A stretch of 64,000 nucleotides of DNA from contig CAWDEX010000003.1 in NCBI GenBank assembly GCA_963801475.1, forward strand, positions 11,638-75,637. Direction: 5' to 3'. Shown piece after piece: positions 1 through 64,000 of this stretch (positions within the stretch are counted from its first letter, which is position 1; the number at the start of each line of letters is the position of its first letter). The translations under genes and the position numbers were made by a program. Below the pieces are notes generated by a model. That model made no database searches, had not been told where the DNA came from, and saw only the letters and a program-made list of their open reading frames with translations. The DNA is from an uncultured Acidobacteriota bacterium (GTDB taxonomy: Bacteria > Acidobacteriota > Thermoanaerobaculia > UBA5066).

Positions 1-203
1 ATCAGCATCGTCGCGTGCTCGATCTCTTCGTTCTTGTTGTGCAGCAGCACATCCTTCAACGGTGGATCGGCACACGTGTCGGCACGTTGCTGGTACCAGT
101 CGATGGCCTGCAGCTCCTCCATCAGGCTGACGATCGCGCGGTGCATCTCGCGCGTCTCCACCGACAGGAGCTCCGGCGGCTCGTGAGAGGCGTCACTCGT
201 CAT
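1..203 (-). CDS. Encapsulin-associated ferritin-like protein (EncFtn/Flp), 3' end outside window
   Basis: Not in the ORF track. Manual translation from ATG at 203: MTSDASHEPPELLSVETREMHRAIVSLMEELQAIDWYQQRADTCADPPLKDVLLHNKNEEIEHATML. It carries the HRAIVSxMEELxAxDWYxQR and HNxxEExEHA ferroxidase motifs of EncFtn; GGAG RBS upstream. Confidence 0.9.
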   Translation of the reverse strand, partial: MTSDASHEPPELLSVETREMHRAIVSLMEELQAIDWYQQRADTCADPPLKDVLLHNKNEEIEHATML

Positions 204-626
204 GCCGTTCTCCGGAAGGAAGGGGCCGGGTGGACGTCCCCGGCCGGTTGGTAGGCCATCCACGGGTTGTGGTCGAGGGGCAGGACGCCCCCAGGCTCAG
301 CGGTTCGGTCCGCCGCGAGCACCGTGGAGAATGAGTCGATCGTAAGCACTCCTAATCGCACACCTTGTCCGAGGTAACCGCAGGAGTCTTCTTCTTCAGA
401 TCCATCCCGGATCTCCTTTGGTCCCGGCCCTTGTGTTGCAATTCGGCGGCCACGGCTTCTGCCGGGGCGAGACCTCTGGCCGCCCCGCGCGCCGGTGCGG
501 CTACAGGGACGTTCCGGCCACCGATGAGGGTCGAGAGAGTTCAAGTGCGTGCGCCGCAGGCAGTTCTTGAGGAATGACGGGCTCGCGGTGTTGTATTTCT
601 TTCAATTCGAGGGAGAGCGCCAGTCG

Positions 627-998
627 ATGCGGACCGACGATCTGGATCACGAAGAGCTCCTGGAGGTCGATCCGGAGGGATGCGTGATCCGCGTCGCCGG
701 GCAGCGAGCGTTCCTAATCGACGCGGTCGCGATGGGGCTCCTGGGAAAGTACCCCGTAGGGAAGTTCGGCCTCACGGCCGCCCGTATCATGCTCACCCGG
801 CTCGGCTTCGCCCACGGATGGCGGATGACCGGGGCCATGAAGGCCGGGTTCGAGTGGGACACCGACGAGCACTGGCGCCGCGCGGGCACCAGCACCCGCG
901 CTCGTGAAGGCCTTTTCCGCGTCGAGCCGGGAAGCAAGGGATTCCATTCGAAAAAGGGCGTGACGGCCCTCGCCTCGTACGAGGCAGAGCATTTCTGA
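627..998 (+). pseudogene. Truncated XylR-N/V4R-type sigma54 activator (N-terminal domain only)
   Basis: MRTDDLDHEELLEVDPEGCVIRVAGQRAFLIDAVAMGLL...GFAHGWR...ASYEAEHF resembles the XylR N-terminal domain. It stops before any AAA+ or HTH domain. Confidence 0.7.
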
Positions 999-999
999 A

Positions 1000-1126
1000 C
1001 GGCCGGGCTTCTCTTGGTCTGTTCGCGGCCATGTTCCCAGCCCTTCCGGCGATGGCGCAGGTGCCGCTCGGAACCGCTGCCCGTATTGGCGTGCTCGGCG
1101 GCCAGGGTGTCACGAACACGGGGCCT
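1000..1126 (+). pseudogene. 5' fragment of a DUF3494/ice-binding-like secreted protein
   Basis: Signal-like ASLGLFAAMFPALPAMA, then QVPLGTAARIGVLGGQGVTNTGP, matching the LGTAAxFxVLxGxxVTNTGP start of DUF3494 domains. Similarity ends where a repeat copy begins. Confidence 0.55.
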
Positions 1127-1280
1127 GAAAACATAGGTCGCATAGCCGACCGACAGAGGAGCCCTGTCCCTTTCCTGCGGACCTTGAAGGGTCCAGCGGT
1201 TGACAGGCACCCGTCAATCCTCATGGCACGCTTGCACCGCGACGCTTCAGCCGCGTCTGACCGGGTGTTTTACTTCCGGG
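1121..1280 (+). repeat. Dispersed repeat family, degenerate core copy
   Basis: ggcctgaaaacataggtcgcatagccgaccgacagaggagccc...agggtccagcggttgacaggcacccg aligns by eye with 4103-4195. Confidence 0.7.
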
Positions 1281-1415
1281 GCGGCAGGAGGTACGTTCCG
1301 CGAGATCCGGCGCGACTGCCGTCGCCGAAGATTCCGCCGCCTCCGATTCGAGGCTTCGCCAGGACTCGTGCCCGGAGCGCCAGCGATCGAGCGCTTCAGA
1401 ACGGAGAGCTAGAGC

Positions 1416-2603
1416 GTGCCGAAGATCAGGCCAGCGAGATCGGCGAAAGGACGGGCGCGCCCGTCGTATCCGGACCTTCGCGCGCTGTGGGACCGTGTGC
1501 TCCACGAACACGCTTCGCCACTGCGTGTTGGGCTCGCGGTCGGTGTCGGCGTTCTGGTCGGCTGCAGCCCGTTTCTCGGCCTTCAGGTTGCCATTGCGGC
1601 GCTTCTCGCAGTCGCTTTCCGCCTCAACAAGCTGGCGGTGTTCCTGGGGCTCCAGATCTCGGCCCCGCCGCTCCTGCCTCTCGTACTCTTCGTCGGAGCG
1701 CAGCTCGGGGAGCTCGTTCGACACGGCCATCTTCTTCCGATGGACCTCAACGCGCTCCGGACGATGCCGACGAGAGACCTCGTCCACCTTCTCTTCTTCG
1801 ACCTCCTTGCGGGAGGGACATTGCTCGGCCTCGTTCTCGGGACGACACTCGGAACGTTGGCCGCGAGAATAGCGACTCGTAAGGCCCCGCCAGAGTTTCG
1901 TCTCTCCCGCGACGAGATGGTGCAACTTGGGGCTCGACTCCCCGCCTTGCCCTTTCGGCTCCGTCAGTACGCCCGGTGGAAGATCCTTCTCGACCCGGTC
2001 TACGCGGTCGTTGCCTCCCGACTGAAGGGCGTCCGCGAGACCCTTGATCTCGGAGCAGGGTTGGGGATCATGGCCGCGGTTCTCGTTCATCGTGATCCGG
2101 AACGGCGTGTCATCGCCGTGGAGTGGGATGCACGAAAAGTGGCCGGGGCCAGGCGGTTTCTCTCAGGGCTCTCGAAGATCGACGTCGTCTGCGCCGATGC
2201 GCGGCTCTTCCCGACCGCTCCGGTCGAGTCGATTCTCTTGCTCGACGTTCTTCATTACAGCGAACCGGTCGCTCAGGATGCGTGGCTTGGCCGGTGCGCG
2301 GCCGCGCTGAAGCCGGGAGGGCTGCTGATCGTCCGAGAGCATGACGCCTCTTCCAGAGGATCATTGACGGAGGGTCTCGAGCGGCTGACGGTCAAACTCG
2401 GCTGGAATCGAGGCCACGGTGTCCATCCTCGGAGGACGATCGATCTCGTCCGCCGGCTCGAGAGCCTCGGTCTGGACGTCGAGACGATCGACAAGAGTGC
2501 TGCATTGGCCGGTCTCAGGCTGCTTGTCGCGCGTAACTCGTTCGCGGCTGAACGGGTCCTCAGCCCGGTTACCAGTCAGGGGGGACTCGCGCAAAGGGCG
2601 TAG
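1416..2603 (+). CDS. DUF2062 membrane domain fused to class I SAM-dependent methyltransferase
   Basis: N-terminal HASPLRVGLAVGVGVLVGCSPFLG TM region; C-terminal LDLGAGLG SAM motif and LLDVLHY. Confidence 0.85.
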   Translation: MPKIRPARSAKGRARPSYPDLRALWDRVLHEHASPLRVGLAVGVGVLVGCSPFLGLQVAIAALLAVAFRLNKLAVFLGLQISAPPLLPLVLFVGAQLGELVRHGHLLPMDLNALRTMPTRDLVHLLFFDLLAGGTLLGLVLGTTLGTLAARIATRKAPPEFRLSRDEMVQLGARLPALPFRLRQYARWKILLDPVYAVVASRLKGVRETLDLGAGLGIMAAVLVHRDPERRVIAVEWDARKVAGARRFLSGLSKIDVVCADARLFPTAPVESILLLDVLHYSEPVAQDAWLGRCAAALKPGGLLIVREHDASSRGSLTEGLERLTVKLGWNRGHGVHPRRTIDLVRRLESLGLDVETIDKSAALAGLRLLVARNSFAAERVLSPVTSQGGLAQRA

Positions 2604-2670
2604 GTTTCGATTCGTTCGAAAGCTTCGGTTCGAGCCCGGAGAGCCGGGCATGAGGAGGACGGAAGGCAGC
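2555..2670 (+). mobile_element. Highly decayed IS3-like left-end remnant
   Basis: gggcgtaggtttcgattcgttc...cggagagccgggcATGAGG resembles the sequence at 7588-7660 that precedes an IS3 OrfA-like start. Confidence 0.4.
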
Positions 2671-2796
2671 TCGCGTCGATCAGGCGCGGACCGCAGTGGG
2701 CTCGGAAAGACCCGTCTCGAATGGGTCTAGAATCTTGTCGTGGTGGTAAAGGTTGGTTGGTCAAGCGACCCTCAGGGTGGAACCCGCCCGGCGGAA

Positions 2797-3411
2797 ATGG
2801 ATTCGGCCTCTCGTCGAGAGGCGGAGGCGAAGAGCCCGGTCTCTGCCGTGACCGAGAGCCGTCACCGCACCGTCGCCCGCCGGCTGGCGCCGGCCGTCAT
2901 GCTCCTTTGCGTGCTGCTCCCGGTTACCGCACGCGGGCTGGAGGTCAGGATCACTCCCGGCGCCGTCAAACGCGCGATCGAGATGTCCGCTTTTGTCAAC
3001 GGCGAGCTTACCCGGGAAACAGCCAACGGTTTTCTCGGCGTGACCTTGCGCAATCTCCGGGTTCGGTTTGATCCGGCCTCGAGCCGGGTATTGCTTGACG
3101 CCGACGCCGTCACGACTCTTTCCTGGTCTGGCGTCCTTACGATGTCGTTCCGGCCCAAGGTCGCGGGATCGAGGCTGTGGCTCGAGGACATCAGAATCGA
3201 GGGTGTCGATTCTGACCTGGTTCGCAACACCCTTCGCGAGCTCTTGAGCGCAGCGCTGGCAAGTCCCCGCGTCGATCTCGAGGAGAAGGCTCGGTCACCC
3301 ATCAGCGCATCTCCATACTCCCTCCGCATCTCGTCGCCGACGGTGAGAGACCTCCAGGTTACGAGCGCGTACATTCTTCTCCAGCTCGACGGCAGGGTGA
3401 CGGTCGAGTAG
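2797..3411 (+). CDS. Hypothetical secreted protein
   Basis: Signal-like RRLAPAVMLLCVLLPVTARG followed by a beta-rich mature region; start uncertain. Confidence 0.6.
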   Translation: MDSASRREAEAKSPVSAVTESRHRTVARRLAPAVMLLCVLLPVTARGLEVRITPGAVKRAIEMSAFVNGELTRETANGFLGVTLRNLRVRFDPASSRVLLDADAVTTLSWSGVLTMSFRPKVAGSRLWLEDIRIEGVDSDLVRNTLRELLSAALASPRVDLEEKARSPISASPYSLRISSPTVRDLQVTSAYILLQLDGRVTVE

Positions 3412-3608
3412 GTCTGCTTCCCTTCTCGCGATGCGAGGCCGACCTGCTCTCCGAACGCTCGTCCACCGGGGGACGCCCTATGTTCAGGGCCGCAAAGGGG
3501 ATTGCGACGCGTCGTCGCACGGGGAGACGAGCGTTTCGTTGTTGCGCGCCCGGTCGGCGGACGCCCGTCGGCCCCGTCTCAGGCTGCGGCGCGTATACGA
3601 TGTCGCAC

Positions 3609-3908
3609 ATGGGTAAAGAGCCGAAATCCGCCTACGACCTTGCGATGAAAAGGCTGGAGGTCGCCGACCGTGAGTCCGGAGTCAAGGAGATCTCGCTCTC
3701 CGGCGTGCAGAAAGAGGCGATCGCCGAGGCCCGGAGTGTCGCGGCGTCGCGCCTGGCCGAGCGAGAGATCCTCTTTCGCGACGCGATGCAAAAGACCGCC
3801 GATCCGGCCGAGCGCGATAAGGTCGAGGACGAGTACCGGATCGACCGGAAGCGGATCGAGGACGACCGGGACCGCGCCATCGAGTCGATCCGGCGCCGCC
3901 GCCGCTGA
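3609..3908 (+). CDS. Small helical hypothetical protein (PKSAYDLAMKRL type)
   Basis: Charged coiled-coil-like ORF; TACGAT -10-like hexamer 7 nt before the ATG, so possibly leaderless. Confidence 0.75.
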   Translation: MGKEPKSAYDLAMKRLEVADRESGVKEISLSGVQKEAIAEARSVAASRLAEREILFRDAMQKTADPAERDKVEDEYRIDRKRIEDDRDRAIESIRRRRR

Positions 3909-3926
3909 GATATCCGTGGAGGGCTG

Positions 3927-4384
3927 TGTAGGGGTGCCATGGGGATTGCCGGGCGTCTTGTCGGGCAACCCAGGACCACAATGGGGATTGCGGCCCGCAG
4001 CGAAGAAGTGTGGAGTGCCAGTTTGTCGGAGACGACACGCTTCCCGGTGCAGTTCATTCAGAGGCAGTTCCGGGCTGAGAACGGGTTGAATGTTCTCTGT
4101 TTGGCCCGAGAATACGGTTCGTGCGGCCGACCGAGTGGGGAGCCACTTCACGTTCCCGGGAGCCTGACAGGGTTTAGCGGTTTACAGATACCCCGCGACG
4201 ACCTCGCGGGGTCCCGCGTCTAAAGGTCGTGGAATCTGAAGGGTTTCCGCATGGCGTGTCGGCCCTGGCCTGTTCTCTGCCGCTGGAACTGAGAACGCCG
4301 AGTCACCCGCCAGAAGCCTTCTCTGGCCCGGTAGCCGCTCTCTGGCGGCCTGAAATGTCGAGAGCGGCCGAAGGCGGTTAACAG
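3927..4384 (+). repeat. Dispersed repeat family, near-complete copy (left end plus core)
   Basis: Starts TGTAGGGGTGCCATGGGGATTGCC; GGAGCCA 4139-4145; GCGGTTTACAG 4177-4187; hairpin ACCCCGCGA-cgacc-TCGCGGGGT 4190-4212; second GCGGTTAACAG 4374-4384. Confidence 0.85.
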
Positions 4385-4389
4385 GGACC

Positions 4390-4776
4390 TCAGGACTCGG
4401 AGTAAGTCGAGTAGTCCACCGTCAGTTCTTCGTTCGCTCGGATATTCCGCAACGCGAAGAACTCGTCGTTGCTGTCGAACGCGACGTTGGGATGATCGGA
4501 GTGGTTCAGGTACCACGACGGAGTCAGTTGATTGAAGTTCTTCGGACAGCCGTACCGTCCGTCTTCCTTTACGGTGAAATCCTCATAGAACGCGCGTAGA
4601 GCCTTCGGCAACCGCGAGACCACAGTCTCTGGTACCCACCGTATCTGTGTGCTGTCGTGGTTGAAGAGATAGGTGCCTTTCCGAATTCGCTTGATGGCTA
4701 TGACGCCGACTCCGTGAATTCGTGAAGGTGCTAGCCGAGTAAAGACATCGGCGTGAGGCCAGCGCCGTGACCGCAT
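4390..4776 (-). CDS. SET-domain protein (putative lysine methyltransferase)
   Basis: SRIHGVGVIA (GxG motif), YLNHSDHPNV (NHS motif), IRANEELTVDY (ELxxDY); AGGAGG RBS. Confidence 0.9.
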   Translation of the reverse strand: MRSRRWPHADVFTRLAPSRIHGVGVIAIKRIRKGTYLFNHDSTQIRWVPETVVSRLPKALRAFYEDFTVKEDGRYGCPKNFNQLTPSWYLNHSDHPNVAFDSNDEFFALRNIRANEELTVDYSTYSES

Positions 4777-4969
4777 AGGTCGGACCTCCTTCGCGGCGTT
4801 ACGGTGGACTGGAAAGGAGTCTATGCGAGACAGCCGGGTGCTGCGGGAAGGACGCAATGGGAGTTGCGGCAGGGCCGAAAGGGCGACTGGCGCGGGAGGG
4901 AAGGAAAGCGACGATAACCTCGGTGTCGGGAGAATGCCAGTCAGGCCGGACGGAGCCGCGCCATCTCCC

Positions 4970-7366
4970 TCAGCTGCCGTTTACCCCCAGGCGCGCTCTC
5001 TCTTTCCATCGGGCCGCATCTCTATCCAGTTTCATCCTGCCGTAGAGATCGGCGATGAGTCTGTAGGTCACAACGGACGGGTTCTGTCTCGCGAAGCCGT
5101 TGAGGACCTCATGGACCTTCTGCACATCGTATCCCCAGGCATAAAGGAGGCACAGCGACGTGGCGGCGTCCGCATTCGTCGGGTTGAGGGTCAACTCGGT
5201 CAGGAGGTGCCGTTCCGCTTCCTGTCGGAGCTGGGTCCGCCCGGCTTCGTCTTCGATGTTGCGGCTTTCCTGAAGGAGCAGGGCTCCCAGGTAGAAATGG
5301 ATGTAAGGCAAGGTCCGGGGGGAACGCCCCTGGAGTCCTTCGAGGGCTTTCTGGAACAAGGGAAGCGCCTTCGAATACTCCCGGTTTCGATACGACAGGA
5401 CCCCTTCGATGTACGGAACGGCGGCGGGTAGGCCTCGTGCTGCTCGAGTTGCCGCCTCTCGGGCGGCTTCGGGTCGTCCTTCGGTGACTTCCAGAAAGGC
5501 GCGCCGGGCCTCCGCTTCATCCGGCTTTTCGAAGGCGGCTATTTCCAGCTCTTTCCTGGCTTCCTCGGGTCGCTTGAGCTGAACGAGGATGTCGACGAGA
5601 TCAAAGCGTTGCCGACTTCTCTTCGGTGCTATCAGAAGGCTCTGTTTCAGCGCGTCCGCTGCCTTGTCGAGGTCGCCAAGGCGCCGGTATGTTTCGCTCA
5701 GCTCGTCCCACGCGTCGATCATTCGAGGACTGCCCGCCAGGACCTTCTGGAGAATCCCGGCCACCTTGGTAAAGAAGAAAGCGCTCTTCAGCCTCATGGC
5801 CTGGCGGTAGAGGACCAGATCTCCGATACGATCCTTCGGATCGGGAGCCGCGTCGTCCCCGCGTGAATCCAGCGTCCCGGAGCCGATATAGCCGAGGGCC
5901 CGGAGCTTCTTGACCTGTTCCTCGTCGACGGTGTCCGGGGCCTTGAGCACCGTTTGCCCCACGTAGCTCCTCAACCCCCTGTGCATCTTCTCGTACTCGA
6001 GGGCTACGGACCGGGAAAGCCCCGCGCTCGGCGACACGTCCGAAGTGCGCTGGGAGAGGATGTTGTGTACCTCCCCTGGGTCCTGCCGGACATCGTAGAG
6101 TTCCTGCCGCGGAGCGAGAATGAAGCTGTACTGAGAGCCCGTCAGGCTGAAGAGTTCTTTCCAGCCGAAGTGCAGGCGGCCGTACAGGCTCTCCGCATAT
6201 ATCTGGCGGTCTTCGGGGAACTCCTGGCCTCGAAGCGCCGGAATCAGCGACTTCCCCGGAAGCTGCGAATTCGGCGGGAGACCGGCCCAGTCGAAGATGG
6301 TCGGTGCGACGTCGATGAGCTGCACCGGAGCCTGAACGCGACTCCCGCCCTTCTGGCTCCCGGGAAGCTTGATGATGAGCGGGACGCGCGTCACCTCCCG
6401 GTACAGGAAGACCCCGTGGTCGGGTTCACCGTGGTCACCGAGGGCTTCGCCATGGTCCGAAAGCAGGACGATCAGGCTCGAATCGTAGAGGCCCAGCTTC
6501 CGTAGCCCCGCAAAGAGGTTGCCCACGATCTCGTCGCTGTACATGACTTCCCCGTCATAGGGAGCCCTGTCCGGCCGCAGGAATCGGGTGGGTGGCTTGT
6601 ACGGCGTGTGAGGTTCGTAAAAGTGGACGAACAGGAAGACGGGACCCTTCTTGCCCACCGAGGATCCGGATCCCGTGGATTGTTTGGTCAACCAGGCCAG
6701 AGCCCGGCCGAGGGTCTCAATTCCGTCTCGTTGGACCTCCGTGACAGGAACCTGGGCATCGGTCACTTTCATGTCATCGTCGAACCACTCGAAACCCTGG
6801 GAGATTCCCGTCGATGAGTGCAGCACGTACGCGGAGACGGCCCCGCCTGTGGAATAGCCGGCTTGCTTCAATTCCGTCGCCAGCGTTCTGGCGCCCCTGT
6901 CGACCTGGAAACCAATGTTGTTTCGCACTCCATGCACAGGAGGCAGCAAGCCGGTGAAGATGGATGCGTGGGCCGGGAGCGTCAGTGGAACGTGGGTGTA
7001 GCAGTTCTCGAAGACGACGCCGCCGCGGGCCAGTTCGTCGATGGCGGGCGTCTGGATCTTTCCATAGCCGTAGATCGGCAATCGGTCAGCCCTCAACGTG
7101 TCGATGGAGATGAGGATGACCGGCGTGCGGCGAGCGGCTGCACCGTACAGGCGAATGAGCGTCAGAGTGAAGAATCCCAGGACCAGGACGAGGAGCGCAG
7201 CCAGAGCGACTTTCCGGGTTCTCGGCCGGATGGCACGGATAACACGCTGGAGGGCGCCCGTCCGTTCAGGGTGGCGCCGGGTGTGTACGGAGCTTTCTGC
7301 ACGGGGCTGGGCGCGCCCGGGCTCATCCGGGGTGCGATTCTTCGTGCCGCTTCGTTTCCGGGCCAT
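4970..7366 (-). CDS. Sulfatase-like hydrolase/transferase with C-terminal TPR repeats
   Basis: ILISIDTLRADRL, PLTLPAHASIFTG, HFYEPHTPY, LSDHGE; N-terminal TM; TPR-like helices after LRALGYI. Confidence 0.9.
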   Translation of the reverse strand: MARKRSGTKNRTPDEPGRAQPRAESSVHTRRHPERTGALQRVIRAIRPRTRKVALAALLVLVLGFFTLTLIRLYGAAARRTPVILISIDTLRADRLPIYGYGKIQTPAIDELARGGVVFENCYTHVPLTLPAHASIFTGLLPPVHGVRNNIGFQVDRGARTLATELKQAGYSTGGAVSAYVLHSSTGISQGFEWFDDDMKVTDAQVPVTEVQRDGIETLGRALAWLTKQSTGSGSSVGKKGPVFLFVHFYEPHTPYKPPTRFLRPDRAPYDGEVMYSDEIVGNLFAGLRKLGLYDSSLIVLLSDHGEALGDHGEPDHGVFLYREVTRVPLIIKLPGSQKGGSRVQAPVQLIDVAPTIFDWAGLPPNSQLPGKSLIPALRGQEFPEDRQIYAESLYGRLHFGWKELFSLTGSQYSFILAPRQELYDVRQDPGEVHNILSQRTSDVSPSAGLSRSVALEYEKMHRGLRSYVGQTVLKAPDTVDEEQVKKLRALGYIGSGTLDSRGDDAAPDPKDRIGDLVLYRQAMRLKSAFFFTKVAGILQKVLAGSPRMIDAWDELSETYRRLGDLDKAADALKQSLLIAPKRSRQRFDLVDILVQLKRPEEARKELEIAAFEKPDEAEARRAFLEVTEGRPEAAREAATRAARGLPAAVPYIEGVLSYRNREYSKALPLFQKALEGLQGRSPRTLPYIHFYLGALLLQESRNIEDEAGRTQLRQEAERHLLTELTLNPTNADAATSLCLLYAWGYDVQKVHEVLNGFARQNPSVVTYRLIADLYGRMKLDRDAARWKERARLGVNGS

Positions 7367-7544
7367 GGAGCGCTTTCTTCTCGCAGGTTTCGAGCGGAAT
7401 CGAGAGGTCAAGCTCTGGGAGGTAACTCTGTTCCCGTGGCTGTCACTTGATTGGCTCGCGATGACGCGGCGTGTCCCGCCCCTCAGTCACCGACAGGATT
7501 GAATCGGAGCCTCCTACAAGCGCCTCGGAATGCTAGCACCCGGG

Positions 7545-7710
7545 GGGGTCTTTTCCCGTTTCTTGGTCCAGACCGACTCTAGTTAGGGGGCGTAGATTTC
7601 GGTTCGTTCCTAGGCTCCGGGGGAGCGTGGAGAACGGATCGTTGAGGAAAAGCCGGTTCAGCGAACAGAAGATCGCACGGGCCCTGGGACAGGGTGAGGC
7701 CCGGGAGCTG
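7545..7710 (+). mobile_element. IS3-family left-end remnant with OrfA N-terminus
   Basis: IR-like cttttcccgtttcttggtcca, then GGAG RBS and LRKSRFSEQKIARALGQGEA (compare IS3 OrfA MRKSRFSEEQI); the rest of the transposase is absent. Confidence 0.6.
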
Positions 7711-7894
7711 GGGAGTGCCGCGGGGATCGGACGGGCGGCCGGGTGGACCGAACGGGATGCGGCGGGATCGTCGGGACATCCGAGGCGACCGGACTGGAAT
7801 GAGCGCATGACGAGCCCTCGTCGGGCCAGAATGCCAGCGCCCCCGGCCCGAATCGGGGCTACTGCCGATGGCGGGAAACCGGCTCCAGGGGGTG

Positions 7895-7960
7895 ACCGCC
7901 GCCGGCTATTCCCAACGCGCCCTTACAATACCCCGCAATTCCCAATGCATCCCTCCAACT
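7895..7960 (+). repeat. Right-end-type fragment of the dispersed repeat (two inverted end motifs)
   Basis: cgccggctattcccaacgcgcccttaca and ccccgcaattcccaatgcatccctcc resemble 18268-18290 cgccggcaattcccatcgcgc. Confidence 0.6.
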
Positions 7961-8010
7961 CCGCGGAGGTCAGCGAGTTTCCTGGCTGAGTCCCGGGGTC
8001 ACCGCCCTGC

Positions 8011-10239
8011 TCATCGGGTGTCGGGCGCACGGTTCGGCCGGTCGCAGGCCTCCTTGTCCACAGACCACCACGCCATGTAAGCGGTGAAGAAGGTCAGGCG
8101 GGAGTCCGGGTTCTGCACGTCCCCGTCCCCGCCATAGTTGAGGGTGAAGGGCTTTCGCGTAATGGTCAGGTGCAGGTGATTCGGGTTGCCGTCGGCGGGC
8201 AGGAGTGTTTCCGTGATCTGCACTCCGGACCACCTCGGGTCCGCCGGCTCGGCCTCGCGTGCCGTCTTGAGGCGCGCCGCCGGACAGGGGCGGGCCGGCG
8301 GCCATACGTCGATCTCCAGCGATCTCTCGGCGAAGACCGGTGACGCGACGATCTTCGTCACGACGGCCGGTGCCCCGCCCGTCAGGGCCCGCCAGTTTCC
8401 TGTCAGCCGGAGGGGCCTGTTCCAGGTGGCGCCAAGCACCGGCGCGTAGTCTGCGGTCTGAAGGTAGGAACTCTCGAGAAGGCTGGCCGGGTGAAGCTCC
8501 GCATGCCAGTCGGGATGACCGCAGTCGATGATCCAGAGGCCGCGTACGACGGCCCGGTCCCCCGGTTCGGGGCGAAAGCCGACCGGGTAGTACCACTGCT
8601 CCCCTTCGACCCCGAGCGCACCGCGCAGGTCTGCAACCTGGTTTCCTTGCCGGTACTCGCTGTGCTTGGACTGGCAGTCACCCCCGTCGCGGTCGTGAAG
8701 CATCGACTCGTCACGCGCCAGAAGGTGCCGGAAGTCGGCATCGGGGAGAAGGTTGATCTCCCAGTCGGCGCATTGCTGGCCGTTGTCGGCGGTCGAGAGA
8801 TCCGGGCAGTTCTGGACGGCGTCGTTGTGCGTCATGACGTCTGAATGCACCCCGATGTAACGGCCGTCCGGCATGCCGTTGTGGTCGCCGCTCCAGTCGC
8901 CTCCCGAGAGAAAGGAGTTCGTCACGAGACCTTCGGCGCTGAGGAAGGCGTGATCTCTCACGACCGTCCACTCCGGATCGCCCCAGTGAATGCACCCGTC
9001 AGAGGTTACGGGCGCATGCTTGATCTCCCACTTGCAGATCGCTCCGGACTGTACGATCCCGGCGCCGGGGGGGTCGGCCGTCGGAAAGCCGGCGAGATTC
9101 CCGGCCGTCCATTCGGCCGGCGGGACCCGTCGGGGCGCACACACCTTGATCCAGCGCGGCGCGCTCGACCGCCACGACGTTCCCGCGCCGCCGCAGAACC
9201 CGGGCAGAAACGTGGGCCTCCAGGAGGCCGGATCGCGGTTGAGGGCTTGCAGGTCGACGAAGCCGACGCCGGAGAGCGGGAGATCCCAGGGCCTCGCCTG
9301 CCAGTCGCGCTGCGGGCTCTTGTCGAACGCGAGATCAGCCGGATACCAGATCGGAGCTTCCGTCGGCGTAAAGGCTAGATAGATGCAGCCATCCGCGTGC
9401 ATCTCGGCGGAATTGAGGGGCCGGTTGCTGAGCGTCGTCTTCCCGTCCGGCGAACCATCCTGGAATATCTGGAAGTGCGTGATGGCGGCCCCGTGGGCGT
9501 CCGGCGTCATCGGAAGCCCGAAGGGCACTTCGGCCTGCGAGCGCAGAAGGGTCACGACCCGGGCTAGCTCCGGCACGTCGGTGGCAACCGGCGTCTTCGA
9601 GGAGGCAGTCCACGGCCCGCAGTCGCGGCACGAGGGGGTGGCGCCGCGGTCAATGACGAGGTCCACGACGGCCTTGTAGACCCCCGCGCACTGGTTGTTG
9701 ACGCCGTCGTCATGATTCCAGTACCCGTTGTCGCCGATGCCGCCGTCATCCACGTAACCGAGGGCGAAGTGGCCGGCGACGGGCACGACGAAGGAAGGAC
9801 CGATCCAGTGCTTTAGCGTCTGAGGGTTGTTGTCGCCCGTGACACTTGCGATCTGCACGGTCCCGTAGTACTGGGAGTCGAGGTGTCCGTTGCCGTCGTC
9901 GGGGTCGACGTACCGCTTCCACGTCGATCCCCAACCGCCGGTCTGAACGCAACCTGAGGCCGAGAGCCGGACGACGTCGCCCGGGTTCAACCGGATGGCG
10001 GTGTAGTCGGTGAGCGACCGGTCGACGGAGGGAAACTCGATGTGCCACGCTTCCCGCCCGGGCGCGGGCTTCGTGCAGGTGATGACGTCCGCTCCGTGCG
10101 GGTAGTGGTCGTTGTGGCCGGGCTGGAAGCGGGGGGGCGGCGGCGTGTCGCAAGCGTCGGCGAGCGCGGGGCCCCGGCCGAGAAGACAGGACAAGACCGG
10201 GACTGCGGCGATAAACCTGAGAACGAGAACTCGTCTCAT
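8011..10239 (-). CDS. Large secreted Cys-rich hypothetical protein (possible LecA/PA-IL-like N-terminal domain)
   Basis: Signal peptide; IRLNPGDVVRLSASG...LGYVDD..GDNG; C-terminal GDRAVVRGLWIIDCGH..HAELHP. Confidence 0.75.
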   Translation of the reverse strand: MRRVLVLRFIAAVPVLSCLLGRGPALADACDTPPPPRFQPGHNDHYPHGADVITCTKPAPGREAWHIEFPSVDRSLTDYTAIRLNPGDVVRLSASGCVQTGGWGSTWKRYVDPDDGNGHLDSQYYGTVQIASVTGDNNPQTLKHWIGPSFVVPVAGHFALGYVDDGGIGDNGYWNHDDGVNNQCAGVYKAVVDLVIDRGATPSCRDCGPWTASSKTPVATDVPELARVVTLLRSQAEVPFGLPMTPDAHGAAITHFQIFQDGSPDGKTTLSNRPLNSAEMHADGCIYLAFTPTEAPIWYPADLAFDKSPQRDWQARPWDLPLSGVGFVDLQALNRDPASWRPTFLPGFCGGAGTSWRSSAPRWIKVCAPRRVPPAEWTAGNLAGFPTADPPGAGIVQSGAICKWEIKHAPVTSDGCIHWGDPEWTVVRDHAFLSAEGLVTNSFLSGGDWSGDHNGMPDGRYIGVHSDVMTHNDAVQNCPDLSTADNGQQCADWEINLLPDADFRHLLARDESMLHDRDGGDCQSKHSEYRQGNQVADLRGALGVEGEQWYYPVGFRPEPGDRAVVRGLWIIDCGHPDWHAELHPASLLESSYLQTADYAPVLGATWNRPLRLTGNWRALTGGAPAVVTKIVASPVFAERSLEIDVWPPARPCPAARLKTAREAEPADPRWSGVQITETLLPADGNPNHLHLTITRKPFTLNYGGDGDVQNPDSRLTFFTAYMAWWSVDKEACDRPNRAPDTR

Positions 10240-10406
10240 TTTGCGCCCTCAGGCGAGCGTACGCTTTCTGCGGGAAGAAAGTCCATTCACGTCCCCTTCC
10301 CCGGCACCGGTGAACGCGTCTGCCCCGGGGAACGCGATGGTTGCGAATCCGGGCGACACGCCGATGGCGCCCACGCCACCCCGGTCTCCTCACTGTCGGC
10401 GCCGCT

Positions 10407-10570
10407 GCCCGGAGTCGCCGGTGGTCCCGAGAATCCGGTTAGCGCGGCCGACCGGCTGCGGAGCCACTACTCTCCCCCGCGAACTCAAGGAGGGTCCGCG
10501 GTTAACAGGAACCCGACGACGACCTCGCGGGGTTTCGTGCCTGAAGGGCCGGACTCAGAAGGACTTCCGG
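10407..10570 (+). repeat. Dispersed repeat family, core copy
   Basis: ccgagaatccggttagcgcggccgaccggctgcGGAGCCActactctcccccgcgaac...GCGGTTAACAGgaacccgacgacgacctcgcgggg...tcagaaggacttccg. Confidence 0.85.
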
Positions 10571-10594
10571 CTCAGGAGCGGCCGATTCTCTTGG

Positions 10595-11490
10595 CTACCG
10601 CGGCGCGTCGTTGTTCGGCGGCGAGATCGGCGCCACGCTTCCCTGCCACTCGACCGTGATGGTGCCTCCGAAGCTGCCGTCGGTGAATTTCTTCTGGAGG
10701 AGGCGGAAATTTCTGTCATACGAGACCTGGAGGGCAGGAAGCGGGAGGACTGCGGTGTCGTCTGGCGGCACCGGGAACATGTCCGCACCTTCCAGGATGC
10801 CGAAGAGCGGCGCCACCGTGTAGGTCCCGTAGCAGTTCTGGCCGCCGCTGATCGTCGCGATGAACGGGATGTCCCCCGCCGACGCCGCGCCAAGTGCGAG
10901 GCCGATCGCGCCCTGTCGCGAGTTCGTGTCCACTTTCGCTCCCGACGCCAGGACGAGGGGGAGCGAAGCCCCTCCCCCGGAGGCCGGCGCCGCGAAGGTG
11001 CCGTGGCCGCGGAGGGTCACGGTGCAGCCTCCCGCGGCCGCCGAGCCGGAGCCCGTCAGGGGCATGGAGGAGTCCCTGGTCAGGAAGATCCCACGAACCG
11101 GGAACGATGGCGACGCCCCCGGCTTCTCGCGGTAGCTGCCGACGTCCGCGCGGAGGCGAATCGTCCCGTTGCCCTCGAACTTCCAGCCCGAGAGGCCCAT
11201 CGCGTTCGACCACAGGTAGTGGAGAGGGATGTCCCACTCCGTGAGCTGGCGCGCGTTGCTCTTTCGCTCGGCCCCCATCTCTCCCGGAACCACGACGTAG
11301 ACGTCCCCGTTCCCGTCGAGCCGTCGTACTGGTTGTGCCAGGCGACCGACACTTCGACCCGCCGCTGCGAGAGGAGGAGCGTCGTCGCCGCCGGTGCGGA
11401 CGAAGACACGACGGCCGAGCCGAGGACGAGCGTCACGGCCGCGACGAGACCCGTCCTCGAGAACACCTGGTTCGAGTTCCTGATCTTCAT
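10595..11490 (-). pseudogene. Secreted protein split or internally deleted (frame change near 11290-11310)
   Basis: Frame 1: signal peptide plus RRVEVSVAWHNQYDGSTGTG. Frame 2 begins DVYVVVPG..RKSNARQLTEW (IPT/TIG-end-like) and runs to 10595. Confidence 0.55.
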
Positions 11491-11605
11491 GAACTACCCC
11501 CCAACCCGGTCACTGCCCGCTTCGGCAACAAGCATGGAAGTGACAGCCCAATAATGGAACATACGATCGGGTGGCGGGCGTCACTGCCGGGCTCATGCCG
11601 GGTGC

Positions 11606-11660
11606 CGTAGGGACTCGATGGGAATTGCCGGGGCTTCTCTCGCCAGGAAACCAGGACCCG
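11606..11660 (+). repeat. Left-end fragment of the dispersed repeat
   Basis: GTAGGGACTCGATGGGAATTGCCGGGC..ccaggacc resembles 3928-3977. Confidence 0.6.
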
Positions 11661-11879
11661 AGTTTCCTCTGTTCCGGCTGACCAGGGTGGTCTTCCACCC
11701 AGCGCCGGCCCGGGGTGCGAGGAGACGCGGTCGACTGAGGCACCCGGGCGTCTGTTCAGGCAAGCCATGGGGTTCTGGCGAGGCCCAAGGAGGTCGGCCT
11801 CCTCGCCCCGTGGCCCCCCCTGCCTCCCGCGGGACTAGAATTCGTGCCGGCTCTCCGGAAAGGGCTGATCGAGAAAAGG

Positions 11880-13514
11880 GTGATCCGCCGTGCGCGTCTC
11901 GCGACGCTCGTTCTCCTCATCGGAGGCTCAGCGATGACGGGCCCCGGCGGAGGGGCGCCGGTGGCGACGGCGCCGGCCGGTCCGGTCCGGCCCGCCGCCC
12001 TCGCCGGCTCCTGGTATCCCGGCTCTCCGGCCCTCCTCCTCGCGACCGCGCGGAGCCTGATGCGTCAGGCCTCGGCGGCGCCGATGCCGTACGGCCGGCC
12101 CGCCGCCCTCGCCGTCCCGCACGCCGGCTGGGCCTACTCGGGGACGGTCGCCGCGGCGGCCTTCCGGATCCTCAAGCCGGGCTCCTTCACGCGCGTCGTC
12201 GTGATGGCCCCCTCGCACCACGCGGCCTTTTCGGGCTACGCCCTCGAGGACGCCGCGGCCTACCGGACTCCGCTCGGCGAGATCCCGCTCGCGAGCGCCG
12301 CCCTCCGCGACCTCGAGACGCCCGGCCTCGCGCGCGTCGTTCCGGGAGCGACGGGACCCGAGCACGCCGTCGAGATCGAGCTCCCGTTCCTGCAGGCGGC
12401 GCTCCGCTCGTTCACCCTCGTCCCGATCCTCGCCGGGCGCGTCGACGCCGCGGCCGAGAAGGCCTTCGCCGAGAAACTCGCGCGGCTCGACGACGGCAAG
12501 ACGCTCTTCGTCTTCTCGTCGGACTTCACGCACTACGGGCCACGCTTCGACTACATGCCGTTCGGGCCGACGGTCGGGGCGCGCGCGAGGGTCCGCGAGC
12601 TCGACGACTCGGCGATCGGTCTCCTCCGGCGGCTCGACGCGGAAGGGTGGCGGAGCTTCGTCCGCGAGAAGGAGGCGACGATCTGCGGGGATGCGGGGCT
12701 CGTCACGATGCTCGAGCTCCTCCGGCGGATCGCCCCCGGGGCGAAGGCGACGCTCCTCGCGCACTGGGCCTCGGGCGAGATGCCGGGCCTCAGCGACGAC
12801 AGCTCCGTCGACTACGCGTCTCTGGCGTACACGCGCGAGGAGGGGTCCGTCGGGGAGCCGATGAACGCGCCGCCGCGGATCGCCGCGGTGGCGGCGGACG
12901 ACCCGCCGGTGACGGACGCCGTCGGACACGCGCTCGTCCGGGTCGCGCGCGGGGCGCTCGACGCCGAACTCCGCGGCGACACGGCCCCTCTCGACGCCGC
13001 CCTCCGGGAGCTGCCCGAGAGGCACGCCTCCCTCCCCCAACAGGCGGTCTTCGTGACGCTGAAGCGGAAGGACCCCGCCGCGATCGCGCGGCTCGGCGAC
13101 CTGCGCGGCTGCATCGGGCAGGTCGTCCCGACTTACCCGCTCGACCTCGCCGTCGTGAAGTCGGCCCTCGACGCGGCCCTCGACGATCCGCGCTTCCCCA
13201 GGGTGGAGGCTTGGGAGCTGCCGGGGCTCTCGGCCGAGGTGACCGTCCTCTCGCCGATCGTCCCGATCGTCTCCTGGAAGGAGATCCGGATCGGGACGCA
13301 CGGGATCGTCCTCGAGAAGGGGGCGCGCCGCGCGCTCTTCCTCCCGCAGGTCGCCCTGGAACAGGGGTGGACGGTCGAAGAGACGCTCGACGCCCTCGCG
13401 CAGAAGGCGGGCCTCTCCCGCGGGGACTGGAGGAGCGGCGCGAAGTTCTCCGTCTTCACCGGGCAGGTCTTCCGCGAGGAGGCGGCCCGGGCGGCCCCGC
13501 TCCCGAAACGATGA
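11880..13514 (+). CDS. amrB: AmmeMemoRadiSam protein B (MEMO1-like) fused to protein A (AMMECR1-like)
   Basis: VRPAALAGSWYP, PHAG, PSHH, EHAVE, SSDFTHYG, TICG; then FVTL..LRGCIG, DPRFP, LFLPQVA; N-terminal hydrophobic signal; start uncertain (11844 or 11880). Confidence 0.92.
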   Translation: MIRRARLATLVLLIGGSAMTGPGGGAPVATAPAGPVRPAALAGSWYPGSPALLLATARSLMRQASAAPMPYGRPAALAVPHAGWAYSGTVAAAAFRILKPGSFTRVVVMAPSHHAAFSGYALEDAAAYRTPLGEIPLASAALRDLETPGLARVVPGATGPEHAVEIELPFLQAALRSFTLVPILAGRVDAAAEKAFAEKLARLDDGKTLFVFSSDFTHYGPRFDYMPFGPTVGARARVRELDDSAIGLLRRLDAEGWRSFVREKEATICGDAGLVTMLELLRRIAPGAKATLLAHWASGEMPGLSDDSSVDYASLAYTREEGSVGEPMNAPPRIAAVAADDPPVTDAVGHALVRVARGALDAELRGDTAPLDAALRELPERHASLPQQAVFVTLKRKDPAAIARLGDLRGCIGQVVPTYPLDLAVVKSALDAALDDPRFPRVEAWELPGLSAEVTVLSPIVPIVSWKEIRIGTHGIVLEKGARRALFLPQVALEQGWTVEETLDALAQKAGLSRGDWRSGAKFSVFTGQVFREEAARAAPLPKR

Positions 13515-14665
13515 AGAACCGCCGCGAACTCCTCGTCTCGGCCGTCGCCGCGGCCGGAGCGGCGGCGACGGGACGGCTCGTGCGCGCCTCGGGCCTCCAG
13601 AACGCCGACCGCGCACCGGCGCTGCGGACACCGACGGCACCGTCACCCGGCCTCGCCGCGCAGCCGGCCCGCTGGTGGTCGCCGCTCCCCGGCCGGGGGG
13701 TCGCCTGCGGCCTCTGCTTCCGCGGGTGCGAGATCCCGGAGGGGGAGCGCGGCGAGTGCGGCGTCCGCGAGAACCGGAGCGGCCAGCTGAAGACGCTCGT
13801 CCACTCCCGCCCCGTCGCCCTCAACCTCGACCCGATCGAGAAGAAGCCGTTCTTCCACGTCCTCCCCGGGACCTCGGCGCTCTCTCTCGGGACCGCCGGA
13901 TGCAACTTCCACTGCCGCTGGTGCCAGAACTGGGAGATCTCGCAGTCGCGTCCGGAGAAGATCCCCGTCCCGACGCGGACGCCCGGGGAGATCGCTGCGC
14001 TTGCCCTGAAGAGGGGGGCTCCCGTCGTCGCGTGCACCTACTCGGAGCCGACGGTCTTCGCCGAGTACGTCCTCGACCTCGCCGTCGCGGCGCGGAAGGC
14101 GGGGCTGAAGACGGTCGTCGTCTCGAACGGCTCGATCCGCGAGGAGCCGCTTCGCGAACTCTGCCCGGTCCTCGCCGCCTACAAGGTCGACCTGAAGGCC
14201 TGGTCGGAGAAGACCTACCGCGAGATGTGCAGCGGCGAGCGGAAGGCGGTCTTGGACACGCTCCGGAGGCTCGCGAGGGCGAAGCTCTGGACCGAAGTCG
14301 TCACGCTCGTCATCCCGACGATCAACGACTCCGAGGCCGAGATCCGCTCCCTCGCGCGCTTCGTGAGGGACGAGGTAGGGCGCGAGACGCCCCTGCACTT
14401 CACGCGCTTCAACCCGACCTACCGGCTGACGAACCTCCCGCCGACGCCCGTCGCGACGCTCGAGAAGGCGCGGGAGATCGCGCTCGCCGAGGGGCTCCCG
14501 TTCGCCTACGTCGGGAACGTCCCCGGGCACCCGGGGGAGTCGACGTACTGTCCCGGCTGCAAGGCGCGGCTCATCCACCGCGTCGGGATGGCGACGGTCG
14601 CGAACCGGCTCAAGAAGGGGGCCTGCCCCGACTGCAGCCGCGCGATCCCGGGCGTCTGGAGTTGA
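13511..14665 (+). CDS. amrS: AmmeMemoRadiSam radical SAM enzyme
   Basis: CGLCFRGC..GECGVREN, DPIEKKPFFH, GCNFHCRWCQNWEISQ (CxxxCxxC), TYCPGC, CPDC..IPGVW; ATGA overlap with amrB; Tat-like KNRRELL. Confidence 0.95.
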   Translation: MKNRRELLVSAVAAAGAAATGRLVRASGLQNADRAPALRTPTAPSPGLAAQPARWWSPLPGRGVACGLCFRGCEIPEGERGECGVRENRSGQLKTLVHSRPVALNLDPIEKKPFFHVLPGTSALSLGTAGCNFHCRWCQNWEISQSRPEKIPVPTRTPGEIAALALKRGAPVVACTYSEPTVFAEYVLDLAVAARKAGLKTVVVSNGSIREEPLRELCPVLAAYKVDLKAWSEKTYREMCSGERKAVLDTLRRLARAKLWTEVVTLVIPTINDSEAEIRSLARFVRDEVGRETPLHFTRFNPTYRLTNLPPTPVATLEKAREIALAEGLPFAYVGNVPGHPGESTYCPGCKARLIHRVGMATVANRLKKGACPDCSRAIPGVWS

Positions 14666-14668
14666 AGG

Positions 14669-16921
14669 TCAGCGGGGGCGCGCCGCACCGAGGGCCGCGA
14701 GGAGGACGACCGCGGCGGCGAGGAGACCGGTGACCGTCATCCCGAGCGCGGGGACGAGCGCGACGCCCGCGAGGAGGGCCGCGGCGGCCGCCCCGAGGTG
14801 GTCGGCCGCCTCGAACGCCGCGGCGGAAGCGCCCGCGCCCTGTCCCTCCTCGAGGAGGACGGCGGTCGCGAAGGGGAAGAGCGACCCCGTGGCCGCGCCG
14901 GAGGCGAGGAGGAGGAGGGCGTGCGCGCCGAAGGCGGCCGCCGGCGGAGCGGAGGAGAGGCGCGCGAGCGCGGGGAGGGCGAACGCGACGGCGGCGAAGG
15001 CGGCGCCCACCGCGAGGAGGGGTACGAAAAGGCCGCGGCGCGGCGGCGCGGAGCGCGCAGCGACGAGCCGGCGCGCGCCGGCCGCCCCGGAGGCGAGGCC
15101 CATCATGAACGCGGCCGTCAGCGACCCGAGCGCGCCGTAGAGGCTCCCCTCGCGCGTCTGGAAGGAGAGGAGGAGGAGAAAAGAGAGGGCCATGCCGGCG
15201 GCGCCCGTGGCGGCGGCGCCGCTCCGGGCCGCGCGGCTTGCGCGGGCCGGGGCGACGAGGCCCCGGAGCGCGACGGCGGCGGCCGGGAGGAGGACGAGGA
15301 GGACGAGGAGCGGCGCCGGCAGCCGCGCGAGAGCTCCGAGCGCGCGGGCGGCGGGGCTGGCCGTCTCGAGCCCGCGGCGGGCGAGGGCGAAGAGGAGCGA
15401 GACGGGGCGGTCGTCACGGCTCGGTGGGACGCCCCCCGCGGCGTCGTCGAGCGCGGCCTCGAGTCGCGTGACGTTCCCCGGTTCGAGGAGCAGCGGGAAG
15501 AGCTCGGGGGCGAAGGCCCCGGCGGCGATCTGCCGCACGTGGAAGCGGTCGGCGACGACGCCCGGGTCGAGCGTGACGGCCGATGGATCGAAGCCCGCCA
15601 CGAGGAGGCTGTCGGGGCCGGGCGTCGCGTGGACGACGGGGAAGACGGACCGGAGCGCCCTCCAGACCGAGCCGCCGAGCGCCGCGGTCGGGCCAGTGAG
15701 CGCCGCGGCGGAGGTCCGGAGGGAGACGACGAGAACGCCGCTCGGCGTGAGGCGCGCGGCGGCGGCGCGGAACGTCTCCTCGGTCAGGAGGCGGGCGCGG
15801 GAGAGCGTGACCGGGTCGAGGCCGGCGAGGAGGACGAGGTCCCACGCGCCCACGGAGCGTGCGAGGAAGCGGCGCGGGTCGTCCTCGACGATGCGGACGC
15901 GCGGGTCGAGGAGGGCCCGGCGGTCGGTCTCGGGAAGCCGCTCGCGGACGAAGGCGAGGGCGCGCGGGTCGGGCTCGACGAGGTCGACCCGCTCGGGGCC
16001 GTGGAGGAGGAGGAACCGAAGGGCGCCGTGGGCCACCTCGGAGGTCGCGAGGATCCGCCGCGGCGACGGGGCGAGGGAGCCGGCGAGGTGAGCGAACCCC
16101 TCGCTCGTGAAGGGATCGGGGAAGCTCGCGGCGTAGGCGCCGCTCGAGTAGAGGACGAGCGGGCCGTCGCCGCCGAGCGCGAGGTGCGCGTACGGCGTGT
16201 CGCGGACGGCGCGGAGGGGCGTTCCCGGCGCGAGGGCGCCGAAGCGGGCCCGCTCCGTCGCGTCGTCGAGGGGGCGGGCGGCGGCGAGCGCCGCGGCGAG
16301 GAGGGCGAGCGCGGCGAGGGGGCCGCGCCGCGCGGGAAGCCGCGACGCCCCGACGAGGGCCGCGGCGGCGAGCCCCGCGAGGAGGGCCGCGGGGAGCGGC
16401 CGGAGGAGCGTCCCGACGAGGAGGCTCGCGGCGCATCCGGCGACGAGAGAGCCGACCGACTCGACGACGTAGAGGCGGGCGAGCGCCGCGCCCGCCGGCA
16501 GCTGCCGGGCGGCAGCGGCGGCGAGTGCCGCGAACGAGGCGCCGACGAGCGCCCCGGCGGGGAGGAGCGTTGCCGCGGCGAGGACGAGAACGGTCCCGAG
16601 GCCGGGCAGCTCGCCGGGCGGCGGCGCGGCGGCGAGCTGGAGGAGGCGGAGCGCGACGATCCCGGCTGCCCCTGCGATCGCGAGGAGGGAAAGGAGCGGC
16701 GCGCCGAGGCGCGGGAGACGTTCCGGCGAGGCCCGCCGCGCGGCCAGCGCGCCGAGGGTGATGCCGAGGAGCCAGGCGGCGAGGCCGGTGCCGATCGCCG
16801 CCTCGTCCCCCGCGGCCGAGACGAGGAGTTCGCGCAGGAGGAGGACCTGGGCGGCGGTCGCCGCGAAGCCGGCTGCGGCGAGCGCCGGGAGGAGCCGTGG
16901 GAGGGCGTCGGGTCCGGGCAC
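14669..16921 (-). CDS. Spermidine-synthase-like membrane protein (TM - SAM domain - TM)
   Basis: AQVLLLRELL, LYVVESVGS, DTPY, VEPDP, DPRVRIVEDDPRRFL, DDRP; TM blocks at both ends. Confidence 0.85.
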   Translation of the reverse strand: MPGPDALPRLLPALAAAGFAATAAQVLLLRELLVSAAGDEAAIGTGLAAWLLGITLGALAARRASPERLPRLGAPLLSLLAIAGAAGIVALRLLQLAAAPPPGELPGLGTVLVLAAATLLPAGALVGASFAALAAAAARQLPAGAALARLYVVESVGSLVAGCAASLLVGTLLRPLPAALLAGLAAAALVGASRLPARRGPLAALALLAAALAAARPLDDATERARFGALAPGTPLRAVRDTPYAHLALGGDGPLVLYSSGAYAASFPDPFTSEGFAHLAGSLAPSPRRILATSEVAHGALRFLLLHGPERVDLVEPDPRALAFVRERLPETDRRALLDPRVRIVEDDPRRFLARSVGAWDLVLLAGLDPVTLSRARLLTEETFRAAAARLTPSGVLVVSLRTSAAALTGPTAALGGSVWRALRSVFPVVHATPGPDSLLVAGFDPSAVTLDPGVVADRFHVRQIAAGAFAPELFPLLLEPGNVTRLEAALDDAAGGVPPSRDDRPVSLLFALARRGLETASPAARALGALARLPAPLLVLLVLLPAAAVALRGLVAPARASRAARSGAAATGAAGMALSFLLLLSFQTREGSLYGALGSLTAAFMMGLASGAAGARRLVAARSAPPRRGLFVPLLAVGAAFAAVAFALPALARLSSAPPAAAFGAHALLLLASGAATGSLFPFATAVLLEEGQGAGASAAAFEAADHLGAAAAALLAGVALVPALGMTVTGLLAAAVVLLAALGAARPR

Positions 16922-16981
16922 GGGGTCTCCCGTCCAGCTTAGGCCCGAAAGGGTCCGACTCAGTAGCAGAGGTAGGAGAAG

Positions 16982-17266
16982 GAGTTCTGACCCGAGAACG
17001 TCTCGAACTTCTCAGTTCGGCCGAGGAACTGAGTTCGCGTGGCGGATCGACTGCGGAGCCACTCTTCTCCCCCGCGAACGTCTGGCAGATTCGCGGTAAA
17101 CAGGAACCCCGCGATCGTCTCGCGGGGTTTCGCGTCTAAAGTTCGTGTAGTCAGAAGGGCTTCCGCGCGGGGCGAGGCTCGGCCGGTTAACAGCCCGCGC
17201 CGTGGCGCGATCGGACTCAGGTCTCTGCGCGCCGCAGCCTCCGGCAGGTCTCATTGCGCCCCGACA
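16982..17266 (+). repeat. Dispersed repeat family, core plus right end
   Basis: GGAGCCA 17055-17061; GCGGTAAACAG; hairpin AACCCCGCGA-tcgtc-TCGCGGGGTT; second CGGTTAACAG near 17184; GACTCAGGTCTCTGCGCGCCGCA; ends CATTGCGCCCCGACA. Confidence 0.85.
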
Positions 17267-17302
17267 GTGATCGGTGTCGCGTCGACCGGCGGGACGGCCT
17301 CT

Positions 17303-17761
17303 CTAGTGGCGCGGCTCCAGGACGATCTCCCGCGCAAGACGATCGCCGATGATCTCGCGGATCTCGAGGCGGTCCTTGTATCCCTGCATCTGCTTCTGGT
17401 CGTCACCGCTGATCTTCTGGGATAGGGCGTCTGCCTTGACCTCGTTCGCCTCCATCGTGCCGAGGTCCTTGAACTCGGTCATCAAGATGATGTTGAAGTC
17501 CTGAGTGCCATGGCCTTCGGTGGTGAGCACCTTCCACGAAAGGATCAGCCCCTCCTTCTTCATCGCCTCCTGTTCCGCCTTCCAGGTGGTGGCGATGTAG
17601 TTGAGGTACGCCGTGTCCATTCCCGGCTTGATGCGGATGAACGCCATCGTCCAGACCGATCCGGGGCGGTACGGGCGCTTGACCTGCGCGTAAGCGGAAA
17701 GGCCTCCGAAGAGGAGTGCGGCCGCGATCGAGGCAACGACGATTCTCTGTTTCAGCTTCAT
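17303..17761 (-). CDS. Secreted hypothetical protein (NIPSNAP/dimeric alpha-beta barrel-like)
   Basis: Signal peptide AYA|Q; IRIKPGMDTAYLNY...KKEGLILSWKV; AAGGAG RBS. Confidence 0.8.
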   Translation of the reverse strand: MKLKQRIVVASIAAALLFGGLSAYAQVKRPYRPGSVWTMAFIRIKPGMDTAYLNYIATTWKAEQEAMKKEGLILSWKVLTTEGHGTQDFNIILMTEFKDLGTMEANEVKADALSQKISGDDQKQMQGYKDRLEIREIIGDRLAREIVLEPRH

Positions 17762-17816
17762 TTGTCCCTGCTCCTTACTCTTGAATGCGTTTGAGACTCT
17801 ATCCCATCTCTCCGAT

Positions 17817-18305
17817 TGTAGGGGCGCAGTGAGAATTGCGACGCCCGGATCGCACGGAAGAGCGGGGTGGCAGTCTTGGAAAGGTCGCGCACACTCCGGG
17901 CGAACCCGCTCATTCGAAAGCGGTTCCGGGCTGATAACGGGTTGAAGGTCCTCTGCTCGGACTGAGAACGCAGGGCGTCTGGCCGACCGACTAGGGAGCC
18001 ACTTTACTTTCCCGCGAACGTTTGGAAGGTCTGCGGTTAACAGACGCCCCGCGACGACCTCGCGGGGCGTCGTCTAGAGGGCGTGTGGTCAGAAGGACTG
18101 CGCTATCGGGTCGCTGAATCCGGACCCAAAGCCGCTTTCCGACGAGCAGAAATGCCGAGAACGCCTGAGAGCGGCTGACGGGTGGGCCGGGAGGACGTTT
18201 CGCTGGTTACCAGGCGCGCGGGTTTTCACCGAGCTGAGGCATGACTCTGGTCTCTGCGCGCCGCACCCGCCGGCAATTCCCATCGCGCGGCTATGCGCCC
18301 CCACA
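17817..18305 (+). mobile_element. Dispersed repeat family, apparently full-length copy (MITE-like, imperfect TIRs)
   Basis: Left end TGTAGGGGCGCAGTGAGAATTGC; right end reverse complement TGTGGGGGCGCATAG..TGGGAATTGCC; core GGAGCCA 17995-18001, GCGGTTAACAG, hairpin 18043-18071; no target-site duplication seen. Confidence 0.7.
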
Positions 18306-18389
18306 GCTGGCCACGTGGCCCTGCCGCGCGTGGGTGCGCGGCAGGGCCGCCGTCAGGCAAACGCGACGAGCGAAACCAGCCCCGAGCGT

Positions 18390-18989
18390 TCAGGGAATGT
18401 CGACGAAGAAGCCGGTCACCGTGTAGCTGACGGTATCGGTCCCGACGTCGGAATTGCGGATCGCCGACACGGTCACGTTGGTGCCGGGATCGCAGTAGGC
18501 GCGAAGCTGCTCGTGGGCGATGAAGCCAATGGTGTCGACCGCGCTTTTGATCGTCGTCTGCGGGACGAAGCCGAATCCGCCGAGGGAACCGCCGCCCTGG
18601 TTGCCCAGGCTGAAGGAGACGATCTGGTTTCCGCCGGTCAGGATGTTGGAGCGCATTGTGACGTATTCGATGACCAGACGCTTGCCGGCGGGGACGGCGA
18701 ACGAATCGCTTCCGCCGAAGGCCGGCGCCTCGATCTGGAACGACCCGAAATGTTGAAACGGCTGCCGTGCCGGCTCGTCGCGATCCTGGACCGTCACGGT
18801 CGGGAGACTGGCCACGGCAACCGTCGGCGTGTTGGTCACAGTCGTCGGAATGGGGTTCGCCGGCGAATTGGCGACGATCACGTCCTTGACCGCGTCGGCG
18901 ATCGCGCGACCGGTCCCGCCAAGGTTGAAAAGAAGGGCGATGATGGCGAGTCCCATTGCGGCGTAGGCGAGACGGCTGTGCTTCTGCAT
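18390..18989 (-). CDS. Secreted hypothetical protein
   Basis: Signal peptide; DVIVANSPANPIP and VPAGKRLVIEYV motifs; CAGGAGG RBS. Confidence 0.8.
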   Translation of the reverse strand: MQKHSRLAYAAMGLAIIALLFNLGGTGRAIADAVKDVIVANSPANPIPTTVTNTPTVAVASLPTVTVQDRDEPARQPFQHFGSFQIEAPAFGGSDSFAVPAGKRLVIEYVTMRSNILTGGNQIVSFSLGNQGGGSLGGFGFVPQTTIKSAVDTIGFIAHEQLRAYCDPGTNVTVSAIRNSDVGTDTVSYTVTGFFVDIP

Positions 18990-18992
18990 CTG

Positions 18993-19033
18993 AGTACCCT
19001 CCTGAATTGATCTTAGTACCCTCCTGAATGGAT
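18993..19033. repeat. 22-bp-period tandem duplication containing the RBS
   Basis: agtaccctcctgaattgat (18993) and agtaccctcctgaatggat (19015). Confidence 0.85.
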
Positions 19034-19133
19034 AGCGGGATCTGAGCTGTGCTGGCCGCTCGTCTCCCGGTCCCTGCACCATCCGCCGCGCCGATGAGAC
19101 GATGCGTTGAATCTCCAGAGCGCCCGAACCGGG

Positions 19134-19495
19134 GTAGGGACGTAGTGGGAATTGCCGGGACTGCAGAAGCGCAATCGAAGTTGGGGCAGGGACTTACTGG
19201 AGCACGACGTGGCTGGGGCCTCCGCATAGGCAGGGTTCCATCCCGTTGTGCCTCACCTGAAGGTGGTGCTCTTCTCGGGCTCGACGCCGGGCCCTGAACG
19301 AGAACGGCCAGCCGTTGCCCGGAGTCGAGACACTGGACCCCACTCGGCGACGCTTGGTGTGCTTCCCCCGGCCGCTGGTGCGGCCTCGTGACCGGGGTCG
19401 CACTCTCACAGAGACGTCAAGTGCCGCGGGGTAACCGATTCATTCAGAACCGATTTAGAGCCGAGAACGGGTCAGTTGATCTCTGTTCTGTCCGA
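19134..19495 (+). repeat. Dispersed repeat family, left end plus 5' part of core
   Basis: GTAGGGACGTAGTGGGAATTGCCGGG at 19134; ttcattcagaaccgatttagagccgagaacgggtc..tctctgtt at 19439 aligns with 4053-4110. Confidence 0.7.
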
Positions 19496-19515
19496 GGTTG
19501 ACGACGACTTGCCGA

Positions 19516-21291
19516 TCATTGAACCGGGCCCTCGCTTTTCGCAAGCGGACGCAAGCGCTGCCTGACGAGCGCGAGCAATGCCGCCTCCGGAGAACCCGGA
19601 CATAAGTCATCATCGCCTGGCTGTGCGTCAGTTCCTTTCGGCTTCATGCAATGCTGTTGCAAATAGCGAGAGACGCCCAGAAACTTATCCAACGGTAGTC
19701 CCGCAGCTTCGAGCAGCGCGGCCGGGAGTGCGCTCACCGCAGTATCGACCGGCCCTGTTCCGGTCGCGCGATTGCGCCAGAGCAAGTACGGGACTTTACG
19801 AAGCGCGGGTTCCTGCCAAGGGTTGCTGACGCCGAACGCGGCGAACACCGCCGGCATCGCTGGCGCGTGATCGCCCAGAAACAGCAGCGCACCGGGACGC
19901 CCTGAGTTTTCAAGTCCTTCGATGACGCAGCCCGCCATAGCCGCCGCGTTACGGACATGGTAGAGATAGCGCTGAAGTTGCAGATCGATCTGTTCCGGTA
20001 GATGATAATTCTCCGTATCGGAAGGCTGTAATACGTCTGTCTGGCCACGATCGAAACTCCAGGGACCGTGATTCTCCATCGAAACCGCGAAAATGAAGCG
20101 CGGCTTGTCGCTATCCTCTAACAAAACCCGGATCTTCTGACAGACCGCCCGATCGCTCACGTACGGGCCGTCGTACGTGGGAGCCTGAAAGTCGGTCAGC
20201 GACAGAAAGGTATCGAACCCGAGCCGCGGGTAGGCCTCGTGCCGGCGCCAGAAGGTGTCATGAAACGGATGGATGGCTATCGTCTCGTAGCCAAGCGATT
20301 TCAGGTGCCACGGAACAGACGCGATCGGCGCAGTGACGACGGTCAAGTACGGATAGTCCATCTCGGCGCCGAAAAGAGTCGCCGGGACGCCGGTCAGAAG
20401 TGAAAACTCGGTACGCAAGGTTGCACCACCGTACGTGTCCACCGCCGCCATGCCGTATTGTGCCGTCGATTTCAACTGATCCCACAACGCATAGGCGCTC
20501 GGTGAAAATGCCGCATCCAGTACGCGGAAGTCGAAGAATCCTTCGCTCTGAATGACGACGAGATTCGGCAAGTCGTCGACGGTATTCCCTGGAGTGCCTA
20601 TCGATGCGGACAACTGTGTGACGAGTGCCAGGTCCTCCGCCTCGATTACCGGCGGCACGAAATAGCTTTGTCGGGCCGAATTCATCAGCGTGGCGATCAA
20701 GCCATGCCGCTTTACGGAGGACATTGGATCGTGATGATCGAATGGCGGTAACAGGTTTGCGTAGACGCGCTGAAGCGGGGCCCGGGGCATCAACAGCACG
20801 GGCTGTATTTGCCACAGCAGGAGAAGGCCTGCCGTGATGGAGATTGCCGCCCAGCGTTTGTCGGTCATGAGTGGTCGTTCGAGCCGAATCGCCCAGAACG
20901 GCAGCGCCAGAACAACAAGGAACAACGGAACGAACAACCACTGCTCGCGCAGGTACTTTTCGAACAAGGCCGGATTTGCCAACACCTGACCAAAAACGAT
21001 AAAGTCGGAGGCGACGACGGGTTGGCTTATGATCGACCACTTGAAGTTGTTGCCGAGGGTAATGGCCAGAAGAGCGATGACGGTGAGCGCCGTTGCCGAC
21101 AGTGAGCGCCTCACGATAAGGAGGAATGCCAGGAAGAAGTAGGCGACCGGCAGACCGTTCAGCAACAAGGCCGTGGGTGTCAGGCGGTCAAAGGGCGAGT
21201 CCGGTCTGGGTAATGCAATAATCGTACAGAGCACCATCGTGCCCAACAGGACGAAGAGAACGATACACTTGCGGTGAGTATCGAGGAGCAT
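19516..21291 (-). CDS. LTA synthase family membrane sulfatase-like protein
   Basis: N-terminal TMs; PNLVVIQSEGFFD, YGGATLRTEFSLLTG, IHP, SMENHGPW, FLGDHAP. Confidence 0.9.
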   Translation of the reverse strand: MLLDTHRKCIVLFVLLGTMVLCTIIALPRPDSPFDRLTPTALLLNGLPVAYFFLAFLLIVRRSLSATALTVIALLAITLGNNFKWSIISQPVVASDFIVFGQVLANPALFEKYLREQWLFVPLFLVVLALPFWAIRLERPLMTDKRWAAISITAGLLLLWQIQPVLLMPRAPLQRVYANLLPPFDHHDPMSSVKRHGLIATLMNSARQSYFVPPVIEAEDLALVTQLSASIGTPGNTVDDLPNLVVIQSEGFFDFRVLDAAFSPSAYALWDQLKSTAQYGMAAVDTYGGATLRTEFSLLTGVPATLFGAEMDYPYLTVVTAPIASVPWHLKSLGYETIAIHPFHDTFWRRHEAYPRLGFDTFLSLTDFQAPTYDGPYVSDRAVCQKIRVLLEDSDKPRFIFAVSMENHGPWSFDRGQTDVLQPSDTENYHLPEQIDLQLQRYLYHVRNAAAMAGCVIEGLENSGRPGALLFLGDHAPAMPAVFAAFGVSNPWQEPALRKVPYLLWRNRATGTGPVDTAVSALPAALLEAAGLPLDKFLGVSRYLQQHCMKPKGTDAQPGDDDLCPGSPEAALLALVRQRLRPLAKSEGPVQ

Positions 21292-21329
21292 TACGGATCG
21301 GCTCTAATCAGTGGTTCGTATTGTGCAAT

Positions 21330-22140
21330 GAAAATCAGTGTAACGCGTCACGGAACGCTTCCGTCGCTGGCTGCGGTGCGAGTCCAGGTTCCGTCCGTGC
21401 TTTCTCGCACGTGAAGAGGGTCCCTGTTTTCGACATCCTGACGGTGTCAACGCTGACCCTTGACGTGCCACGCTCGGCAAATCGAATTGCGCTTTCATTC
21501 ACACAGGAAGGAACGTCTTTAAGGCATGCCGGATTCTGAACGTCGGGGCCCGCCCACCGGTAATGTCGGCGATGCCCGGCAGGACGTCCCGTAACCTCAG
21601 GTGCTCGGACCCGGGAAGGTAGCGCTCGCCGTTTCTGCCCGGTTCAAATGCGAGCCAGTGGCCGGCGGGAACATCGTCGATTTGCTGGAGGCTCAGACCG
21701 CTATCCATATACGGGCGCATCGTGCCGTTCATTACGTCCGCCATTATCGCACCCGTCGGGGCCGGCGTGAGGTCCCGTGGCTCCGGTGGCGTGGACGGAT
21801 CAAGGGTGGCGACGCCGCTCGTAGAGACAACGCGCTCGACGTCTTCTTCGGGCGCCGTGCGCATTCGATCGACGCCAACCTCGACGTAGGCCCGGTACAA
21901 TACGGCAGGTTCACGGACCCGGAGCCGGTCGTCTGCCGCGACGTGAAGGCGACTGTCGGATCCCGCAACGGCAACACGTGAGGAGTCGGCGTCGAGCGAT
22001 CGGCAATTTACCGTTCGACGGGCGAGGCATCGACATTCGCCGTATCGCTGGCGGCTCGCAGGATGACGCCCACATCCACGCCCTGAGTCGCCAGGTGTCG
22101 GACAACGGCGGAACCGAGGAGGCCGGAAGCGCCTTTCAGG
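21330..22140 (-). pseudogene. hpnA: Decayed hopanoid-associated NAD-dependent sugar epimerase
   Basis: Fragments in several frames: GASGLLGSAVVRHL; HVAADDRLRVREPAVLYRAYV; PTGAIMADVMNGTMRPYMDSGL..DDVPAGHWLAFEPGRNGERY; VSVDTVRMSK..EKARTEPG; stops and frameshifts. Confidence 0.75.
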
Positions 22141-22293
22141 TGTCTTCTCGTCTGGGATAGGAACGTTTATTTTCGACCAAAGCGAGGCTGATGGCCGAAA
22201 TGGGCTGAAACAGTCTCAATGGCCCCGGGGGGCGGCGCACCGCGGTGTAAACCCCGAGGCGAGAGCTCACGGGGAGCGCCCGGCGCGCGGCAG

Positions 22294-22323
22294 TTGACAG
22301 CGCCACCCGGCCAATCCCAGACT
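22294..22323 (+). promoter_or_regulatory. Putative sigma70 promoter
   Basis: TTGACA-18 nt-CAGACT upstream of the gene at 22347. Confidence 0.4.
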
Positions 22324-22346
22324 GCGCCTGGCCGAGAGAGACTCCC

Positions 22347-23033
22347 GTGAGAAAGCTCCTGCTCCTGGCGTTCCTGGTGCCCGGACCCGTCCTGGCGGAC
22401 GTCGTGTACCTCAAGGGGGGAGGCAGGTTCGCCGGCCGGATCGTCGAGCAGACCGCGGAACGGATGGTCATCGACATCGGAGACGGGACCATTGGCTTCT
22501 CGATGGAACGGGTCGAGGAGATCGTGAAGGGCCCCTCGCCCCTGGACGACTATTCCGCGCGGGCGAGCAAGCTGGGCCCGCAGGACCTCAACGGCTGGCG
22601 CAGCCTGGCCCAGTGGGCTTCGGGGCAGGGACTTTCGGCCCAGGCGCGCGCGGCCTACCAGAGGGTCCTCGCGGTCGCGCCCGATGACAAGGAGGCCCGC
22701 GAGGCGCTGGGATTCGTGCAGGTCGACGGCCGCTGGCTCACCGAGGAGGAGAGCTACCGTGCCCGCGGTTACGTCAGGTACGACGGCGAGTGGATGACGC
22801 CCGCCGAGGTGCAGCTGGCGCAATCCAGCGCCGCGAGGGAGCAGGCGCGCGACGAGGCCGACAAGCGCGCCTCGGACGCGGAGTTCGCGGCCACCATGGA
22901 CCGGCTGAAGAAGCAAGAGGACGAGAAGCGTGCCCGGGAAGAAGCTGACCGGATGAGAAACAATCCTGTTTACTGGGGTGGGTGGGGCTATGGCGTGACG
23001 TACTGGCCGAATCCTGCCGGAGTTCCGAGATGA
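22347..23033 (+). CDS. Secreted hypothetical protein with TPR-like segment
   Basis: Signal peptide, ADVVYLKGGGRFAGRIV, AREALGFVQVDGRWL, GYVRYDGEWMT. Confidence 0.8.
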   Translation: MRKLLLLAFLVPGPVLADVVYLKGGGRFAGRIVEQTAERMVIDIGDGTIGFSMERVEEIVKGPSPLDDYSARASKLGPQDLNGWRSLAQWASGQGLSAQARAAYQRVLAVAPDDKEAREALGFVQVDGRWLTEEESYRARGYVRYDGEWMTPAEVQLAQSSAAREQARDEADKRASDAEFAATMDRLKKQEDEKRAREEADRMRNNPVYWGGWGYGVTYWPNPAGVPR

Positions 23034-23824
23034 GCCCGGGTGGCGGCTCCTCCAGCGGGCGCCTCGCCGCGGCGGTCCTCGTCGCGGCCCTGCTGGCCGC
23101 TCCCGGCGCCCCGGCCGCCCCTCCCACGCCGAGCGCGCCCTCCACGAAACCCGCTCCGGCTCCGACGGTCGACGAGATCGTCGAACGCTACGTGTCCGCC
23201 CGCGGGGGGATCCAGAAGCTGAGGGCCCTCCAGACGCTACGCCAGGAAGGGCGTGTCAGCGCCGGGGCAGGCCGCAACGGGCTCGTGACGCGCGAGATCA
23301 AGCGTCCCGGCAAGGTCCGATTCGAGTTCACCGTCCAGGGCGTCACCAGCGTCTTCGCCTCCGACGGCCAGCATGGATGGAAGGTGTCCCCGCTCGAAGG
23401 AGAGATGGGCCCCCAGCCCCTGCCGGACGAGGTCCTGATCGATGCGAGAGAGCAGGCCGACATCGACGGGCCCCTCGTCGACTGGAAGAGTAAGGGAAGT
23501 CAGATCGAGCTCGTCGGCCGCGAAGCCGTCGGCGGCCGCGACGCCTACAAGCTGAAAGTCACCCTCAAGAGCGGCGGGGTGCTCACCGCCTACCTCGACG
23601 TGGAATCCGCGAGCCTGGTCCGGATCGAAGCCACCCGGCGGGTGCGCGGTAAGCAGGTCCGGATCGAGACGACCTTCGGCGACTACCGGCGGGCGGGAGG
23701 GATCCTCTTCCCCCGCCTCGTCGAGGTCAGGGCCGCCGGCCGGCCACAGGTCCTCCGAGTCGTGGTGGACAAGGTCGAGGTGAATGCGCCGATGAGCGAC
23801 GCTCGCTTCGCACCCCCGGCCTGA
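23030..23824 (+). CDS. LolA-like / outer membrane lipoprotein-sorting family protein
   Basis: TVDEIVERYVSARGG, KRPGKVR, DGQHGW, GREAVGGRDAYKLKVT, DYRRAGGILFP; ATGA overlap. Confidence 0.8.
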   Translation: MSPGGGSSSGRLAAAVLVAALLAAPGAPAAPPTPSAPSTKPAPAPTVDEIVERYVSARGGIQKLRALQTLRQEGRVSAGAGRNGLVTREIKRPGKVRFEFTVQGVTSVFASDGQHGWKVSPLEGEMGPQPLPDEVLIDAREQADIDGPLVDWKSKGSQIELVGREAVGGRDAYKLKVTLKSGGVLTAYLDVESASLVRIEATRRVRGKQVRIETTFGDYRRAGGILFPRLVEVRAAGRPQVLRVVVDKVEVNAPMSDARFAPPA

Positions 23825-24016
23825 GGCGACCGGCCGCTGCCGCCGGGTCCTCGCCGGCGACTCCGCGCCTCGCCGCACGAGGTCGTCTTGGGGCTGCCAG
23901 AGAGGAGCGGCGTGACTGTCGGCGCGTGATGCCTTCGCCTCATTGCACGGGGCCCCGGTCGACCCGATCCTTGTTGAAGGAGAGCGTCGCCAGGCCGCCA
24001 AAGAGGAGCGCCCAGC

Positions 24017-24544
24017 ATGACCACTGAACCCACGACCCGGCGTTACGAGATGGTCAACGTGCGGCCGGGCTACCTGATGATCGAGCAGGAAAACCACACC
24101 TTCGCCCGGCGCTCCTACTTCGTGGCGGAGCGGACCCCGCCCCTGGAGGAGTACCGGGAGGGCGCACAGTTCTGGAAGCCTCAGGAGGCCGCACAGACCT
24201 TTCAGTTCGACGTCCGCGACACCCACACCGGCGAGGTCGTGCCCTTTGGCGAGCTGGCGGGGCTGCTCTATTACGCCTGCTGCTCGAAGGGTAGCGTCGT
24301 CTACCAGATGGGCGACCTGGCCCACGAACAGCGGATCTCGCTCTACGTGGCGATCACCACCAAGAGCGAGGACGGCCACGCACCCATGACTCTCGAGAAG
24401 GTCCGGGTCCTCAACGCGCTCTTCAACGAGCGCCTGACCAGCCCCCAGAAGAAGGTGCTGATTCTGCCCGACCTCTTCGGCCTCCACCGAGAGATCACGT
24501 ACCAGCAGATCGCGGTCGACTTCGGCCTCACGTCCATGGAATGA
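24017..24544 (+). CDS. Hypothetical protein, first gene of the redox operon
   Basis: GAGGAG RBS; coding-like codon usage; tightly coupled to the next gene. Confidence 0.75.
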   Translation: MTTEPTTRRYEMVNVRPGYLMIEQENHTFARRSYFVAERTPPLEEYREGAQFWKPQEAAQTFQFDVRDTHTGEVVPFGELAGLLYYACCSKGSVVYQMGDLAHEQRISLYVAITTKSEDGHAPMTLEKVRVLNALFNERLTSPQKKVLILPDLFGLHREITYQQIAVDFGLTSME

Positions 24545-24554
24545 GGAGCACAGG

Positions 24555-24884
24555 ATGAAGATTCAGGAACTCGCGGAGCGCCTCGAGCTCAAAGCGGCCA
24601 CCAAGGTCTTCGATCGGGACGTGACGGGCGTCTACATCTCGGACATGGTCAGCGACGTGATCGCCAACGCCAAGGCGGGCGACCTGCTGGTCACCGCGCA
24701 GGCGCACGCCAACGTGATCGCCGCGGCCAACCTGGTCGACACCTGCGCCATCGTGATTACCCAGGGCAAGGCCCTCGCCGAGGACGTGGTAAAGATGGCG
24801 GAGAAGGCCGAGATCACCGTATTCACCACGGCCCTGAACCGCTGGCAAATGGCCACCAAGCTGTACGAGGCCGGCATTCGCTAG
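24555..24884 (+). CDS. DRTGG / HPr-kinase N-terminal-like domain protein
   Basis: VTGVYISDMVSDVIANAKAGDLLVTAQAHANVIAAA. Confidence 0.88.
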   Translation: MKIQELAERLELKAATKVFDRDVTGVYISDMVSDVIANAKAGDLLVTAQAHANVIAAANLVDTCAIVITQGKALAEDVVKMAEKAEITVFTTALNRWQMATKLYEAGIR

Positions 24885-24918
24885 ACGGCCGCCCGGGGGG
24901 CGGCCCCGAGGTAAGGGC

Positions 24919-25287
24919 ATGCTTCTCGCGGAGATCGTCAGTCTGCTCGGCTGCACGGAGCTGCTGGCCCTCGACGGGGCCGGCGACCGGGAGGTCGCTG
25001 GCTGCTTCGCGGCCGACCTCATGAGCGAGGTTCTGGCGTTCTGCGGCCACGGGCCCCTCCTCGTCACCGGGTTGACCAACGTGCAGGCGGTGCACGCCGC
25101 CGAGGTGGTCGACGCGCACGCCATCCTCTACGTCAACGGCAAACGGCCCGACGCGCAGTCGCTGGCCATGGCCAGCGTGCGCGGCCTGCCCCTCCTGTCC
25201 ACCGACCTGACCATGTACGAGGCGTGCGGCCGCCTGCACCGGGGCGGCCTGCCCGCTTCCACCAATCAACGGGGGACCGCGCCCTGA
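24919..25287 (+). CDS. DRTGG domain protein
   Basis: CFAADLMSEVLAF..LLVTGLTNVQAVHAAE..VNGKRP..TMYEACGRL. Confidence 0.9.
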   Translation: MLLAEIVSLLGCTELLALDGAGDREVAGCFAADLMSEVLAFCGHGPLLVTGLTNVQAVHAAEVVDAHAILYVNGKRPDAQSLAMASVRGLPLLSTDLTMYEACGRLHRGGLPASTNQRGTAP

Positions 25288-25733
25288 GCGAGCCACTCTA
25301 CGTCGAGACCTTTCGGATCCACGGGGGCGATTTCGAGCACGGCGGAGAGGTGGCCACCCGGATCAAGTCCATCTGCAAGGACCTGGGAATCCGGCCCGAC
25401 CTCGTCCGCCGGCTCTCCATCGCCGACTTCGAGGCGGAGATGAACGTCATCATGTACGCCGACGAAGCGGAACTCACCTTCCAGGTCCTTCCCGAGGCCG
25501 TGCGGGTGGTAGTGGCGGATCGCGGCCCGGGAATCCCCGATATCGAACTGGCCATGACGCCGGGATGGACCACCGCCACGCCCGAGATGCGCGCTCGCGG
25601 ATTCGGTGCCGGACTGGGCCTTCCCAACATCAAGAACAGCGCGGACGAGTTCCAGCTCGAGTCGACCCCGGGGGTCGGCACCACCCTTACCTACGTCGTG
25701 CGACTCGCATCGAGTTCCGGATCGCCCCGTTGA
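25284..25733 (+). CDS. Anti-sigma regulatory factor / RsbT-like Ser/Thr kinase (HATPase_c)
   Basis: GGDFEHGGE, EAEMNVIMYA, DRGPGIPDIELAM.PGWTTA, GFGAGLGLPN; probable CTG start overlapping the previous TGA. Confidence 0.9.
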   Translation: MSEPLYVETFRIHGGDFEHGGEVATRIKSICKDLGIRPDLVRRLSIADFEAEMNVIMYADEAELTFQVLPEAVRVVVADRGPGIPDIELAMTPGWTTATPEMRARGFGAGLGLPNIKNSADEFQLESTPGVGTTLTYVVRLASSSGSPR

Positions 25734-25944
25734 CGGCAGGGCGACGCGCGTGGGACCGCGAGCCGCTGCTCGACTGAAGGCGACGGCGAGGGAGATCCAG
25801 ACCCGTCACCCCGGGGCCGGTCCTCCTTCGATGCTGGGCCATGCCGACATGTGCCGTCGCCTTACGGGCCGTTCCTCTCGAAAACCGGCACGCCGATGAC
25901 CCTCCATGAACCGCGTGATCGGGGCCTTTGAGGACGGCGCTGGA

Positions 25945-26059
25945 GCGTTGAGTATCGCAACTCCATGCTGAATTTCTCAACGCATCTACAACTCGGTGGA
26001 AAGCCCGGCAGGCAAGCGATCGTGAGGCTCTCTCTGTTGAGCCAGTAGAGAAGCTCAAC
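25945..26059. promoter_or_regulatory. Putative enhancer-binding-protein sites (inverted repeats)
   Basis: GCGTTGAG-N23-CTCAACGC (25945-25983) and GTTGAGC-N10-GCTCAAC (26036-26059), about 90-200 bp upstream of a -24/-12 element. Confidence 0.5.
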
Positions 26060-26147
26060 GATGAGAGGGATGCGCGCCTGCGACGCGTACTTCCGGGTTA
26101 GACGCGAAGATGTTTCTTCTGAATGACTTACGGGCTGTGACTTCGAG

Positions 26148-26164
26148 TTGGCGCGGAGAGTGCA
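26148..26164 (+). promoter_or_regulatory. Sigma54-type -24/-12 promoter
   Basis: TTGGCGCGGAGAGTGCA: GG-N10-GC spacing in TGGC..TGCA context. Confidence 0.6.
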
Positions 26165-26190
26165 CTAAACGGGCTGCCATGAGAAACCCG

Positions 26191-26424
26191 ATGACCTGCC
26201 CGTACCTGAAGGAAGTCGTAATGCTCTATTGCGACGCTTGCCCCTTCAAGAAGATGGTCCCGCTGGACCATCTGGTGTCGGCGAGTCCCTGCCTCGCGCA
26301 GAACTATCAGTTCTGCCGGCACTTCATCGAAGCCGTGGCGACCTCAGCCGCTGCCGTGGGGAAGGAAGCTCCCGAGCGGAGCGGCAGTCCCTTCATTCCG
26401 CCGAGGGAGGTAAACCAGTCATGA
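26191..26424 (+). CDS. Small Cys-rich protein
   Basis: MTCPYL..YCDACPFKKMVP..PC..YQFC; start 26179 or 26191. Confidence 0.7.
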   Translation: MTCPYLKEVVMLYCDACPFKKMVPLDHLVSASPCLAQNYQFCRHFIEAVATSAAAVGKEAPERSGSPFIPPREVNQS

Positions 26425-26501
26425 TCGCCGCCCTTCCGCTCGCCGTCCTCGCGCTCCTGATGTTGGGCCTCTTTCGCGCCGACTGTCGCCACGCCTGCTG
26501 A
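26421..26501 (+). CDS. Putative 26-aa membrane peptide
   Basis: AGGGAGG RBS, ATGA overlap, MIAALPLAVLALLMLGLFRADCRHAC. Confidence 0.45.
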   Translation: MIAALPLAVLALLMLGLFRADCRHAC

Positions 26502-26513
26502 GCAGAGGCCACC

Positions 26514-27194
26514 ATGAACGGACACGAACTTCTCAGCCCGCACGCGACGAAGGCCCTCGAATACGGGATCGCCGTGGCCTACCTGCTTCTCTTCATCCCC
26601 TTCTGGCGCGCGATGAACGCCCCGGCCAAGGCCCGGGCGACGGCGCGCGCCTTCAGCTTCGCCGACCTGTTCCACGTGCCGGACGGCGTCCACCTCCACC
26701 GGGGTCACGCGTGGGCCCGGCCCGAGACGGCCGGCGTGGCGGTCGGCATCGACGACTTCGGCCACGGGCTCGTGGGGCCGATCGACGCCTTCGAGCTCCC
26801 GGCGGTGGGCTGGAGGGTCCAGCAGGGGAACGTCGCCTTCGGCGTGCGCGCCGGCGGCCAGAGCTTCGCTCTGCGCGCCCCGGTCGACGGCACGGTGACC
26901 GAGGTCAATCCGTTGGCCCTCTCCGATCCCGCCGCGCTTCACGGCGACCCGTACGGCGCGGGGTGGCTCTTCAAGGTCCAGCCGAACCGGCTGAGCCGCA
27001 ACATCAGAACGCTCTTTTCGGGCGACAGGGCGCGGAAGTTCCTCGCCGAAGCGGCCGAGGCCCTTCAGATCGCCTTCCGACCCGAAGCCCTCTCGCTGGC
27101 ACAGGACGGCGGCGCTCTCGTTCACGGGATCGCCCGCGAGCTCGACCCGGAGCACTGGGACGACCTGGTCCGGTCGAGCTTCCTGACGCGGTGA
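26514..27194 (+). CDS. Membrane-anchored GcvH-like protein without lipoyl lysine
   Basis: HRGHAWAR, VGIDDFG, APVDGTVTEVNP, DPYGAGWLFKV; the ESVK lipoyl site is replaced by RAGG; N-terminal TM. Confidence 0.88.
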   Translation: MNGHELLSPHATKALEYGIAVAYLLLFIPFWRAMNAPAKARATARAFSFADLFHVPDGVHLHRGHAWARPETAGVAVGIDDFGHGLVGPIDAFELPAVGWRVQQGNVAFGVRAGGQSFALRAPVDGTVTEVNPLALSDPAALHGDPYGAGWLFKVQPNRLSRNIRTLFSGDRARKFLAEAAEALQIAFRPEALSLAQDGGALVHGIARELDPEHWDDLVRSSFLTR

Positions 27195-27210
27195 GGAAAG
27201 GAGATCCGCC

Positions 27211-27945
27211 ATGAACGCCCTCATCGAAATCCTCCAGAACGCCGGGATCTTCCTCGGCGGCCTCGCCATCCGCCTGGCCTTCTTCCTCGCCGTCGTGGCC
27301 GCCGTCGTGACTCCCGTCCTGGCCGCTTTCTACGCGGTCCAGGGGATCATGGCCCTCCGCCGGAAGAGCGAAGGGGTGGAGGTCATCGACGGTATCCGGA
27401 TCCTGCCGCGCCGCCGGTACGCGCCGGGCCACCTCTGGCTCGGACGGCGCCTCCTCGGTGGGCTCCGCGTCGGTCTCGACGACCTTGCCCAGAGGCTCTT
27501 CCCGAACCTCTCGGCCGTGGAGCTGCCCAGACCGGGGCGGCTCCTCCAGAAGGGCGAACCAGCCATCTGCCTCCGCTCCGAAGGGCGCGAAGCGTGGATT
27601 CCGTCGCCGATCAAGGGCTTCGTGGTAGCCGTGAATCACTCCGTCGAACGGAAGCCGGGCTTGCTGAATTCCTCGCCTTACGGCGGCGGCTGGCTCTACG
27701 AGATGCGCCCGGCGACGACCGCCCATCGCGAGTTTCCAACCGGGTCGTCGGCCCGGGCCTGGTTCCGGACCGAGGAGGATCGCCTCCGGATCACGCTCGA
27801 GCACGAGCTCGGCCTCGCGGCGGCGGACGGCGGGCAGCTCATGGAGCAGCCGGCCAACCTCCTTTCGAAGGATCGCTGGGAGGACGTCGTGACGTCGTTC
27901 CTCGGGGCGGTGCCTCGACGGACTCCGACCAGAAACAGAGCGTGA
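27211..27945 (+). CDS. Second membrane-anchored GcvH-like protein without lipoyl lysine
   Basis: YAPGHLWL, RVGLDDLA, SPIKGFVVAVN, SPYGGGWLYEM, AADGG; lipoyl position reads RSEG. Confidence 0.88.
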   Translation: MNALIEILQNAGIFLGGLAIRLAFFLAVVAAVVTPVLAAFYAVQGIMALRRKSEGVEVIDGIRILPRRRYAPGHLWLGRRLLGGLRVGLDDLAQRLFPNLSAVELPRPGRLLQKGEPAICLRSEGREAWIPSPIKGFVVAVNHSVERKPGLLNSSPYGGGWLYEMRPATTAHREFPTGSSARAWFRTEEDRLRITLEHELGLAAADGGQLMEQPANLLSKDRWEDVVTSFLGAVPRRTPTRNRA

Positions 27946-29273
27946 GAGTGGGCGCTCCGGAAAGCGACCACCCCCGGGGCAGGCACTCGATCGTCTTCGA
28001 CCGGCAGCGCTGCGTGGGCTGCGTCGACTGCTGCAAGGCCTGCCCGACCGGGGCCATCCGCGTGCGGGGCGGGTGCGCGGTGGCCGACCCCGAGCTGTGC
28101 ATCGACTGCGGCGAGTGCATCCGCTGGTGCCGGCACGGGGCGGTGCACGCGGCCACCGCCACGTCCGCGGACCTCAGGCGGTTCAAGTACACGGTGGCCC
28201 TGCCCACGCTGACCCTGTACTCCCAGTTCGGCAAGGAGGTGAAGCCGGGCCAGGTGCTGCAGGCTCTCCGCGCCCTGAACTTCGACGACGTCTACGACCT
28301 GTCAGCCATGTGCGACATGCACGCCAGCGCGACCGACGCCTACCTCTCCGAGTGCCGCGGTCCCTGGCCCAAGATCTCGGTGACCTGCCCCGCCATCATC
28401 CGCCTGATTCTCCGCCGCTACCCGGACATGATCGACAACCTGCTACCCATCGAGACCCCGCGGGAGCTGGCCGCCAAGCTGCTGCGCCGCCGGCTGGTGG
28501 CGGAGAAGGGACTCGACCCCGGCGACATCGGCATCTTCCTCATCACCCCCTGCAGCGCCATGCTGCAGTCCATCCATCACCCGGAGACCCTGGAGGCGTC
28601 GTACATGGACGGCGCCTTCTCCATCGTCGAGCTCTACGGTCCTCTGCTCAAGGCCATCAAGGCGGGCGGGCGGGTGGAGAATCCGCCGCCCATCAGCGCG
28701 CGTGGGCTGCTCTGGGCGATGGCGGGAGGGGAGATCGCGGGCCTTCGCAACGCCAACACGATCACGGTGGGAGGAGTCCGCGACGTCCTGCGGGTTTTCG
28801 ACCACATCGAGGAGGGAAAGCTCCAGGCCGTTGACTTCATCGAGGCCTACATCTGCCCGGACGGCTGCATCAGCGGGCAGCTCACGGTGGAGGGCCGCTA
28901 CGCCGCCCGGCGCACCGTGCAGCAAATCGTGCACCGGTCCGGCCACCAAGCGGGAGAAGGGGCGGTGGCGCTCGAAGAGAAGGTGCGCGCGATGCTGCGG
29001 GAGCACTTCTTCGACCTCGAGGAGCACCTGCAGGCCCGTCCGGTGCGCCCGCTGGGTCGCAACCTTCGCGAAGCGGTGGAGCGAAAGCAAGAGGAGGAGA
29101 GGGTGCTGGCGAAGCTGCCGGGCAAGAACTGCGCGGCGTGCGGCGCCCCCGGCTGTGCCACCCACGCCGATGACGTCGTGCGCGGCCAGGCCGCGCTGGA
29201 TGACTGCGTGTTCCTCCGCATTGCCCGCCTGCAGGAGGCGATGGCCGGCACGAAGGAATCCGTCCATGACTAG
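27942..29273 (+). CDS. [FeFe]-hydrogenase large-subunit-like Fe-S protein (probably non-catalytic or sensory)
   Basis: 2x[4Fe-4S] CxxCxxCxxxCP; P1-like SVTCPA, P2-like ITPCSAM (no Lys), P3-like EAYICPDGCISG; C-terminal LPGKNCAACGAPGC..C. Confidence 0.88.
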   Translation: MRVGAPESDHPRGRHSIVFDRQRCVGCVDCCKACPTGAIRVRGGCAVADPELCIDCGECIRWCRHGAVHAATATSADLRRFKYTVALPTLTLYSQFGKEVKPGQVLQALRALNFDDVYDLSAMCDMHASATDAYLSECRGPWPKISVTCPAIIRLILRRYPDMIDNLLPIETPRELAAKLLRRRLVAEKGLDPGDIGIFLITPCSAMLQSIHHPETLEASYMDGAFSIVELYGPLLKAIKAGGRVENPPPISARGLLWAMAGGEIAGLRNANTITVGGVRDVLRVFDHIEEGKLQAVDFIEAYICPDGCISGQLTVEGRYAARRTVQQIVHRSGHQAGEGAVALEEKVRAMLREHFFDLEEHLQARPVRPLGRNLREAVERKQEEERVLAKLPGKNCAACGAPGCATHADDVVRGQAALDDCVFLRIARLQEAMAGTKESVHD

Positions 29274-29667
29274 GCAAATGCTCGTGCTGGACTTGTGCTG
29301 TCCCCAGTGCGGCGCGGCCCTCACGGAGGGCACGCGGGTGCACCTCGACGGCCACGCGCGCCGCACCCACCAGCAGGGGGTGGTCTGGCTGAGCGCCGTC
29401 TTCGGCGAATACGGCGTGGAGGCGGACCTCGCCCTGGAGACTGGGGACGTCGTCGATCTCAGCTGCCCGAGATGCGAGGCCAGCCTGATGCTGCCGCTGG
29501 TCTGCAAGATCTGCGGCGCCGCCATGGCGTCGCTCAACATTGCCAAGGGCGGCTACCTGGAGTTCTGCTCCCGGAGCGGCTGCAAGGCCCACGCCCTCGG
29601 GGGCGCCGGCAACATCGACGACATGATGAGCCTGATGAACCGGATGTTCGAGACGCCCTACGACTAG
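29266..29667 (+). CDS. Cys-rich metal-binding protein (CxxC x3 plus CSRxGC)
   Basis: CPQC..LSAVFGEY..CPRC..CKICGAAM..GGYLEFCSRSGCKAH; AAGGA RBS; embedded in track ORF 28702..29667. Confidence 0.8.
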   Translation: MTRQMLVLDLCCPQCGAALTEGTRVHLDGHARRTHQQGVVWLSAVFGEYGVEADLALETGDVVDLSCPRCEASLMLPLVCKICGAAMASLNIAKGGYLEFCSRSGCKAHALGGAGNIDDMMSLMNRMFETPYD

Positions 29668-29688
29668 AGCGGCCCGGGAGGTCCGTGG

Positions 29689-30168
29689 ATGGAAGTGCAT
29701 CGCGGGTACGACTTCAGGAACCTCCACTACGAGGGTGAGGGCGGCGTCCTGATTCCTCTCCTGCAGAAGGTCCAGACGGAGGACGGCTACATCTCCCGCG
29801 AGCGGATCGCCGAGATCCACATGAAGACCGGGGTGCCCCTCTCGCAGATCTTCGGGGTGGCCACCTTCTACGCGCAGTTTCGGCTTCACCCTGTGGGCCG
29901 CAACATCATCAAGGTCTGCCACGGCACGGCCTGCCACGTGGCGAAGGCCGCCGGAATTTCCAGGGCTCTGGAGGACCAGCTGAAGATCGGAGACGGGGAA
30001 ACCACCCCGGATCGCGAATTCACCCTGGAAACGGTGTCCTGTCTGGGCTGCTGCAGCCTGGCGCCGGTGATCATGGTCAACAAGGACACCCACGGCAATC
30101 TCAAGCCGAGCGACCTCAGGAAGGTGCTCAAGCCCTACCGGGAGAGGCCGGTCCAGGCGGGCTCGTGA
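29689..30168 (+). CDS. nuoE: NuoE/HydC-like [2Fe-2S] subunit (StnA-like)
   Basis: [30 protein letters not shown]. Confidence 0.93.
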
Positions 30169-31927
30169 GAATCCTGGTGGGACTGGGCACGTGCGGGGTT
30201 GCGGCGGGCGCCGAGGCGACCTACGCCGCCATTCTGGAAAAGACGGAGCCGCGGAGCGGCAGTTACCGCGTGGGGAAGACCGGCTGCGTGGGTATGTGCT
30301 ACCGCGAGCCGCTGGTGGAGCTGCGCGAGGACGACGGGACGCGATGGCAGTACGGGCAGATGACGCCGGACAGGGTCGACCGGCTGCTCGAGGAGCACCT
30401 TGGGAAGGGCAAGCCGATCGAGGAGTGGCTCGTGTGGACCAGCGGCGGCAAGGGCAAGGAGAAGGCCTTTCTCGACCGCCAGCAGCGGATCGTTCTGCGC
30501 AACTGCGGGGTGATCGACCCGGAGAGCCTCGAGGAGTACCTGGAGGTAGGCGGCTACCAGGCCCTCAAGAGAGTTCTCGACCGGAAGGACCCCGACGGCC
30601 TCGTCAAACTGATCATCGAGTCCGGTCTCCGAGGGCGCGGGGGGCGGGCTTCCTCACGGGGATGAAGTGGCGCCTCACCCGGCTGGCCGCGGGCCAGCAG
30701 AAGTACGTGATCTGTAACGCCGACGAGGGCGACCCCGGAGCCTTCATGGATCGTTCCGTCCTGGAGAGCGACCCCCATTCGGTGCTGGAGGGGATGGCCA
30801 TAGCCGGCCACGCCATCGGCTCCAGCCGGGGCTATGTCTACGTGCGCGCCGAGTACCCCATGGCCGTCGATCGGCTGAACATCGCCATCGCCCAGGCGAG
30901 GTCGCGCGGCCTCCTGGGTGACAGCGTTCTCGGCACCGGGTTCGAGTTCCACGTCGAGCTGAAGGAGGGGGCGGGGGCCTTCGTGTGCGGCGAGGAGACC
31001 GCCCTCATCGCCTCGATCGAGGGTCGCCGCGGCATGCCGCGGCTGCGGCCGCCGTTCCCCGCGGTCAAAGGTCTGTGGGATTGCCCCACCAGCATCAACA
31101 ACGTAGAAACCTTCGCCAACGTGCCCTGGATCGTGCTCAACGGAGCGGAAGCGTTCAACCAGCTGGGAACGGCCAACAGCAAGGGCACGAAGGTCTTCGC
31201 CATGGCCGGAAAGATCCGGCGGGGCGGACTGGTGGAGGTCCCCATGGGGATCTCCATCGGCGAGATCGTTCACGATGTCTGCGGGGGTATCAAGGAGGAC
31301 CGAAAGTTCAAGGCCGTGCAGATGGGCGGCCCCTCCGGGGGCTGCATCCCCGCGGAGCTGGAAAACACGGTCATCGACTACGAGTCCATCAACAAGACGG
31401 GCGCCATCATGGGCTCGGGCGGGCTCGTGGTGCTCGACGAGACCACTTGCATGGTGGACGTGGCCCGTTTCTTCCTGGATTTCACCCAGCGTGAGTCCTG
31501 CGGAAAGTGCACGTTCTGCCGGGTCGGCACCAAGCGGATGCTGGAGATCCTCGTCCGGATCACCGAGGGCAAGGGCAAGGAGGGGGACATCGAGAGGCTG
31601 GAGAACCTGGCCTCCCTGGTGAAGAACAACTCGCTGTGCGGCCTGGGCCAGACCGCCCCCAACCCGGTGCTCACCACCCTCAAGTACTTCCGCGCGGAGT
31701 ACGAGGCGCACATCTCCAACCGCAAGTGCCCCGCACATCAGTGCCAGGCTCTTCTCACGTACACCGTCAACGAGAAGTGCAACGGCTGCGGAGTGTGCGG
31801 GCGGGTCTGCTCAGCGAAGGCCATCACCGGTGAGAAACGCAAGCCCCACGTCATCGACCACAGCCGGTGCACCCGCTGCGACGAGTGCTACCGGGCCTGC
31901 CGCTTCGAAGCGATCACGAGGATGTAG
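30165..31927 (+). CDS. nuoF: NuoF/HydB-like FMN/NADH-binding subunit (StnB-like), frameshift in G-run at 30639-30644
   Basis: N-terminal thioredoxin-like [2Fe-2S]; SGLRGRGG|AGF split across frames; [35 protein letters not shown]-terminal 2x[4Fe-4S]. Confidence 0.9.
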
Positions 31928-31931
31928 GGCC

Positions 31932-34900
31932 GTGGAACTCGTCAAGCTTCACATCGACGGCAAGCGGGTCATCGCCGACAACCGCATGACCATTCTCGAA
32001 GTTGCCCGCGAGAACGGGATCACGTCCATTCCCACGCTTTGCCACGACGGGCGCCTCGAGCCCTTCGCCTCCTGCTACCTGTGCGTCGTGAAGGTGCAGG
32101 GGGCGCGCGCCCTGACGCCGGCCTGCTCCACCAAGGTGGCGGCGGGCATGGTGGTGGAGACCTCCAACGCGGAGATCCGGCGTTCGCGCAAAGCAGCCCT
32201 GGAGCTGATGCTCTCGAACCACTACGCGGACTGCATCGGTCCCTGCCAGCTGGCCTGCCCGGCGGGAGTGGACATCCAGGGCTACATCGCCCTGGCCGCC
32301 CTGGACAAGTACCGCGACGCCATCGCCCTCATCAAGGAGCGCAACCCGCTGCCCGCGGTCTGCGGGCGCGTCTGCACCCGTCCCTGCGAAGTCACGGGCT
32401 GCCGGCACTCCCTGCTCGACGAGGCCGTGGGCGTCGATTACATCAAGCGATACCTCTCCGACGCCGACCTGCACGACAAGAGCCCCTGGCGCCCGACCCT
32501 CGCCCCTTCCAACGGCAAGAAGGTCGCGGTGGTGGGGGCCGGCCCGGCCGGGCTTTCCTGCGCCTACTTCCTGGCCCTTCGCGGATACAAGGTCTCGATG
32601 TTCGAGGCTCAGCCCGAGGCCGGGGGGATGCTGCGCTACGGCATCCCCGAGTACCGCCTCCCCAAGGACGTGCTCGACCTGGAGATCAACCAGATCCTCG
32701 ACCTCGGCGTCCAGCTGTCCACCAACGTCCAGCTCGGGCGCGACTTCACGGTCTCCAGCCTGAAGGAGGGCGGCTACGACGCCATCTTCCTGGGGCTGGG
32801 GGCCTGGGACAGCTCCAGGATGCGCGTGCAGGACGAGGACTCCCCGGGCGTACTGGCCGGCATCGACTTCCTCAAGCAGTTCGGCCTCCGGCGCAGGATC
32901 GACATCTACGGCCGGGTGCTGGTGGTGGGCGGCGGAAACACGGCCGTCGACTGCGCGCGCACCGCCCTTCGCCTGGGCGTCGCCGAGGTGCGCATCCTCT
33001 ACCGGCGCACGCGCAGGGAGATGCCCGCGAGCGAGACGGAGATCGTGGAGGCGGAGCGCGAGGGCGTGAAACTGGACTTCCTGGCCGCCCCGGTGAGGGT
33101 GCTGCGCGGGGGGGACGGCCGGGTGGCGGGGGTGGAGTGCATCCGGATGGAACTCGGAGAGCCCGATCAGAGCGGCCGCCGCAGCCCCAGGCCCCTACGC
33201 GGATCCGAATTCCGCCTCGACTGCGACTTTGTGCTCGCCGCCATCGGCCAGGGCACTCGCGTCCAGGAGCTCGTGGACGGGCGGGTGCCCAACTTCCTGC
33301 CCCTGGGCGAGTCGCTGAGCCTCACCCGCTGGCGGACCGTGGAGGTCAACGAGCGCACCTTCGAAACCACGGTGGACGGAGTGTTCTCGGGGGGCGACGT
33401 GGTCACGGGGGCGGCCACCGCCATCGAGGCCATTGCCGCCGGACGCAAGGCCGCCTACGCCATCGACCGCTACGTGGCGACGGGCCGGGCCGAGCCCGAG
33501 CCGGTGGAGGTGTACAGCCGCAAGGACGCCTACCACGAGGTCAAGGTCGACGACCTTCCCCCTGGCTCCACCGGCGGACGACGGAGGATGCCCGTGCTCG
33601 CCCCCGCGGAGCGCGCCCTGAGTTTCGCCGAGGTGGAGACCGGCTACAGCCGCGAGGACCTGCACCGGGAGACGGCGCGCTGCCTGGAGTGCGGCTGCAC
33701 GGCGCTCTTCACCTGCGATCTGCGGCGCTACGCCACCGAGTATGGCGCCGACGTGCAGACGTTCATGGGTGAGGCCGTCGAGCACGCGGTCGACCGGCGC
33801 CACCCGCTGCTGATCCTCGACCCCAACAAGTGCGTGCTGTGCGGCCGCTGCGTTCGCATCTGCAGCGAGCTCGTCGGGGTGGCCGCCTACGGCTTCGTCG
33901 GCCGCGGCTTCAGCACCACGATCAAGCCCTCCCTCGGAGATTCCCTGCTCGACACCGAGTGCGTGAGCTGCGGGCTGTGCATCGGCACGTGCCCCACGGG
34001 GGCCATCGCCGAGAAGCTGCCCCTGACCAAGCCCGGTCCCTGGATGGTTTCCCGCGTGGAGTCGGTGTGCCCTTACTGCAGCGCCGGCTGCCGGGTGAGC
34101 TACGAGGTCTCCGGCACCACGCTGGTGCAGGTCTCGCGCGCGGCTGACGGGGGGGAATCGGCGGCAATCACTGCCGCAAGGGCCGCTTCGGCTACGGCCA
34201 CGTGCAGTCGGCCGATCGCCTGCGTGGGCCGTTGCTGCGTGTCGGACGCGAGCTGCAGGAGACGAGCCTCGACGAAGCCCTGCGCTACTCGAGCATGCGG
34301 CTCAAGGAGCTCACCCGCCGCTACAGCGGCGATCAGGTGGCCGTGTTCGTCTCTCCCCGACTGACCAACGAAGAGATCTACCTCGCCCAGAAGCTGGCCC
34401 GGCTGGCCCTTCGCACGCACAACGTGACCTCGTTGTCCCAGCTCGTCAACCGGGAGCTGCAGGAGCCGGACGTGATTTCCACGGCCTCCTACGCGGACGT
34501 CGGAGACGCCCAGGCGCTGCTCATGGTCAACACGGCCCTCGACGAGGAGGGCTTCGCGGTGGACATCGCCTGCAAGCAGGCCATTCGCAAGGGCGCCCGC
34601 CTCGTCTACGTCGGCCCCGAGGACAACCGCACGTCACGCTTTGCCAAGCTGCACCTGCGCTGTCTGCCCGGCGGTCAGGCCTTTGCCGTCCTCGGCCTGC
34701 TGAAGGACTACGCCGCCCTGCGGCCGGGCGCGCTCGACGGCCAGCCGGATCTGGCCCGGGCGGTGGCTGATCTCTCCGACGAGCGCCTGGAGAAGCTCTC
34801 CGGCGTGGCGCGGACCGACTCGCGCGAGGCGGCCGCCATCCTGGCCGGGACCATCCTCAAGGTGATGCTGTTCAACAAGGACTACCGCGGCTCGCGGCGG

Positions 34901-35758
34901 ACTCATGACGAGCGGCTCTTCGCACAGGCGGCAGCCGCTCTGGGCTGCTCGCTGCTCGCCCTGCGCGAGAAGGCGAACGCCCAGGGGCTGCTCGACATGG
35001 GCGCCGACCCGCGCTGGCTGCCGGGCTACGTCGACCCGGCCGGCGGCGAGGCACTGGAGCAGATGGAGAAAGAGCTGGGGGTGGTCCTGGGCGACCTCCC
35101 GCCCCCCGGCCTGGACGTGGCCCAGCTCCTGCGCGAGAAGAAGATCCGGGGCGCCGTCGTGCTCGGCGAGGACCCGTTGGGTGCTCACGGCTTTCCGCAG
35201 GACCTGCGTGACGGCCTCCTGGCCGCCGACTTCCTGCTCGTGGGCGACCTGTTCCTCACGTCCACGGCCGCCGTCGCCACCGTGGCGTTACCGCTGTCGA
35301 GCACGGCGGAAACGAGCGGCACCATGACCAACGCCGAGCGCCGCGTGCAGGGGCTGCAGCGCGCAGTGCCCCCCGCGGGCGGGATGGAAACCTGGGAGAT
35401 CCTCAGCCAGCTCGGCGGCCTGCTCGGTTACCGGTTCAAGATGAAGTACGGGTCGGTCCAGGACGTGACCGCGGAGATCCGACGGGTCGCGCCGATCTGG
35501 GCGGGGCTCGATCCCGGCTCTGCGGGTGCTATCTGGGACACGACCGGAGTCAAGCCGCCTAGGGTCCCGTTCACCGGGCTCGGGGAGGCGTTCGTCCCGG
35601 TGCCCACTCTCGCGCTCGATACGCTGGAGGACCGCTTCGCGACCTGGTTCGCCAGGATTTTCAAGAAAGCCCGCCGGGATCGGCCCGTCGACCAGCGGTT
35701 CGTCTCGCCGAACAGCCGTGTCGCCGGTTACTCATCCGGCGAATCCGAGAGGGTCTAG
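31932..35758 (+). CDS. Fused [2Fe-2S]-GltD/NfnB-like FAD/NADP domain + 2x[4Fe-4S] + NuoG/Fdh-like domain (StnC-like), frameshift in G-run at 34149-34155
   Basis: IPTLCH..C..C..C; PCQLACP, CGRVC; VVGAGPAG; VVGGGNTAVDCAR; CVLCGRCVRIC; CPYCSAGC..GNHCRKGRFG in the next frame; TNEEIYLAQKLAR..HNVTS lacks the Mo-ligating Cys/Sec. Confidence 0.88.
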
Positions 35759-35830
35759 CGGGTTTCAGACGCCCCGCAGATCCTTCGCGGGATCTGGTGC
35801 CCAAAGGTCCTGGAATCAGAAGCGCTTCCG
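35680..35830 (+). repeat. Dispersed repeat family, degenerate core overlapping the 3' end of the StnC-like gene
   Basis: cggttcgtctcgccgaac..agggtctagcgggtttcagacgccccgc..tcgcggg..aaaggtcctggaatcagaagcgcttccg aligns with 4115-4250. Confidence 0.7.
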
Positions 35831-35915
35831 AGATGCGCGTCGATAGCGACCGCGGTCAGAACGGGAAGCCGACTGTGGCGGGAATGCTGACGAGACTCGT
35901 GCCCTGCACCTTGAA

Positions 35916-36146
35916 TTAGACGGCATCGGTCTCGATGAAGAGCCGGCTCGTGGAAAAGCCGGCCCCGACGTTGTAGGAGATGTTCGAGTCCGTCCGGGTC
36001 ACGGTCCCGACGCTCGGGGTTCCGGACACGTCTGACGATTTGGGAGCGTCCTGGCCGTAGTAGCCAGCTCCCCGGCCGCCGATGCCGAGCCTGAAATCGT
36101 CGGCCAGCGCCGGGCGGGCGAGCGTCAGGACAAGCAGGTCGACCAC
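35916..36146 (-). pseudogene. Fragment of an outer-membrane beta-barrel-like gene
   Basis: Signal-like ARPALA|DDFRLGIGGRGAGY and YNVGAGF; too short for a barrel. Confidence 0.35.
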
Positions 36147-36591
36147 CGCTTTCCGATCTTCATGGCCATCCCGGCTCCGGCCTGAACAGGAAATTCAACG
36201 GCGTGCCGGAAGGGGGAATGCGATCCCGCGAACCGCAGAGGCCGAGGGCGAGCTCGGCATGGGGCGCAATCCGTTTCCGAGAGACCGTCGGGTGAAGGGG
36301 AGAAGTTCTGGCCCGACATGAGGGAAACGGAGAGACTTCTCGTCCCGACGGGCCATGGATCCTAGTCGCCGGCCCGCGCGACGCCCGGCAGGAGCAGGAA
36401 CGCCAGGAGGAGTCGGACCATCAGCCCGGGATCTTGTTCCCAGACACTCTCGCGCCGACGCACCTTCTACGTCGTCGCTGCCATGGGAGCTGCCCGGAAT
36501 TGCGACCCTGCACCGTTCGACCTGACCACGGCGACGCGGGTGCCGGTCGAGGGACTGGGCGGCCGGGCGTCGTTCGCGTAGGCTGAAGGTG

Positions 36592-37095
36592 ATGAGGTGG
36601 TGGCCTGCGGTGGTCGGTGTCCTGCTTCTCCTCCTGGGGCGTCGACTCTACTGGCTGTTCGTTGGCGGAATCGGGTTTGTCGTCGGTCTCTCGCTTGCCA
36701 CCGGATTCACGCACCACAGACCCGACGGGACGGCTCTGCTCATCGGGCTCGGCGCCGGACTCCTTGGCATCGTCCTCGCTCTCGTTCTGCAGCGTCTGGC
36801 CATCGTCGTCGCAGGCTTCCTGGCCGGCGCCTGGCTCAGCCTGGAGGTCGTTCGAGCCGTCGGCGCTCCGATGGCCGGGACGCCGTGGATTCCGGCATTC
36901 GTCGGCGGGGTGGTCTGCGCCATCCTTGCGGCGGCCCTCTTCGACGCCGTCCTCGTCATTCTCTCCTCGCTCGTGGGAGCCTTGCTCCTTGCGGATCTTC
37001 TCGGCGGCAGTCCCCTGATGCGGGCGGTCGTCTTCATCCTGCTGGTTCTCCTTGGCGTCGCGGTCCAGACGCGGCGAAAGCACCGGGAGGCATGA
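36592..37095 (+). CDS. DUF4203-like multi-pass membrane protein
   Basis: LLLLGRRLYWLFVGGIGF..AGFLAG..SSLVGA..LGVAVQ. Confidence 0.82.
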   Translation: MRWWPAVVGVLLLLLGRRLYWLFVGGIGFVVGLSLATGFTHHRPDGTALLIGLGAGLLGIVLALVLQRLAIVVAGFLAGAWLSLEVVRAVGAPMAGTPWIPAFVGGVVCAILAAALFDAVLVILSSLVGALLLADLLGGSPLMRAVVFILLVLLGVAVQTRRKHREA

Positions 37096-37394
37096 GGCTC
37101 AACCCCGTCTCGGGGGCCAGCCCTCCGTCTCGTCAGCCCGGGGGCGAACTTGTGAAGAGCTACCGGAGAGGTTGCGCTTCGAAGGACGATCTTCCGGTGT
37201 TCCGGCCTCCTTGCGAGATGAGTGTCGAAGGACCTGGCGACTCCCGGCAGACAACCGGATTCAGGCTCGGGCTGATCACTTCAGCTCTTTCCGTCCCAGC
37301 CGCCGTCGGGCTTCCGTGGCGATGCCCTGCAGGATCGTCAGATGGTTTTGACTGGCAGGGTCGGACTGTTCGGGCCGCTTGCCCGTCAATTCCC

Positions 37395-37950
37395 AACTTC
37401 CGGTGGCCCTCGCCGGGCAGGGGCGGCATCTCGTTCGTGAAGACGTCCCCGCAGAAGACGATCCGTTCCGTCGGCAGATGTACGACGACGTCGGATTCGG
37501 AATGTCCCTCGCCCAGGTCGAGCACGCGAACTTCACGCTCCCCGTGATGGAAGGAAAGGTTGCCGCTGAAGGTCATGTCCTGCAGGCTGTACCGGCTCCC
37601 CGTCAAGTCCACATCGGAAAAGGGCCTGGCGATCACGCGTCGTGCTTCTCCTGGACCTTCCGGTTCGCTTCCGTCTCCCTGCGGCCTTCGTGGGCGCTGA
37701 TGACCGTGGCTTCCGGGAAGAGATGATTGGTGTAGAGGTGATCCACGCGGGAATGGGTGTTGATCAGAAAGCGGATCGGCTTGTCCGTGACTCTGCGAAT
37801 GTCCGCCCGGAGGCTTCAGGCCATGTCGGCATTGGTCAGACTGTCGACCACGATCACATCTCTCTCGCCGACGATGACTCCGGAGCTGCTGTACCAGACG
37901 AGGGGGGGCTGCAGAAAGACGTAATGGACCGTACTCGGCGATCCCCAGCC
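37395..37950 (-). pseudogene. Decayed MBL-fold hydrolase (cyclase-like)
   Basis: SSSGVIVGERDVIVVDSL, internal TGA at 37816, PIRFLINTHSRVDH (degenerate HxHxDH), frameshift, GEGHSESDVVVHLPTERIVFCGDVF. Confidence 0.75.
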
Positions 37951-38099
37951 ATCGGTCGTCTTCCGTCCGGGTCGACGGGCCGGCACCGCTCCTTCGTGAC
38001 CTCCGGAGACCTGTCCCAGCTGCCCGGGAAACCATCTGAACGATATCGCGGCCAGCCGCGAGAGGAAGAGAACAGAAGGGTCCGCGGGTCGCAGGATGA

Positions 38100-38557
38100 A
38101 CTCGTCGGGCGTCCGGGGGCGGGCCGCCGACATCCTCGCTTCCCGGTTCCACCTGCTCGAGCTTCCGTCTCTGGTCCGCGTTCTCCTCGTGCGCCTCCCG
38201 CAGAGAGTCCCGAAGCTGCGCGTGCGCCGACGCGAGCGCCCGGATCTTGTCGAGGGTCAGCGCCGTCGTGAGGAACGAGGCCAGACGCATGAACGTCTCC
38301 CAATAGACGAAGAACGCCTTCGAATGGGGATGCAGGCTCAGCCGGTCGGAGACGAACCACGCCGCACCCGAGGCGAAGGCGAACGCCAGGCCAGACCTGC
38401 GGCCGACGTACCAGGCGGCGATGGAAACGGGGATGAAGTAGAAGGTGAAGAAGCCGAACTCGTAACCGGTGACGTAGTCGATCCTCGACAGGACGACGAG
38501 GAGTACGGCGCAGCCCAGATTGACAAGAGCGTGACGGTGCTCGATGGAGGTCCGCAT
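38100..38557 (-). pseudogene. DUF4118-like membrane sensor N-terminus lacking its output domain
   Basis: IDYVTGYEFGFFTFYFIPVSIAAWYVG TM block plus coiled coil, then reads through into unrelated sequence. Confidence 0.6.
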
Positions 38558-38667
38558 TCGCGACCCGCGACAGGTCCTTTGGGAGGATACCCGGACCTCG
38601 CGGACTTCGTCTCGGGTGTCGGCTGGCGGCTCGAGGTCGTGCAATCCGAATTGCACCCCCCGGCCCG

Positions 38668-39294
38668 TTACGGCCGGGGCAACTTCTCTCGGGCTGGCGT
38701 CTTCCTCGACTTCGTCGTCTTCTTCTTCTTCTCGTTCTTCTCTCTCTCGCCACCGTGTTCGAGGAGAGCCACCTCGCTCGCCGCCTCCTCGGTCCGTCTG
38801 TAGCGCCCGAGGTTCTCGAGAACTTCCGAGGCTGTCGGGGCTCCCCGCTGGTCCGAGTGCTCGCAGATCCGATACAGGGCCGCCAGGACATGCCGGGCGA
38901 AAGCGAGGTGCGTGGTCGTCCGTCCCAGGCCCAGCACGACGTCATTCATGGAGAGCACGCCAACGACCCTCCGCGCGGCGTCCAGCACGGGGAGGCGGCG
39001 CACGCGCTCGGCCGCCATTGTCTCGAGCGCACTCTCAAGCTTGTCGTCCGGACCACAGGCATGAACCTTCCCGCTCATGACCTCCGCGACGAGAATCTCG
39101 GAAGGGGGCTTGTTCTTCGTCATCGTGGCCATTGCGACGTCGCGGTCTGTGATCATTCCGGCTGCCTCTCCCTTTTCTCCCAGCACCGGGAGAGCGCCAC
39201 AGTCGCCTGCATACATCTTCCATGCGACGTCGGCCAGATGGTCAGTCGCCGTGCAGCAGATGGGATTGCGGGACATGATGTCCTGGACTTTCAT
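38668..39294 (-). CDS. CBS-domain protein with Lys-rich tail
   Basis: MKVQDIMS, CGALPV, GMITDRD, VRRLPV, GVLSMND. Confidence 0.92.
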   Translation of the reverse strand: MKVQDIMSRNPICCTATDHLADVAWKMYAGDCGALPVLGEKGEAAGMITDRDVAMATMTKNKPPSEILVAEVMSGKVHACGPDDKLESALETMAAERVRRLPVLDAARRVVGVLSMNDVVLGLGRTTTHLAFARHVLAALYRICEHSDQRGAPTASEVLENLGRYRRTEEAASEVALLEHGGEREKNEKKKKTTKSRKTPAREKLPRP

Positions 39295-39396
39295 GCCTCT
39301 GATTCTGCGCCACTCCCGAGACTCCGGCGGTCAAGCCGCGCCGAGACCTCGTGTGAAGGACCCTGGATGTGATCCCGAGCACACGTTCCGTGCGGC

Positions 39397-39975
39397 ATGG
39401 GCTTCGTGTTCGTGCTGGTTTTTTTCGGAATGACGTCGGGGGCCGGGGCCCAATCTCCGGACGGACGGCCGGACGACTCCACCCCAATCGTCAGCGCGCC
39501 TCCGGAGGACGTCAAGGGAGGGGCCGAGAGGTACGAACGGAACGGCAGCTTCACCGGCCCCGTGCGCAACAGCGGACGCGCGCGCGCCAATCTTCCGCAC
39601 CCGACGAATCCCGTGCCCGGCTCCATGCCGAACATGAACATCTGCCACGGGCAGTGCCGGTGAAACCGGATGATCCTGGTGGACCCGACGGTTTCGACCC
39701 GGAACACCGCCTGGATCGCGAAGGGTTCCTCCCTGCGCACGAACCCGGGCAACAATCCTCCGGCGGTCTTCCGGAACTGGGCGGCCGCCACGTCCGGCCC
39801 GAGTGACGTGGGATTCGGTTTCTTCACCGCGATCGTTCCCACGCCTGCGAACCTGGACCCCACCGGCCGCGTCTTCTTCCACTCCTCGAACTCGCGCGTC
39901 TGGCGAAGCAACAACGGCGGGCTGACGTGGACGCGGATCGCTTCGGCCATCGCCCCGCCATCGCCCGGTCTGCGG
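39397..39975 (+). pseudogene. Fragments of a secreted BNR/Asp-box beta-propeller protein
   Basis: Signal-like MGFVFVLVFFGMTSGAGAQ, stop at 39663, then VWRSNNGGLTWT (Asp-box); truncated. Confidence 0.5.
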
Positions 39976-40002
39976 CGAGGAAGAATTGGGGGGGAAACCC
40001 GG

Positions 40003-41520
40003 TCAGTGCCCTCTCATGCTCCCCGTACGGGCGAGGTTCCGGTGCCAGGAGAAGGCCTCGTCGAGAAGGTGTGGCGTGTGCTTTCCCGGGGATGCGGCGA
40101 GGGCCGCCCGGTAGTAGTCGCGGAGCATCGGACGGTAGTCGGGGTGGACGCACTTCTCGATGATCCTCTCGGCTCTCTGCTTCGGCGAGAGGCCGCGCAG
40201 GTCGGCGAGCCCCTGCTCCGTCACGAGGACGTGGACGTCGTGCTCGGTGTGGTCGACGTGGGTGACCATCGGGACGATGCACGAGATGGAGCCCATCTTT
40301 GCGGTCGAGGGCGTCATGAAGAACGAGATGTAGGCATTTCGCGCGAAGTCCCCCGAGCCGCCGATGCCGTTCATGATCGAGGTTCCGCTGACGTGGGTCG
40401 AGTTGACGTTTCCGTAGATATCGGCCTCGATCATCCCGTTCATTGCGAGGCAGCCGAGGCGGCGGATCAGCTCGGGGTGGTTGGAGATCTCCTGCGGGCG
40501 GAGGAGCAGGCTGTCCCGGTAGCGGTCCATCTGAGCGTTCAGCTTGTCGACCTTGTCCGGGCTGAGCGAAAAGGCCGTCGCCGACGCGAAGGTGAGCTTC
40601 CCGGCGGAGATCAGCTCGAGCATGCCGTCCTGCAGGACCTCGGTGTATGCGGTGAGGTTCCCGAACGGGCCGTCCTTCAGGCCGAAGAGGACGGCGTTCG
40701 CGATGTTCCCGACGCCGGACTGGAGGGGGAGGAGCTCGTTCGGGAGGTTTCCCTTCTTTACCTCGGTTCCGAGGAACTCGAGAATGTGACCGGCGATCTG
40801 CCTCGACGACTCGTCGGGCGCCGAGAACGGCGCGTTCCGGTCCGGGGCGTTCGTCTCGACGACGGCGATGATCTTCTCGAGGGGGCAGGTGAGATAGGGA
40901 GTCCCGATCCGGTCCGACGGGCTGACGAGCGGAATCGGCTTGCGGTGCGGAGGGAGCGCGAAGCCCTGGTAGACGTCGTGGATCCCTTCGAGCTTCTCGG
41001 ACTGCCACGAGTTGACCTCGAGGATGACCCGGTCGGCGTAGTCGAGCCAGACCTTGTTGTTCCCGATCGAGGACGAGGGGATCAGGTCACCGTTCTCGCG
41101 GATCCCCGTGACCTCGATGACCGCGACGTCGAGCTTTCCGAGGAAGCCCGAGCGGACGAAGGCGCCGACGTGAGAGAGGTGGATGTCCAGGTATTCCATG
41201 TCGCCCGCGTTGATCTTCTTCCGGCAGATGGGGTCCGACTGATAGGGGAGACGCAGCTCCACGCCGTCGACCATCGCGAGGGCGCCGTCCAGCTCGGGGG
41301 CGGTCGACGCCCCGGTCCAGACGCTCACCCGGAACTTCTCGCCCCGCAGGTTGGCGTCCATGATCTGCTTCGCGAGCGCCACGGGAACCGCCTTCGGGTA
41401 GCCGGCTCCGGTGAACCCGCTCATCCCCACCGTGTCCCCCGAGCGGATCATCGAGGCGGCCTCCTCGGCCGTCACGATCCTGTGGCGGAGCCTCTCGTTC
41501 AGGACTCTCTCTCCGGACAT
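40003..41520 (-). CDS. Acetyl-CoA hydrolase / succinate CoA-transferase (Ach1/AarC family)
   Basis: MSGFTGAGYPKAVP, RLPYQSDP, LQSGVGNIANAV, YTEVLQD, GIGGSGDFARNA. Confidence 0.95.
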   Translation of the reverse strand: MSGERVLNERLRHRIVTAEEAASMIRSGDTVGMSGFTGAGYPKAVPVALAKQIMDANLRGEKFRVSVWTGASTAPELDGALAMVDGVELRLPYQSDPICRKKINAGDMEYLDIHLSHVGAFVRSGFLGKLDVAVIEVTGIRENGDLIPSSSIGNNKVWLDYADRVILEVNSWQSEKLEGIHDVYQGFALPPHRKPIPLVSPSDRIGTPYLTCPLEKIIAVVETNAPDRNAPFSAPDESSRQIAGHILEFLGTEVKKGNLPNELLPLQSGVGNIANAVLFGLKDGPFGNLTAYTEVLQDGMLELISAGKLTFASATAFSLSPDKVDKLNAQMDRYRDSLLLRPQEISNHPELIRRLGCLAMNGMIEADIYGNVNSTHVSGTSIMNGIGGSGDFARNAYISFFMTPSTAKMGSISCIVPMVTHVDHTEHDVHVLVTEQGLADLRGLSPKQRAERIIEKCVHPDYRPMLRDYYRAALAASPGKHTPHLLDEAFSWHRNLARTGSMRGH

Positions 41521-41792
41521 CTCTGTACCTCCGGTTCGTCGCCTGACCGGGACCCGTTCCGGATCCCTCGGCCCGGGCGATCGTTCCGAAGACAAGCGTA
41601 TCGCAGCGAGCCGGCATGGTTTCACCCAGCGCCTGATGCGGGCGGACGTACGCGTCGAGAACGACGCCCAACTCGATCTTCTCCGTCAGGTCGTCGGCCC
41701 CCAAAGGCCGCAACAGCCACGCATATACTGATCACGCACCGATAGCCGACCCCAAAACGTTACGTGTCGAGGGCTGCGGCCGAGGAGGAGCC

Positions 41793-42032
41793 ATGTCCGA
41801 CCCGAAGATCGCTGCCAAGCAACCGATTGTCGTCAGGCTGGAAGCCGGCAGGACATACGCCTGGTGCCGTTGCGGCCTGTCCAAGGGGCAGCCGTTCTGC
41901 GACGGGACCCACAAGGGCTCCGGTTTCACGCCGCTCGTCTTCAAGGCGGAGGATACGAAAGACGTCTGGCTCTGCCAGTGCAAGCACACCGGACATCCTC
42001 CGGCGTGCGACGGCACCCACAAGACTCTCTGA
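41793..42032 (+). CDS. CDGSH iron-sulfur domain protein (two motifs)
   Basis: WCRCGLSKGQPFCDGTH and LCQCKHTGHPPACDGTH. Confidence 0.93.
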   Translation: MSDPKIAAKQPIVVRLEAGRTYAWCRCGLSKGQPFCDGTHKGSGFTPLVFKAEDTKDVWLCQCKHTGHPPACDGTHKTL

Positions 42033-42059
42033 CGCTCAGGTGCCGTTGCGATTCCGGGC

Positions 42060-42227
42060 GTGAAGATTGACGGCGTCCTGAAGATCACCCGGATCCGGGT
42101 CGCCTGCACGCTTTCGGTCCCACCGGGGATGGCCGACGACGCCCGCGAGGCGCTCAAGATGGCCATCACTCAACGCCCCGCCGCCATGAGCGCGATGGGG
42201 TGCATCGAGATCGTCGATTCGGCGTAG
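42060..42227 (+). pseudogene. OsmC-like protein C-terminal remnant
   Basis: Manual translation VKIDGVLKITRIRVACTLSVPPGMADDAREALKMAITQRPAAMSAMGCIEIVDSA; the conserved CP reads RP; no N-terminus. Confidence 0.5.
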
Positions 42228-42521
42228 ATCAGTGAGCTTCCGGCCTGAGGCTCGCGGCCGGGCCTCGGGCCATGGCGGGATTCCCTCCGCCGGAGGCGGG
42301 GGTGTCCGCGATTCATGATCCAAAGGCCATTGGGCGGCCTCCGGCCCGGTTCGGGCGCGAGGCGGCCGCGAGCGGTTCGGCCTGCGGCGACGGGGTCGAA
42401 GCTCTGATGTCGTCCCATCAGACCTGGATCGACCGATTCCGTAGAATGACGCCTCCGGAGCTTTTCCGTCTTCAGGTCTCTCGCGCTCGCCGGGTGGTAC
42501 GCTGAACGAAGGAGGCCGATC

Positions 42522-43277
42522 ATGCGCTTTCCTGTTTTCGCAGCGGCAGGCGCTGTGGTTCTCGCCGCCGCCTTGAACGCGCAGCAACCCCAGCCGGCGC
42601 AGCAACCCCAGCAGCCCCAGCAACCGCCGCAAACCCAGGCGCAGGGAGCCGGAGGATCGCAGGCCCAGGGCTTTCAACCGCCATACACCATCTATCGCGT
42701 CGACCTCATCCCCGCCGGCTTCGGGTTCGCGATGGAGGAGCCGAAGCTGGAGGGTGACGTTTGGGTCTTCCGCAGCCTGCCGGACAAGACTCTCGAGCGG
42801 GTTCCCAAGGCAAGAGTGAAGTCCGTCAGCCGGTGGTCGACGGACTACAGCAAGGAGGTCGTCTACCAGGTCGAGTTCCTTCCCACCGGCGGCGTCCTCG
42901 CCCGCGAGGAGCCGGTGAAGAAAGGGAGGCTCTACCTGATCAACACCTGGAGGCAGGGAACGCTTCTCTCCATGCAGGAGGGGGACGTCAAGAGCATCAC
43001 CCGACTGACGGGGTTTCCGGCGTTCAAGGCCGAGATGAAGGAGCTGGGCGTCGTCGTCCTGGAGACCGAGACGACCCACGCGGGCTTCAAGCAGACGGGA
43101 GATACGCCGGCACCGGGCGCGGCGTCAGCGGGAGCCCCGTCCACGAGATCGGGCCAGGGCAACTGGACGTACCAGGGGACTCCGGGGGCGTCGGACGCAT
43201 ACGCGCCGGGGAACGCGACGGTCGCGAAGCCGGGCGACACGCCGATGATGCCCCAGCCGACGCAGCCTCCTCACTAA
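42522..43277 (+). CDS. Secreted hypothetical protein with Gln/Pro-rich linker
   Basis: AAGGAGG RBS, signal peptide, QQPQ repeats. Confidence 0.8.
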   Translation: MRFPVFAAAGAVVLAAALNAQQPQPAQQPQQPQQPPQTQAQGAGGSQAQGFQPPYTIYRVDLIPAGFGFAMEEPKLEGDVWVFRSLPDKTLERVPKARVKSVSRWSTDYSKEVVYQVEFLPTGGVLAREEPVKKGRLYLINTWRQGTLLSMQEGDVKSITRLTGFPAFKAEMKELGVVVLETETTHAGFKQTGDTPAPGAASAGAPSTRSGQGNWTYQGTPGASDAYAPGNATVAKPGDTPMMPQPTQPPH

Positions 43278-43286
43278 CGCGCCTCG

Positions 43287-43342
43287 GCCCGGAGCCGCCC
43301 GGAGGCCGGAGAACGCGGCTCGCACAGCCGACCGGGTGTGGT
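43287..43342 (+). repeat. Dispersed repeat family, short core fragment
   Basis: gcccggagccgcccggaggccggagaacgcggctcgcacagccgaccgggtgtgg aligns with 10407-10462. Confidence 0.6.
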
Positions 43343-43412
43343 GGCGCGATGAGGTGGGCCGCCGTGGTTCTGGACGCGGCGGTAGGCTTCCCCGTGGGGA
43401 AGGAGTTCCGCC

Positions 43413-44654
43413 ATGTACGAGTTTCTCCTGAACGACGCCCAGCTCGGTCTTCGGGAAGAGGTCAGGGATCTCGTGCGCTGGGTCCCGCGCCAGATGGTGC
43501 TGGACATGGACGCCGACGTCGTCAGGTTCCCGAAGGACTTCCTGCGGGAGGCCGGCCGCCGCAACCTCATGGGCTGCCGCTATCCCTCGCGGTGGGGTGG
43601 GAGGGACATGGACTGGGTCACGACCTGCATGGTCATGGAGGAGGTTGGTACCCTCGGCTACATCTTCGCCTGTGTCTTCGGCGTCGGCGCCGAGCTGGTC
43701 TGCGATGCCATCGTTCGGCACGGCACGGAGCGGCAGAAGGAGAAGTACGTCAGGCCGCTTCTCTCGGGCGAGATCTTCGCGGCCGAGTGCCTGACGGAGC
43801 CCCGCGGCGGCTCCGACTTCTTCGGGGCCACGACCACCGCGGTCGATCGAGGCGACCACTTCGTCCTGAACGGCCAGAAGCGCTTCATCGTAGGCGCCGA
43901 AGGGGCCGACTTCTTTCTGGTCTACGCGCGGACCAATCCCGACCGGGAGGCAAGGCCCGAGGAGGCGCTCACCTGCTTTCTCGTCGATCGCGGCCCGGGC
44001 GTCGCGGTCAGCTATCACTACGGACTCATGGGATGCCGTGGCGGCGGCACCGGGCGACTCGTCTTCACGGACGTCGTGGTTCCGCGGGAAAACGTGGTCG
44101 GCCGCGTGCACCACGCCGCGGACGTGTTCAACACCATGATGGTCCCGGAACGGCTCGGCACCGCCGCCATGACGATCGGCGCGGCCCGCCCGGCGGTCGA
44201 GCTGGCGACCGCCTATACCCGGAAACGCAAGGCCTTCGGCCAAACGGTGAACCGCTTCCAGGGGGTGTCCTTCCAGGTCGCCGAAGCGGTCACCCTTCTC
44301 GACGCGAGCCGGTCGCTGGTCTACACGACCGCTCGCGCGGTCGACGCCGGCCTGCCGGCCCTCGCCACCCGCCGCTGGGTCAGCGAGACCAAGAAGTTCG
44401 TCACCGAGAACTGCCAGCAGGCGGCGCGGCACGCCATGCAGGTCATGGGCGGCATCGGCTACACGAACGTCTATCCGGTCGAGCGCATCGTCCGCGACCT
44501 CGGTCTGGCCTCGATCTGGACGGGCACGAACGAAGTGATGAGCTCCATCATCGCCCACGACTGGTACCGTGAGAACGGCAAGAGCCAGACCCCGCGCGAC
44601 CACGAGGCGGACGCCGTCGCGGCGGACGTGGCCGGCGAGAAGGTCTACGAGTAG
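43413..44654 (+). CDS. Acyl-CoA dehydrogenase
   Basis: CLTEPRGGSD, LNGQKRFI, RKAFGQ, QVMGGIGY, IWTGTNEV. Confidence 0.95.
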   Translation: MYEFLLNDAQLGLREEVRDLVRWVPRQMVLDMDADVVRFPKDFLREAGRRNLMGCRYPSRWGGRDMDWVTTCMVMEEVGTLGYIFACVFGVGAELVCDAIVRHGTERQKEKYVRPLLSGEIFAAECLTEPRGGSDFFGATTTAVDRGDHFVLNGQKRFIVGAEGADFFLVYARTNPDREARPEEALTCFLVDRGPGVAVSYHYGLMGCRGGGTGRLVFTDVVVPRENVVGRVHHAADVFNTMMVPERLGTAAMTIGAARPAVELATAYTRKRKAFGQTVNRFQGVSFQVAEAVTLLDASRSLVYTTARAVDAGLPALATRRWVSETKKFVTENCQQAARHAMQVMGGIGYTNVYPVERIVRDLGLASIWTGTNEVMSSIIAHDWYRENGKSQTPRDHEADAVAADVAGEKVYE

Positions 44655-44698
44655 AGGAAGCCCGCTCCGTTTCCGGGGAGCCGGCCGCGGGACCGGTG

Positions 44699-45685
<987 letters not shown>

Positions 45686-46329
45686 CTCCGTCGTCTCCTC
45701 CTTCCTTGGCGCCCATGCGACGTCCGCGCGCAGAGAAGCGGTCCCCGGCAGTCGGGAGCGTCGGCGTGCCGTCCTGGCTCGTCAGCCGTCAGCCCCCTTT
45801 CGGAGAGCGGCGCGGTACAGCGCCTTCCGAAGGCGAACCATCCGGCGTTCCCGCATCCGTGCGGCAAGGGTGTCGGAACCGGCGTTCTCCCGCCCCAGGG
45901 AGGAGAAGAGGCCGGTGAGCCATTCACGCTCGAAAGTCTCTGACTTGATGCGACGATCCACGCCATTCTCCTGGCCTCTCCGCGCGAAACGCCTCCACGG
46001 CTCTTCCATCGCTCACCCCCTCGGCCCCTCCCCGGGTATTGACGTGCGGTTAAACGAATGGTTCACACTGGCGATGAGTAGACGCCGAACGTTGGAGTCG
46101 GACACAAGGATCGTGCCACTCATTCGGTGCCGTTTCGGCTCTCTCGAGGAATCGGCGGAATGCGGGTGATGGACCGGGAATTCGCTGCTAGGGCTGCCTA
46201 ACAAATTCAGCCCTGATACGATTTTCCTCGTCCTCCTATCTTCCGGGAAAGGACGGAGCCCTGAAGAACCGGATCACCGGGCTCGGGGTTTCCAGTCGGC
46301 GGCCGGCGCGGAGGCCCCGGCTTCGGGTC

Positions 46330-46810
46330 GGCTCACTCGCCGTCGTGGCGCTTCTCTGGAGCGTCCCGCTCCGCGCGAACGGGTCCGAGGGCAGACGGAT
46401 TCTCTTCCCGGGTGCCGGCGAATCGGGTGGCGTCTCGGGACCGATGAGCTACCGGGTCTCCGCCACACCTCAGGCTCTATGCGAGCTGGGGACAGGGGTT
46501 CCTGCCGCCGCGACCGAGGAACTGGCCAACGATCCGGAGGCCTTCGGTGGTTCAACACGAACCTCGTTGTCGCCACGTCGCACGGCGTCGAAATCGGCGC
46601 GCGTGGTGTCCTCTGGCGAAGCCTGTCGTGGGATGTGGCCGCCTTCCGCCTCGACACCGACGACGATTTCGGGAGGTACCGCGTCGCGGGTCGGCCGCTC
46701 TCAACCTGACTGGAAAGGAGTACATCGCCTTCACCGAGCCGGACCCGGACGGGAACTCCTACCAGCCGGCCCAGATGGCCCAGGTGTTCGCCGGCGTACT
46801 CTCTGGCTGG
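46330..46810 (+). pseudogene. TonB-dependent receptor remnants
   Basis: ATEELANDPEAFGG / FNTNLVVATSHGVEIGARG..SWDVAAFRLDTDDDF / NLTGKEYIAFTEPDPDGNSYQP..VFAGV in different frames. Confidence 0.6.
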
Positions 46811-46885
46811 GCCCTGACTGAGGCCGCTGTTCACGATCCCGATCGGGAGCCGGCGTGCCCCGCCCGAGCACGGGCCTCGTTTAGG

Positions 46886-48433
46886 ATGAAGCGAGTGCAC
46901 AGACGCGTCGGGCGCTATCTGGAGCGATGGGCCGTCGTCCTTCTGGTCCTCGGCCTGGCGTGGCGCACGGTGCGCCTCGTCGTGAACTTTTCCCTCTCCT
47001 CCGACGAGGCGTCCGTCGCGGTCCATCTCCTCGACCGGGACTTCGCAGGACTGACGGAGCCTCTCGGCTACGCCCAGGTGGCGCCGGTGGGCTTCCTCTG
47101 GACCGAGCTCGCCGTCGCCCGCTCCCTGGGCCTCGCGGAAACGGCCCTGCGCCTGCCGGCTTGGCTCCAGAGCCTCGCGGCCCTCGGCCTCTTCTGGTCC
47201 TTCGCGTGGAGAGTCCTCGACCGGCGCCGCGCGCTCCTCGCCGTCGGGATCTTCGCCTCGTCTTACTACGTCGTCCGGCACGGAGCCGAGGTGAAGCCTT
47301 ACGCGGGCGACATGCTTCTGGCCCTTGGCATCATCTGGCTCGCCTGGCGGATTCTCGAGAACGAGCAGGCTCTCGGGCCGAAAGTCGGCCTGACACTGCT
47401 CGCGGCCGCGGGAGTCTGGGTCTCGTACCCGGCCGTCTTCGTCGCCGCGGGCGCCGGCGCGGTGCTTTCATGGCGCGCGCTCCGCTCCCGGTCGCGCCGG
47501 GCGCTCCTCTTCGCCGCCCTATACGGGGTCGTCCTCATGGCGAGCTTTTTCGTTGTCTACCTCTGGATCAACCGGTATCAGGCGCGGGACGTGCCGTGGT
47601 GGATGGCGGACTACTGGCGGGCCGCGTTTCCGCCCCTGAAACAGCCATTGCGGCTTTTCTGGTGGCTCGTCGACATTCACGCCGGGGTCATGCTGGCCTA
47701 TCCGGTGGGTGCGGCGCACTTCGGAAGCGCGCTCACTCTCGTTTGCGTCGTGACGGGAGCCGCAGGGATGGCCAGGACGCGGCGCGACCTGCTGCTGCTC
47801 CTCCTCTCGCCGCTTCCCTTCGCCTTCGTGGCCGCTGCCCTGGAGCGTTACCCCTACGGGGACGCCATCCGGACTTCCCTCTATATGGCCCCGTCATTCT
47901 GCCTGCTGGCCGGCGCGGGGCTCGTCACGCTCCTGAAGGCGGTTCTTCCGAGGCGCAGGGCCGCGCGCGGCGTCCAGGTCGCGGCGGGAGTCCTGGCGGT
48001 CATCGCAGCGGCCGGTATCGCCCTAGACATCGCCCGCCCCTACAAGGAGATCGGGGACCACGAGAACCGCAGCATTCTGCGCCTCGTCTGCGCGCGCTGC
48101 GAGCCCGGAGACGAGTGGGCGGTGGTGACCGGGGAGGCCGAGGCCCGGTTCCGCTTCTACCTCTCGCGGTACTCGCCCGTTCCCGTCCGGTGGGAGGCGC
48201 GACTGGCCGACCTCTCCCGGCCGGGTCCCACGCGGATTCGCCTGATCGCCTACACGTACCGCGACCGGATGCTGCCGAAGAAGCTCCTCGACGCCTGCCG
48301 GGCGGCGCTCACGCAGCGCCAGGGCCCCTGGCGCCACGAGGGATTCCCGCTCGAGGACGGCATCATCCACGTCTACGAGTTCGGGCCGTTGTCGTCGTCG
48401 GCCGGTTCGCAGAGAACCGGTGGCATCCGGTGA
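46886..48433 (+). CDS. GT39/ArnT-like polytopic glycosyltransferase
   Basis: SLSSDEA, YAQVAPVGF, ETALRLP, EVKPYAGD; many TMs. Confidence 0.88.
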   Translation: MKRVHRRVGRYLERWAVVLLVLGLAWRTVRLVVNFSLSSDEASVAVHLLDRDFAGLTEPLGYAQVAPVGFLWTELAVARSLGLAETALRLPAWLQSLAALGLFWSFAWRVLDRRRALLAVGIFASSYYVVRHGAEVKPYAGDMLLALGIIWLAWRILENEQALGPKVGLTLLAAAGVWVSYPAVFVAAGAGAVLSWRALRSRSRRALLFAALYGVVLMASFFVVYLWINRYQARDVPWWMADYWRAAFPPLKQPLRLFWWLVDIHAGVMLAYPVGAAHFGSALTLVCVVTGAAGMARTRRDLLLLLLSPLPFAFVAAALERYPYGDAIRTSLYMAPSFCLLAGAGLVTLLKAVLPRRRAARGVQVAAGVLAVIAAAGIALDIARPYKEIGDHENRSILRLVCARCEPGDEWAVVTGEAEARFRFYLSRYSPVPVRWEARLADLSRPGPTRIRLIAYTYRDRMLPKKLLDACRAALTQRQGPWRHEGFPLEDGIIHVYEFGPLSSSAGSQRTGGIR

Positions 48434-48506
48434 TGCAGTTGCGTCAGGCAAGTGGCGAAGTCGTCCGGTCAGAATGTCGTACCGAGATGCAGTCAGGAGG
48501 AATTCC

Positions 48507-49334
48507 ATGACGAAAGCCCGGCTCGCCTTTCTCGTCGTCTTTCTTTGCTCCGGAATCGCCGTCGGCGTCAAGCCCGACAAGCCGGGCTGCGACGACCCGG
48601 CGCTCTTCCCGGTCCGGATGCCGAACTACCGGATCCACGCATGCGAGGTGAAGGAGTTCGACGTTTATGCGTTCCGCGTCGCGAACAGGAAGAAGCAGAC
48701 GGTGGAGGGGAAGTTCACCTTCATCACCTACGTCGTCGATGACCGGAAGGACGACCAGTCCGGCGTCGCCGTCGTCCGGAACTACGAGAACGCCCTGAAG
48801 AAGATCGGCGGCACGGTCCAGGGGTCGGACCCTCAGAGGTGGGTGACCGGCTCGGTCGTCGTCGACGGAAAGGAGTCCTGGATCGAGGCCGAGAAAGGGA
48901 ACTCGGCGATCTGGCTCCGGATCGTCGAGAAACAGGCGATGGCACAGCACGTCGTCGCGGACGCGGCCTCCTTCGGGAACGACATCAGGACGGCGGGACA
49001 CGTGGCGGTCTACGGGATCTACTTCGACACGGCGAAGTCGATCCTGAAGCCCGAGTCGACCCCCGCGCTCCAGCAAGTCGCCAAGCTTCTCGCGGCCGAT
49101 CCGTCGCTGAAGCTCTGGGTCGTCGGGCACACCGACTCGGTCGGGGCGATCGACGGGAACATGAAACTGGCGCAGGCGCGGGCCGAGGCGGTCGTCACGG
49201 CGCTGACGACGGCTCACGGCATCGCGGCCTCGAGGCTGAAGGGTTACGGTATCGGACCCCTCGCCCCCGTCGCCTCGAACGACAGCGACGACGGCCGGGC
49301 GAAGAACCGCCGGGTGGAGTTGGTCAAGCAGTGA
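48507..49334 (+). CDS. OmpA-family protein
   Basis: Signal peptide; GIYFDTAKS, VVGHTD, LAQARAEAV, GRAKNRRVELV; AGGAGG RBS. Confidence 0.93.
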   Translation: MTKARLAFLVVFLCSGIAVGVKPDKPGCDDPALFPVRMPNYRIHACEVKEFDVYAFRVANRKKQTVEGKFTFITYVVDDRKDDQSGVAVVRNYENALKKIGGTVQGSDPQRWVTGSVVVDGKESWIEAEKGNSAIWLRIVEKQAMAQHVVADAASFGNDIRTAGHVAVYGIYFDTAKSILKPESTPALQQVAKLLAADPSLKLWVVGHTDSVGAIDGNMKLAQARAEAVVTALTTAHGIAASRLKGYGIGPLAPVASNDSDDGRAKNRRVELVKQ

Positions 49335-49372
49335 GATCGCACGCCTGACCTGTTCGACCCGGCGTTCCGGCG

Positions 49373-49909
49373 CTACTTCATCCGCGACTTGAGCTTGATC
49401 CGTCCTCCGGTGACCATGAAGTTGCCGCGCCCGAGATGGTGAATCGTCCGCGGGTTCTTCACGGCCGGGTCGATCCAGGCCTCGACGACTTCCAGGACGA
49501 AGAAGCAATACCGGGCCACCATCCTCGTGTCGACCACGCGACATTCGAGATTTGCGAAGCACTCCTCGATGAGGGGTGCGTCGACGCACGAGGCGGGTTT
49601 CGGCGTCAGGCCGAGCTTCGTGAACTTGTCTGTCTTCGCGCCCGACGTATTGCCGCAACCGACGACCTTGTCCGCGATCTCCACGGAAGGGATGTTGAGG
49701 ACGCATGCCCTGGATCTCTTCAGGAGGTCATGGGAATGGTTCCGGTCGCTGATGACGCAGCCCACGAGCGGCGGCTCGAACTCCATCATCGTGTGCCATG
49801 ACATCGTCATGACGTTCGGACGTACGCGGCCCGCCGTCGTGACCAGGACGACCGGTCCGGGCTCGAGCAATCCGTAGACACGGGAGAGAGGGAACCGTTT
49901 CCTGGCCAT
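49373..49909 (-). CDS. Flavin reductase family protein
   Basis: LEPGPVVLVTT, NVMTMSW, CGNTSG..DKF, APLIEEC..LECRV. Confidence 0.92.
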   Translation of the reverse strand: MARKRFPLSRVYGLLEPGPVVLVTTAGRVRPNVMTMSWHTMMEFEPPLVGCVISDRNHSHDLLKRSRACVLNIPSVEIADKVVGCGNTSGAKTDKFTKLGLTPKPASCVDAPLIEECFANLECRVVDTRMVARYCFFVLEVVEAWIDPAVKNPRTIHHLGRGNFMVTGGRIKLKSRMK

Positions 49910-49944
49910 GTCAGGTCGACGTCCCGGCGACGCGTGTCGCGCCG

Positions 49945-52074
49945 TCAGGTGGCCTGCTCTCTGGCGGCCAGAGCTTCCTTCACGCGCGCGGGCGTGAACG
50001 GCATCTCGAAGAGCCGGGCGCCGGTGGCGTCGAAGATGGCGTTCGCGACGACCGCTCCCACCGGAACGAGGGCCGGCTCACCCCCTCCCTGTGGCGTCAA
50101 CTCGTCGTTCTTCACGAGAACGGTCTCGATCTCGGGCATCCCCGAGAACCGCGGCAGCTCGTACGTGTCGAAGTTCTTCGTGAGGATCCGGCCGCCGTTG
50201 AAGCGGACTTCCTCGGTGAGGGTGTACCCGAGGCCCATCATGATGCAGCCTTCCACCTGCATCGTCGCGCCGTCGGGGTTGATGACGACGCCCATGTCCT
50301 GGGCGCAGACGATTCGCCCGACCTTGACCCTCCCGGTCGCGGCGTCCACTTTCACGTCGGCCATCAGGGCCACGTAGGTCCCGGCGTCGATGCCACAGGC
50401 CACCCCGACGCCTCGTCCGCTGGGCCCTGCAGCCTTCTTCCAGCCGAACCGCCCGGCGGCGGCTTCGAGGACGCCGCGCATCCGGCTGTCGGAAGTGTTG
50501 TTCAGCCGGAATTCGAGCGGATCGACCTTGACCTTCGCCGCCATCGTGTCGATCTGCGACTCCCGCGCGAAGACGTTGACGTTGGCCCCCGGAGCGCGCC
50601 ACGGACCGGTGGCGAAGAGATGCATCTTCGGGGTGTCGCTTCCCCATCGCCCGTACGAGCGGAGGAGGTTGTGCGGCACGTCGTAGAACTGCTCGGCTCC
50701 CCTCGATCCGGCCGCCCAGACGCCGTAGTCCCAGAGGCAGATCCGCCCGTCGGCATCGATCCCCGACGTGATCTTCACGACCGCGGCCGGCCGGAACGTG
50801 TCGAGGAAGAACTCCTCGGCGCGGCTCCAGGCGACCTGCACCGGTCTTCCCGTGATCTTCGCCAGCTTCGCGGCCTCGACCGACTGCGGGCCCGCGCTCT
50901 TCCCGCCGAAGCCGCCTCCCACGAACGGAGTGAGGACGCGGACGTTCTCCTTCGGGAGACCGAGGGCCTGCGCGACCGCCTGCTGCGTCCCGAAGGGCGA
51001 CTGCGTCGCGGCCCAGACGGTCATCGTTCCGTCCTCGAACCGGGCGAGGGAGGTGTGCGGCTCCATCGGTGCGTGCGCACCGTAGCCGTTGAGGTACTTC
51101 CCCTCGAAGAGGGTCTTCGAGATTCTCCGCCCCTCCGAGAGGTCTCCCTTCTTTCCGGACTCCTGCCCGGCGCCCCCCGAGGCGAGGAGGTGGTCGAAGA
51201 CGGTCCGGTCGTCGAAGGCGGGAGCGGGGACGTCCCACCCGGCCTTCACGAGGGCGAGGGCCTTCTCGGCGGCCTCGGGGTCCTTGTGAAGGACGGCGAC
51301 GATCCCGCCCTCGTTCACGACGAGGGCTCCGGGGACGTGCGCGGCGGCTGACGTGTCGAGGCTCTTCTGCAGGGCGCCGTGTGCCGGCGGCCGGAGGACC
51401 TTCGCGTAGAGCATGCCGGGTACGCGGACGTCCCCGGCGAAGAGGGCCTTCCCCGTCACCTTTTCGCGGGCGTCGCGGCGCTTCTCGGGAAGTCCCATGA
51501 CCCGGAACTCGGCCACCGACTTCGTCACGACCTTCCCGTCCAGCTTCCGGACGATCTTCTGCCCCCTCGCGAGATCGCCATACGTGACCCGGGTCTTCGG
51601 GTCGGTGGCGACGGAGATGACGCCGTCCGCGACGCGGAGCGCCGCCGGGGGCGTCTTCAGCTGCTCCGAAGCGAGCGTGAGGAGAACGGCCTTCGCTTCC
51701 GCGGCCGCCCCTCGCAGGGCGGGGCCGAAAAAGCGGATCGACATCGAGCCCCACGTTCCGGCATCGTACGGGCAGAGGGCCGTGTCCCCCATGACCATGT
51801 CGATCGAATCGAGGGAGACGGCCAGCTCGTCCGCCGCCATCTGCGCGAGGGACGTGACGACCCCCTGTCCCATCTCGATCTTCCCGGAGTAGACCGTGAC
51901 CTTCCCGTCGGCGGCGATCCTCAGATAGGCGTTGAAGTCGGTCGGGTAGCCGCGGGCCCGGGACTCCTGACCGAGAAGCTCCGAGAGGTCGGTCGCGAAG
52001 AGGACGATGATCCCGCCGCCGAGGAGGCGGACGAAGTCGCGGCGGTCGATCTCGAGGGCGGCGCGGTCGGTCAT
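49945..52074 (-). CDS. Xanthine-oxidase-family molybdopterin subunit (IorB-like)
   Basis: Tat-like DRRDFV, KIEMGQG, HAPMEP, GGGFGGK, WRAPG, QVEG, GGGEP. Confidence 0.93.
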   Translation of the reverse strand: MTDRAALEIDRRDFVRLLGGGIIVLFATDLSELLGQESRARGYPTDFNAYLRIAADGKVTVYSGKIEMGQGVVTSLAQMAADELAVSLDSIDMVMGDTALCPYDAGTWGSMSIRFFGPALRGAAAEAKAVLLTLASEQLKTPPAALRVADGVISVATDPKTRVTYGDLARGQKIVRKLDGKVVTKSVAEFRVMGLPEKRRDAREKVTGKALFAGDVRVPGMLYAKVLRPPAHGALQKSLDTSAAAHVPGALVVNEGGIVAVLHKDPEAAEKALALVKAGWDVPAPAFDDRTVFDHLLASGGAGQESGKKGDLSEGRRISKTLFEGKYLNGYGAHAPMEPHTSLARFEDGTMTVWAATQSPFGTQQAVAQALGLPKENVRVLTPFVGGGFGGKSAGPQSVEAAKLAKITGRPVQVAWSRAEEFFLDTFRPAAVVKITSGIDADGRICLWDYGVWAAGSRGAEQFYDVPHNLLRSYGRWGSDTPKMHLFATGPWRAPGANVNVFARESQIDTMAAKVKVDPLEFRLNNTSDSRMRGVLEAAAGRFGWKKAAGPSGRGVGVACGIDAGTYVALMADVKVDAATGRVKVGRIVCAQDMGVVINPDGATMQVEGCIMMGLGYTLTEEVRFNGGRILTKNFDTYELPRFSGMPEIETVLVKNDELTPQGGGEPALVPVGAVVANAIFDATGARLFEMPFTPARVKEALAAREQAT

Positions 52075-52547
52075 GACGCACCTCCCGTCCGCGCGGAAGC
52101 CTGCTCGATTGCCTTCACGATCCGGTGATGGGCCGCGCAGCGGCAGAGGTTGTCGTCCATCGCCGTCACGATCTGGCTCCGGGTCGGCTTCGGGGTCTTC
52201 AGGAGGAGGGCGTAGGCGTTCATGATCATCCCGGGCGTGCAGAAACCGCACTGCAGCCCGCCGACGTCGGCGAAGGCTTCCTGGAGCGGGTGGAGCTTTC
52301 CGTTCTGCTCCAGCCCCTCGATCGTCGTGACGTCTTTTCCCCGGACGGCTCTTGCCGGGAGCTGACACGACCGGACCGCCTCCTTGCCGACGACGACGGT
52401 GCAGGCGCCGCAGAGGCTCTCCCCGCACCCGTACTTGGTTCCCGTGAGGCCGAGGTCGGTGCGCAGAAGCCAGAGAAGCGTTCGGTCGCCGTCGACTTCC
52501 AGCTGGACGGGCTTTCCGTTGAGGCGGAACGAGACGGATTCTTTCAT
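52071..52547 (-). CDS. (2Fe-2S)-binding small subunit (IorA/CoxS-like)
   Basis: GTKYGCGESLCGACTV, QCGFCTPG, NLCRC; ATGA overlap. Confidence 0.95.
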   Translation of the reverse strand: MKESVSFRLNGKPVQLEVDGDRTLLWLLRTDLGLTGTKYGCGESLCGACTVVVGKEAVRSCQLPARAVRGKDVTTIEGLEQNGKLHPLQEAFADVGGLQCGFCTPGMIMNAYALLLKTPKPTRSQIVTAMDDNLCRCAAHHRIVKAIEQASARTGGAS

Positions 52548-52894
52548 CGGAATCCTCCCTGTCGCGGAAACGATACAGCGAGAATCAGGAGTTCGGCACA
52601 GGCTTGTCGGACGACGGCTTCTTCCCGGGAGGCACCTGGACCTTCTCGGGGGGTGCTTTCCGGACGTTCGGATACGGCTCAGCGACGGCGTGGCTCCCCG
52701 GCGCGATACGGCGCCCAGCCGGAGACGACGACGCGAGGCGTCCAGGCCCAGCCGTATTCCGGTATCCGCTCCCAGCGCCCGCGAGGCCCGGAAAAAGGGA
52801 ACGGGACAGGAGGGCGGGACGTGTCGCCATGGGGAGCCTCCGGCGGAGAGGTGGCGCGGCCGTTCCGGCGACCGCCGTTGTCGTTCTGCGCCCC

Positions 52895-52912
52895 TTGTGA
52901 CGGCCGTCACAA
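52895..52912. promoter_or_regulatory. Perfect CRP/FNR-family-type palindrome
   Basis: TTGTGA-CGGCCG-TCACAA (TGTGA-N6-TCACA) between the divergent iorA-like and DUF1800 genes; TAGGAT at 52941. Confidence 0.65.
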
Positions 52913-52989
52913 CACGGCGCCGCGGCGTCGTCCCGTCGCGTAGGATTACGCATCCTGAGACTCAGTACCAGAAAACGGGAGGTGCGTGG

Positions 52990-54732
52990 ATGGATCGAAA
53001 AGCGACGTGCGCCGCGGGCCGTCGTCCTGCCCGTTCCCGAAGCGGCCGTGGTCGAAACGGCCTTGCGGCCCTCGTGCTGGCCGGGGCGCTGATCTCTCTC
53101 CCGGGTGCCGCCCAGCCCCCGGCGCCGCTCAGGACGGCCGCCACGGGCCTTCAGCCCGACACGGTCCAATCCACGGGCGACGTGGTCCGGTTCCTCGAGC
53201 AGGCGACGTTCGGGCCGACGGCCGCTCTCGTTCAGGAGGTCCAGGGTCTCGGAGTGAAAGCCTGGCTCGACCGGCAGCTCGCCGCGAAACAGTCCTTGTA
53301 TCCGGCGCTGCCGGCGATGCCGGCAAGCTCCTCCACCGGCTGCCCTGCCGGGAGCCCGCCCACCTGCGTCCGCGACAACTACACCCTGTACCCGCTCCAG
53401 GTGCGGTTCTTCCGGAACGCCCTCGAGAAAGACGACCAGCTCCGTCAGCGCGTCGCCCTCGCGCTCCACGAGATCCTCGTCGTTTCGGGGCTCAAGGTAA
53501 CGCAACCCAGCCAGATGGCGCCGTACCTGAACATGCTCCTGGACGATGCCTTCGAGAACTACCGGAAGATCCTCTACGACCTGACCCTGAATCCGGCGAT
53601 GGGCCGCTACCTCGACATGGTCAACAACGACGCCCCGACGCCGACGTCGAACGTCGCGCCGAACGAAAACTACGCCCGCGAGGTCCTTCAGCTGTTCTCG
53701 ATCGGCGTGGACCTCCTCAATCCGGACGGAACGCCGCGGCTCGACCTGACGGGCAACTTCATCCCGGCCTACACGCAGGACAACATCGAGGACTTCGCGC
53801 ACGTCTTCACTGGATGGACCTACGCGCCGATTCCGCCGGCCCCGTCCGTGAAGCACAACCCGCCGAATTTCCTCGCGCCGATGGTCCTCTACCGTAATGC
53901 GTCGGGAAAGGACACGAACCACGACAAGGGGGGCAAACTCCTTCTCGACTATCCGGGAGCCGTGCACTCTACGCTGTCCGAGGGCGGAGATGGCGAGGTG
54001 GAGCTGAACGCGGCGATCGACAACATCTTCCACCACCCCAACGTGGGGCCGTTCATCTGCAAACAGCTGATCCAGCATCTCGTGACGTCGAACCCGAGCC
54101 CGGCCTACGTCGCGCGCGTCTCCCGGGCCTTCGAATCCAACATCGCGGGCGTTCGGGGAGACATGAAGGCGGTCCTCACGGCGATCCTCCTCGACCCCGA
54201 GGCCCGGGGTCCGGCCCGGGACGAACCCACTTACGGCCATCTGCGGGAGCCGGTACTCTTCATCACGAATCTCCTCCGCGCGGTCGGTGCCTCGAGCGAC
54301 GGGATCCTCGCGCCGCAGGCGAGCGCCCTGGGGCAGACCCTGTTCTACCCGGCGACGGTCTTCAGCTACTTCCCGTACGACTTCGAGCTGACCGGGACGG
54401 ACCTCGTCGGGCCGGAGTTCGGCGTCCAGACCTCGCTCTCTGCGATCAACAGGGCCAACCTGGTCAATACCCTGGTGTTCTCGCACGTTCAGCCGCCGGC
54501 GCCCGATCCCGGAACGGCTCTCGACCTCGCGCCCCTGGGGCTCCTCGCCGGGGACCCGGCTGCCCTCGTCGGGTCCCTGAACCAGCTCCTGATGCACGGC
54601 GCGATGCCCCCCGACATGAAATCGACCGTCACGAACGCCGTCGCGACGATTCCCGCAACGAACCTGCTCCTCCGGGTCCAGACCGCTCTCTATCTGGTGG
54701 CGAGTTCCTCGCAATACCAGGTGCAGCGCTGA
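52990..54732 (+). CDS. DUF1800 family protein
   Basis: RFLEQATFGPT, DQLRQRVALAL, PAMGRYL, PNENYAREVLQLFSIG, LVTSNPSPAYV, LREP. Confidence 0.93.
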   Translation: MDRKATCAAGRRPARSRSGRGRNGLAALVLAGALISLPGAAQPPAPLRTAATGLQPDTVQSTGDVVRFLEQATFGPTAALVQEVQGLGVKAWLDRQLAAKQSLYPALPAMPASSSTGCPAGSPPTCVRDNYTLYPLQVRFFRNALEKDDQLRQRVALALHEILVVSGLKVTQPSQMAPYLNMLLDDAFENYRKILYDLTLNPAMGRYLDMVNNDAPTPTSNVAPNENYAREVLQLFSIGVDLLNPDGTPRLDLTGNFIPAYTQDNIEDFAHVFTGWTYAPIPPAPSVKHNPPNFLAPMVLYRNASGKDTNHDKGGKLLLDYPGAVHSTLSEGGDGEVELNAAIDNIFHHPNVGPFICKQLIQHLVTSNPSPAYVARVSRAFESNIAGVRGDMKAVLTAILLDPEARGPARDEPTYGHLREPVLFITNLLRAVGASSDGILAPQASALGQTLFYPATVFSYFPYDFELTGTDLVGPEFGVQTSLSAINRANLVNTLVFSHVQPPAPDPGTALDLAPLGLLAGDPAALVGSLNQLLMHGAMPPDMKSTVTNAVATIPATNLLLRVQTALYLVASSSQYQVQR

Positions 54733-54744
54733 CGAGGTGATGCG

Positions 54745-56088
54745 ATGAGAACACGCCGGGAGTTTGTCCGCGATCTCGGCTGCGGGCTCGGAGCCGCGGC
54801 CTTCCTCTCCGCCGTCGACCGGTTTTCGCGCCTCGAGGCGGCGATGGCCACCGCGACCGACTACAAGGCCCTGGTCTGTGTCTTTCTCTACGGCGGAAAC
54901 GACGGAAACAACACGGTCGTTCCGTACGACGAGTACGCCGCGTACCAGGCGGTGCGCGGCACGGCGCTGAATCTCCCGAAGGCGTCGATCCTGAAAGTCG
55001 ACGCCCCCAGCCAGGGAGCGGCGTTCGGCCTTCATTCGGCCCTCACGGACTTCCAGTCGCTCTACGGGCAGGGAAAGCTGGCCGTCGTGGCGAACGTCGG
55101 CACGCTGGCGGCGCCCGTGACGAGGTCGCAGTTCCTCTCGGGTTCCGTCCGGCCGGACAGCCTCTTCTCGCACTCCAACCAGCAGACGCAGTGGCAGTCC
55201 TCCATCGTCATGAGCCAGGACCGGCTCTCGCAGACCGGATGGGGAGGCCGGACGGCGGACGCCCTCACCTCTCTCAACGGCACGAGCTTCCCGATGATCG
55301 TCTCGACGTCGGGAATTCCGGTCTTCACCCAGGGCGTCGTTTCGCGTCCGCTCGTCCCCGGCGCCTCGCTGCAGGGGTTTCCGGGCGGGAACGCCGTCGC
55401 CGCGGCGCGCCTCGCCGCGTTCCGGGAGCTGCTGACCCTGGAGAACGACCAGACGCTCGTCGGCGCGGCGAGCTCGGTGACGTCCTCGGCGATCGCCAAC
55501 ACCGCGCTCCTGAACGCGGCTCTCGCCAAGGGGGCGACTCTCAATACGACCTTCCCGGGCACCTCCATCGGTCGCCAGCTCCAGCAGGTCGCGGGCATCC
55601 TCTCGGTCCGGACCGAGCTGAGGCTCAACCGGCAGATCTTCTTCGTCTCGCTCGGCGGCTTCGACACGCACACGAACGAGATCAGCACACACCAGACTCT
55701 TTTCACCCAGTTGAACGCGGCGGTGAAGGCGTTCTACGACGCGACGGTCGAGCTCGGCGTCGCCCACTCCGTCACGACCTTCACGCTGTCGGACTTCGGC
55801 CGGACGTTCCAGCCGGCCTCGGGCGGGGGGAGCGACCACGCCTGGGGCAGCCACCATTTCGTCCTCGGCGGATCGGTAAGGGGCGGGAACTTCTACGGGA
55901 CCTTCCCGAGCCTCGCCCTCAAGGGACCCGACGACTCCTCGAGCGAAGGGCGGTGGATTCCGACGACGTCGGTCGACCAGTACGCCGCGACGCTGGCCCA
56001 GTGGTTCGGGCTCGACGGGCGTTCGGTGCCCTCCGTCTTCCCGAACATCGGGCGCTTCGCGTCGAGCCACCTCGGGTTCCTGCCGTAG
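54745..56088 (+). CDS. DUF1501 family protein (Tat signal)
   Basis: TRREFV, DYKALVCVFLYGGNDG, LFSHS.QQ, GGFDTH, SDFGR, GSDHAWG. Confidence 0.93.
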   Translation: MRTRREFVRDLGCGLGAAAFLSAVDRFSRLEAAMATATDYKALVCVFLYGGNDGNNTVVPYDEYAAYQAVRGTALNLPKASILKVDAPSQGAAFGLHSALTDFQSLYGQGKLAVVANVGTLAAPVTRSQFLSGSVRPDSLFSHSNQQTQWQSSIVMSQDRLSQTGWGGRTADALTSLNGTSFPMIVSTSGIPVFTQGVVSRPLVPGASLQGFPGGNAVAAARLAAFRELLTLENDQTLVGAASSVTSSAIANTALLNAALAKGATLNTTFPGTSIGRQLQQVAGILSVRTELRLNRQIFFVSLGGFDTHTNEISTHQTLFTQLNAAVKAFYDATVELGVAHSVTTFTLSDFGRTFQPASGGGSDHAWGSHHFVLGGSVRGGNFYGTFPSLALKGPDDSSSEGRWIPTTSVDQYAATLAQWFGLDGRSVPSVFPNIGRFASSHLGFLP

Positions 56089-56174
56089 CCGACGACCCCT
56101 CCGGAGCGGACCGGGGGGCCCGGGACCCGGGAGACGGACTTGATATGTAGAATCCGTCTCAACGGGGGTCGTCC

Positions 56175-57050
56175 ATGTCGCTGCTCGTCAAGTTCAACGT
56201 GATCCTCGTGGTCGTCTTCGCGCTGGCTCTCGTGCCGGCGGGCTGGCTGTCGCACGACCTGCTTCAGGAGAGCGCGCGAACGCAGGTGATCCAGAACGCC
56301 CGAATCATGATGCAGACCGCGCTCGCGACGCGGACCTACACGAACAAGCAGATCAAGCCGCTTCTCGCGCCCCGGCTGGCCGAGGAGTTTCTGCCGCAGT
56401 CGGTTCCGGCGTACTCGGCGACGGAGATCTTCAACTACCTCCGCGAGAGCCACCCCGAATACACCTACAAGGAAGCGACGCTCAACCCGACGAATCCCCG
56501 CGACCGGACCGTGGACTGGGAGGCGGACATCGTCAACGCCTTCCGCGCGGACGGGAAGCTGAAGGAGATCATCGGCGAGCGGGACGGCCCGCTGGGGCGT
56601 TCGCTCTACCTCGCCCGCCCGATCCAGATCACGGACGCCGGGTGCCTCTCGTGTCACACCGCGCCGGACCAGACGCCGGCTTCGGTCGTGAAGGCGTACG
56701 GCACCTCGGGCGGCTACGGCTGGAAGCTGAACGAGATCATCGGCGCCCAGCTGGTCGCCGTGCCGATGGCGGTTCCGGTCGCCATGGCGAAGTCGGCCTT
56801 CCACACGCTCCTCACGACCCTCGTGGCCGTCTTCGTCGTGACCCTTCTCATCCTGAACGTCCTCCTGTCGGTCTTCGTCATCCGGCCCCTGAAACTGCTC
56901 GCCCGGACGGCGGACCGGGTCTCGACAGGTGACCTGGAGGCGCCGGACGTCGTTCTCAAGGGAAGGGACGAGGTGGCGGCCCTCGCGGGCTCCTTCACGC
57001 GGATGCGGATCAGCCTGACGAAGGCGCTCAAGATGCTCGAGAACGAGTGA
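56175..57050 (+). CDS. DUF3365 heme-c periplasmic sensor with HAMP domain and no output domain
   Basis: 2 TMs, EATLNPTNPRD, CLSCH, GWKLNEIIGA, RPLK..DEVAAL..F.RM. Confidence 0.9.
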   Translation: MSLLVKFNVILVVVFALALVPAGWLSHDLLQESARTQVIQNARIMMQTALATRTYTNKQIKPLLAPRLAEEFLPQSVPAYSATEIFNYLRESHPEYTYKEATLNPTNPRDRTVDWEADIVNAFRADGKLKEIIGERDGPLGRSLYLARPIQITDAGCLSCHTAPDQTPASVVKAYGTSGGYGWKLNEIIGAQLVAVPMAVPVAMAKSAFHTLLTTLVAVFVVTLLILNVLLSVFVIRPLKLLARTADRVSTGDLEAPDVVLKGRDEVAALAGSFTRMRISLTKALKMLENE

Positions 57051-57068
57051 GCGGGGGACGACTCTCCA

Positions 57069-58535
57069 GTGTCTGAGGCGGGGCTGTCGAGATCACGCTT
57101 CGGCGACTACCAGATCCTGGACGAGCTGGGGGCGGGCGGCATGGGAAAGGTCTACCGGGCCCGCGACGTGTCGCTCGAGCGGGTCGTCGCCCTGAAGGTC
57201 CTCCCGGCGGGGCACGCCAAGGACCCGACCTTCGTCCAGCGCTTCGTGAAGGAAGCGCGGGCGGCGGCCCGCCTGAACCATCCGAATATCGTCCAGATCT
57301 ACAACTTCGGCTCTGTCGAAGGGACCTACTACCTCGCGATGGAGTTCGTGGACGGGCGCTCGCTGGGAAGTCACCTCCGGGAGCGCCGCTTCACCGAGGC
57401 GGAGGCGATCGGAATCGCCCGGCAGGTCTGCAAGGCGCTCGCGGTCGCGCACGCGGAGGGCCTCATTCACCGCGACATCAAGCCGGACAACCTGATGCTC
57501 ACGACCCGCGGCGAGGTGAAGCTCGTCGACCTCGGCATCGCGAAACGGCTGGACGAGGACCAGGCGATCACGCAGACCGGCCACTCCATGGGGACGCCGC
57601 ATTACATCTCTCCGGAACAGATCCGCGGGCAGAAGGACATCGACGCCCGCGCCGACATCTACTCGCTCGGCGCCACGCTGTATCACCTCGTGACGGGTCA
57701 CACGCCCTACCAGGGGAGCTCCGGCGCCGTCGTGATGTCGATGCACCTCGTGGAGCCGCTCCCGGACCCTCTCCAGTACGCCCCGGGACTCTCGGAGGGG
57801 TTCTGCCGCGTGCTCCGGAAGATGCTGGCGAAGGACAGGCAGGAACGCTATTCCGACGTGGCGGCGCTCGAGGTGGACCTCTTCCGGCTCCACGTCGGAC
57901 AGACGCCCCGGCCGAGCGAGCCGACCGCTCCGGTATTCCGGTCGACCGCCGACGCCACGCTCGACCTGAACGCGGCGCAGAGGGCTCTCATTGATCCGGT
58001 CGTACTCCTCCGGATCGAAGAGAGCCTCGCCGTCTTGGTCGGCCCGATGGCGCGGATCCTCGTCCGGAGGGCAGCCCGGTCGGCGCCCTCACTCGAAGCG
58101 CTCTGCGAGGAACTGGCCCGGCAGCTCGATCCGGGGAGCGTCCGGGACGCTTTCCTCGCGAAATGCCGTGCGTGCGGAAAGGAGACCCCGTCGCCCGGGA
58201 AGCCGCCGACGGGTCCGGGGAAGACGCCAGCGGCCGACGGACGGACGCCGGCCGGCGAAGCGACGCCGTCCCTGTCGCCGCCCCCGCGCACGCCGACGCC
58301 TTCGTCCTCGGACCCTGGGGCCTCCCGGACCCCTTCGGGATTCAGTGAGCCGGATCTCGCTCGGCTGGAGGCAGCGCTCGCTCAACAGATCGGCCCGCTC
58401 GCAAGGATCCTCCTGAAGAAGGCGTTGAAGCACGCGACGACGCTCTCGGGCCTGGCGTCGGCGCTCGAGGAGAACATCCCGGGCGAAGAAGGACGCCGCG
58501 CCTTCCGGGAAATCGTCCGCAAGCTGACGCCCTGA
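57069..58535 (+). CDS. Ser/Thr protein kinase with duplicated C-terminal helical domain
   Basis: LGAGGMG, HRDIKPDN, DLG, GTPHYISPEQ; LA..(V/I)GP(M/L)ARIL repeat twice. Confidence 0.93.
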   Translation: MSEAGLSRSRFGDYQILDELGAGGMGKVYRARDVSLERVVALKVLPAGHAKDPTFVQRFVKEARAAARLNHPNIVQIYNFGSVEGTYYLAMEFVDGRSLGSHLRERRFTEAEAIGIARQVCKALAVAHAEGLIHRDIKPDNLMLTTRGEVKLVDLGIAKRLDEDQAITQTGHSMGTPHYISPEQIRGQKDIDARADIYSLGATLYHLVTGHTPYQGSSGAVVMSMHLVEPLPDPLQYAPGLSEGFCRVLRKMLAKDRQERYSDVAALEVDLFRLHVGQTPRPSEPTAPVFRSTADATLDLNAAQRALIDPVVLLRIEESLAVLVGPMARILVRRAARSAPSLEALCEELARQLDPGSVRDAFLAKCRACGKETPSPGKPPTGPGKTPAADGRTPAGEATPSLSPPPRTPTPSSSDPGASRTPSGFSEPDLARLEAALAQQIGPLARILLKKALKHATTLSGLASALEENIPGEEGRRAFREIVRKLTP

Positions 58536-58558
58536 CCCGTCGGTCCGCCGACCGGACC

Positions 58559-58993
58559 TCAGGGCCAGATCTCGACTCTCGGGTCGACCTCCACGACCGT
58601 GCCGTCGGACAGCTTGAGACGGGCCGTGTAATCGACGAGCGTCTTCGCGGTCACGCGCCGGGCGGTCGCGGACTTGAGGAGCTTTCGCCGCTCATCGAAG
58701 ACCGGCGGTCCGTCGAACGGGTTCGCGTTCCCGAAGTCGACAGAGACGGCGCCGTCCGGGGAGATCCACTGGATGGAGTCCTTCCCGCCGCGGAGGATGA
58801 CCCACTTGTTCGACATGACGGCGCTCTTCCGACCTGGATCATGCGTGACGATGACGCTGACGGCTTCCGCGGGCCGGTTCAGGTACTCCGTCGAGATCGG
58901 CGGGCCTCCGCCGCAGGACGTGACCGCCGCGAGGAGCGCCGACAGGACGACGGCAGCGGCGAGATACGGGGGCCTTTCGGGCGTTGAGCGCAT
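58559..58993 (-). CDS. Putative lipoprotein
   Basis: Lipobox-like AVTS|C; C-terminal VDPRVEIWP; GAAGGGAGG RBS. Confidence 0.75.
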   Translation of the reverse strand: MRSTPERPPYLAAAVVLSALLAAVTSCGGGPPISTEYLNRPAEAVSVIVTHDPGRKSAVMSNKWVILRGGKDSIQWISPDGAVSVDFGNANPFDGPPVFDERRKLLKSATARRVTAKTLVDYTARLKLSDGTVVEVDPRVEIWP

Positions 58994-59007
58994 GGGGGTC
59001 CCTCCCT

Positions 59008-61611
59008 TCAGGATGTCTTCTTCTTCGAGGAGATGATCGACAGAACGCGTTGGAACTCCGGGAGCTTTCGGACGTTTCCGAGGTTCGGATCGCGCGTGAT
59101 CTCCGCCGGGCCAAGCCCCCGCTCGGCAGCTCGCGCGAGGAAGTCCAGGGAATCCGCGGGGCGATTCAACGCCGCCGCCGTGACGGCCGCCGTCTGCAGC
59201 ACGTCGACGTCGTCCGGAGCGAGAGAGACGGCGCGCTGCGTCTCGGTCCAGGCACGTTGGCTCTGCCCGAGGCGGGCCCGGCACTGGGCGACGAGGGCGA
59301 CCTCGATCGGATCATCGGGATTGACCGAGAGCGTAGCCTCTCCGAGCGGGAGGGCCTTCCCGTAGGCCGCCCGCGCCTCGCCGGAGCGCCCCGGCGTCCA
59401 GGTGAGCGCGTCACCCTGGTAGAGGAGAAAGTGGAAGTTCCTCGGAGAGAGGGCGACGGCCTGCCCGAAGGCGGCGGCGGCTTCCCCGTACCGGCCGAGA
59501 AGGTAATAGGCCACGCCCAGGTTGGATGAAGCCTGTGGCGTCGGCTGGATCTCGATGGAGCGCGAGAGCGCCTTCACGGCCTCGTCGAAACGCCCGAGCT
59601 TCAGGAGGATCCCGCCGATGTTCTGCTGGACGGGGGCCACGTCGGGGTTGAGCGCAGCGGCCTTCTGGAACGCGGCGAGAGCTTCCTCGTTTCGTCCCTC
59701 GCGCGCGTAGAAGGCGCCGAGGAGGTTCACGGCCGACCAGGACGTGGGCCTCAGGGCGGTCGCCCGCAGGAACGCCTCTCCGGCTGCAGCATTCTCGCCG
59801 GAGCCCTGGAGTGCCCTCGCGAGAGCGAGAACCGCCTCGAAGTCGTTCGGGCGGCCCTCCAGCACCCTCCGGACGATCTCGACCGCTCTCTTCGGTTCCC
59901 CGGTCGCCGTCAGGACCTGTCCCAGCACAACCTGCGCCTCAGGCGAGCCCGGGTCGAGGGAGACCGCCCTGGAAGCGGCCTGCCTCGCGAGATCGGCGTG
60001 CCGCGGGTCGGCGTCGAGGCCGTACAGGTAGAGATACGCCCGGCCCAGCGAGGCCTGGACGGCCCCGGAGCTCTCTCCGCCCGGGATCCTCTTCAGAAGG
60101 TCCACCGCCCTCCGGACCGAATCCGGCCTGTCCCGCCGCTCGAGGCACCCCAGCGCGACGACGTACTCGGTCTGCGCGGGCCCGGGGGAAATGGCGGGGG
60201 TCGCGACGGGGGCTCCGCTGGCGAGGTGGACCTGGAGGGCGGCGATGAGCTTCTGCGTCAGCTGCTCCTCGAGCCGGAAATGGTCGGTGGCCGGCCCGGT
60301 CACCTCGTCGGCGGCGATCTGGACCGGCGAGCCGGCGAGGAAGACGGAGAACGAGAGCTGGCGCTGGTCCCCCATCTGGCGGACGGCAGGCTGGACGAGG
60401 AGGTTGGCTCCCGTGTCACGCGCCCACCTCGACGGATCGGTCTCCTTGAGCATCGCCGGGCCGGAGGGACGCATGACGGCCACGCCCGGGACGCTCTGGA
60501 GCTTCACGCCGAGGCTGAACGACACGCCGTCGCACAGCTGCCTTCCGTCGTTGCGACCGGTCAGGTCCGTGGCGGGAAGAATGGCAAGGAGTTTCGAGGC
60601 CGGCAGCGCCGTCGTGTCCCGTCCCCTGAACGCGAAGAAGAGAAGAGCCGCGGCGGCGACGGCGAGGAGAGCGCCGGCGGCCGCGTAAACGCCGGGCCTG
60701 CGACGGATCCGGGCCGACATCGAAGCGGAGGTCCGGGGAACGTACGCGGTGCGCCCCTCCAGAACGGCGTCGATGGTCTGGCGCGCGTGAGCCAGGTCGG
60801 GGGTCCGCTCGTCACGGTCCTTCGAGAGGCATTTCCGGATGAGGTCCAGGATCCGCGGCGGCGTGTCGACGGGAAGCGCCAACCAGTCCGGTTCCTTGTC
60901 GAGGATGGCGACGAGGACGTCGGACGGCGAGTCTCCGGTGAACGTCCTCTTTCCCGCGAGCATCTCGTAGAGGAGGCAACCGAACGCCCACACGTCGGTT
61001 CGCCAGTCGAGCGGCTTTCCGCGCGCCTGTTCCGGGCTCATGTACGGCGCCGTCCCGAGGACCATCCCCTTCCGCGTGGCGCCCGTGTCGAGCGTGGGGA
61101 ACTCGGAGAAGTCGGAGGCGTTGGCCCCGGGGGCGAAGGCCTTGGCCAGGCCGAAGTCGAGAAGCTTGACCTTGCCGTCGGGGGTGACCTTCACGTTCGC
61201 CGGCTTCAGGTCGCGGTGGAGGATCCCCTTGCCGTGCGCCGCGTCGAGGGCATCCGCGACCTGCCGTGCGATGCCGAGCGCGCGCGACAGGCCGAGCGGA
61301 CCGCCCGCGAGGAGCTGCTTGAGCGTGTCGCCCGGCACCATCTCCATCACGAGGAGCTGGATCCCCTCGACGTTCTCGAAGCTGTAGATCGCGGCGATGT
61401 TCGGGTGGTTGAAGGCGGCGAGAAGCTGCGCCTCGCGCTGGAACCGGGCGATGCGCTCGCGGTCGTCGACGAAGGCCTCCGGGAGGACCTTGAGGGCCAC
61501 TTCGCGCCCGAGGCGCGTGTCGCGCGCCCGCCAGACCTCGCCCATGCCGCCCGCTCCGAGCGTGGCGAGAATCTCGTACGGCCCGAGGCGTGACCCGTCG
61601 GAAAGCGCCAT
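59008..61611 (-). CDS. Membrane Ser/Thr kinase with TolB-like and TPR extracellular region
   Basis: LGAGGMGEV, HRDLKPAN, DFGLAK, GTAPYMSPEQ; TM; LAILP; multiple TPRs. Confidence 0.94.
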   Translation of the reverse strand: MALSDGSRLGPYEILATLGAGGMGEVWRARDTRLGREVALKVLPEAFVDDRERIARFQREAQLLAAFNHPNIAAIYSFENVEGIQLLVMEMVPGDTLKQLLAGGPLGLSRALGIARQVADALDAAHGKGILHRDLKPANVKVTPDGKVKLLDFGLAKAFAPGANASDFSEFPTLDTGATRKGMVLGTAPYMSPEQARGKPLDWRTDVWAFGCLLYEMLAGKRTFTGDSPSDVLVAILDKEPDWLALPVDTPPRILDLIRKCLSKDRDERTPDLAHARQTIDAVLEGRTAYVPRTSASMSARIRRRPGVYAAAGALLAVAAAALLFFAFRGRDTTALPASKLLAILPATDLTGRNDGRQLCDGVSFSLGVKLQSVPGVAVMRPSGPAMLKETDPSRWARDTGANLLVQPAVRQMGDQRQLSFSVFLAGSPVQIAADEVTGPATDHFRLEEQLTQKLIAALQVHLASGAPVATPAISPGPAQTEYVVALGCLERRDRPDSVRRAVDLLKRIPGGESSGAVQASLGRAYLYLYGLDADPRHADLARQAASRAVSLDPGSPEAQVVLGQVLTATGEPKRAVEIVRRVLEGRPNDFEAVLALARALQGSGENAAAGEAFLRATALRPTSWSAVNLLGAFYAREGRNEEALAAFQKAAALNPDVAPVQQNIGGILLKLGRFDEAVKALSRSIEIQPTPQASSNLGVAYYLLGRYGEAAAAFGQAVALSPRNFHFLLYQGDALTWTPGRSGEARAAYGKALPLGEATLSVNPDDPIEVALVAQCRARLGQSQRAWTETQRAVSLAPDDVDVLQTAAVTAAALNRPADSLDFLARAAERGLGPAEITRDPNLGNVRKLPEFQRVLSIISSKKKTS

Positions 61612-61702
61612 GTGCGTCTACGGAGAATATCGCCTGCCTTCCGGAGAGCGGCTGGCCGGGGCACTAGACTGTCCGCTCGATGCACCCGTTCAGAGAGGTC
61701 CG

Positions 61703-63151
61703 ATGACGCAAGCCCGCCTGGCCTTACCGCTCGTGTTCCTTCTCCTCCCGCCCTCCCTGATCGCGGCGCCGCCGGAGAGCCTCACGGCGGCCAGTCTCTG
61801 GGAGACGTGGCCGTCGGTTCGCGTCTCGCCGCCCGATCCCTGGTCGCTCAAGAGGGTCCAGCTCGAGGCCGCTCTCGAGACGCTGGAACGCGACACCGCC
61901 GGCCTCTTCACGGTCGTGGACGAGGGGCGCTCCGGCGAGGGGAGGAAGATCACGGCTCTCGCGCTCGGGACAGGCGCGGTGCGCGTCCTCCTCTGGTCGC
62001 AGATGCACGGCGACGAGCCGACGGCGACGAGCGCCCTGCTCGACGTCCTCGCCTTCCTCGGAAAGAACCGGGAGAGCGGGGCCGTGAGGCGCCTCCTCGC
62101 GGGAATCACGGTCTACCTTCTGCCGATGCTGAACCCGGACGGGGCCGAGCGGGCGACCCGGCGGAATGCGCAGGGAATCGACATCAACCGCGACGCGCTT
62201 CGGCTCCAGACGCCGGAAGGGCGCTATCTCAAGAAGGTCCGCGACCGTTTCGAACCGGCGATCGGATTCAACCTCCACAACCAGTCGCCGCTGACGCGCG
62301 CGGGAAAGAACGGGGATCAGGTGGCACTGGCCTTCCTCTCCGTGGCGTTCGACGAGGCCCTGACCGAAAACGAGGGGCGGCGGACGACGAAGCGCCTCGC
62401 CGTCTTCCTGCGCGGGGACCTGTCGCCGTGGGCGGCGGGAAAGATCGCGCGATACGACGCGGACTACACGGAGCGCGCCTTCGGGGACGCGATGACGCGC
62501 TGGGGAACGGCGACGCTGCTGATCGAGACGGGCGGGTGGAACGGCCCCGACGAGGCGGGAACGCTCGTTCGCCTCAACTTCGTCGCCCTTCTCCGGTCGC
62601 TCCAGGCGCTGGCCGACGGCTCGCTCGCCGACCTCGACCCGAAGACGTACGACGCGATCCCGATCCTCGAGCGCGAAGGGCTCTTCGACGTCGTCATCCG
62701 GGAGGCGAACGTGGCGAACGGCAGCGGCCTTCCCCCGTACCTCGCCGACGTGGCGCTCCTCCGCCCGCATCCTCTCGGCGGGACGGCGGGACGCGGTCGC
62801 CCCGGCGTCGTCGATCTCGGCGATCTCTCGGCCTTCCGGGGCAAGGAGGAGATCCCGGCGAAGGGGAGGTTTCTCGTTCCGGCGCCGCCCGGAGGCGAGG
62901 AGGGGTGGCGAAGGACCCTCGCCCGGCTTCGCGAGAGGAAGCTCGCCGACGACGCCGGAGGCCTCCTGCTCTCACCGGAGCAGCTCTCGCTCGAGGTGAA
63001 GGCGTGGATGCCGGAGCGACAACGGCTCGTTCCCGGGTACGCCGGCGCTCTCCTGATCCTCGTGCCGGCCGCCGACGGGACGCTCCGGCTCGACCGGCGG
63101 ATCGAAGGGGCGGCACCTCCGGCGGAAACCGCCGCGAAACCCCGGACGTAG
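61703..63151 (+). CDS. M14 family zinc carboxypeptidase
   Basis: SQMHGDE (HxxE), PMLNPDG, DINRD, FNLH, LLIETG; signal peptide. Confidence 0.92.
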   Translation: MTQARLALPLVFLLLPPSLIAAPPESLTAASLWETWPSVRVSPPDPWSLKRVQLEAALETLERDTAGLFTVVDEGRSGEGRKITALALGTGAVRVLLWSQMHGDEPTATSALLDVLAFLGKNRESGAVRRLLAGITVYLLPMLNPDGAERATRRNAQGIDINRDALRLQTPEGRYLKKVRDRFEPAIGFNLHNQSPLTRAGKNGDQVALAFLSVAFDEALTENEGRRTTKRLAVFLRGDLSPWAAGKIARYDADYTERAFGDAMTRWGTATLLIETGGWNGPDEAGTLVRLNFVALLRSLQALADGSLADLDPKTYDAIPILEREGLFDVVIREANVANGSGLPPYLADVALLRPHPLGGTAGRGRPGVVDLGDLSAFRGKEEIPAKGRFLVPAPPGGEEGWRRTLARLRERKLADDAGGLLLSPEQLSLEVKAWMPERQRLVPGYAGALLILVPAADGTLRLDRRIEGAAPPAETAAKPRT

Positions 63152-63204
63152 TCCGGCTCCGCACGCCGACGAGAGCGGCGACGACCGCGACTATAGTCGG
63201 CGCC

Positions 63205-63972
63205 GTGGCGCGGCTTTCGGACGGCGAACGGCGGCGGTACGCACGGCACCTCGTCCTTCCGGGCGTCGGGGAGGAGGGTCAGGAGCGGATCAAGGCGGCC
63301 CGGATCCTCTGTGTCGGTGCCGGCGGCCTCGGATCGCCGCTCTCGCTGTACCTCGCAGCGGCGGGCGTCGGAACGCTCGGCCTCGTCGATTTCGACGCCG
63401 TGCACGAGTCGAATCTCCAGCGCCAGATCCTCTACGGCACGAAGGACGTCGGGCGGTCCAAGGTCGAAGCGGCGGCGGAGCGGCTCGCCGACCTGAATCC
63501 GAACGTCCGGATCGTGATGCACGCGGCGCGGCTGACGTCCTCGGTCGCGATGGAGATCTTCGCGCTCTACGACGTCGTGGCCGGCGCGACGGACGACTTC
63601 GCGTCCCGATACGTCATCAACGCGGCGTGCGTCCGCCTCGGCAAGCCGATGGTCCACGCCGCGATCCACCGCTTCGAAGGGCAGGCATCGGTCTTCGACG
63701 CCACGAAGGGGCCGTGCTACCGGTGCGCCTTTCCCGAGCCGCCGCCGCCCGGGCTCGTCCCGACGGGGGCTGAAAGCGGTCTTCTCGGCGTCCTTCCCGG
63801 GACGCTCGGAGCGATCCAGGCGACGGAGGCCCTGAAGCTCGTCCTCGGAATCGGTGAACCGCTCGTCGGGCGGCTGCTGCTCGTCGACGCCCTCGCGATG
63901 TCCTTCCGGACGGTCCGCCTGTCGAAGAACCCGGCCTGCATCGTCTGCGGCCCCGGCGTTCGGGAGTCCTGA
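63205..63972 (+). CDS. moeB: MoeB/ThiF-family adenylyltransferase
   Basis: RYARHL, GAGGLG, SNLQRQ, CYRC..CIVC zinc site; TATAGT 7 nt before GTG. Confidence 0.9.
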   Translation: MARLSDGERRRYARHLVLPGVGEEGQERIKAARILCVGAGGLGSPLSLYLAAAGVGTLGLVDFDAVHESNLQRQILYGTKDVGRSKVEAAAERLADLNPNVRIVMHAARLTSSVAMEIFALYDVVAGATDDFASRYVINAACVRLGKPMVHAAIHRFEGQASVFDATKGPCYRCAFPEPPPPGLVPTGAESGLLGVLPGTLGAIQATEALKLVLGIGEPLVGRLLLVDALAMSFRTVRLSKNPACIVCGPGVRES

Positions 63973-64000
63973 CGGCCCGGCGCCTCAGCGTGGCGTGGCC

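Follow-up and report, generated by a model that had tools for sequence, protein, structure and literature searches.

A one-orientation repeat family on contig C3

The window analysed here, a stretch of 64,000 nucleotides on contig C3 of the genome of an uncultured Acidobacteriota bacterium (GCA_963801475.1, G000), carries diverged non-coding repeats that all point the same way, raising the question of what kind of element they are. The original prediction reported at least eight core copies and left three options: a site-specific recombination site, a non-autonomous mobile unit or a structured RNA. An nhmmer profile was built from the four best copies and run on the whole 4.21-Mb genome. The family proved real, and nhmmer and alignment identified all eight reported copies as members (five strong, one moderate and two partial). 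All 10 matches with E<1e-5 lie on the + strand of their own contig, and further copies were found at C3:1338-1496, at C2:956156-956277 and twice on C1. The reported pattern CCCCGCGA-N5-TCGCGGGG gave 4 matches at <=2 mismatches against a shuffle mean of 0.31, none of 100 shuffles reaching 4.

A unit consists of a left arm, the core CTGCGGAGCCACT and a right arm. The left arm holds CTGAGAAC repeats and GTTCG..GCCGACCGA and may include a decayed remnant of the tRNA-Asn 3′ part; the right arm comprises two hairpins (H3 and H4), a T-run after H4 and then ~150-250 more conserved nt. The unit is longer than first described, unit B matching congener units over 4054-4384, and the conserved unit spans 220-500 nt. 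Within a genome the units share just 62-70% identity and their identical runs are short; conserved positions are interspersed with variable ones in the manner typical of selected motifs.

Eight units, A to H, lie on the + strand of the window. Three are full. Unit B (4045..4384) consists of left arm, core GTGGGGAGCCACT, H3, H4 and an extended right arm (profile match 4045-4260, nhmmer E 5e-63) and is 74-75% identical over 4054-4384 to two units of a congener, G003. Unit D (16962..17266; match 16962-17178, E 2e-60) and unit E (17901..18288; match 17901-18112, E 4e-59) each have a right-arm extension and a short minus-orientation motif (m-). Unit C (10301..10581; match 10396-10581, E 2e-46) has a variant left arm at 10301-10395, common to 43182-43275, and then GCCGACCGG, core, H3 and H4.

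The remaining copies are incomplete. Unit A (1122..1218, profile positions 60-156, E 1.4e-10) is degenerate, its core changed to GGAGCCC; at the same place G002 has a full unit before homologous methyltransferase cargo. Unit G (35696..35840, profile 72-216, E 7.5e-11) is decayed, has lost the core and overlaps the 3′ end of a molybdopterin-oxidoreductase ORF. Unit F (19437..19496, E 0.04) retains just the left arm, with decay setting in before the core is reached, and aligns block for block with the left arms of units B and E, which identifies it as a real left half. Unit H (43182..43341), a left arm of the same variant as that of unit C, is weak by nhmmer alone (43304-43341, E 1.6); it too is a real left half, having ~160 nt in common with 10301-10461 and stopping just short of the core.

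The core is the 3′ end of the tRNA-Asn gene

The invariant block CTGCGGAGCCACT is identical with the 3′ terminus of the tRNA-Asn(GTT) gene, taking in the acceptor 3′ strand, the discriminator base and CCA. ARAGORN found a single tRNA-Asn in the genome, at C2:956092-956166, 327 nt from the end of contig C2. The profile match at C2:956156-956277 begins within this gene, and the alignment has CTGCGGAGCCA in common, followed by the unit right arm. We infer that contig C2 continues into contig C3. The original prediction could not place the repeats in a named family; this no longer holds, since the tRNA-Asn link puts them in a known class. That connection was absent from the original account.

The unit is present in 13 of the 41 related genomes searched, G000 counted, and the right arm is homologous to the tRNA-Asn flank in the genera with units. 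In G002 the tRNA-Asn gene is followed by 8 same-strand units over 41 kb of one contig, and in G004 tRNA-Asn and all units lie together on the opposite strand, again with the units downstream of the tRNA. The repeats thus occur solely downstream of tRNA-Asn and in the same orientation in the G002 and G004 arrays, and also in G000 if C2 joins C3. Exceptions are the two G000 copies on C1 and G003; the G003 stretch examined contains a decayed tRNA-Asn fragment at its distal end but no intact copy, and the array there borders on a remnant integron integrase gene.

Cargo blocks are exchanged and reordered between species

Downstream of tRNA-Asn in G002 and G004, same-orientation units mark off cargo blocks 1-6 kb long. 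Cargo is variable and horizontally acquired: from one species to another the blocks are shuffled in order and share 83-95% identity, against 72-82% for the flank upstream of the tRNA. In the window, the block at 1210..2715 holds a DUF2062-methyltransferase ORF (Pfam; 1416-2603, +) and is 87% identical to a G002 block that likewise follows a unit. The block at 4951..7573, with a sulfatase-TPR gene (Pfam; 4970-7411, -), is 95.2% identical to G003 (2623 nt) and 93.5% to G004. A radical-SAM ORF and a spermidine-synthase-like membrane ORF (Pfam) occupy 11814..16952, which is 93.6% identical to G004 over 5141 nt, the similarity ending 10 nt before unit D. Units D and E enclose a one-gene islet whose 152-aa ORF (17303..17761, -) matched no Pfam family. 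Close to where the dense array ends distally, sulfatase cargo at 19510..21417 (Pfam; ORF 19516-21291, -) is 83% identical to a G002 block on the same contig as that genome's tRNA-Asn, ~39 kb downstream of it. Cargo genes lie on both strands. In G000 some cargo borders stand off from the unit, 570 nt, for example, lying between unit B and its block, which speaks against reading the units as att junctions. A relative's metagenome contig joins 17132 directly to 19518 (likeness threshold 88), which lends that reading weak support.

A short 29-nt motif, confined genome-wide to the array region, frames many of the units. Motif profile matches in plus orientation (m+) were found upstream of unit B (3924..3957, TGTAGGGG..GGGATTGCCGG), at 11603..11638 and upstream of unit E (17815..17840), together with two weak ones at 19135..19183 (repeat family D17). 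Two tandem m- motifs lie on the - strand at 7894..7954 and are 82% identical to the m- after a G003 unit. The motifs begin TGTAGGGG and end CCCCTACA, are often in tandem, and as pairs flank units in inverted orientation. This arrangement recalls a MITE-like non-autonomous transposon, a composite of m+, unit and m- spread by transposition with the 29-nt motifs as terminal inverted repeats, and in G003 conserved cargo blocks stop flush with the motifs, the counterpart of block 4951..7573 being flush with m- and m+. A single orientation at a single locus tied to tRNA-Asn is, however, not expected from transposition, many units are without one or both motifs, and no transposase was found among 33 array ORFs in a general Pfam scan. 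We regard such a transposon as very improbable.

Units break at the core, where relatives carry serine recombinase elements

The 70 profile matches comprise 36 full units, 16 left halves, 8 right halves and 10 others. Left halves end at profile positions 90-112 and right halves start at positions 92-113, five of the eight being fused to a tRNA-Asn gene; 24 of the 34 partial matches thus break at the core, the breaks concentrating at its 13 nt.

In relatives from other genera, large serine recombinase (LSR) genes are found next to tRNA-Asn or to units. G024 encodes a 567-aa LSR (PF00239 + PF07508) that overlaps the 3′ end of tRNA-Asn, and a right-half unit 20 kb downstream yields the direct repeat GGAGCCACT. 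The distance from an LSR gene to tRNA-Asn or a unit is 1-5 kb in G022, G010, G013, G017 and G041, and a site-specific recombinase gene stands next to attL in G024, G022, G010, G017 and G041. The arm of the G024-type element joins after GAGCCA, to the tRNA in one genome (G024) and to unit left arms at 6 loci, so that the junction falls at one fixed core point, as for an LSR att site. By eye, GTTCGCG...CGCGAAC forms a 47-bp dyad centred on the core GGA, the conserved unit being much longer, and in the attP rebuilt for G024, TGAGCCA/TGGCTCA is centred at the same place. An LSR site spans ~50 bp, which the conserved unit of 220-500 nt far exceeds.

No recombinase was found in the arrays of this genus. 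Pfam searches of G000, G002, G003 and G004 returned no PF00589 or PF00239 match in the arrays, tBLASTn of 5 LSRs against the same four arrays gave no matches, and the G024 LSR was matched in 0 of 8 genomes of the genus. Recombinase-free arrays, together with the homology between right arm and tRNA-Asn flank, are what segmental duplication and RecA-dependent recombination between tRNA-flank copies, with no dedicated recombinase, would leave behind. This is the least credible of the explanations weighed here: the units within a genome are too diverged, with too short identical runs, their positions alternate as selected motifs do, and the breaks are concentrated at one 13-nt core.

A tyrosine recombinase is the other enzymatic alternative, either a chromosomal integron integrase acting in trans on an atypical integron-like array or a lost P4-type tRNA integrase. 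With its 220-500 nt, its many arms and its recurring CTGAGAAC boxes, the unit is closer in appearance to a tyrosine-type attP than to an LSR site; G000 has an IntI-type gene at C1:1030285-1031250, PF00589 matches of similar score (putative IntI) occur in G002-G004, and intI 3′-end remnants of 23-28 codons lie inside the G002 and G003 arrays. We nevertheless consider it unlikely, as PF00589 was matched neither in nor beside any array examined and the recombinases actually found at the core in relatives are serine recombinases. The strict attC scan detected one classical attC near intI on C1 and none in C3:1-60000, and the genome's classical attC sites sit elsewhere and are unrelated to the units in sequence. 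An attC/CALIN identity of the units is rejected on the same scan.

Pairing in the two hairpins is largely kept

H3 and H4 pairing is kept in 89.5% and 95.6% of cells, respectively. The covariation score (0.185 vs 0.139 in shuffles) was reached by none of 500 shuffles; six pairs have changes on both sides, a count matched by 43 of 500 shuffles, and RNAalifold gives a covariation term of just -0.46 kcal/mol. Covariation at the hairpin base, put forward in the original prediction, is borne out in part: that pair is AU in 18 of 31 units, GU in 9, GC in 1 and other in 3, and the GACG..CGTC extension noted at 18043 is present in unit E. Departures from the common pair are mostly G.U in the tRNA sense (53 G.U vs 9 A.C cells by hand count), which fits a trailer/terminator role. 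From its sequence, H4 with the T-run reads as an intrinsic terminator in the tRNA sense, and the two hairpins resemble a tRNA trailer with its terminator.

Overall, the case for RNA structure is a modest one. A structured RNA is weakly supported, with two hairpins kept, few compensatory changes and no Rfam match: across the window as a whole no family reached its gathering score, and the matches of unit B were at chance level (E 1.5 or worse). The unit could in principle be an RNA-acting gene or regulator that each cassette needs, such as a tRNA-like 3′ module, an sRNA, an attenuator or an insulator terminator. Beyond the kept hairpins, the covariation score above shuffles, the pairs changed on both sides, the preference for G.U on the + strand and the T-run, GGTTAACAG boxes complementary to the tRNA-Asn anticodon loop speak for this. 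Such a role is distinctly unlikely, given the Rfam result, the low RNAalifold term and a both-side-change count that shuffles reach; the most conserved blocks (GCCGACCGA and GGAGCCA) are unpaired, and breakage at the core and fusion to recombinase arms would be left unexplained.

Discussion

Among the three options raised at the outset, a site-specific recombination site is favoured, because the units hold the tRNA-Asn 3′ end and break at that core, because they delimit cargo exchanged and shuffled between species, and because arms of LSR elements are attached to them at the core in relatives. A non-autonomous mobile unit is an apt description for the islets of cargo plus unit, not for the repeat alone. 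The single tRNA-Asn(GTT) gene thus probably has an integration hotspot at its 3′ end, with the repeats as the att junctions. Small circular islets, each cargo with one unit, would recombine at the core, the partner being either the tRNA gene or a unit already in place; each insertion would keep the tRNA intact, give it a fresh trailer and terminator and push older islets distally, and the outcome would be a one-orientation chain in which units separate cargo. No excision product was observed in the metagenome contigs, which cannot show circles. On balance we lean towards LSRs, supplied in trans by transient helper elements, as the enzymes that move the islets of this genus. To our knowledge textbook LSRs recombine attP with attB only, and tandem accretion would therefore need a relaxed or assisted enzyme.

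Comparable systems are known. SCC composite islands at rlmH (orfX) in staphylococci are moved by Ccr large serine recombinases and likewise combine a serine recombinase, tandem elements at one gene's 3′ end and recombinase-less pseudo-elements with the same repeats; the SCC target is protein-coding and its repeats are short. CALINs are clusters of attC sites lacking an integrase. Like integrons and CALINs, the array has short cargo between recombination sites of one orientation, an integrase may be absent and the order is shuffled between strains, but its units are not attC (0 hits in a scan of the array for the RYYYAAC...GTTRRRY palindrome), its cargo genes are on both strands and the genome's real attC arrays are elsewhere.

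The hotspot is similar to the Dehalococcoides ssrA-specific islands, which use the CcrB-family serine recombinase DsiB (PMC3146451). These islands, too, are tandem, lie downstream of a small-RNA gene that is essential and present in one copy, and are bounded by direct repeats of the gene's 3′ end with extra conserved bases around them; the large serine recombinase adjoins attL, and some islands without an integration module are read as cis-mobilizable elements grown by accretion (PMC3146451). The target there is tmRNA instead of tRNA-Asn, and the conserved unit is 20 bp + ~85 bp (PMC3146451) instead of 220-500 nt. In the present genus 0 of ~9 islets have a recombinase, islets are mostly 1-6 kb and an additional 29-nt inverted motif frames the units.

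Prochlorococcus tycheposons build tRNA-seeded islands by repeated integration at one tRNA, with older elements pushed distally and partial tRNAs and degenerate remnants scattered through the island (bioRxiv 10.1101/2020.12.28.424599). A minority of them have a large serine recombinase and most have tyrosine recombinases, and the tycheposon repeats described there are partial tRNAs only (bioRxiv 10.1101/2020.12.28.424599), whereas the units here are long, conserved past the tRNA part and regularly spaced like cassette borders. Islander-type tRNA/tmRNA islands similarly restore the split tRNA gene and leave a displaced fragment at the far end; they are reported to be usually catalysed by tyrosine integrases and to be single islands (PMC4383910).

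The hotspot is therefore of a known kind, here unusually dense, recombinase-free and built of long, terminator-bearing units. A more far-reaching interpretation, which we offer tentatively and hold to be possible but doubtful, is that the array is a working, integron-like gene-capture platform without a recombinase of its own. Its units would be universal docking sites (pseudo-attB) that also give tRNA-Asn its CCA end, trailer and terminator, the 29-nt inverted motifs might serve an accessory or directionality factor as handles, and cargo circles of 1-6 kb would move between soil and wetland Acidobacteriota species through the LSRs of transient helper elements.

Results

From sequence alone, at least eight diverged copies of a non-coding repeat had been predicted in the window, all in one orientation. 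A repeat search recovered a 158-nt unit in four copies plus a fifth partial one, and a profile built from the four best copies was run over the whole genome under study (G000; 4.21 Mb, 69% G+C, three contigs, the window being C3:11638-75637), yielding 10 matches at E<1e-5, each on the + strand of its own contig (seven on C3, two on C1 and one at the extreme end of C2). Since profile matches cover the predicted copies, with two weak matches coinciding with those at 19439 and 43287, which are true left halves, and since the hairpin pattern occurs well above chance (4 matches against a shuffle mean of 0.31), all eight copies stand. The family is thus real, although larger than had been stated and built of a longer unit (unit B extends to 4384).

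The C2 copy begins within the sole tRNA-Asn(GTT) gene of G000 (C2:956092-956166), 327 nt from the end of that contig. The near-invariant block CTGCGGAGCCACT of the repeat is the acceptor 3′ strand, discriminator and CCA of tRNA-Asn, and downstream of the gene the remaining right arm follows in the same arrangement as in the units. ARAGORN found no tRNA inside the window, and the link came to light only through the whole-genome scan; long diverged non-coding repeats in one orientation should therefore be compared first with tRNA gene ends on neighbouring contigs. Across the entire window no Rfam family reached its gathering score, and unit B produced matches at chance level only (E up to 10). 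Because the tRNA-Asn contig of the congener G002 carries a homologue of the window sulfatase (19.5–21.4 kb), we infer that C2 continues into C3. Right-half-type copies also lie far from tRNA-Asn, at C1:1551447-1551544 (profile 82–182) and C1:2286230-2286328 (profile 92–176).

Unit anatomy was drawn from 31–34 aligned units. The left arm comprises, in order, TCATTCAGAAGCGGTTCCGGG, hairpin H1 (CTGAGAAC-loop-GTTCTC), a second CTGAGAAC and GGTTCG-N4-GCCGACCGA; the core is TG.GGAGCCACT; and the right arm runs through H3 (CCGCGAAC/GTTCGCGG), a GGTTAACAG box, H4 (CCCCGCGA/TCGCGGGG) with TTTCG, then GTCTAAAGG, TCAGAAGG.TTTCCG and about 150–250 more conserved nt. A T-arm-like pairing of CGGT with ACCG (left arm) and a CATTC-GAATG hairpin were considered and dropped, as neither pairing is retained across units. 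When the left arm was aligned to the tRNA, 33 of 1000 shuffles attained the score of unit E, 73 that of unit B and 343 that of unit D, a faint hint that this arm might be a decayed part of tRNA-Asn. The GGTTAACAG boxes (window 4177-4187, 10498-10508, 17093-17103 and 18033-18043, with further boxes at 4376, 17183 and 18205) are exact complements of the tRNA-Asn anticodon loop CTGTTAA plus 2–4 stem bases, which may be chance because CTGTTAACAG is itself palindromic. A 94-nt segment is shared at 77% identity by window 10301-10394 and 43182-43275; the spacing of its differences hints at a short conserved − strand frame (..IGVSPGFAT[IV]AFPG..), for which the 43182-43275 copy has no assignable start codon.

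H3 and H4 are predicted by RNAalifold with a covariation term of just −0.46. For our own three-helix structure, 88.3% of cells are paired against 85.5% in shuffles (0/500 reach 88.3%), covariation scores 0.185 where shuffles give 0.139 (0/500 attain 0.185), and both-side changes occur at six pairs, a count attained by 43/500 shuffles; as the sequences are related, these shuffle figures are not probabilities. By hand count, non-common pairs are mostly G.U in the tRNA sense (53 cells versus 9 A.C), which fits a hairpin read on the tRNA strand, the expectation for a trailer and terminator. At window 17060-17127 and equivalent positions, H3 and H4 are nearly the same in their 5′ strands (CCCCGCGAAC and CCCCGCGA) and in their 3′ strands (GTTCGCGG and TCGCGGGG), so the H3 3′ strand could pair with the H4 5′ strand in an attenuator-like alternative fold.

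The unit is present in 13/41 related genomes searched: 7/8 of its own genus (G000 counted), 4/4, 1/1 and 1/1 in three other genera, and none in the rest. In unit-less genera, similarity at the tRNA locus ends at the CCA end. Among matching sequencing runs none was of RNA; the best DNA runs contained at most 0.20 of the sequence words, and the contigs obtained from four runs all came from relatives. G002 carries, on a single contig, eight same-strand units over 41 kb downstream of tRNA-Asn, whereas in the congener G004 both tRNA-Asn and every unit lie on the other strand. The shared orientation, for which a test against the replichore had been suggested, therefore tracks the tRNA and not the replichore.

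The inter-unit ORFs lie on both strands and specify ordinary accessory proteins, among them two sulfatases, a SET-domain protein, a DUF2062-methyltransferase, a radical-SAM protein and a spermidine-synthase-like membrane protein; several matched no family in a Pfam scan. Genes for a MacB/HlyD transporter, a hydrolase and an encapsulin immediately precede the window. Cargo blocks are common to congeners at 83–95% DNA identity (G003, for example, shares one of 2623 nt at 95.2%, and G004 one of 5141 nt at 93.6%) and vary in order between genomes; the ~6 kb upstream of tRNA-Asn is 72–82% identical between congeners. Window 14669-16942 (78% G+C) can be read without a stop on either strand for some 750 codons, its − strand ORF having a spermidine-synthase domain.

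Many units are framed by a 29-nt motif with the core GCAAT-GGGA-ATTGC, in plus orientation (m+) upstream and in minus orientation (m−), often tandem, downstream. Within G000 the motif is confined to the array region, its window sites being 3924-3957, 7894-7954, 11603-11638, 17234-17270, 17815-17840, 18268-18288 and 19135-19183. It also marks cargo borders in G003, where one block sits exactly between m− and m+; the G000 counterpart of this block has a small deletion at its left and a decayed motif at its right. A sigma-54 reading was rejected by eye, GG and GC standing one base too far apart, and a promoter role is possible. With respect to the ORFs around it, the motif has no consistent orientation. 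In L014, a stretch of G003, about 8788-8860 holds a stretch followed by a degenerate H3.

We classed 70 profile matches from the arrays and from loci of other genomes, and these show that breaks in the units fall at the core. Full units account for 36/70 and left halves, ending at profile positions 90–112, for 16/70; eight are right halves starting at 92–113, five of them fused to a tRNA-Asn gene, and the other 10/70 are of other types.

It had been asked whether any copy abuts a recombinase gene. None was found to do so in arrays of this genus, where searches with PF00589 and PF00239 (resolvase) gave no match; large serine recombinase (LSR) genes adjoin tRNA-Asn or units in other genera. Five LSRs gave 0 tBLASTn matches to four arrays, tyrosine integrases were absent from arrays in the 9 genomes searched, and a custom small integrase profile with jackhmmer over 6215 six-frame ORFs returned nothing beyond a 28-aa intI tail. 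In G024, of another genus, a 567-aa LSR gene overlaps the tRNA-Asn 3′ end, and a right-half unit (GGGGAGCCACT, H3, H4) lies 20 kb downstream; the two have the organization of a classic attL...attR pair with direct repeat GGAGCCACT. This LSR was matched in 0/8 genomes of the G000 genus. Five genomes of other genera (G022, G010, G013, G017 and G041) encode a second LSR type, with Resolvase, Recombinase and Zn-ribbon domains, at a distance of 1–5 kb from either tRNA-Asn or a unit; the DNA from the tRNA to the gene of this LSR shares homology with the units' extended right arm. The G024-type element arm, which carries its own terminator, adjoins GAGCCA after the tRNA in G024 and after a unit left arm at six loci of other genomes, an arrangement indicating that units are used as secondary docking sites.

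Outside the window, G000 has a classical chromosomal integron (C1:1021308-1031250), with a 321-aa IntI-type integrase (C-terminus TMIYTHVLNQAGGRGVRSP; C1:1030285-1031250, − strand) and attC-like sites 3′ of it at about 1021.3, 1025.6, 1026.2, 1027.5 and 1029.4 kb. A second attC-like cluster (C1:1467581-1493690, 6 BLAST matches) includes a partial tyrosine-recombinase match at C1:1493544-1493690 and resembles an attC cluster whose integrase survives only as a remnant. Remnants of the intI 3′ end (23–28 codons) occur within tRNA-Asn-type arrays at 11336-11404 of L013 (G003) and about 2158-2241 of L016 (G002), and the order in G003 is seven attC-like sites in a row, the intI remnant and the first unit. 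The long 225-nt periodic array L127 (C1:1040.6–1045.9 kb), with recurring TGTGGCA..GCGCAGG words that read as CxxCH motifs on the opposite strand, probably encodes a very large multihaem cytochrome.

Discussion

We propose that putative islets, each a cargo block with one unit, would use GGAGCCA to recombine with either the tRNA or a unit already in place. The tRNA body would be kept while the islet supplied a fresh CCA end together with a trailer and a terminator; a cassette landing beside the tRNA would have to bring the latter two. Older islets would shift distally and then decay. Among the window copies, the two lying farthest out (35.7 and 43.3 kb) are also the weakest, and a decayed tRNA-Asn fragment closes the array of G003.

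We infer the enzyme to be an LSR supplied in trans. Against this, no LSR gene was found in the arrays of this genus, the conserved unit is far longer than an LSR site, LSRs are usually strict for attP × attB, and no circle was observed.

The closest described system is the tandem ssrA islands of Dehalococcoides (PMC3146451), in which direct repeats of the ssrA 3′ end show extra conservation around the repeat and a CcrB-like serine recombinase lies at attL, some islands without the module being read there as cis-mobilizable. Prochlorococcus islands from repeated tRNA integration follow a similar logic (bioRxiv 10.1101/2020.12.28.424599). The tRNA-Asn arrays differ from known systems in target gene, unit length and internal structure, 29-nt framing motif and small islets, and, unlike them, those of four congeners are without any recombinase. 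A limited literature survey found no account of such islands in Thermoanaerobaculia or of tRNA-Asn paired with LSRs, though either may exist.

These results offer a concrete, testable picture of accessory-gene swapping in a poorly studied, uncultured acidobacterial lineage (Thermoanaerobaculia-type genomes), with sulfatases, radical-SAM enzymes, transporters and encapsulin exchanged at a single hotspot behind the only tRNA-Asn gene. If the units act with trans-supplied serine recombinases, they would form a natural multi-landing-pad system, and the relatives' enzymes would be candidate tools in genome engineering.

Follow-up and report, generated by a model that had tools for sequence, protein, structure and literature searches.

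Repeats in an acidobacterial genome as probable att-type junctions of a tandem cassette array at a tRNA-Asn gene

The window, a 64,000-nt stretch of contig C3 from the genome of an uncultured member of the Acidobacteriota (G000), carries an array of about ten cassettes, whose cargo includes sulfatases, a SET-domain protein, a Memo/AMMECR1/radical-SAM set, NADH/formate dehydrogenase genes and unknowns. Along this array lie copies of a repeat unit consisting of a conserved left arm of ~70 nt (P arm), a core corresponding to a tRNA end, and a trailer-type right arm (Table 1). The original prediction had described eight copies sharing some or all of an ordered set of blocks, and profile or blastn matches assign every one of them to a single family, always on the + strand; only four are full length, the rest representing 5' or 3' parts. 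The nhmmer profile was built from the four full copies, meaning that their own E values (4e-61 to 1e-45 for 4049-4258, 16966-17174, 17905-18110 and 10396-10578) are self-matches. Partial copies were detected at 35696-35835 and 1122-1218 (both 1e-10), and a weak match at 19439-19496 (E 0.07) covers 5' blocks only. The copy noted at 43287 is a left-arm fragment, aligned by blastn with 10314-10461 (76% over 148 nt) and matched by a P-arm model (R1) at 43304-43341 (E 5e-4). Chance similarity was excluded, the hairpin pattern giving 4 matches against 0.31 expected (0/100 shuffles reached 4) and the block 1 pattern 2 matches against 0.01 expected. As had been anticipated, no ORF common to the copies was found, and the repeat family is confirmed as real and non-coding.

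Table 1. Repeat units, TIR-like motifs and associated features of the window.
Feature	Position	Strand	Evidence	Remarks
Degenerate unit: 3' half of left (P) arm, core-like GAGGAGCC, hairpin 1 remnant of trailer	1122..1218	+	nhmmer E 1.4e-10, profile positions 56-152; R1 E 4.4e-5; alignment	
25-nt TIR-like motif (GTAGGG..GGGATTGCCGG)	3928..3956	+	repeat search; motif profile E 1.1e-5	~120 nt upstream of unit 4049..4385
Full unit: P arm, core GTGGGGAGCCA, trailer hairpins 1 and 2 (to 4258), 'middle' block	4049..4385	+	nhmmer E 3.9e-61; blastn, 4174-4385 matches tRNA-Asn downstream region C2:956194-956407 at 71%	'middle' block carries a third hairpin and extends to 4385
Two tandem TIR-like motifs, boundary of two cargo segments (C3:19538 and 19567)	7901..7960	-	motif profile E 0.0035 and 6.3e-5	G003/G004 cargo homology stops ~330 nt to the left
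Unit: shortened P arm, core CTGCGGAGCCA, trailer hairpins	10396..10578	+	nhmmer E 1.2e-45, profile positions 28-211	
Solitary TIR-like motif	11600..11635	+	motif profile E 1.7e-6; junction alignment	followed by a 190-nt block common to G002, there in a different cargo context
Full unit (to 17174) and tail block ending in diverged TIR-like motif (-)	16966..17268	+	nhmmer E 5.2e-58; blastn, tail 17162-17246 matches C2:956408-956490 at 82%	
Single-gene cassette, 152 aa ORF, GC3 0.86	17303..17761	-	flanked by two full units with a spacing of 940 nt	Pfam search of the 152-aa protein: no family
TIR-like motif (+), full unit 17905-18110 (core CTAGGGAGCCA), middle, tail, TIR-like motif (-) at 18262-18295	17808..18295	+	nhmmer E 4.5e-57; flanking motifs E 0.0058 and 6.9e-5	
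TIR-like motif (+) 19130-19162 and P-arm 5' fragment 19439-19496	19130..19496	+	motif E 2.4e-5; P-arm fragment nhmmer E 0.07 and alignment	fragment without core or trailer
Copy of the trailer alone: hairpin 2 and the blocks after it	35696..35835	+	nhmmer E 1.1e-10, profile positions 68-207	molybdopterin oxidoreductase gene (Pfam on 34202-35755) overlapped at its 3' end by the left part of the copy
Most distal copy: P-arm fragment, degenerate core, no trailer	43195..43341	+	blastn; R1 E 5.1e-4	followed by unrelated sequence and an acyl-CoA dehydrogenase gene; synteny with G004 chromosome C1 starts ~3-5 kb beyond

More copies occur beyond the window, at C3:1338, C2:956156 (contig end), C1:1551447 and C1:2286230. 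Genome-wide, eleven + strand matches had E < 1e-6; eight of these fall within 55 kb of the start of C3 and one at the tRNA-Asn gene. Only two matches were found on the minus strand (E 0.2 and 0.8). The orientation is therefore not random, the family occupying one strand only and being clustered in 55 kb. A possible relation between strand and replichore had been raised; the fixed orientation stands, and it is set by the tRNA gene and not by the replichore. REPIN/REP sequences, which are dispersed genome-wide in both directions, do not fit this clustering in a single orientation.

ARAGORN identified one tRNA-Asn(GTT) gene among the 49 tRNAs of the genome (C2:956092-956166); 327 nt separate it from the end of contig C2. 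The core CTGCGGAGCCA is identical to the last 11 nt of this tRNA, that is, the 3' acceptor strand plus CCA. The tRNA-Asn sequence aligns with the units from CTGCGGAGCCACT on, for ~330 nt, and upstream of CTGCGGAGCCACT the units have the P arm in the place where the tRNA has its T arm. The array opens contig C3 and the tRNA lies near the end of C2; because the assembly break falls inside a unit, we infer, rather than observe, that C3 continues C2. The identity of the middle block as the 3' end of a tRNA gene had been missed in the original prediction.

The variants reported there for the hairpin base (A..T, AA..TT and GACG..CGTC) are present in the sequence, and covariation was borne out in 26 copies: 92% of cells of the two hairpins are paired, a share that falls to 29-53% once the partner is slid, and 5 of 16 pairs are changed on both sides. 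The observed values were reached by 0-3 of 500 shuffles. Trailer, middle and tail are kept behind tRNA-Asn across two genera, and the conserved, covarying hairpins are the tRNA-Asn's own 3' trailer, copied along with the site. For this reason a structured-RNA reading is not needed. That the copies are structured small-RNA genes, or cis-regulatory RNA elements originating in the 3' external spacer of tRNA-Asn and maintained for a role at the RNA level, as the pairing and the conservation across genera might suggest, is highly improbable, since a tRNA gene would be expected to have such hairpins behind it for processing or termination, RNAalifold gave no consensus structure in the P arm (the best-conserved part), and the flanking genes are convergent, divergent or tandem, with no consistent relation to the copies. 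Moreover, the mosaic arms and cargo exchange described below are DNA-level phenomena. No Rfam family matched over the 64-kb window, where two hits in 3800-4500 were at chance level (E 1.9 and 5.1).

The units are flanked by an inverted, TIR-like 25-nt motif (GTAGGGGCGCAATGGGAATTGCCGG). In G000, G002, G003 and G004 it precedes P arms by 90-180 nt in + orientation and recurs, in - orientation, ~400 nt beyond the core. Core-less motif pairs of 150-300 nt also occur, for example C3:5104(+)/5404(-). Both features would suit a non-autonomous MITE-like element of ~500 nt, bounded by the motif, that captured the tRNA-Asn trailer by chance and was spread by a transposase encoded elsewhere. Such an origin is very unlikely, given that good copies of the motif, like all the units, occur only in the tRNA-Asn array and in one orientation, unlike dispersed MITEs, that no target-site duplication was evident at C3:5104/5404 (one pair, inspected by eye), and that no transposase recurs, two IS110-family genes, one DDE and one rve being located at different loci. 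The conditions named as refuting the predicted family (a known IS end, a REPIN, an Rfam family, random orientation) did not refute it, the comparison with IS ends covering the one motif pair and the array-restricted copies described above.

The window's genome is one of seven in its genus (g1), and g4 designates a sister genus. In the family as a whole, the P-arm model R1 found matches in 32 of 63 genomes. Other genomes of the window's genus have arrays of this kind immediately behind tRNA-Asn, oriented like the tRNA. In G002 the tRNA-Asn gene (L011:4993-5067, +) heads eight + strand units over 30 kb, in G004 a tRNA-Asn gene on the - strand heads six - strand units, and G057 presents a co-oriented array headed in the same way; in G057 and G000 the tRNA-Asn is directly followed by its trailer. 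The same cargo blocks appear in differing order in G000, G002, G003 and G004, with DNA identities (86.6-95.2%) above those of housekeeping genes upstream of tRNA-Asn (72-82%) and of the downstream syntenic chromosome (73-87%). Cargo therefore differs from one relative to another and shows signs of having been exchanged horizontally. The trailers nearest the tRNA in G000, G002 and G004 are 78-79% identical to each other and 69-74% to other units; being mutually closer, they do not indicate frequent insertion at the array head.

The search for a recombinase gave different results in the two genera. No tyrosine integrase (PF00589) was found in the arrays of G000, G002, G003, G004, G057 and G063, and neither PF00589 nor PF00239 nor PF07508 matched on C3 or near the C2 end of G000. 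A large serine recombinase (LSR) of the lineage considered here was present in none of the seven g1 genomes, and the only LSR-like gene of G000 (C1:1391142-1391825), situated at a different tRNA island, contains a stop codon. A query with the LSR C-terminal part detected 15 places at at least 43% identity, eight of which are 21-25 nt from an R1 match, on the opposite strand (G048, G022, G047, G062 and G063). An LSR lies next to the att site in G049, G024, G022 and G048, and three LSR lineages occur near cores, two of them just 23-32% identical to each other. Whether any copy abuts a recombinase gene, a check suggested with the original prediction, is answered negatively for G000 and g1 and positively for relatives in g4, the only genus where LSR adjacency to the core or tRNA-Asn was seen.

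In G049 and G024 intact LSR relatives directly adjoin the real tRNA-Asn. The G049 ORF, 2992..4659(-), overlaps the tRNA (2932-3006) by 15 nt and encodes a protein with Resolvase, Recombinase and Zn-ribbon domains. The native trailer is found 25.2 kb (G049) and 20.3 kb (G024) downstream of tRNA-Asn, in the same orientation, and is preceded by ..CTGAGCCATCCACCCGGGGAGCCA, within which CTGAGCCAT is an inverted copy of the ATGGCTCAG adjoining the tRNA. Judged by its sequence, this arrangement is that of an occupied site with a textbook attL/attR pair; neither an excision product nor an empty site was observed, the relatives being represented in public runs by short contigs only.

P-arm and trailer identities were uncorrelated (r = -0.06) over 300 unit pairs, drawn repeatedly from 25 units and not independent of one another; one pair had P-arm/trailer identities of 0.96/0.56 and another of 0.71/0.96. 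Strong change points, with identity of 88% or more on one side and a fall of 0.2 or more, were present in 40 of the 300 pairs, and 24 of these 40 fell between -4 and +13 of GGAGCCA (13 at +7/+8). Left and right arms hence assort independently, and the commonest switch is directly after GGAGCCA. Homologous recombination in the ~20-nt conserved core region could be an alternative source of the same mosaics. Alternatively, the array might have arisen with no dedicated recombinase, a 0.5-kb intergenic module (tRNA-Asn trailer region plus left extension) having been duplicated along a hypervariable region, with cargo swapped across lineages by homologous recombination or transformation, the modules acting as portable homology and the LSR elements being merely other tenants of the same hotspot. 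The g1 arrays devoid of any recombinase agree with this, as do the 16/40 strong change points away from the core, the several cargo boundaries at or near the TIR-like motif, where cargo homology often stops at the module edge instead of the core, and the 70-96% identity of the units over 200-500 nt, enough for occasional homologous exchange. Module duplication is nevertheless unlikely: strict single orientation with a real tRNA gene as head is a signature of site-specific integration, the LSR 3' end 21-25 nt from the P arm/core in eight places and against the true tRNA in two is unlike a random tenant, and the commonest switch falls within 10-20 nt at GGAGCCA, where RecA-dependent exchange would generally need a longer stretch.

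The repeats are probably att-type junctions of tandem, now recombinase-less cassettes accreted at the single tRNA-Asn(GTT) gene. In such junctions the P arm would belong to the cassette on its left, strand exchange would take place within the core, at an exact position that we infer, and the right arm, as a copy of the tRNA trailer (two hairpins, 'middle' and 'tail'), would be a property of the cassette to the right. The enzyme responsible would most likely be the LSR of autonomous members of the element family, whose gene in relatives lies on the opposite strand, against the core, with its 3' end at or across the presumed crossover; it is presumably an LSR that made the window's array. Since no LSR gene was found in the window's genome and genus, its cassettes would be recombinase-less passengers, like cis-mobilizable elements or pseudo-SCC, and either fixed or mobile only with a recombinase supplied in trans. 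As a counterpoint, simple attP x attB recombination leaves one trailer copy, yet every g1 unit has one, and the model therefore needs composite accretion or cassettes carrying their own trailer. Among the options initially advanced, that of a recombination site is thus supported, the copies corresponding to putative att-type junctions on the tRNA-Asn 3' end and the intervening segments behaving like cassettes devoid of a recombinase, and that of a structured RNA becomes superfluous.

In keeping with tandem islands, direct repeats of the target 3' end in the gene's orientation were found in G000, G002, G004 and G057, and an intact target gene stands at the array head in G002, G004 and G057, and would do so in G000 through the presumed C2-C3 join. 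SCCmec and composite SCC at rlmH (orfX), including pseudo-SCC, provide an example of LSR-driven integration (CcrAB/CcrC) at the 3' end of a conserved gene, the composites being tandem, with direct repeats between members, some of which have no recombinase genes. In the array studied here the target is a tRNA gene and the cargo is metabolic or unknown, in contrast with the resistance genes of SCC, and the G049 LSR is not a Ccr equivalog (best match among CcrA, CcrB and CcrC: CcrB, 95 bits against a cut-off of 900). Integron arrays (attI/attC, IntI) are similar in their same-orientation, small, often single-gene cassettes, structured sites and shuffled order, whereas here the sites are conserved in sequence and not in structure alone, cassettes can be as long as 16 kb and their cargo genes lie on either strand. 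An integron was rejected, the absence of PF00589 from the arrays listed above leaving no IntI-type tyrosine recombinase.

Islands next to tRNA genes, where successive integrations push older elements inward, are also known from the Prochlorococcus tycheposons, which display scattered partial tRNAs and degraded integrases (bioRxiv 10.1101/2020.12.28.424599). Tycheposons and the tRNA-Asn array share tRNA-adjacent islands with successive integrations; tycheposons differ from it in having tyrosine recombinases and partial-tRNA repeats instead of long conserved junction units. Streptococcal CIMEs, with accretion-mobilisation at tRNA or fda sites, involve tyrosine integrases, short att repeats and usually one or two elements, against ten here. 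The CIME concept is quoted in PMC3146451, which describes the Dehalococcoides ssrA-GIs (serine recombinase DsiB) as tandem islands downstream of a single-copy small-RNA gene, in one region and one orientation, bounded by direct repeats of the ssrA 3' end with extra conserved sequence around each repeat, and compares them with SCC. A ~540-aa large serine recombinase is encoded on the reverse strand next to attL, and some islands without the integration module are proposed to be cis-mobilizable, which is the same anatomy as that of the tRNA-Asn array and its LSR-bearing relatives (PMC3146451). Relative to the ssrA-GIs, the target is tRNA-Asn and not tmRNA, the phylum is Acidobacteriota, junctions span 200-500 nt instead of ~85 nt with a trailer copy at every one, an inverted 25-nt motif flanks them, and the window's genus has no recombinase-bearing unit. 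The initial statement that the repeats fit no named family was overstated, the array fitting an established class, that of tandem integrative islands at tRNA or tmRNA genes. By its likeness to the Dehalococcoides ssrA islands and SCC composites, the array can be viewed as an already known kind of genomic island, here in a little-studied bacterial group.

The original prediction, that the window carries a real repeat family confined to the plus strand, was borne out. A profile built from four full copies was searched against the whole host genome (G000; 4.21 Mb, 3 contigs, with the window at C3:11638-75637), where it recovered its four builder copies together with weaker matches in the window and copies beyond it (see table), every match being on the plus strand except two with E values of 0.2 and 0.8. 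The hairpin pattern occurred four times against 0.31 expected, a count reached by none of 100 shuffles, and the pattern of block 1 twice against 0.01 expected. The repeats had not been placed in a named family, and Rfam likewise gave nothing at gathering thresholds, with a permissive scan returning chance-level matches only.

Each unit of the family consists of a left P arm of about 70 nt, a core and a right arm, the trailer. The central block CTGCGGAGCCACT corresponds to the 3' acceptor strand, discriminator base and CCA of tRNA-Asn. The sole tRNA-Asn(GTT) gene among the 49 tRNAs of G000 stands 327 nt from the end of contig C2, and its downstream region aligns with the units over about 330 nt from the core onward. 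The trailer comprises, in order, hairpin 1 (CCGCGAAC..GTTCGCGG), GGTTAACAG, hairpin 2 (CCCCGCGA-N5-TCGCGGGG), a "middle" with a third hairpin, and a "tail". The hairpins, at whose bases covariation was first noticed, are well conserved over 26 copies: 92% of cells are paired, versus 29-53% for slid partners, with 5 of 16 pairs changed on both sides. As to an intrinsic terminator, hairpin 2 offers a likeness only, and it was absent from a simple terminator scan because its U tract is too short.

Features of the tRNA-Asn array and related loci (window positions unless a contig or locus is named)
Feature	Location	Strand	Remarks
158-nt repeats (four)	4093, 10414, 17009, 17949		repeat search
34-nt hairpin copy (fifth repeat)	35758		repeat search
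Weaker profile matches	35696-35835; 1122-1218	+	profile search, both E 1e-10
Weaker profile match	19439-19496	+	profile search, E 0.07
Copy beyond window	C3:1338	+	profile search
Copy beyond window	C2:956156	+	profile search, 5e-28
Copies beyond window, solitary	C1:1551447-1551559; C1:2286230-2286328	+	profile search
Fragment of left arm	43287
94-nt stretches left of P arms	10301-10394; 43182-43275
tRNA-Asn(GTT)	C2:956092-956166		ARAGORN
25-nt motif copies	3928-3956, 11600-11635, 17808-17838, 19130-19162	+
25-nt motif copies	7901-7960, 18262-18295	-
25-nt motif pair	C3:5104 / C3:5404	+ / -
dif-like sites	C1:1706904; C1:2715951
Encapsulin genes, part of a cassette (L020)	C3:10668-11696		into window start
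Memo-AMMECR1 fusion, radical-SAM protein	11844-14665
152-aa cassette	17267-17837
Kinase-repeat fusion cassette (G057)	L022:16243-18897
Serine recombinase gene (internal TGA) with tyrosine integrase frame	C1:1391142-1392895
G049 LSR ORF	L130 (G049:C11) 2992-4659	opposite tRNA	tRNA-Asn 2932-3006; ends inside tRNA, 15-nt overlap
attB-type site (G057)	tRNA, then trailer		alignment
attL (G049/G024)	tRNA, then CTTAAATGGCTCAG.., into LSR 3' end		alignment
attR (G049/G024)	..CTGAGCCATCCACCCGGGGAGCCA, then trailer		alignment

Upstream of the core, the body of the tRNA is replaced by the conserved P arm (consensus CTGAGAACGGGTTGAATGTTCTCTGTTCGGCCTGAGAACGCGGTTCGTGTAGCCGACCGA), for which RNAalifold gave no consensus structure. 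Its origin as a decayed tRNA was not supported: the local alignment with tRNA-Asn scored 17, a value attained by 11 of 300 shuffles, which scored 12.3 +/- 2.1, and the best score over all 49 tRNAs was equalled by 49 of 300 shuffles. ARAGORN found no tRNA genes within the window. A phage origin was dismissed, since a 15-base P-arm pattern matched 38 viral contigs, yet R1, a sequence-only model of the P arm plus core, matched none of the 38; a junction-pattern search of viral contigs gave zero matches. Two solitary trailer-like copies on contig C1 possess hairpins 1 and 2, lack a P arm and a good core, and lie far from tRNA genes. Directly left of two P arms in the window are 94-nt stretches, 77% identical, which share the minus-strand frame IGVSPGFAT(I/V)AFPGA (DNA identity alone could account for this) and may represent an extra left-arm module or the beginning of paralogous genes.

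As judged from sequence, the units are att-type junctions of elements targeting the 3' end of tRNA-Asn, and ten or more cassettes without a recombinase would be stacked in the window; we infer that contig C2 joins C3. The two arms assort independently of each other, P-arm and trailer identities being uncorrelated (r = -0.06; 25 units, 300 pairs). For example, the unit G003_C19_8572 of one relative matches G002_30010 on its left (0.89) and G002_14276 on its right (0.96). The change-point scan was restricted to the conserved span, as a whole-length scan is confounded by the homology ends of truncated copies. Strong change points (identity of 88% or more on one side, falling by 0.2 or more) were found in 40 of 300 pairs, which reuse the same units; 24 of the 40 lay from -4 to +13 relative to the first G of GGAGCCA, with 13 at +7/+8, and 16 elsewhere. 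The P arm is more conserved overall, which alone favours an apparent switch at the core; genuine exchange is favoured by the reciprocal pairs, in which identity is low on the left and high on the right.

Among 41 genomes (G000 and 40 relatives) searched at the DNA level, 22 gave matches, one of them a weak match in G030, on which no other result relies; in genomes of the same genus the matches cluster on the same strand. According to ARAGORN and nhmmer, tRNA-Asn heads the array in both G002 (plus strand, followed by eight plus-strand units over 30 kb) and G004 (minus strand, followed by six minus-strand units), and a co-oriented array headed by tRNA-Asn is also present in G057, from another genus. 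Moreover, R1 matched genomes from 5 of the 10 genera of the taxonomic family, 32 of 63 in all, and a junction-pattern scan of a sequence collection returned 58 loci, 38 with real units, many of them labelled as Acidobacteriota or Thermoanaerobaculia MAGs. Cargo blocks are common to G000, G002, G003 and G004 in differing order, block A standing ahead of the sulfatase block in G000 and behind the Memo block in G004. This common cargo is 86.6-95.2% identical at the DNA level, versus 72-82% for housekeeping genes upstream of tRNA-Asn and 73-87% for the syntenic chromosome past the array; the common ancestry of the cassettes is therefore more recent than that of their hosts. The tRNA-proximal trailers of G000, G002 and G004 share 78-79% identity with one another against 69-74% with other units, a mutual likeness that makes it less likely that elements often insert at the array's head.

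The window's units stand between unrelated genes, which may be convergent, divergent or in tandem. Cargo assigned by Pfam includes a DUF2062-methyltransferase, a SET-domain protein, two sulfatases, a Memo/AMMECR1/radical-SAM set, a spermine-synthase-like membrane protein, NADH/formate dehydrogenase genes, a CBS protein and an acetyl-CoA hydrolase, and upstream on C3 lie a MacAB-type efflux set, a SOUL protein, a BON protein, a hydrolase, and an encapsulin with a ferritin-like partner. The encapsulin shell gene (Linocin_M18) and its EncFtn-like partner belong to a cassette that is also found at other array positions in G002 and G004. The AmmeMemoRadiSam trio, in which a radical-SAM protein follows a Memo-AMMECR1 fusion, is 93.6% identical to its G004 copy. 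A single 152-aa gene is bracketed by two units 940 nt apart; a 640-nt contig of another metagenome spans only this cassette, from a minus-strand to a plus-strand copy of the 25-nt motif described below, and diverges beyond both ends, which suggests, on one short contig, that the cassette occurs with other flanks. In relatives, the neighbour of a P arm is strikingly often the gene for a Ser/Thr protein kinase with fused TPR or PD40/WD40 repeats (loci L082, L088, L089, L096, L102, L112), and one such fusion gene forms a single-gene cassette between two core copies in G057.

Most known tRNA-targeting integrases are tyrosine recombinases. A tyrosine integrase was rejected as the driver of this array: of the eight PF00589 matches in G000 none is on C3, and the nearest lies on C2, 240 kb from the tRNA. 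No tyrosine integrase was found in or near the arrays of G000, G002, G003, G004, G010, G013, G019, G057, G062, G063 and G065, or in Pfam scans of array ORFs; G065 has one 25-bit PF00589 fragment, at a distance of 9.5 kb from a P arm. Flank scans revealed genes of large serine recombinases (LSRs) adjoining the core in 3 of 26 collection loci. A single dedicated LSR lineage was discarded, given that the first three core-adjacent LSRs share just 23-32% identity, and consistent core adjacency came only with the later survey of lineage 1. The LSRs on contigs G022:C89 and G048:C86 are 79% identical, lie on the strand opposite to the unit and have 3' ends that enter the core. When the family was searched with the C-terminal half of that lineage, 15 places were obtained at 43% identity or more. 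In eight (G048, G022, G047, G062, G063), full genes or C-terminal remnants stand 21-25 nt from an opposite-strand R1 match, and in two (G049, G024) an intact LSR, 44-46% identical, sits directly against the true tRNA-Asn; the other five, contig-edge ones included, are outside these adjacency counts.

The G049 LSR has Resolvase, Recombinase and Zn-ribbon domains and scores far below the cut-offs of the Ccr equivalog models. Its ORF ends in the tRNA, whereas the homologous ORFs of G048:C86 and G022:C89 continue through the core into the P arm, so that the C-terminal tail depends on the integration state. Displacement has put the native trailer 25.2 kb downstream in G049 and 20.3 kb downstream in G024, with its orientation unchanged. 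A 13-mer search for the G049 attR yielded matches at control level, and attR was recovered with the trailer as query. A 9-nt inverted repeat (CTGAGCCAT/ATGGCTCAG) surrounds the common GGAGCCA, as expected for a serine-recombinase attP. This LSR lineage was found in none of seven genomes of the window's genus, and the sole LSR-like gene of G000, on C1, is broken by an internal TGA. It adjoins a tyrosine integrase frame of 531 aa, with tRNA-Glu/tRNA-Lys about 0.7 kb away, and so marks another tRNA-linked island that is unrelated to the tRNA-Asn array.

Units and cargo are flanked, in inverted orientation, by a 25-nt motif (GTAGGGGCGCAATGGGAATTGCCGG) that contains the palindrome GCAAT-N4-ATTGC. 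Some copies stand in tandem at a spacing of about 30 nt, and there are also pairs of 150-300 nt without a core. Good copies are restricted to the tRNA-Asn array, cargo homology often ends at them, and contig C2 terminates within one. To our knowledge, serine recombinases do not require arm sites. Assignment of the motif to XerCD/dif (an IMEX or pdif-module) was rejected, the two classical dif-like sites of G000 being unlike it. These two sites read ..CCGATAA-N6-TTATGTTAAAT; a tyrosine integrase (C1:2717330) is located about 1.4 kb from the second, and tRNA-Asp 1.9 kb from it, so that one of the two sites may belong to a Xer-dependent or integrase-borne element.

Every unit in the window's genus has a trailer copy, as against the one left by a single attP x attB event; composite accretion, or cassettes with a trailer-like arm, are possible explanations. 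A bolder idea, which we regard as unlikely, sees in the array a functional cassette platform that would be the serine-recombinase counterpart of an integron. Each cassette would bring along a tRNA-trailer copy that serves as its right-hand att arm. A perfect attB would then be restored whenever a cassette inserts at the tRNA, and all internal P arm-core-trailer junctions would be sequence-equivalent to attP, so that one LSR supplied in trans could both insert and excise any cassette with no directionality factor. In this scheme, inverted copies of the 25-nt motif would label the ends of cassettes for some second activity. If true, this would account for the trailer at every junction, the independently assorting arms and the single-gene cassettes. 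Candidate unit-to-unit joints in sequencing-run contigs (side of 26-40 nt, likeness below 95) were rejected as cross-mapping of paralogous units; these contigs are short pieces of relatives, no run covers more than 0.15 of the sampled words, and RNA runs are absent from those matched.

With the units read as putative att-type junctions at tRNA-Asn, an unplaced repeat family becomes a readable map: exchangeable cassettes would be stacked over 55 kb or more of the genome, with their anchor in a tRNA-Asn hotspot that is shared across a family of uncultured Acidobacteriota (Thermoanaerobaculia). Candidate LSRs are gained together with natural attB, attP, attL and attR sites, and such enzymes are wanted for genome engineering. 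In addition, the P arm plus GGAGCCA provides a simple annotation marker for the limits of accessory cassettes in these MAGs, and the repeat array explains the assembly breaks of this group at the tRNA-Asn locus.

A limited literature search on LSRs at tRNA genes and on mobile elements of Thermoanaerobaculia gave no account of the tRNA-Asn system. Further parallels are found in SCC composites, CIME accretion and tycheposons. Of the described systems compared, the closest is the ssrA island array of Dehalococcoides, in which direct repeats of the gene 3' end occur, the LSR DsiB is encoded on the reverse strand adjoining attL, and islands without the module were proposed to be cis-mobilizable (PMC3146451). 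The tRNA-Asn array resembles it in its direct repeats of the 3' end, in the reverse-strand LSR by attL (in relatives) and in its module-less members.

Follow-up and report, generated by a model that had tools for sequence, protein, structure and literature searches.

Tandem stacking of mobile elements at one site is known from CIMEs and from the ICE/IME arrays of Streptococcus, where the recombinase of a helper element is needed. The known cases of CIME accretion involve tyrosine or DDE integrases and one or two elements.

The ssrA islands of Dehalococcoides, in the account of McMurdie et al. (2011; PMC3146451), lie in tandem 3' of a single-copy tRNA-like gene, within 100 kb. They are bounded by 20 bp direct repeats of the ssrA 3' end, and a conserved motif unlike the gene sequence is found just 5' of each repeat. 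A serine recombinase of ~540 amino acids is encoded on the reverse strand beside attL; about half of the islands (15) are without an integration module and were proposed to be cis-mobilizable. The attP and attB sites of large serine recombinases (LSRs), as described by Rutherford et al. (2013; PMC3783163), measure ~47 bp and consist of imperfect inverted repeats around a central dinucleotide. Relative to attP, attB has its outer motif shifted by 5 bp towards the centre, and the recombinase gene adjoins the site.

We have analysed a repeat family in a stretch of 64,000 nucleotides (the window) from an uncultured Acidobacteriota bacterium. Our verdict is that cassettes without an integrase are stacked at tRNA-Asn and that the repeats are their attachment-site junctions, which makes the locus a variant of the tandem tRNA/tmRNA-linked islands. 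More specifically, and with a probability of roughly 0.65, they would be the junction units of a tandem mobile-cassette array on a single tRNA-Asn(GTT), with exchange taking place in GAGCCA by an LSR acting in trans.

Repeat units and the tRNA-Asn gene

We scanned all 4.21 Mb of the window's own genome (G000, with contigs C1, C2 and C3; other G numbers denote relatives) with an nhmmer profile of four copies. Every one of the 11 matches with E < 0.05 is on the + strand of its contig, as the initial annotation had noticed for the window, and the ordered sequence blocks that it listed were recovered in alignments. Its count of at least eight core copies stands only in part: five of the eight are solid units and two are half units, but the copy at 43287 is not significant, its likeness coming mainly from an adjoining 94-nt paralogous gene start (10301-10394 versus 43182-43275, 77%). 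The genome scan added copies beyond the window at C3:1338, the tRNA-Asn locus, C1:1551447 and C1:2286230. The features of the window are listed in Table 1.

Table 1. Repeat units, cassettes and border motifs in the window (positions are those of the window).
Position	Strand	Feature	Evidence
1122..1218	+	Diverged unit: partial left arm, core GGAGCC ~1159, degenerate right arm	nhmmer E 1.4e-10, profile 60-156
1159..4140		Cassette: DUF2062-methyltransferase gene and unassigned ORFs	Pfam
4045..4400	+	Full unit: left arm 4045-4139, core GAGCCA 4140, hairpin 2 ~4190-4212, right extension to ~4400	nhmmer E 2.4e-62; aligns with tRNA-Asn locus
4140..10461		Cassette: SET-domain gene, sulfatase-TPR gene, 742-aa ORF (all on - strand)	Pfam
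10396..10578	+	Unit: left arm shortened, core 10461, right arm	nhmmer E 6.2e-46, profile 32-215
10461..17056		Cassette: 232-aa ORF, radical-SAM protein, spermidine-synthase-like membrane protein	Pfam
16962..17265	+	Full unit: core 17056, short right extension ending in 25-nt motif 17241-17265	nhmmer E 2.6e-59; motif scan
17056..17996		Smallest cassette: single 152-aa ORF (17303-17761, -), no Pfam family	ORF list, Pfam
17901..18294	+	Full unit: core 17996, right extension ending in 25-nt motif 18270-18294	nhmmer E 2.4e-58
17996..19496		Cassette: single 230-aa ORF (18390-19082, -)	ORF list
19437..19496	+	Left arm alone, core decayed	nhmmer profile 8-67; E 0.044 genome-wide, 9e-4 regional
35696..35837	+	Right-arm-only relic (trailer hairpins), core degenerate, outside array	nhmmer E 1.1e-10, profile 72-213
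43287..43342	+	Weak left-arm fragment beside paralogous gene start, not significant alone	nhmmer E 1.7
3928..3956, 11607-11635, 17810-17838, 19134-19162	-	25-29-nt motif (GTAGGG...GGAATTGCCGG) at cargo/unit borders	
7902-7926, 17241-17265, 18270-18294	+	25-29-nt motif, further copies	

The initial annotation had overlooked that its GGAGCCA block is the 3' end of tRNA-Asn(GTT), and that the blocks 3' of GGAGCCA are a copy of the trailer of this gene. A unit is composed of a left arm (~100 nt), an 11-nt stretch equal to the very end of tRNA-Asn and a trailer copy of ~110-330 nt with two hairpins. The core, CTGCGGAGCCA, is identical to the final 11 nt of the tRNA, and GAGCCA is without variation in 20 of 20 aligned units; unit-to-unit identity is ~62-80%, both within and between genomes. 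In the alignment the unit continues ~220 nt past the blocks first listed, to a total of ~480-500 nt. Unit lengths overall are 215-500 nt, and the unit as a whole is not palindromic. The 25-29-nt motif, which is also repeat family D17, had all five of its genome matches within the C3 array in a fuzzy scan.

The tRNA-Asn(GTT) gene at C2:956092-956166 is the sole tRNA-Asn gene in the genome. Homology between the units and this locus begins at the last 11 nt of the tRNA and extends 330 nt downstream, and here the tRNA stands where the other units have their left arm. Contig C2 stops 327 nt past the gene; we infer that its end is joined to the start of C3, which would place the G000 array downstream of tRNA-Asn. 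At the other side, the array probably terminates distally with the isolated left arm. The gene after it (19516-21291, -) shows core-like divergence, with a third-position identity of 68.8%.

Three relatives (G002, G004 and G005) have tRNA-Asn followed by co-oriented units, and arrays of relatives hold 5-9 such units spanning 30-45 kb. The gene is contiguous with downstream repeats in the same orientation in these three as well as in G050, G058 and the metagenome locus L184. Strong matches (score at least 25) keep to one strand per region (8/8 in G000, 9/9 in G002, 7/7 in G003, 6/6 in G004); the opposite strands found in one of the four metagenome loci having two units count against our reading. 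Upstream of the tRNA, the order of TyrRS, prephenate dehydrogenase and a GluQRS-like gene is kept in G000, G002, G004, G005, G050, G055 and G058, and the content downstream differs among the same genomes.

A candidate recombinase and its predicted site

No recombinase (PF00589, PF00239) was found in the arrays of G000, G002, G003 and G004, and none in or near the arrays among the nine genomes checked. With the LSR query used, the eight genomes of the window's genus gave no homologue, and G000 has only a broken serine recombinase, away from the array. This counts against our reading, and catalysis by an LSR is accordingly proposed on the strength of the relatives. There, a large serine recombinase gene adjoins the core or the tRNA-Asn 3' end, in metagenomes and in a sister genus. 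In 10 of 122 metagenome loci an LSR gene in antisense orientation, complete or as a 3' part cut off by the contig end, comes directly after the core; the full-length LSR of L159 matches Resolvase (1e-24), Recombinase (4e-17) and Zn_ribbon_recom (3e-8). In both G042 and G036 the tRNA-Asn 3' end is adjoined by an LSR with 45% identity to that of L159, and GGAGCCAC plus trailer recurs 25.2 kb and 20.3 kb downstream, respectively.

The putative attP of G042 has 13-bp inverted repeats with the centre GG/GA. Inverted GTTCGCG/CGCGAAC boxes lie on either side of the core: of 31 genome units, 25 have GTTCG at -23 and 14 have CGAAC at +19 (a further four within 1 nt of that position). The predicted site has the form expected for an LSR, 40-50 bp with inverted half-sites around a central dinucleotide. 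At tRNA loci GTTCG stands at -18 (8/8), versus -23 in the units; if we assume that GTTCG is the zinc-ribbon motif, this 5-bp shift would agree with the attP/attB geometry of serine integrases as described by Rutherford et al. (PMC3783163). The L159-type site counts against our reading, as an inverted repeat is not clearly present on the right side of its core.

Most likely, the units are attachment sites for a serine recombinase that is now missing from G000. In the proposed layout, units and cargo would alternate behind tRNA-Asn, beginning with a unit, the whole series pointing the same way as the tRNA. The left arm (~100 nt) would represent the conserved right-hand terminus of an integrated element, and the right arm the copy of the tRNA trailer, with two hairpins and then ~220 nt closing in the 25-29-nt motif. 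The two trailer hairpins most likely end tRNA transcription. Strand exchange would occur within GAGCCA, about GG/GA, by an LSR like that of the relatives. Since G000 is without an intact LSR, the enzyme would have to work in trans on its cassettes, which would therefore be orphans, like cis-mobilizable elements. Under the strict serine-integrase rule two sites that each have two P-type halves should not recombine, which counts against our reading and leaves the many trailer copies unaccounted for.

We speculate, with the odds against it, that a serine recombinase drives the array as a functioning, integron-like platform for gene capture, each integrase-less cassette carrying a left arm and a copy of the tRNA-Asn trailer. 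Insertion of such a cassette would restore the tRNA terminator and a usable target beside the tRNA, and cassettes could therefore stack without limit. If so, they would pass among Acidobacteriota species whenever a recombinase-bearing helper element is present.

Cassettes and their borders

The segments between the units are accessory and horizontally acquired. Third-codon identity is 82-96% in eight cargo genes versus 58-77% in four core flank genes upstream of the tRNA, and the order of cargo blocks differs from genome to genome, shuffled between species. The DUF2062-methyltransferase cassette is common to G002 (87% nucleotide identity, 82% at third positions), and the radical-SAM cassette has 5.1 kb in common with G004 at 93.6%. 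The sulfatase module is 95% identical to that of G003 and 93.5% to that of G004, in different contexts; its flanking arms are only ~74% identical against ~95% for the cargo, which counts against our reading.

G002 and G003 share a module of 1179 nt at 98.5% identity. In either genome its ends fall at -1 and +5 relative to the core, and the neighbours on both sides are unlike. Breakpoints were tallied over 158 loci for blocks at least 96% identical. Metagenome loci were chosen by a pattern that fixes left arm and core; the sampling for the tally is thereby biased, as is the left-side spacing count among metagenome loci, whose 139 of 146 is circular. High-identity shared blocks stop most commonly in GAGCCA or the next 30 nt. 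In this biased sample, 31 of 113 right block ends fall at 0..+9 (exact +5, +6, +7 and +8) and 38 at +20..+29; 5 of 61 left ends fall at -1 and 23 at -110..-81. The clusters at +20..+29 and -110..-81 lie off the core and count against our reading, as does one well-aligned border between G000 and G004 where ~90% identity runs across the core and homology is lost in hairpin 2, at ~+75. Contigs from public runs gave, for an excision circle or empty site, only unreliable joints with 20-26-nt sides.

These off-core borders favour an explanation without a dedicated recombinase, in which the units go back to old duplications of the tRNA-Asn trailer region and homologous recombination has removed, added and reshuffled the cassettes, with exchange between direct repeats of 0.2-0.5 kb following DNA uptake from related species. 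It is also favoured by the nine genomes in which arrays and surroundings are free of recombinases, and by arms that are sometimes far less similar than the cargo they enclose. We nevertheless consider it unlikely, as units that are ~62-80% identical are a poor substrate for homologous recombination, 31 of the 113 right ends lie within 4 nt of the GAGCCA end, one module is core-bounded on both sides and LSR genes adjoin exactly the same core in related DNA. We therefore prefer exchange by an LSR acting in trans. A site-specific recombination site had been the first option of the initial annotation, and it gains from the identity to the tRNA 3' end, the position of the array 3' of the tRNA, the breakpoints at the core and the serine recombinase adjoining the core in related DNA.

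Other explanations and comparison with known systems

The units might instead be structured-RNA genes or cis elements (a small RNA derived from the trailer, or a module copied from gene to gene that serves as terminator or insulator), conserved for an RNA role. Pairing in the two hairpins holds in 84.7% of cells versus 30-50% with partners slid, seven pairs have changes on both sides versus 3.3 in shuffles (3 of 500 reach 7), and G-U pairs agree with the + strand. The covariation of the hairpin base that had been reported earlier is borne out (pair 183/206 is AU in 10, GU in 5 and GC in 1), and the same hairpin module sits, as the relic at 35696-35837, at the 3' end of a nuo-like gene cluster. 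However, RNAalifold gave 21 pairs in 263 columns with a covariation term of ~0, the left arm is conserved in sequence and not in pairing, and Rfam returned 0 matches at the gathering score and two sub-threshold matches at E up to 1. An RNA role would moreover leave the tRNA link, the co-orientation and the exchanged cargo unexplained. Nothing is supported past the two trailer hairpins, and we regard this option as very unlikely. The initial annotation could place the unit in no named family; Rfam bears this out, yet the unit is of a known kind, namely the att repeats of tRNA-targeting islands.

Slightly less probable again is a non-autonomous, MITE/REPIN-like transposon bracketed by inverted 25-29-nt motifs, with its transposase elsewhere. 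Several units do have a - oriented motif 65-160 nt before and a + oriented one ~215 nt after them, the motif is an abundant repeat of ~55 nt in G010, and G000 has three Y1 transposase genes. Yet the units are restricted to one strand downstream of tRNA-Asn, the tRNA replaces the left arm in the tRNA-locus copy, and many units are missing one or both flanking motifs. No target duplications were seen at the units, and collections of plasmids, phages and viral contigs gave no unit match. Of the earlier suggestion of a non-autonomous mobile unit, what remains is that the cassettes between the units are without recombinase; the unit itself is not MITE-like because its copies are clustered, co-oriented and tRNA-linked.

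An integron-type attC cluster without integrase, served by the G000 integron integrase (TIGR02249, 459 bits versus a cut-off of 265; C1:1030288-1031250, one attC-like site nearby), is scarcely credible, given that a simple R''/R' palindrome scan (a crude finder) gave 0 attC-like sites in the 34.5-kb array versus one at the IntI locus, that the units measure 215-500 nt and are overall not palindromic, attC sites being imperfect palindromes of 57-141 nt with R''/R' boxes, that IntI is located on another contig than the array, and that IntI is found in 12 of 16 unit-bearing (2 broken) versus 31 of 47 unit-less genomes (n = 63) and so shows no association.

Read as integrase-less cassettes stacked at tRNA-Asn, the array resembles the ssrA islands, as McMurdie et al. 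(PMC3146451) describe them, in its tandem arrangement at a tRNA(-like) gene, its 3'-end direct repeats, the motif 5' of the repeat and the recombinase-less members. With respect to that description, the target is tRNA-Asn instead of tmRNA, the repeat measures 215-500 nt (left arm, 11-nt tRNA end and trailer copy) instead of 20 bp, recombinase genes are absent from every cassette of the genus's four arrays, the cassettes are small (0.9-7 kb) and the phylum is Acidobacteriota. Compared with the LSR sites described by Rutherford et al. (PMC3783163), conservation around the predicted sites reaches ~100 nt leftwards and 330 nt rightwards, far past what such an enzyme needs, and the recombinase reading frame crosses the site. 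Relative to CIMEs, up to 9 units are stacked here, the likely helper is a serine recombinase and this helper is absent from the host genome. Like integron arrays, the locus is a one-directional row of small, mostly single-operon cassettes with recombination sites between them and content that varies and is shared among species; unlike them, it is without attC structure and without an adjoining IntI/attI, its genes lie on either strand and its platform is a tRNA gene.

The unit and the tRNA-Asn locus

A direct-repeat scan of the window revealed 158-nt copies at 4093, 10414, 17009 and 17949 (62–70% identity) and a fifth, hairpin copy at 35758. An nhmmer profile of the four best copies was run against the whole genome of the window's organism (G000, 4.21 Mb in three contigs, 69% G+C). 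The ordered blocks described in the initial annotation are present and the repeat family is real. Each of the 11 matches at E < 0.05 is on the + strand of its own contig. The copy that the annotation had placed at 43287 is not significant (E 1.7); its weak resemblance is explained by two − strand genes that have in common a 94-nt start region (77% identity) and the adjoining left-arm piece. The many short GC-rich direct repeats of a spermidine-synthase-like gene (families D3, D5, D7, D9–D11 and D16) belong to a low-complexity Ala/Gly/Leu-rich membrane region and are unrelated to the unit family.

Positions of the repeat copies and of associated features (C1–C3, contigs of G000; G003, a relative; L numbers, loci)
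Feature	Position	Strand	nhmmer E
Four seed copies	window	+	2e-62 to 6e-46
Unit copy	window 1122	+	1e-10
Unit copy, left part only	window 19437	+	0.044
Right-arm relic	window 35696-35837	+	1e-10
Unit copy	C3:1338, outside the window	+	3e-24
Copy at tRNA-Asn locus	C2:956156	+	3e-28
Unit copy	C1:1551447	+	1e-9
Unit copy	C1:2286230	+	6e-7
Motif CCGGCAATTCCCATTGCGCCCCTAC, cargo/unit borders	window 3928-3956, 11607-11635, 17810-17838, 19134-19162	-	
Motif CCGGCAATTCCCATTGCGCCCCTAC, cargo/unit borders	window 7902-7926, 17241-17265, 18270-18294	+	
tRNA-Asn(GTT) gene	C2:956092-956166		
Shared 94-nt gene start	window 10301-10394, 43182-43275	-	
Spermidine-synthase-like gene	window 14669-16921		
nuo-like cluster	window 24017-35758		
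Trailer-like sequence by nuo-like cluster	G003:C4:19010-19239		
Fragment ACCTACCCGCGGAGCCACTCTT	G003 C19:1123770-1123870 (region position ~28840)		
Insertion at GAPDH gene	C1:1551300-1551760 (L003:2304-2762)		
Integron integrase gene	C1:1030288-1031250, outside the window (L148:9288-10250)	-	
attC-like site	L148:8443-8502		
Tyrosine recombinase and Y2 transposase	L203:1230-3341		

The copy at the end of C2 is a gene, called by ARAGORN as tRNA-Asn(GTT); it is the sole tRNA-Asn among the 49 tRNAs of G000, and the contig ends 327 nt away. The GGAGCCA block is its acceptor 3′ strand plus CCA. Homology between tRNA locus and units begins with the final 11 nt of the gene (CTGCGGAGCCA, the core) and spans the entire 330-nt downstream flank (the trailer). 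In the units a left arm of ~100 nt, with repeated GAGAAC/GTTCTC boxes and a stretch GGTTCG..GCCGACCGA, stands in place of the tRNA body, so that left arm, core and trailer copy (right arm) give a full unit of ~480–500 nt. The trailer copy comprises, in order, two hairpins, the conserved inverted repeat GCCGCTCTC/GAGAGCGGC, two GGTTAACAG boxes and a 25–29-nt motif (CCGGCAATTCCCATTGCGCCCCTAC). ARAGORN calls no tRNA at any unit, and the left arm was rejected as a decayed tRNA; a dif/Xer-like site within the unit was sought by eye only and none was seen.

All five matches to the 25–29-nt motif in a scan of G000 lie within the array and none on the other 3.9 Mb, which rules it out as a genome-wide REP there. 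A promoter (sigma-70 or sigma-54) was weighed by eye and discarded. In the relative G010 the motif is part of an abundant dispersed repeat of ~55 nt, many copies of which lie at contig ends and some of which are tandem.

Two further sequences recall parts of the unit. A fragment in G003 (ACCTACCCGCGGAGCCACTCTT) retains part of the tRNA T stem plus the core; ARAGORN calls no tRNA there, and the fragment may represent either a decayed tRNA-Asn or a displaced tRNA end of greater length. A right-arm-like copy on C1 sits inside a ~320-nt insertion close to the end of a GAPDH gene (3′ side). The insertion is bordered by 69-nt direct repeats of the gene end (84% identity) and leaves a GAPDH tail of 28 codons that has a ribosome-binding site of its own. 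It resembles a scar left by a related element with a different target.

The initial annotation had also considered a structured RNA. The window has no Rfam match at gathering score, and a search of 16900–19600 by E-value gave two sub-threshold matches only, at chance level. RNAalifold predicted 21 pairs from 20 units with a covariation term near zero. Only the two trailer hairpins are well kept: 84.7% of their cells are paired (30–50% with partners slid), seven pairs are changed on both sides (3.3 in shuffles) and the G-U pairs agree with the + strand. Beyond these hairpins the structured-RNA reading is not supported, and we read the two hairpins as the terminator of tRNA-Asn, to be supplied by each incoming element. 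Elements with a large serine recombinase (LSR, see below) supply a different hairpin in the same place. The full unit has no match in plasmid or phage collections, and a pattern scan of IMG/VR gave none.

An array of probably exchanged cassettes behind tRNA-Asn

The trailer was BLASTed against 30 relatives and the matching regions were fetched. Six of the seven other genomes in the genus carry the unit family, as do some of those in two further genera. Behind tRNA-Asn lie eight co-oriented units spanning 42 kb in G002, five spanning 29 kb in G004, and units likewise in G005, G050 and G058; G003 has eight units on a single strand. In every region all strong matches fall on one strand (8/8, 9/9, 7/7 and 6/6 in the four main genomes). 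Upstream of the tRNA lie housekeeping genes in an order kept across the family (uridine kinase, TyrRS, prephenate dehydrogenase and a GluQRS-like gene). The tRNA thus accounts for the same-strand rule, and the replichore, against which the initial annotation had proposed to test strand bias, does not. In G000 the adjacency of tRNA and first unit is deduced from the relatives because the two are on different contigs.

The genes between units lie on either strand and are accessory by Pfam: MacB-type efflux genes, encapsulin, alpha/beta hydrolases, sulfatases, radical-SAM enzymes, an ECF sigma/anti-sigma pair, a PIN toxin and outer-membrane barrels, joined in relatives by IS3-type transposases. 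ORF-level blastp gives the cargo block order A-B-C-D-E-F in G000, C-E-F-A in G004 and A-B in G002. Between species, third-codon-position identity is 82–96% for eight cargo genes and 58–77% for four core genes of the upstream flank, high GC3 inflating both sets equally; a sulfatase gene just beyond the last unit is core-like (68.8%). These comparisons of sequence point to recent exchange of cargo between species.

A nuo-like gene cluster in the window has counterparts at 88–92% identity in G003, G004 and G005, genomes that carry a second, paralogous cluster as well (72–79% identical). Immediately upstream of it, G003 has trailer-like sequence, and in G000 the right-arm relic follows the cluster; the cluster may once have been cargo itself.

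Joints, candidate enzyme and site geometry

The clearest joint is that of an outer-membrane-protein cassette common to G002 and G003 (1179 nt, 98.5% identity), whose ends lie at −1 and +5 relative to the core in both genomes, with different neighbours on either side. Metagenome contigs scanned with a left-arm-plus-core pattern gave at least 122 loci, 115 of those listed being true units by nhmmer (an earlier, looser pattern had returned only 13 true members). We compared 158 loci with a core all against all and retained blocks ≥ 96% identical; the left arm and core of the metagenome loci are fixed by the selection pattern, which shapes the sample of breakpoints. Right block ends fall at 0 to +9 in 31 of 113 cases, the exact positions +5, +6, +7 and +8 being the end of GAGCCA(C), and a further 38 at +20 to +29, the end of the conserved CGCGAAC box. 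Left ends fall exactly at −1 in 5/61 and at −110 to −81, the outer edge of the left arm, in 23/61; the latter we read as cargo differences between related elements. Two cases run counter to this simple picture, however. At one border, G000 and G004 remain ~90% identical across the core and diverge only once hairpin 2 is reached. A sulfatase module has ~95% identity among three genomes but flanking arms of only ~74% identity; its own edges coincide with the 25-nt motif and, in G000, with a GGAGCC hexamer. Contigs of four DNA sequencing runs gave short pieces whose joints have 20–26-nt sides and were uninformative on excision.

Neither tyrosine (PF00589) nor serine (PF00239) recombinases are encoded in the arrays of G000, G002, G003 and G004, nor close to the units in five further genomes. 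The integron integrase of G000 is intact (TIGR02249, 459 bits, cut-off 265), but IntI homologs, present in 43 of 63 family genomes, show no link to the units, and a simple, crude scan found no attC sites in the array; on this evidence it is rejected as the enzyme. One 60-nt attC-like site lies ~790 nt from the IntI gene. A tyrosine recombinase is rejected likewise, there being none in or near the arrays and a single case in one of the 122 listed metagenome loci. There, a 287-aa enzyme is directly followed by an IS91-type Y2 transposase (PF04986, 4e-61), and the pair probably represents an insertion sequence carried within a cassette.

Clustering of all ORFs around the metagenome units led to a recurrent LSR family (Resolvase 1e-24, Recombinase 4e-17, Zn_ribbon_recom 3e-8). 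Its gene, or a contig-truncated 3′ part, lies directly behind left arm and core on the opposite strand in 10 of the 122 listed loci. The reading frame passes through the core into the left arm, and a hairpin with a T5 run stands immediately after the core, where the trailer would be. G042 and G036, of a sister genus, encode an LSR 45% identical to the metagenome enzyme that abuts the 3′ end of tRNA-Asn, convergent with the tRNA, and GGAGCCAC plus trailer recurs 25.2 and 20.3 kb downstream, respectively. By its sequence this layout is that of a textbook attL ... attR pair. LSR homologs are absent from all eight genomes of the window's genus when searched with the metagenome query; the sole serine recombinase of G000 is broken and lies near another tRNA.

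An attP reconstructed from the two ends in G042 contains perfect 13-bp inverted repeats (CTATCTGAGCCAT / ATGGCTCAGATAG), which are spaced 20 bp apart and have GG|GA of the core at their centre. The window units have a similar symmetry around the G of GAGCCA (GTTCGCG at −23, CGCGAAC at +17 to +23). GTTCG is at −23 in 25/31 genome units and CGAAC at +19 in 14/31, within 1 nt in four more; in tRNA-Asn, GTTCG (T loop) is at −18 in 8/8 loci. Serine integrases are described by Rutherford et al. (PMC3783163) as having an outer motif shifted 5 bp inward in attB relative to attP; that GTTCG is this outer motif is our assumption.

Proposed mechanism and comparison with known systems

The repeat feature is real and the explanation is coherent. 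Most likely, the family's elements use serine recombination to enter tRNA-Asn at GAGCCA, and every new insertion displaces older elements away from the tRNA. Most members would have lost the recombinase and need a helper, and homologous recombination between units may contribute to shuffling. The model does not account for the origin of the full 330-nt trailer copy in cassettes, nor, under the strict pairing rules of serine integrases, for the pairing of sites with two P-type halves or the multiplication of sites with a full trailer copy.

Uncultured soil and wetland Acidobacteriota would thus possess a cassette-exchange system with an integron-like outcome, a tRNA gene as its base and, most likely, a serine recombinase. 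It would account for the 45-kb variable region and its cargo of efflux pump, encapsulin, sulfatases and radical-SAM enzymes. On this reading, a series of long conserved ‘non-coding repeats’ can represent stacked attachment sites served by a helper enzyme that the host lacks. The candidate recombinase of the type encoded in full length at metagenome locus L159, with its candidate attachment sites, could be of use in genome engineering if confirmed.

A survey of literature listings found no description of such an array in Acidobacteria, which is weak evidence of absence. The closest described system is the tandem ssrA islands of Dehalococcoides (PMC3146451), in which the 3′ end of a single-copy tRNA-like gene is repeated, a serine recombinase lies on the reverse strand beside attL, and many islands have no serine recombinase and are proposed to be cis-mobilizable. 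Common to both are direct repeats of a gene 3′ end, a reverse-strand serine recombinase by attL (here in relatives) and recombinase-free islands. Unlike those islands, the array described here has a tRNA-Asn target, a very long unit and small cassettes, and its enzyme is missing from the entire host genus, as judged with the LSR query in eight genomes.

Follow-up and report, generated by a model that had tools for sequence, protein, structure and literature searches.

Integrons and CALINs are periodic arrays of genes and sites, with unrelated cargo and an integrase that is sometimes not nearby. Insertion sequences of the IS481 family have a single rve-type transposase ORF and inverted repeats of about 30 nt starting with TGT, and give rise to short non-autonomous derivatives (MITEs). 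Serine integrases normally recombine attP with attB only; attP spans about 50 bp and has dyad symmetry, and the half-sites of attB are about 5 bp shorter. The ssrA islands of Dehalococcoides form a stack downstream of one single-copy tRNA-like gene, with direct repeats of the 3′ end of that gene at the borders of each island; some of them have a CcrB-like large serine recombinase module beside attL, 15 islands without the module have been read as cis-mobilizable, and the region varies among strains (McMurdie et al. 2011, PMC3146451). CIMEs are decayed elements that have kept attL and attR, have lost the integrase and stand in tandem at the 3′ end of tRNA genes (Pavlovic 2004 and Bellanger 2011, as cited in PMC5704250). 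The tycheposons of Prochlorococcus are tRNA-seeded islands in which successive integrations push older elements inward, and partial tRNAs lie dispersed in them alongside degraded remnants (bioRxiv 10.1101/2020.12.28.424599).

Here we describe a gene-accumulating array in a 64-kb window (the whole stretch of DNA that was analysed) of a soil Acidobacteriota genome (G000). It is a decaying stack of imported modules behind the sole tRNA-Asn gene of this genome. The process is probably tandem accretion at a tRNA gene, of a kind already described and in an unusual form, and the array is not an integron. The preliminary description had proposed an alternative gene-capture array whose recombinase lies outside the window. 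Genes do accumulate here, but the array is not unanchored: it starts inside the 3′ end of tRNA-Asn, each junction carries the last 13 nt of the tRNA, and relatives show an attL/attR pair and an empty site. The Dehalococcoides islands are similar in forming a tandem stack at a single tRNA-type gene, with 3′-end repeats and a serine recombinase near attL in some cases. They differ in their target (tmRNA, here tRNA-Asn), in the partner gene (here DUF2924) and in the conserved junction (20 bp plus a 15-bp motif, here about 420-545 nt); moreover, no island in the present genus has kept the recombinase, and the junctions are framed by IS ends. CIMEs share the integrase-less tandem elements at the 3′ end of a tRNA gene, but are described with tyrosine integrases and ICE/IME partners in Firmicutes (PMC5704250), whereas here we see many small islets of 1-5 genes and no conjugation genes. 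Tycheposons share tRNA-seeded growth, older elements lying inward, and scattered partial tRNAs and remnants; in the account cited they mostly have tyrosine recombinases and replication modules, use several target tRNAs and show no IS-framed junctions. Unlike integrons and CALINs, the array has no IntI or attC consensus, is anchored at a tRNA gene and has sites far longer than attC. Literature listings on Acidobacteria or tRNA-Asn islands and on IS481, tRNA or MITE arrays contained no account of this system.

The anatomy of the repeat, here called R, is established. It is a composite of about 545 nt whose core is a copy of the last 13 nt of tRNA-Asn with trailer and hairpin; its outer ends (M′ on the left, M) are the inverted repeats of an IS481-like insertion sequence, which the preliminary description had overlooked. 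A first HMM built from four copies, searched against the 4.21-Mb genome at E<=1e-3, gave 10 matches: 7 on the window's contig, all 7 on the plus strand (lowest E 6e-51), a single match at the end of contig C2 and two, both weak, on contig C1. A full-unit model of 547 positions (m numbering) was placed on the window by nhmmer. The features of the window are as follows.

1122..1223, plus strand: decayed R copy (m147-248), then a degenerate M end, preceding the DUF2062-methyltransferase block (nhmmer full-R model, E=6.5e-12; G002 alignment).
1416..2603, plus strand: DUF2062 and SAM methyltransferase cargo gene, family F16 (Pfam, blastn); block common to G002, 87% identity (blastn).
3926..4395, plus strand: R copy (m4-440; nhmmer, sequence) with the left IS-type end M′ at 3926-3954, the tRNA-Asn 3′-end copy TGGGGAGCCACT at 4136-4147, the hairpin CCCCGCGA..TCGCGGGG at 4191-4211 and its end at the GGTTAACAG motif (4376-4384); the nhmmer match runs to 4395.
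4390..4857, minus strand: SET-domain cargo gene, joined straight onto the end of the R arm (Pfam SET, E=1.1e-10).
4844..4869, plus strand: degenerate solo M′ end motif GCAATGGGAGTTGCGG (fuzzy motif scan, alignment).
4951..7573, minus strand: sulfatase and TPR cargo block with the gene at 4970-7411 (Pfam, blastn, boundary alignments); 95.2% identical in G003 and 93.5% in G004, at other array positions; in G003, M outer ends abut both sides; one metagenome contig breaks at the block's edge, 4951.
7578..7958, plus strand: unit between a degenerate M′ and two tandem M ends (7901-7928 and 7932-7958), with an interior unrelated to R (alignments, motif scan).
8011..10239, minus strand: 742-aa cargo protein without a Pfam family (ORF list, Pfam).
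10422..10589, plus strand: R copy (m145-321) with tRNA 3′-end copy and hairpin (nhmmer, E=8e-31).
10595..11293, minus strand: 232-aa cargo protein without a Pfam family (ORF list, Pfam).
11605..11633, plus strand: solo M′ end motif (motif scan, blastn); the adjoining 180 nt have an 86%-identical counterpart at another place in the G002 array.
11814..16952, no strand assigned: multi-gene cargo block of high GC (70-80%), encoding a 556-aa ORF, a radical-SAM frame and a 750-aa protein with a spermidine-synthase-like domain (composition, Pfam, blastn); together with the R copy at its right it is 93.6% identical to G004.
16976..17267, plus strand: R copy with an internal deletion (m103-303 and m439-544), ending in an M end at 17239-17267 (nhmmer, alignment).
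17303..17761, minus strand: 152-aa cargo protein (ORF list, Pfam); a metagenome contig matches only 17239-17874, then diverges from the window.
17815..18295, plus strand: most complete R copy (m3-543; nhmmer, E=1.8e-127), with M′ end, P arm, tRNA 3′-end copy, hairpins of the trailer, M end and three motifs of the GGTTAACAG type, of which the third reads GGTTACCAG here.
18390..19082, minus strand: 230-aa cargo protein without a Pfam family (ORF list, Pfam).
19134..19496, plus strand: left part of an R copy, M′ and m6-154 (nhmmer, E=5e-15).
19516..21291, minus strand: 591-aa sulfatase-domain protein, earlier called 'LTA synthase' (Pfam, blastn); 83% identical to fragments in the distal G002 array.
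35696..35851, plus strand: most distal decayed R copy (m159-315; nhmmer, E=2e-11), up to which the array may extend.

A piece of the repeat was found downstream of all seven minus-strand genes named in the preliminary description, 0-101 nt past the stop: 0 nt for the SET gene (stop at 4390, R ending at 4395), 101 nt for the sulfatase-TPR gene (4970), 53 nt for the gene at 8011, 6 nt for that at 10595, 36 nt for that at 17303, 95 nt for that at 18390 and 20 nt for the sulfatase-domain gene (19516). The interval also holds genes outside this pattern: the ORFs at 11844-13514 and the radical-SAM frame running to 14665 lie on the plus strand, and the 14669-16921 gene, inside the multi-gene block, has no repeat behind it. 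The base composition of the cargo does vary from block to block, from 56-62% up to 70-80% GC, as had been noted.

The differences in cargo between genomes are likewise established. The four congeneric arrays share cargo blocks of 87-96% identity in different orders, so that the expected shuffling of modules between related genomes is seen, but the breakpoints of shared blocks are not always at the core: one block shared by G000 and G004 runs through the core to m466, and one shared by G002 and G003 breaks near m121 and m266. The recurrence of R end points at m427-467 was dropped as a sign of crossover sites; since recombinase-bearing copies end there as well, these points are better read as the natural end of the conserved arm. 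Assembled contigs from four metagenome runs were short and came from related strains, at most 0.17 of the sampled words being present in the best-matching runs; the apparent R-to-R joints in these contigs come from repeats.

Anchoring of the array at the tRNA gene is established by the following observations. The sole tRNA-Asn(GTT) gene of the genome lies at C2:956092-956166. Similarity to R starts inside it, at m179, and continues to the end of contig C2; no joining overlap was found between the ends of contigs C2 and C3. The same start inside tRNA-Asn is found in G002, G004, G022, G010, G063, G062, G057 and G064 and, with a weaker match, in G017, and thus in congeners and in two sister genera. 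The flank upstream of the gene is conserved (uridine kinase, TyrRS, GluQRS). An R match is absent in 29 of 41 relatives. The trailer behind the tRNA-Asn of G021 bears no relation to R, and no R match occurs within 20 kb, which makes it an empty site; with the 29 relatives lacking R, this suggests that the R arm is element-derived. A single element in G057 has an attL (tRNA plus m179-463) and an attR (m42-192), and at this attR similarity to R stops right behind GAGCCA. The attL/attR pair and the empty site are thus established in relatives, both in other genera of the same family.

All 23 aligned non-identical R cores contain the tRNA 3′-end copy (GGAGCCA-type core). The idea that R is a tRNA pseudogene was rejected: over its first 60 nt, tRNA-Asn lacks a counterpart in R m95-176 and does not score significantly above shuffles (score 34, shuffle mean 29.3, P = 0.165). 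A dyad, centred on m184, is formed by GTTCG(T/C)G at m161-167 and CGCGAAC at m201-207, the left motif being conserved in 18 and the right in 16 of 23 cores. The tRNA T-loop GTTCGAG stands 5 nt nearer to the core than the dyad motif of R (17 versus 22 nt), a spacing that would fit serine-integrase attB and attP geometry.

A candidate enzyme is found in relatives, where its position is established. The module consists of DUF2924, a Resolvase/Recombinase/Zn-ribbon protein and a 141-aa ORF, and stands directly behind R in 5 of 13 loci examined (G022, G010, G063 and two loci of G062), with the tRNA in view at 3 of the 5. Neither R nor the tRNA is seen in the approximately 1.5 kb in view at 6 of the 13 loci, including G017, where an extended view places the module within 4.6 kb of the tRNA. 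The G022 protein matches Resolvase (5.6e-42), Recombinase (4.9e-14) and zinc-ribbon (9.9e-17) in Pfam and is not encoded in the window. As for a co-occurring recombinase, a large serine recombinase stands at the junction in sister genera, but this DUF2924-linked protein was not found in G000 or in 7 congeners, and its role here is therefore inferred from other genera. Neither serine nor tyrosine recombinases are present in the window, as had been anticipated, or on contig C3. The arrays of G002-G004 contain no tyrosine recombinase, and the G002, G003 and G004 genomes have no serine recombinase match at all. A search for HUH nucleases, which had also been advised, led nowhere: Y1 transposases (a REP/RAYT idea suggested by the GTAG start of M) have matches elsewhere in G000, G003 and G004, and none in G002 and G010.

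These results can be accommodated by a model in which the window is the inner part of an accretion island anchored at tRNA-Asn. Mobile islets would integrate one by one, site-specifically, into the final bases of the only tRNA-Asn gene, and each would bring its own copy of the tRNA bases CTG[C/G]GGAGCCA and conserved arms on both sides, P of about 140 nt and P′ of about 270 nt with trailer and terminator hairpin. As each islet would have supplied a core copy and both arms, every junction of the stack would be attP-like (P-core-P′). The most likely builder of this array, judging from the relatives, would be the large serine recombinase encoded with the DUF2924 partner, which is still present at the junction in sister genera and apparently lost from this genus; owing to this loss, the islets here would be integrase-less, CIME-like fossils. 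Against the model stand the missing recombinase in the arrays of this genus and the shared-block breakpoints away from the core; it also assumes repeated targeting of the tRNA-proximal attL, beyond the usual attP-by-attB reaction of serine integrases. In this lineage the att module is also framed by the two inverted-repeat ends of an IS481-like element that is nearly confined to the arrays and that, with its short derivatives, would have multiplied inside the array, which would explain the end-fragments beside gene stops. The direction and order of the accretion events, as well as any present-day activity of the array, we can only infer. We consider it fairly probable that a tRNA-Asn-specific serine integrase stacked the now integrase-less islets in tandem, under an overprint of an array-restricted IS and its MITEs, and that the system is a fossil here.

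The identity of the R ends as IS ends is established: M forms the inverted repeats flanking a 343-aa rve-domain transposase in 1.5-kb units (G002, L062/L128 and L048, copies being found in relatives only). The transposase matches rve (E=2.1e-9) and aligns with NF033577 over positions 2-279 of 284, at 77.7 bits, far below the family cut-off of 224. As in the IS481 family, one rve ORF lies between terminal inverted repeats of about 30 nt beginning with TGT, and short derivatives have the same ends; besides the low score, the element differs in that its copies keep to one locus and in that one derivative carries an integrase attachment site. The 23-nt M core (<=3 mismatches) has 4, 16, 19, 17 and 111 matches in five genomes, with 0 for the reversed-pattern control in all five, and is confined to tRNA-Asn arrays in 4/4, 16/16 and 15/17 matches. 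Readings of M as a sigma-54 or CRISPR feature were dropped after inspection by eye. Other rve elements in the arrays of relatives (families F11/F23 and F20/F21) look like unrelated IS copies.

Could the transposase, rather than a serine integrase, have built the array? M-bounded units (R, the 1.5-kb IS, and an IRL leader plus gene) would then insert preferentially beside resident M ends, stacking somewhat like IS26 translocatable-unit arrays, with the tRNA-like core as a passenger or targeting feature. The M ends are indeed the inverted repeats of transposase-bearing units, and the transposase family occurs in 13 of 24 genomes of the array-holding family and in 0 of 16 in two sister families, being multi-copy where M is most abundant (7 transposase matches and 111 M copies in G010). 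The outer boundary of M is sharp at TACA, conservation beyond falling to nothing, and cargo often abuts there exactly. Such abutment is also expected from a transposase-driven process, and this counts against the integrase model. Among the 212 M sites of all loci examined, the outer neighbour's stop faces M in 105 of 149 cases (median 61 nt), as based on crude ORF calls. Other genera have about seven copies of the end piece m486-545 for each R core, in direct orientation and spaced 0.3-4 kb apart, and M-M-M tandem triplets occur. On the other hand, a DDE transposase does not act on single ends in direct orientation, 3 complete IS copies showed no target-site duplications, and no transposase homologue was found in G000. 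Moreover, the start of the array inside the tRNA has no M at the junction, and the G057 attL/attR pair and the recombinase-bearing copies wholly lack M ends. We regard this explanation as unlikely.

R could also be a functional intergenic module, a terminator or insulator or a tRNA-Asn-related small RNA, copies of which recombine homologously after DNA uptake without a dedicated recombinase. All 21 R cores retain the hairpin CCCCGCGA-N4-5-TCGCGGGG with a TTT behind it, a second 5-bp stem shows compensatory changes in two columns, the 9-mer GGTTAACAG occurs 7 times genome-wide (6 of these in R copies, the seventh reversed within the tRNA-Asn anticodon loop), and some mosaic breakpoints fall inside R, near m121. 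However, at 70-80% likeness the R copies of one genome are poor partners for homologous recombination. The whole window gave 0 Rfam matches at the gathering score, and positions 3900-4420 gave three chance-level matches at E<=10 and no known structured RNA family (T-box or other). R as a structured RNA was likewise rejected: RNAalifold on the 21 cores found only the terminator hairpin and the 5-bp stem, with a covariation term of -0.46 kcal/mol. The start of the array in the tRNA at m179, the attL/attR pair and the adjacent recombinase would also be left unexplained. A functional module is very unlikely to account for the array. A system of the integron type, in which a tyrosine recombinase acts on folded single-strand sites, is extremely improbable: despite the gene-plus-site periodicity, the inverted repeats bounding R and a GTTAAC resembling fused AAC/GTT core halves, none of the 8 PF00589 matches of G000 is on contig C3 and none lies in or beside the four congeneric arrays, the sites are 5-10 times longer than attC with conserved rather than variable centres, and GGTTAACAG, the nearest motif in the R consensus, fails both RYYYAAC and GTTRRRY by inspection. 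The earlier view that the sites are neither attC nor dif is supported.

The integrase model may be joined to the IS ends in a bolder form, which we consider unlikely: R itself would be a MITE that the IS481-like transposase mobilizes and that carries a complete serine-integrase attP, in effect an attachment site that can move. If so, any gene between two R copies would become an integrase-movable cassette deliverable to tRNA-Asn. This would amount to a two-enzyme gene-capture system that explains the birth of cassettes, and one that, in sister genera, would have expanded into super-arrays of over 100 end-motif copies.

Our results extend tRNA-anchored islet stacking, probably of the serine-integrase type, to soil Acidobacteriota (Thermoanaerobaculia), and both a candidate enzyme and a candidate site of about 50 bp can now be named concretely. 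For the annotation of these metagenome-assembled genomes, they account for the contig break and for the run of unrelated accessory genes. It is unusual for an integrase attachment module to be coupled to the ends of an insertion sequence that is restricted to one locus; should the two act together, this would be relevant to the open issue of where gene cassettes without an integrase come from.

The preliminary description reported a repeat family in the interval 3927-21291, and this family (R, about 545 nt) is real. A profile built from four copies found 10 places in the 4.21-Mb source genome (G000) at E<=1e-3, of which seven are on the window's contig, C3 (all on the plus strand), with one more where contig C2 ends and two weak ones on contig C1. 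The latter (G000:C1:1551447-1551559, E=9e-10; C1:2286229-2286328, E=1e-6) cover chiefly the trailer-hairpin part and may be similar terminators. It also proved correct that the named genes end at a repeat, a piece of which lies 0-101 nt past the stop codon in 7/7 cases, and that the cargo differs in base composition (56% to 80% GC depending on block). Not every gene of the interval is on the minus strand, and the long gene at 14669-16921 belongs to a block of several genes and is not followed by a repeat. The cargo block 11814-16952 (70-80% GC, against a genome mean of 69%) has, besides a radical-SAM frame, a 750-aa protein whose domain resembles spermidine synthase, and is shared with one congener only, at 93.6% identity.

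R copies (547-position whole-unit profile), short copies of the end motif (M), and 9-mer sites
1122-1223, plus strand, R copy
3926-4395, plus strand, R copy
10422-10589, plus strand, R copy
16976-17267, plus strand, R copy
17815-18295, plus strand, R copy
19134-19496, plus strand, R copy
35696-35851, plus strand, R copy
4844-4869, short M copy
7901-7958, short M copy
11605-11633, short M copy
4376-4384, GGTTAACAG
10500-10508, GGTTAACAG
17185-17193, GGTTAACAG
18035-18043, GGTTAACAG
G000:C2:956199, GGTTAACAG
G000:C2:956429, GGTTAACAG
G000:C2:956122, GGTTAACAG

R begins with a left end motif (M') of 26-30 nt, TGTAGGGGCGCAATGGGAATTGC.., followed by about 140 conserved nucleotides and then CTG(C/G)GGAGCCACT. 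Two hairpins lie downstream of the core; the second of them, CCCCGCGA-N4-5-TCGCGGGG, is followed by TTT, and beyond the hairpins are about 200 nt with two more GGTTAACAG motifs; the right end is a piece of about 60 nt terminating in ..CCGGCAATTCCCATTGCGCCCCTACA, which is the left end inverted (M). The 9-mer GGTTAACAG, which includes the Asn codon AAC, occurs only seven times in the 4.2-Mb genome. Six occurrences are within R copies on the plus strand, and the seventh is in reverse and constitutes the tRNA-Asn anticodon loop (CTGTTAACC). The core is flanked by a dyad centred at profile position m184, GTTCG(T/C)G at m161-167 and CGCGAAC at m201-207, conserved in 18/23 and 16/23 cores, respectively. 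The tRNA T-loop GTTCGAG lies 5 nt nearer the core than the left dyad motif of R, a spacing that we take to agree with the attB and attP sites of serine integrases.

The R copy at the C2 end begins within the only tRNA-Asn(GTT) gene of G000 (C2:956092-956166), its similarity running from m179, which corresponds to the last 13 nt of the tRNA, to the contig end inside M. The same m179 start is found in two congeners (G002 and G004) and in six further relatives (G022, G010, G063, G062, G057 and G064), and more weakly in G017. R carries the tRNA 3′ end and is not a tRNA pseudogene, since nothing in R corresponds to the tRNA's initial 60 nt (p=0.165). The genes upstream of tRNA-Asn are housekeeping genes (uridine kinase, TyrRS and GluQRS) and are kept in congeners. 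C2 breaks off within M (C2:956453-956493), 330 nt past tRNA-Asn; since the contig terminates inside this motif, the assembly break is attributed to the repeat, and the C2 end likely adjoins the C3 start.

R-like sequence is present in 12/41 related genomes (G000 counted), including 5/7 within the genus. In the congeners G002, G003 and G004, R copies are clustered in a single orientation, downstream of tRNA-Asn wherever the tRNA is in view (the G003 stretch as fetched has none within it). Cargo blocks are 87-96% identical, and their order differs among genomes; R copies are only 70-80% alike.

Order of cargo protein families (F-numbers) in the arrays
G000: F6..F15 / F16 / SET, sulfatase-TPR, x / x, F26, x, F25 / x
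G004: F22.. / sulfatase-TPR / F26, F25 / F6, F7
G003: sulfatase-TPR by itself, R copy on either side

Gene order is thus not kept between genomes, and the switches from module to module fall at or inside the repeats; this is not what the preliminary description had named as refuting its gene-capture array. A metagenome contig from a related strain (about 93% identical, window 4654-6903) connects sulfatase-TPR with the 5′ portion of SET, and this adjacency is therefore not unique to G000. SET is not beside sulfatase-TPR in G003 or G004.

Integration at the tRNA is indicated by two genomes from other genera. The trailer of tRNA-Asn in G021 has no relation to R and marks an empty site. G057 has a single 3.9-kb element without a recombinase, between tRNA plus m179-463 and m42-192; at the second flank similarity ends immediately past GAGCCA, which places the exchange inside CTGCGGAGCCA. 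At the attR of G057 (L152:4180-4210), the tRNA-like end together with the native trailer makes up a perfect palindrome of 18 nt, GAGCCATTCGAATGGCTC.

Contig C3 has no tyrosine or serine recombinase gene, the G002-G004 arrays have no tyrosine recombinase, and the entire G002-G004 genomes gave zero serine recombinase matches. In G022, tRNA-Asn and R (m179-459) are directly followed by a three-gene module: a DUF2924 gene, a large serine recombinase of 441 aa with Resolvase, Recombinase and Zn-ribbon domains, and an ORF of 141 aa. Recombinases of this type occur at 13 loci in 63 family genomes, with R directly upstream in five (G022, G010, G063 and two in G062; tRNA in view at three). One G062 locus (C12) has a complete internal R and the other (C29) is frameshifted. 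Two of the 13 loci are truncated by contig ends, and six have neither R nor tRNA in the roughly 1.5 kb viewed; in a longer view of one of these six, G017, the module is at most 4.6 kb downstream of tRNA-Asn, inverted. Neither G000 nor seven congeners yielded this recombinase. G024 encodes an unrelated second large serine recombinase (28% identity to that of G022; L135, G024:C2:324320-327734), convergent with tRNA-Asn and about 460 nt from the tRNA 3′ end. M ends are missing from the recombinase-adjoining R copies and from the G057 pair; therefore the att module proper is approximately m42-463, to which the IS ends were added.

The R ends themselves are the ends of an IS481-like insertion sequence. 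In G002 a 1.5-kb unit between M' and M encodes a 343-aa rve-domain protein that aligned along the entire IS481 profile with a score far under the family cut-off. Homologues of this transposase (65-75% identical) adjoin exact M matches in at least 10 loci, chosen solely for the presence of M, and the inverted repeats are about 110 nt off one gene end and about 390 nt off the other. Members of the transposase family turned up in this bacterial family alone (13/24 genomes versus 0/16 in two sister families), with seven matches in G010 and six in G022, the two genomes richest in M; G000 has none. M is nearly restricted to the tRNA-Asn arrays in G000 (4/4 matches), G002 (16/16) and G004 (15/17); in G003, 13/19 matches are in the main stretch and three more on a contig also bearing R pieces, and G010 has 111 across many small contigs. 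A reversed-pattern control gave 0 matches. Target duplications were looked for at three complete copies and none were seen. Outside the genus there are about seven copies of the end piece m486-545 to each R core; they recur at intervals of 0.3-4 kb in direct orientation, the sharp outer boundary turned toward gene stops. The 30-nt M ends also form spacerless head-to-tail triplets or doublets (L014:5851-5941 in G002; L017:7897-7959 in G003), which are hard to explain through ordinary transposition. In a sister genus (L096:55-1300), each small gene is preceded by an IS left end and about 110 nt of IS leader, and the next left end follows about 30-50 nt behind the gene, all in the same direction, as if cargo genes stood in place of the transposase.

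We read the array as islets stacked at tRNA-Asn by a serine integrase. Four points speak against this reading: the block common to G000 and G004 runs across the core up to m466, the G002/G003 block has breakpoints near m121 and m266, cargo often lies exactly against M ends, and the link to the enzyme comes from other genera. Islets integrating one after another next to the tRNA would produce junctions of the P-core-P' kind, which the internal R copies look like in sequence, and loss of the recombinase module would then leave islets without an integrase. Since its ends are degenerate and neither enzyme is present, the G000 array looks like a fossil. Integrase-less islets like those proposed here have been described from Dehalococcoides ssrA islands (PMC3146451), CIMEs (PMC5704250) and tycheposon islands (bioRxiv preprint). 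Serine integrases of this bacterial family appear to use tRNA-Asn as a general target.
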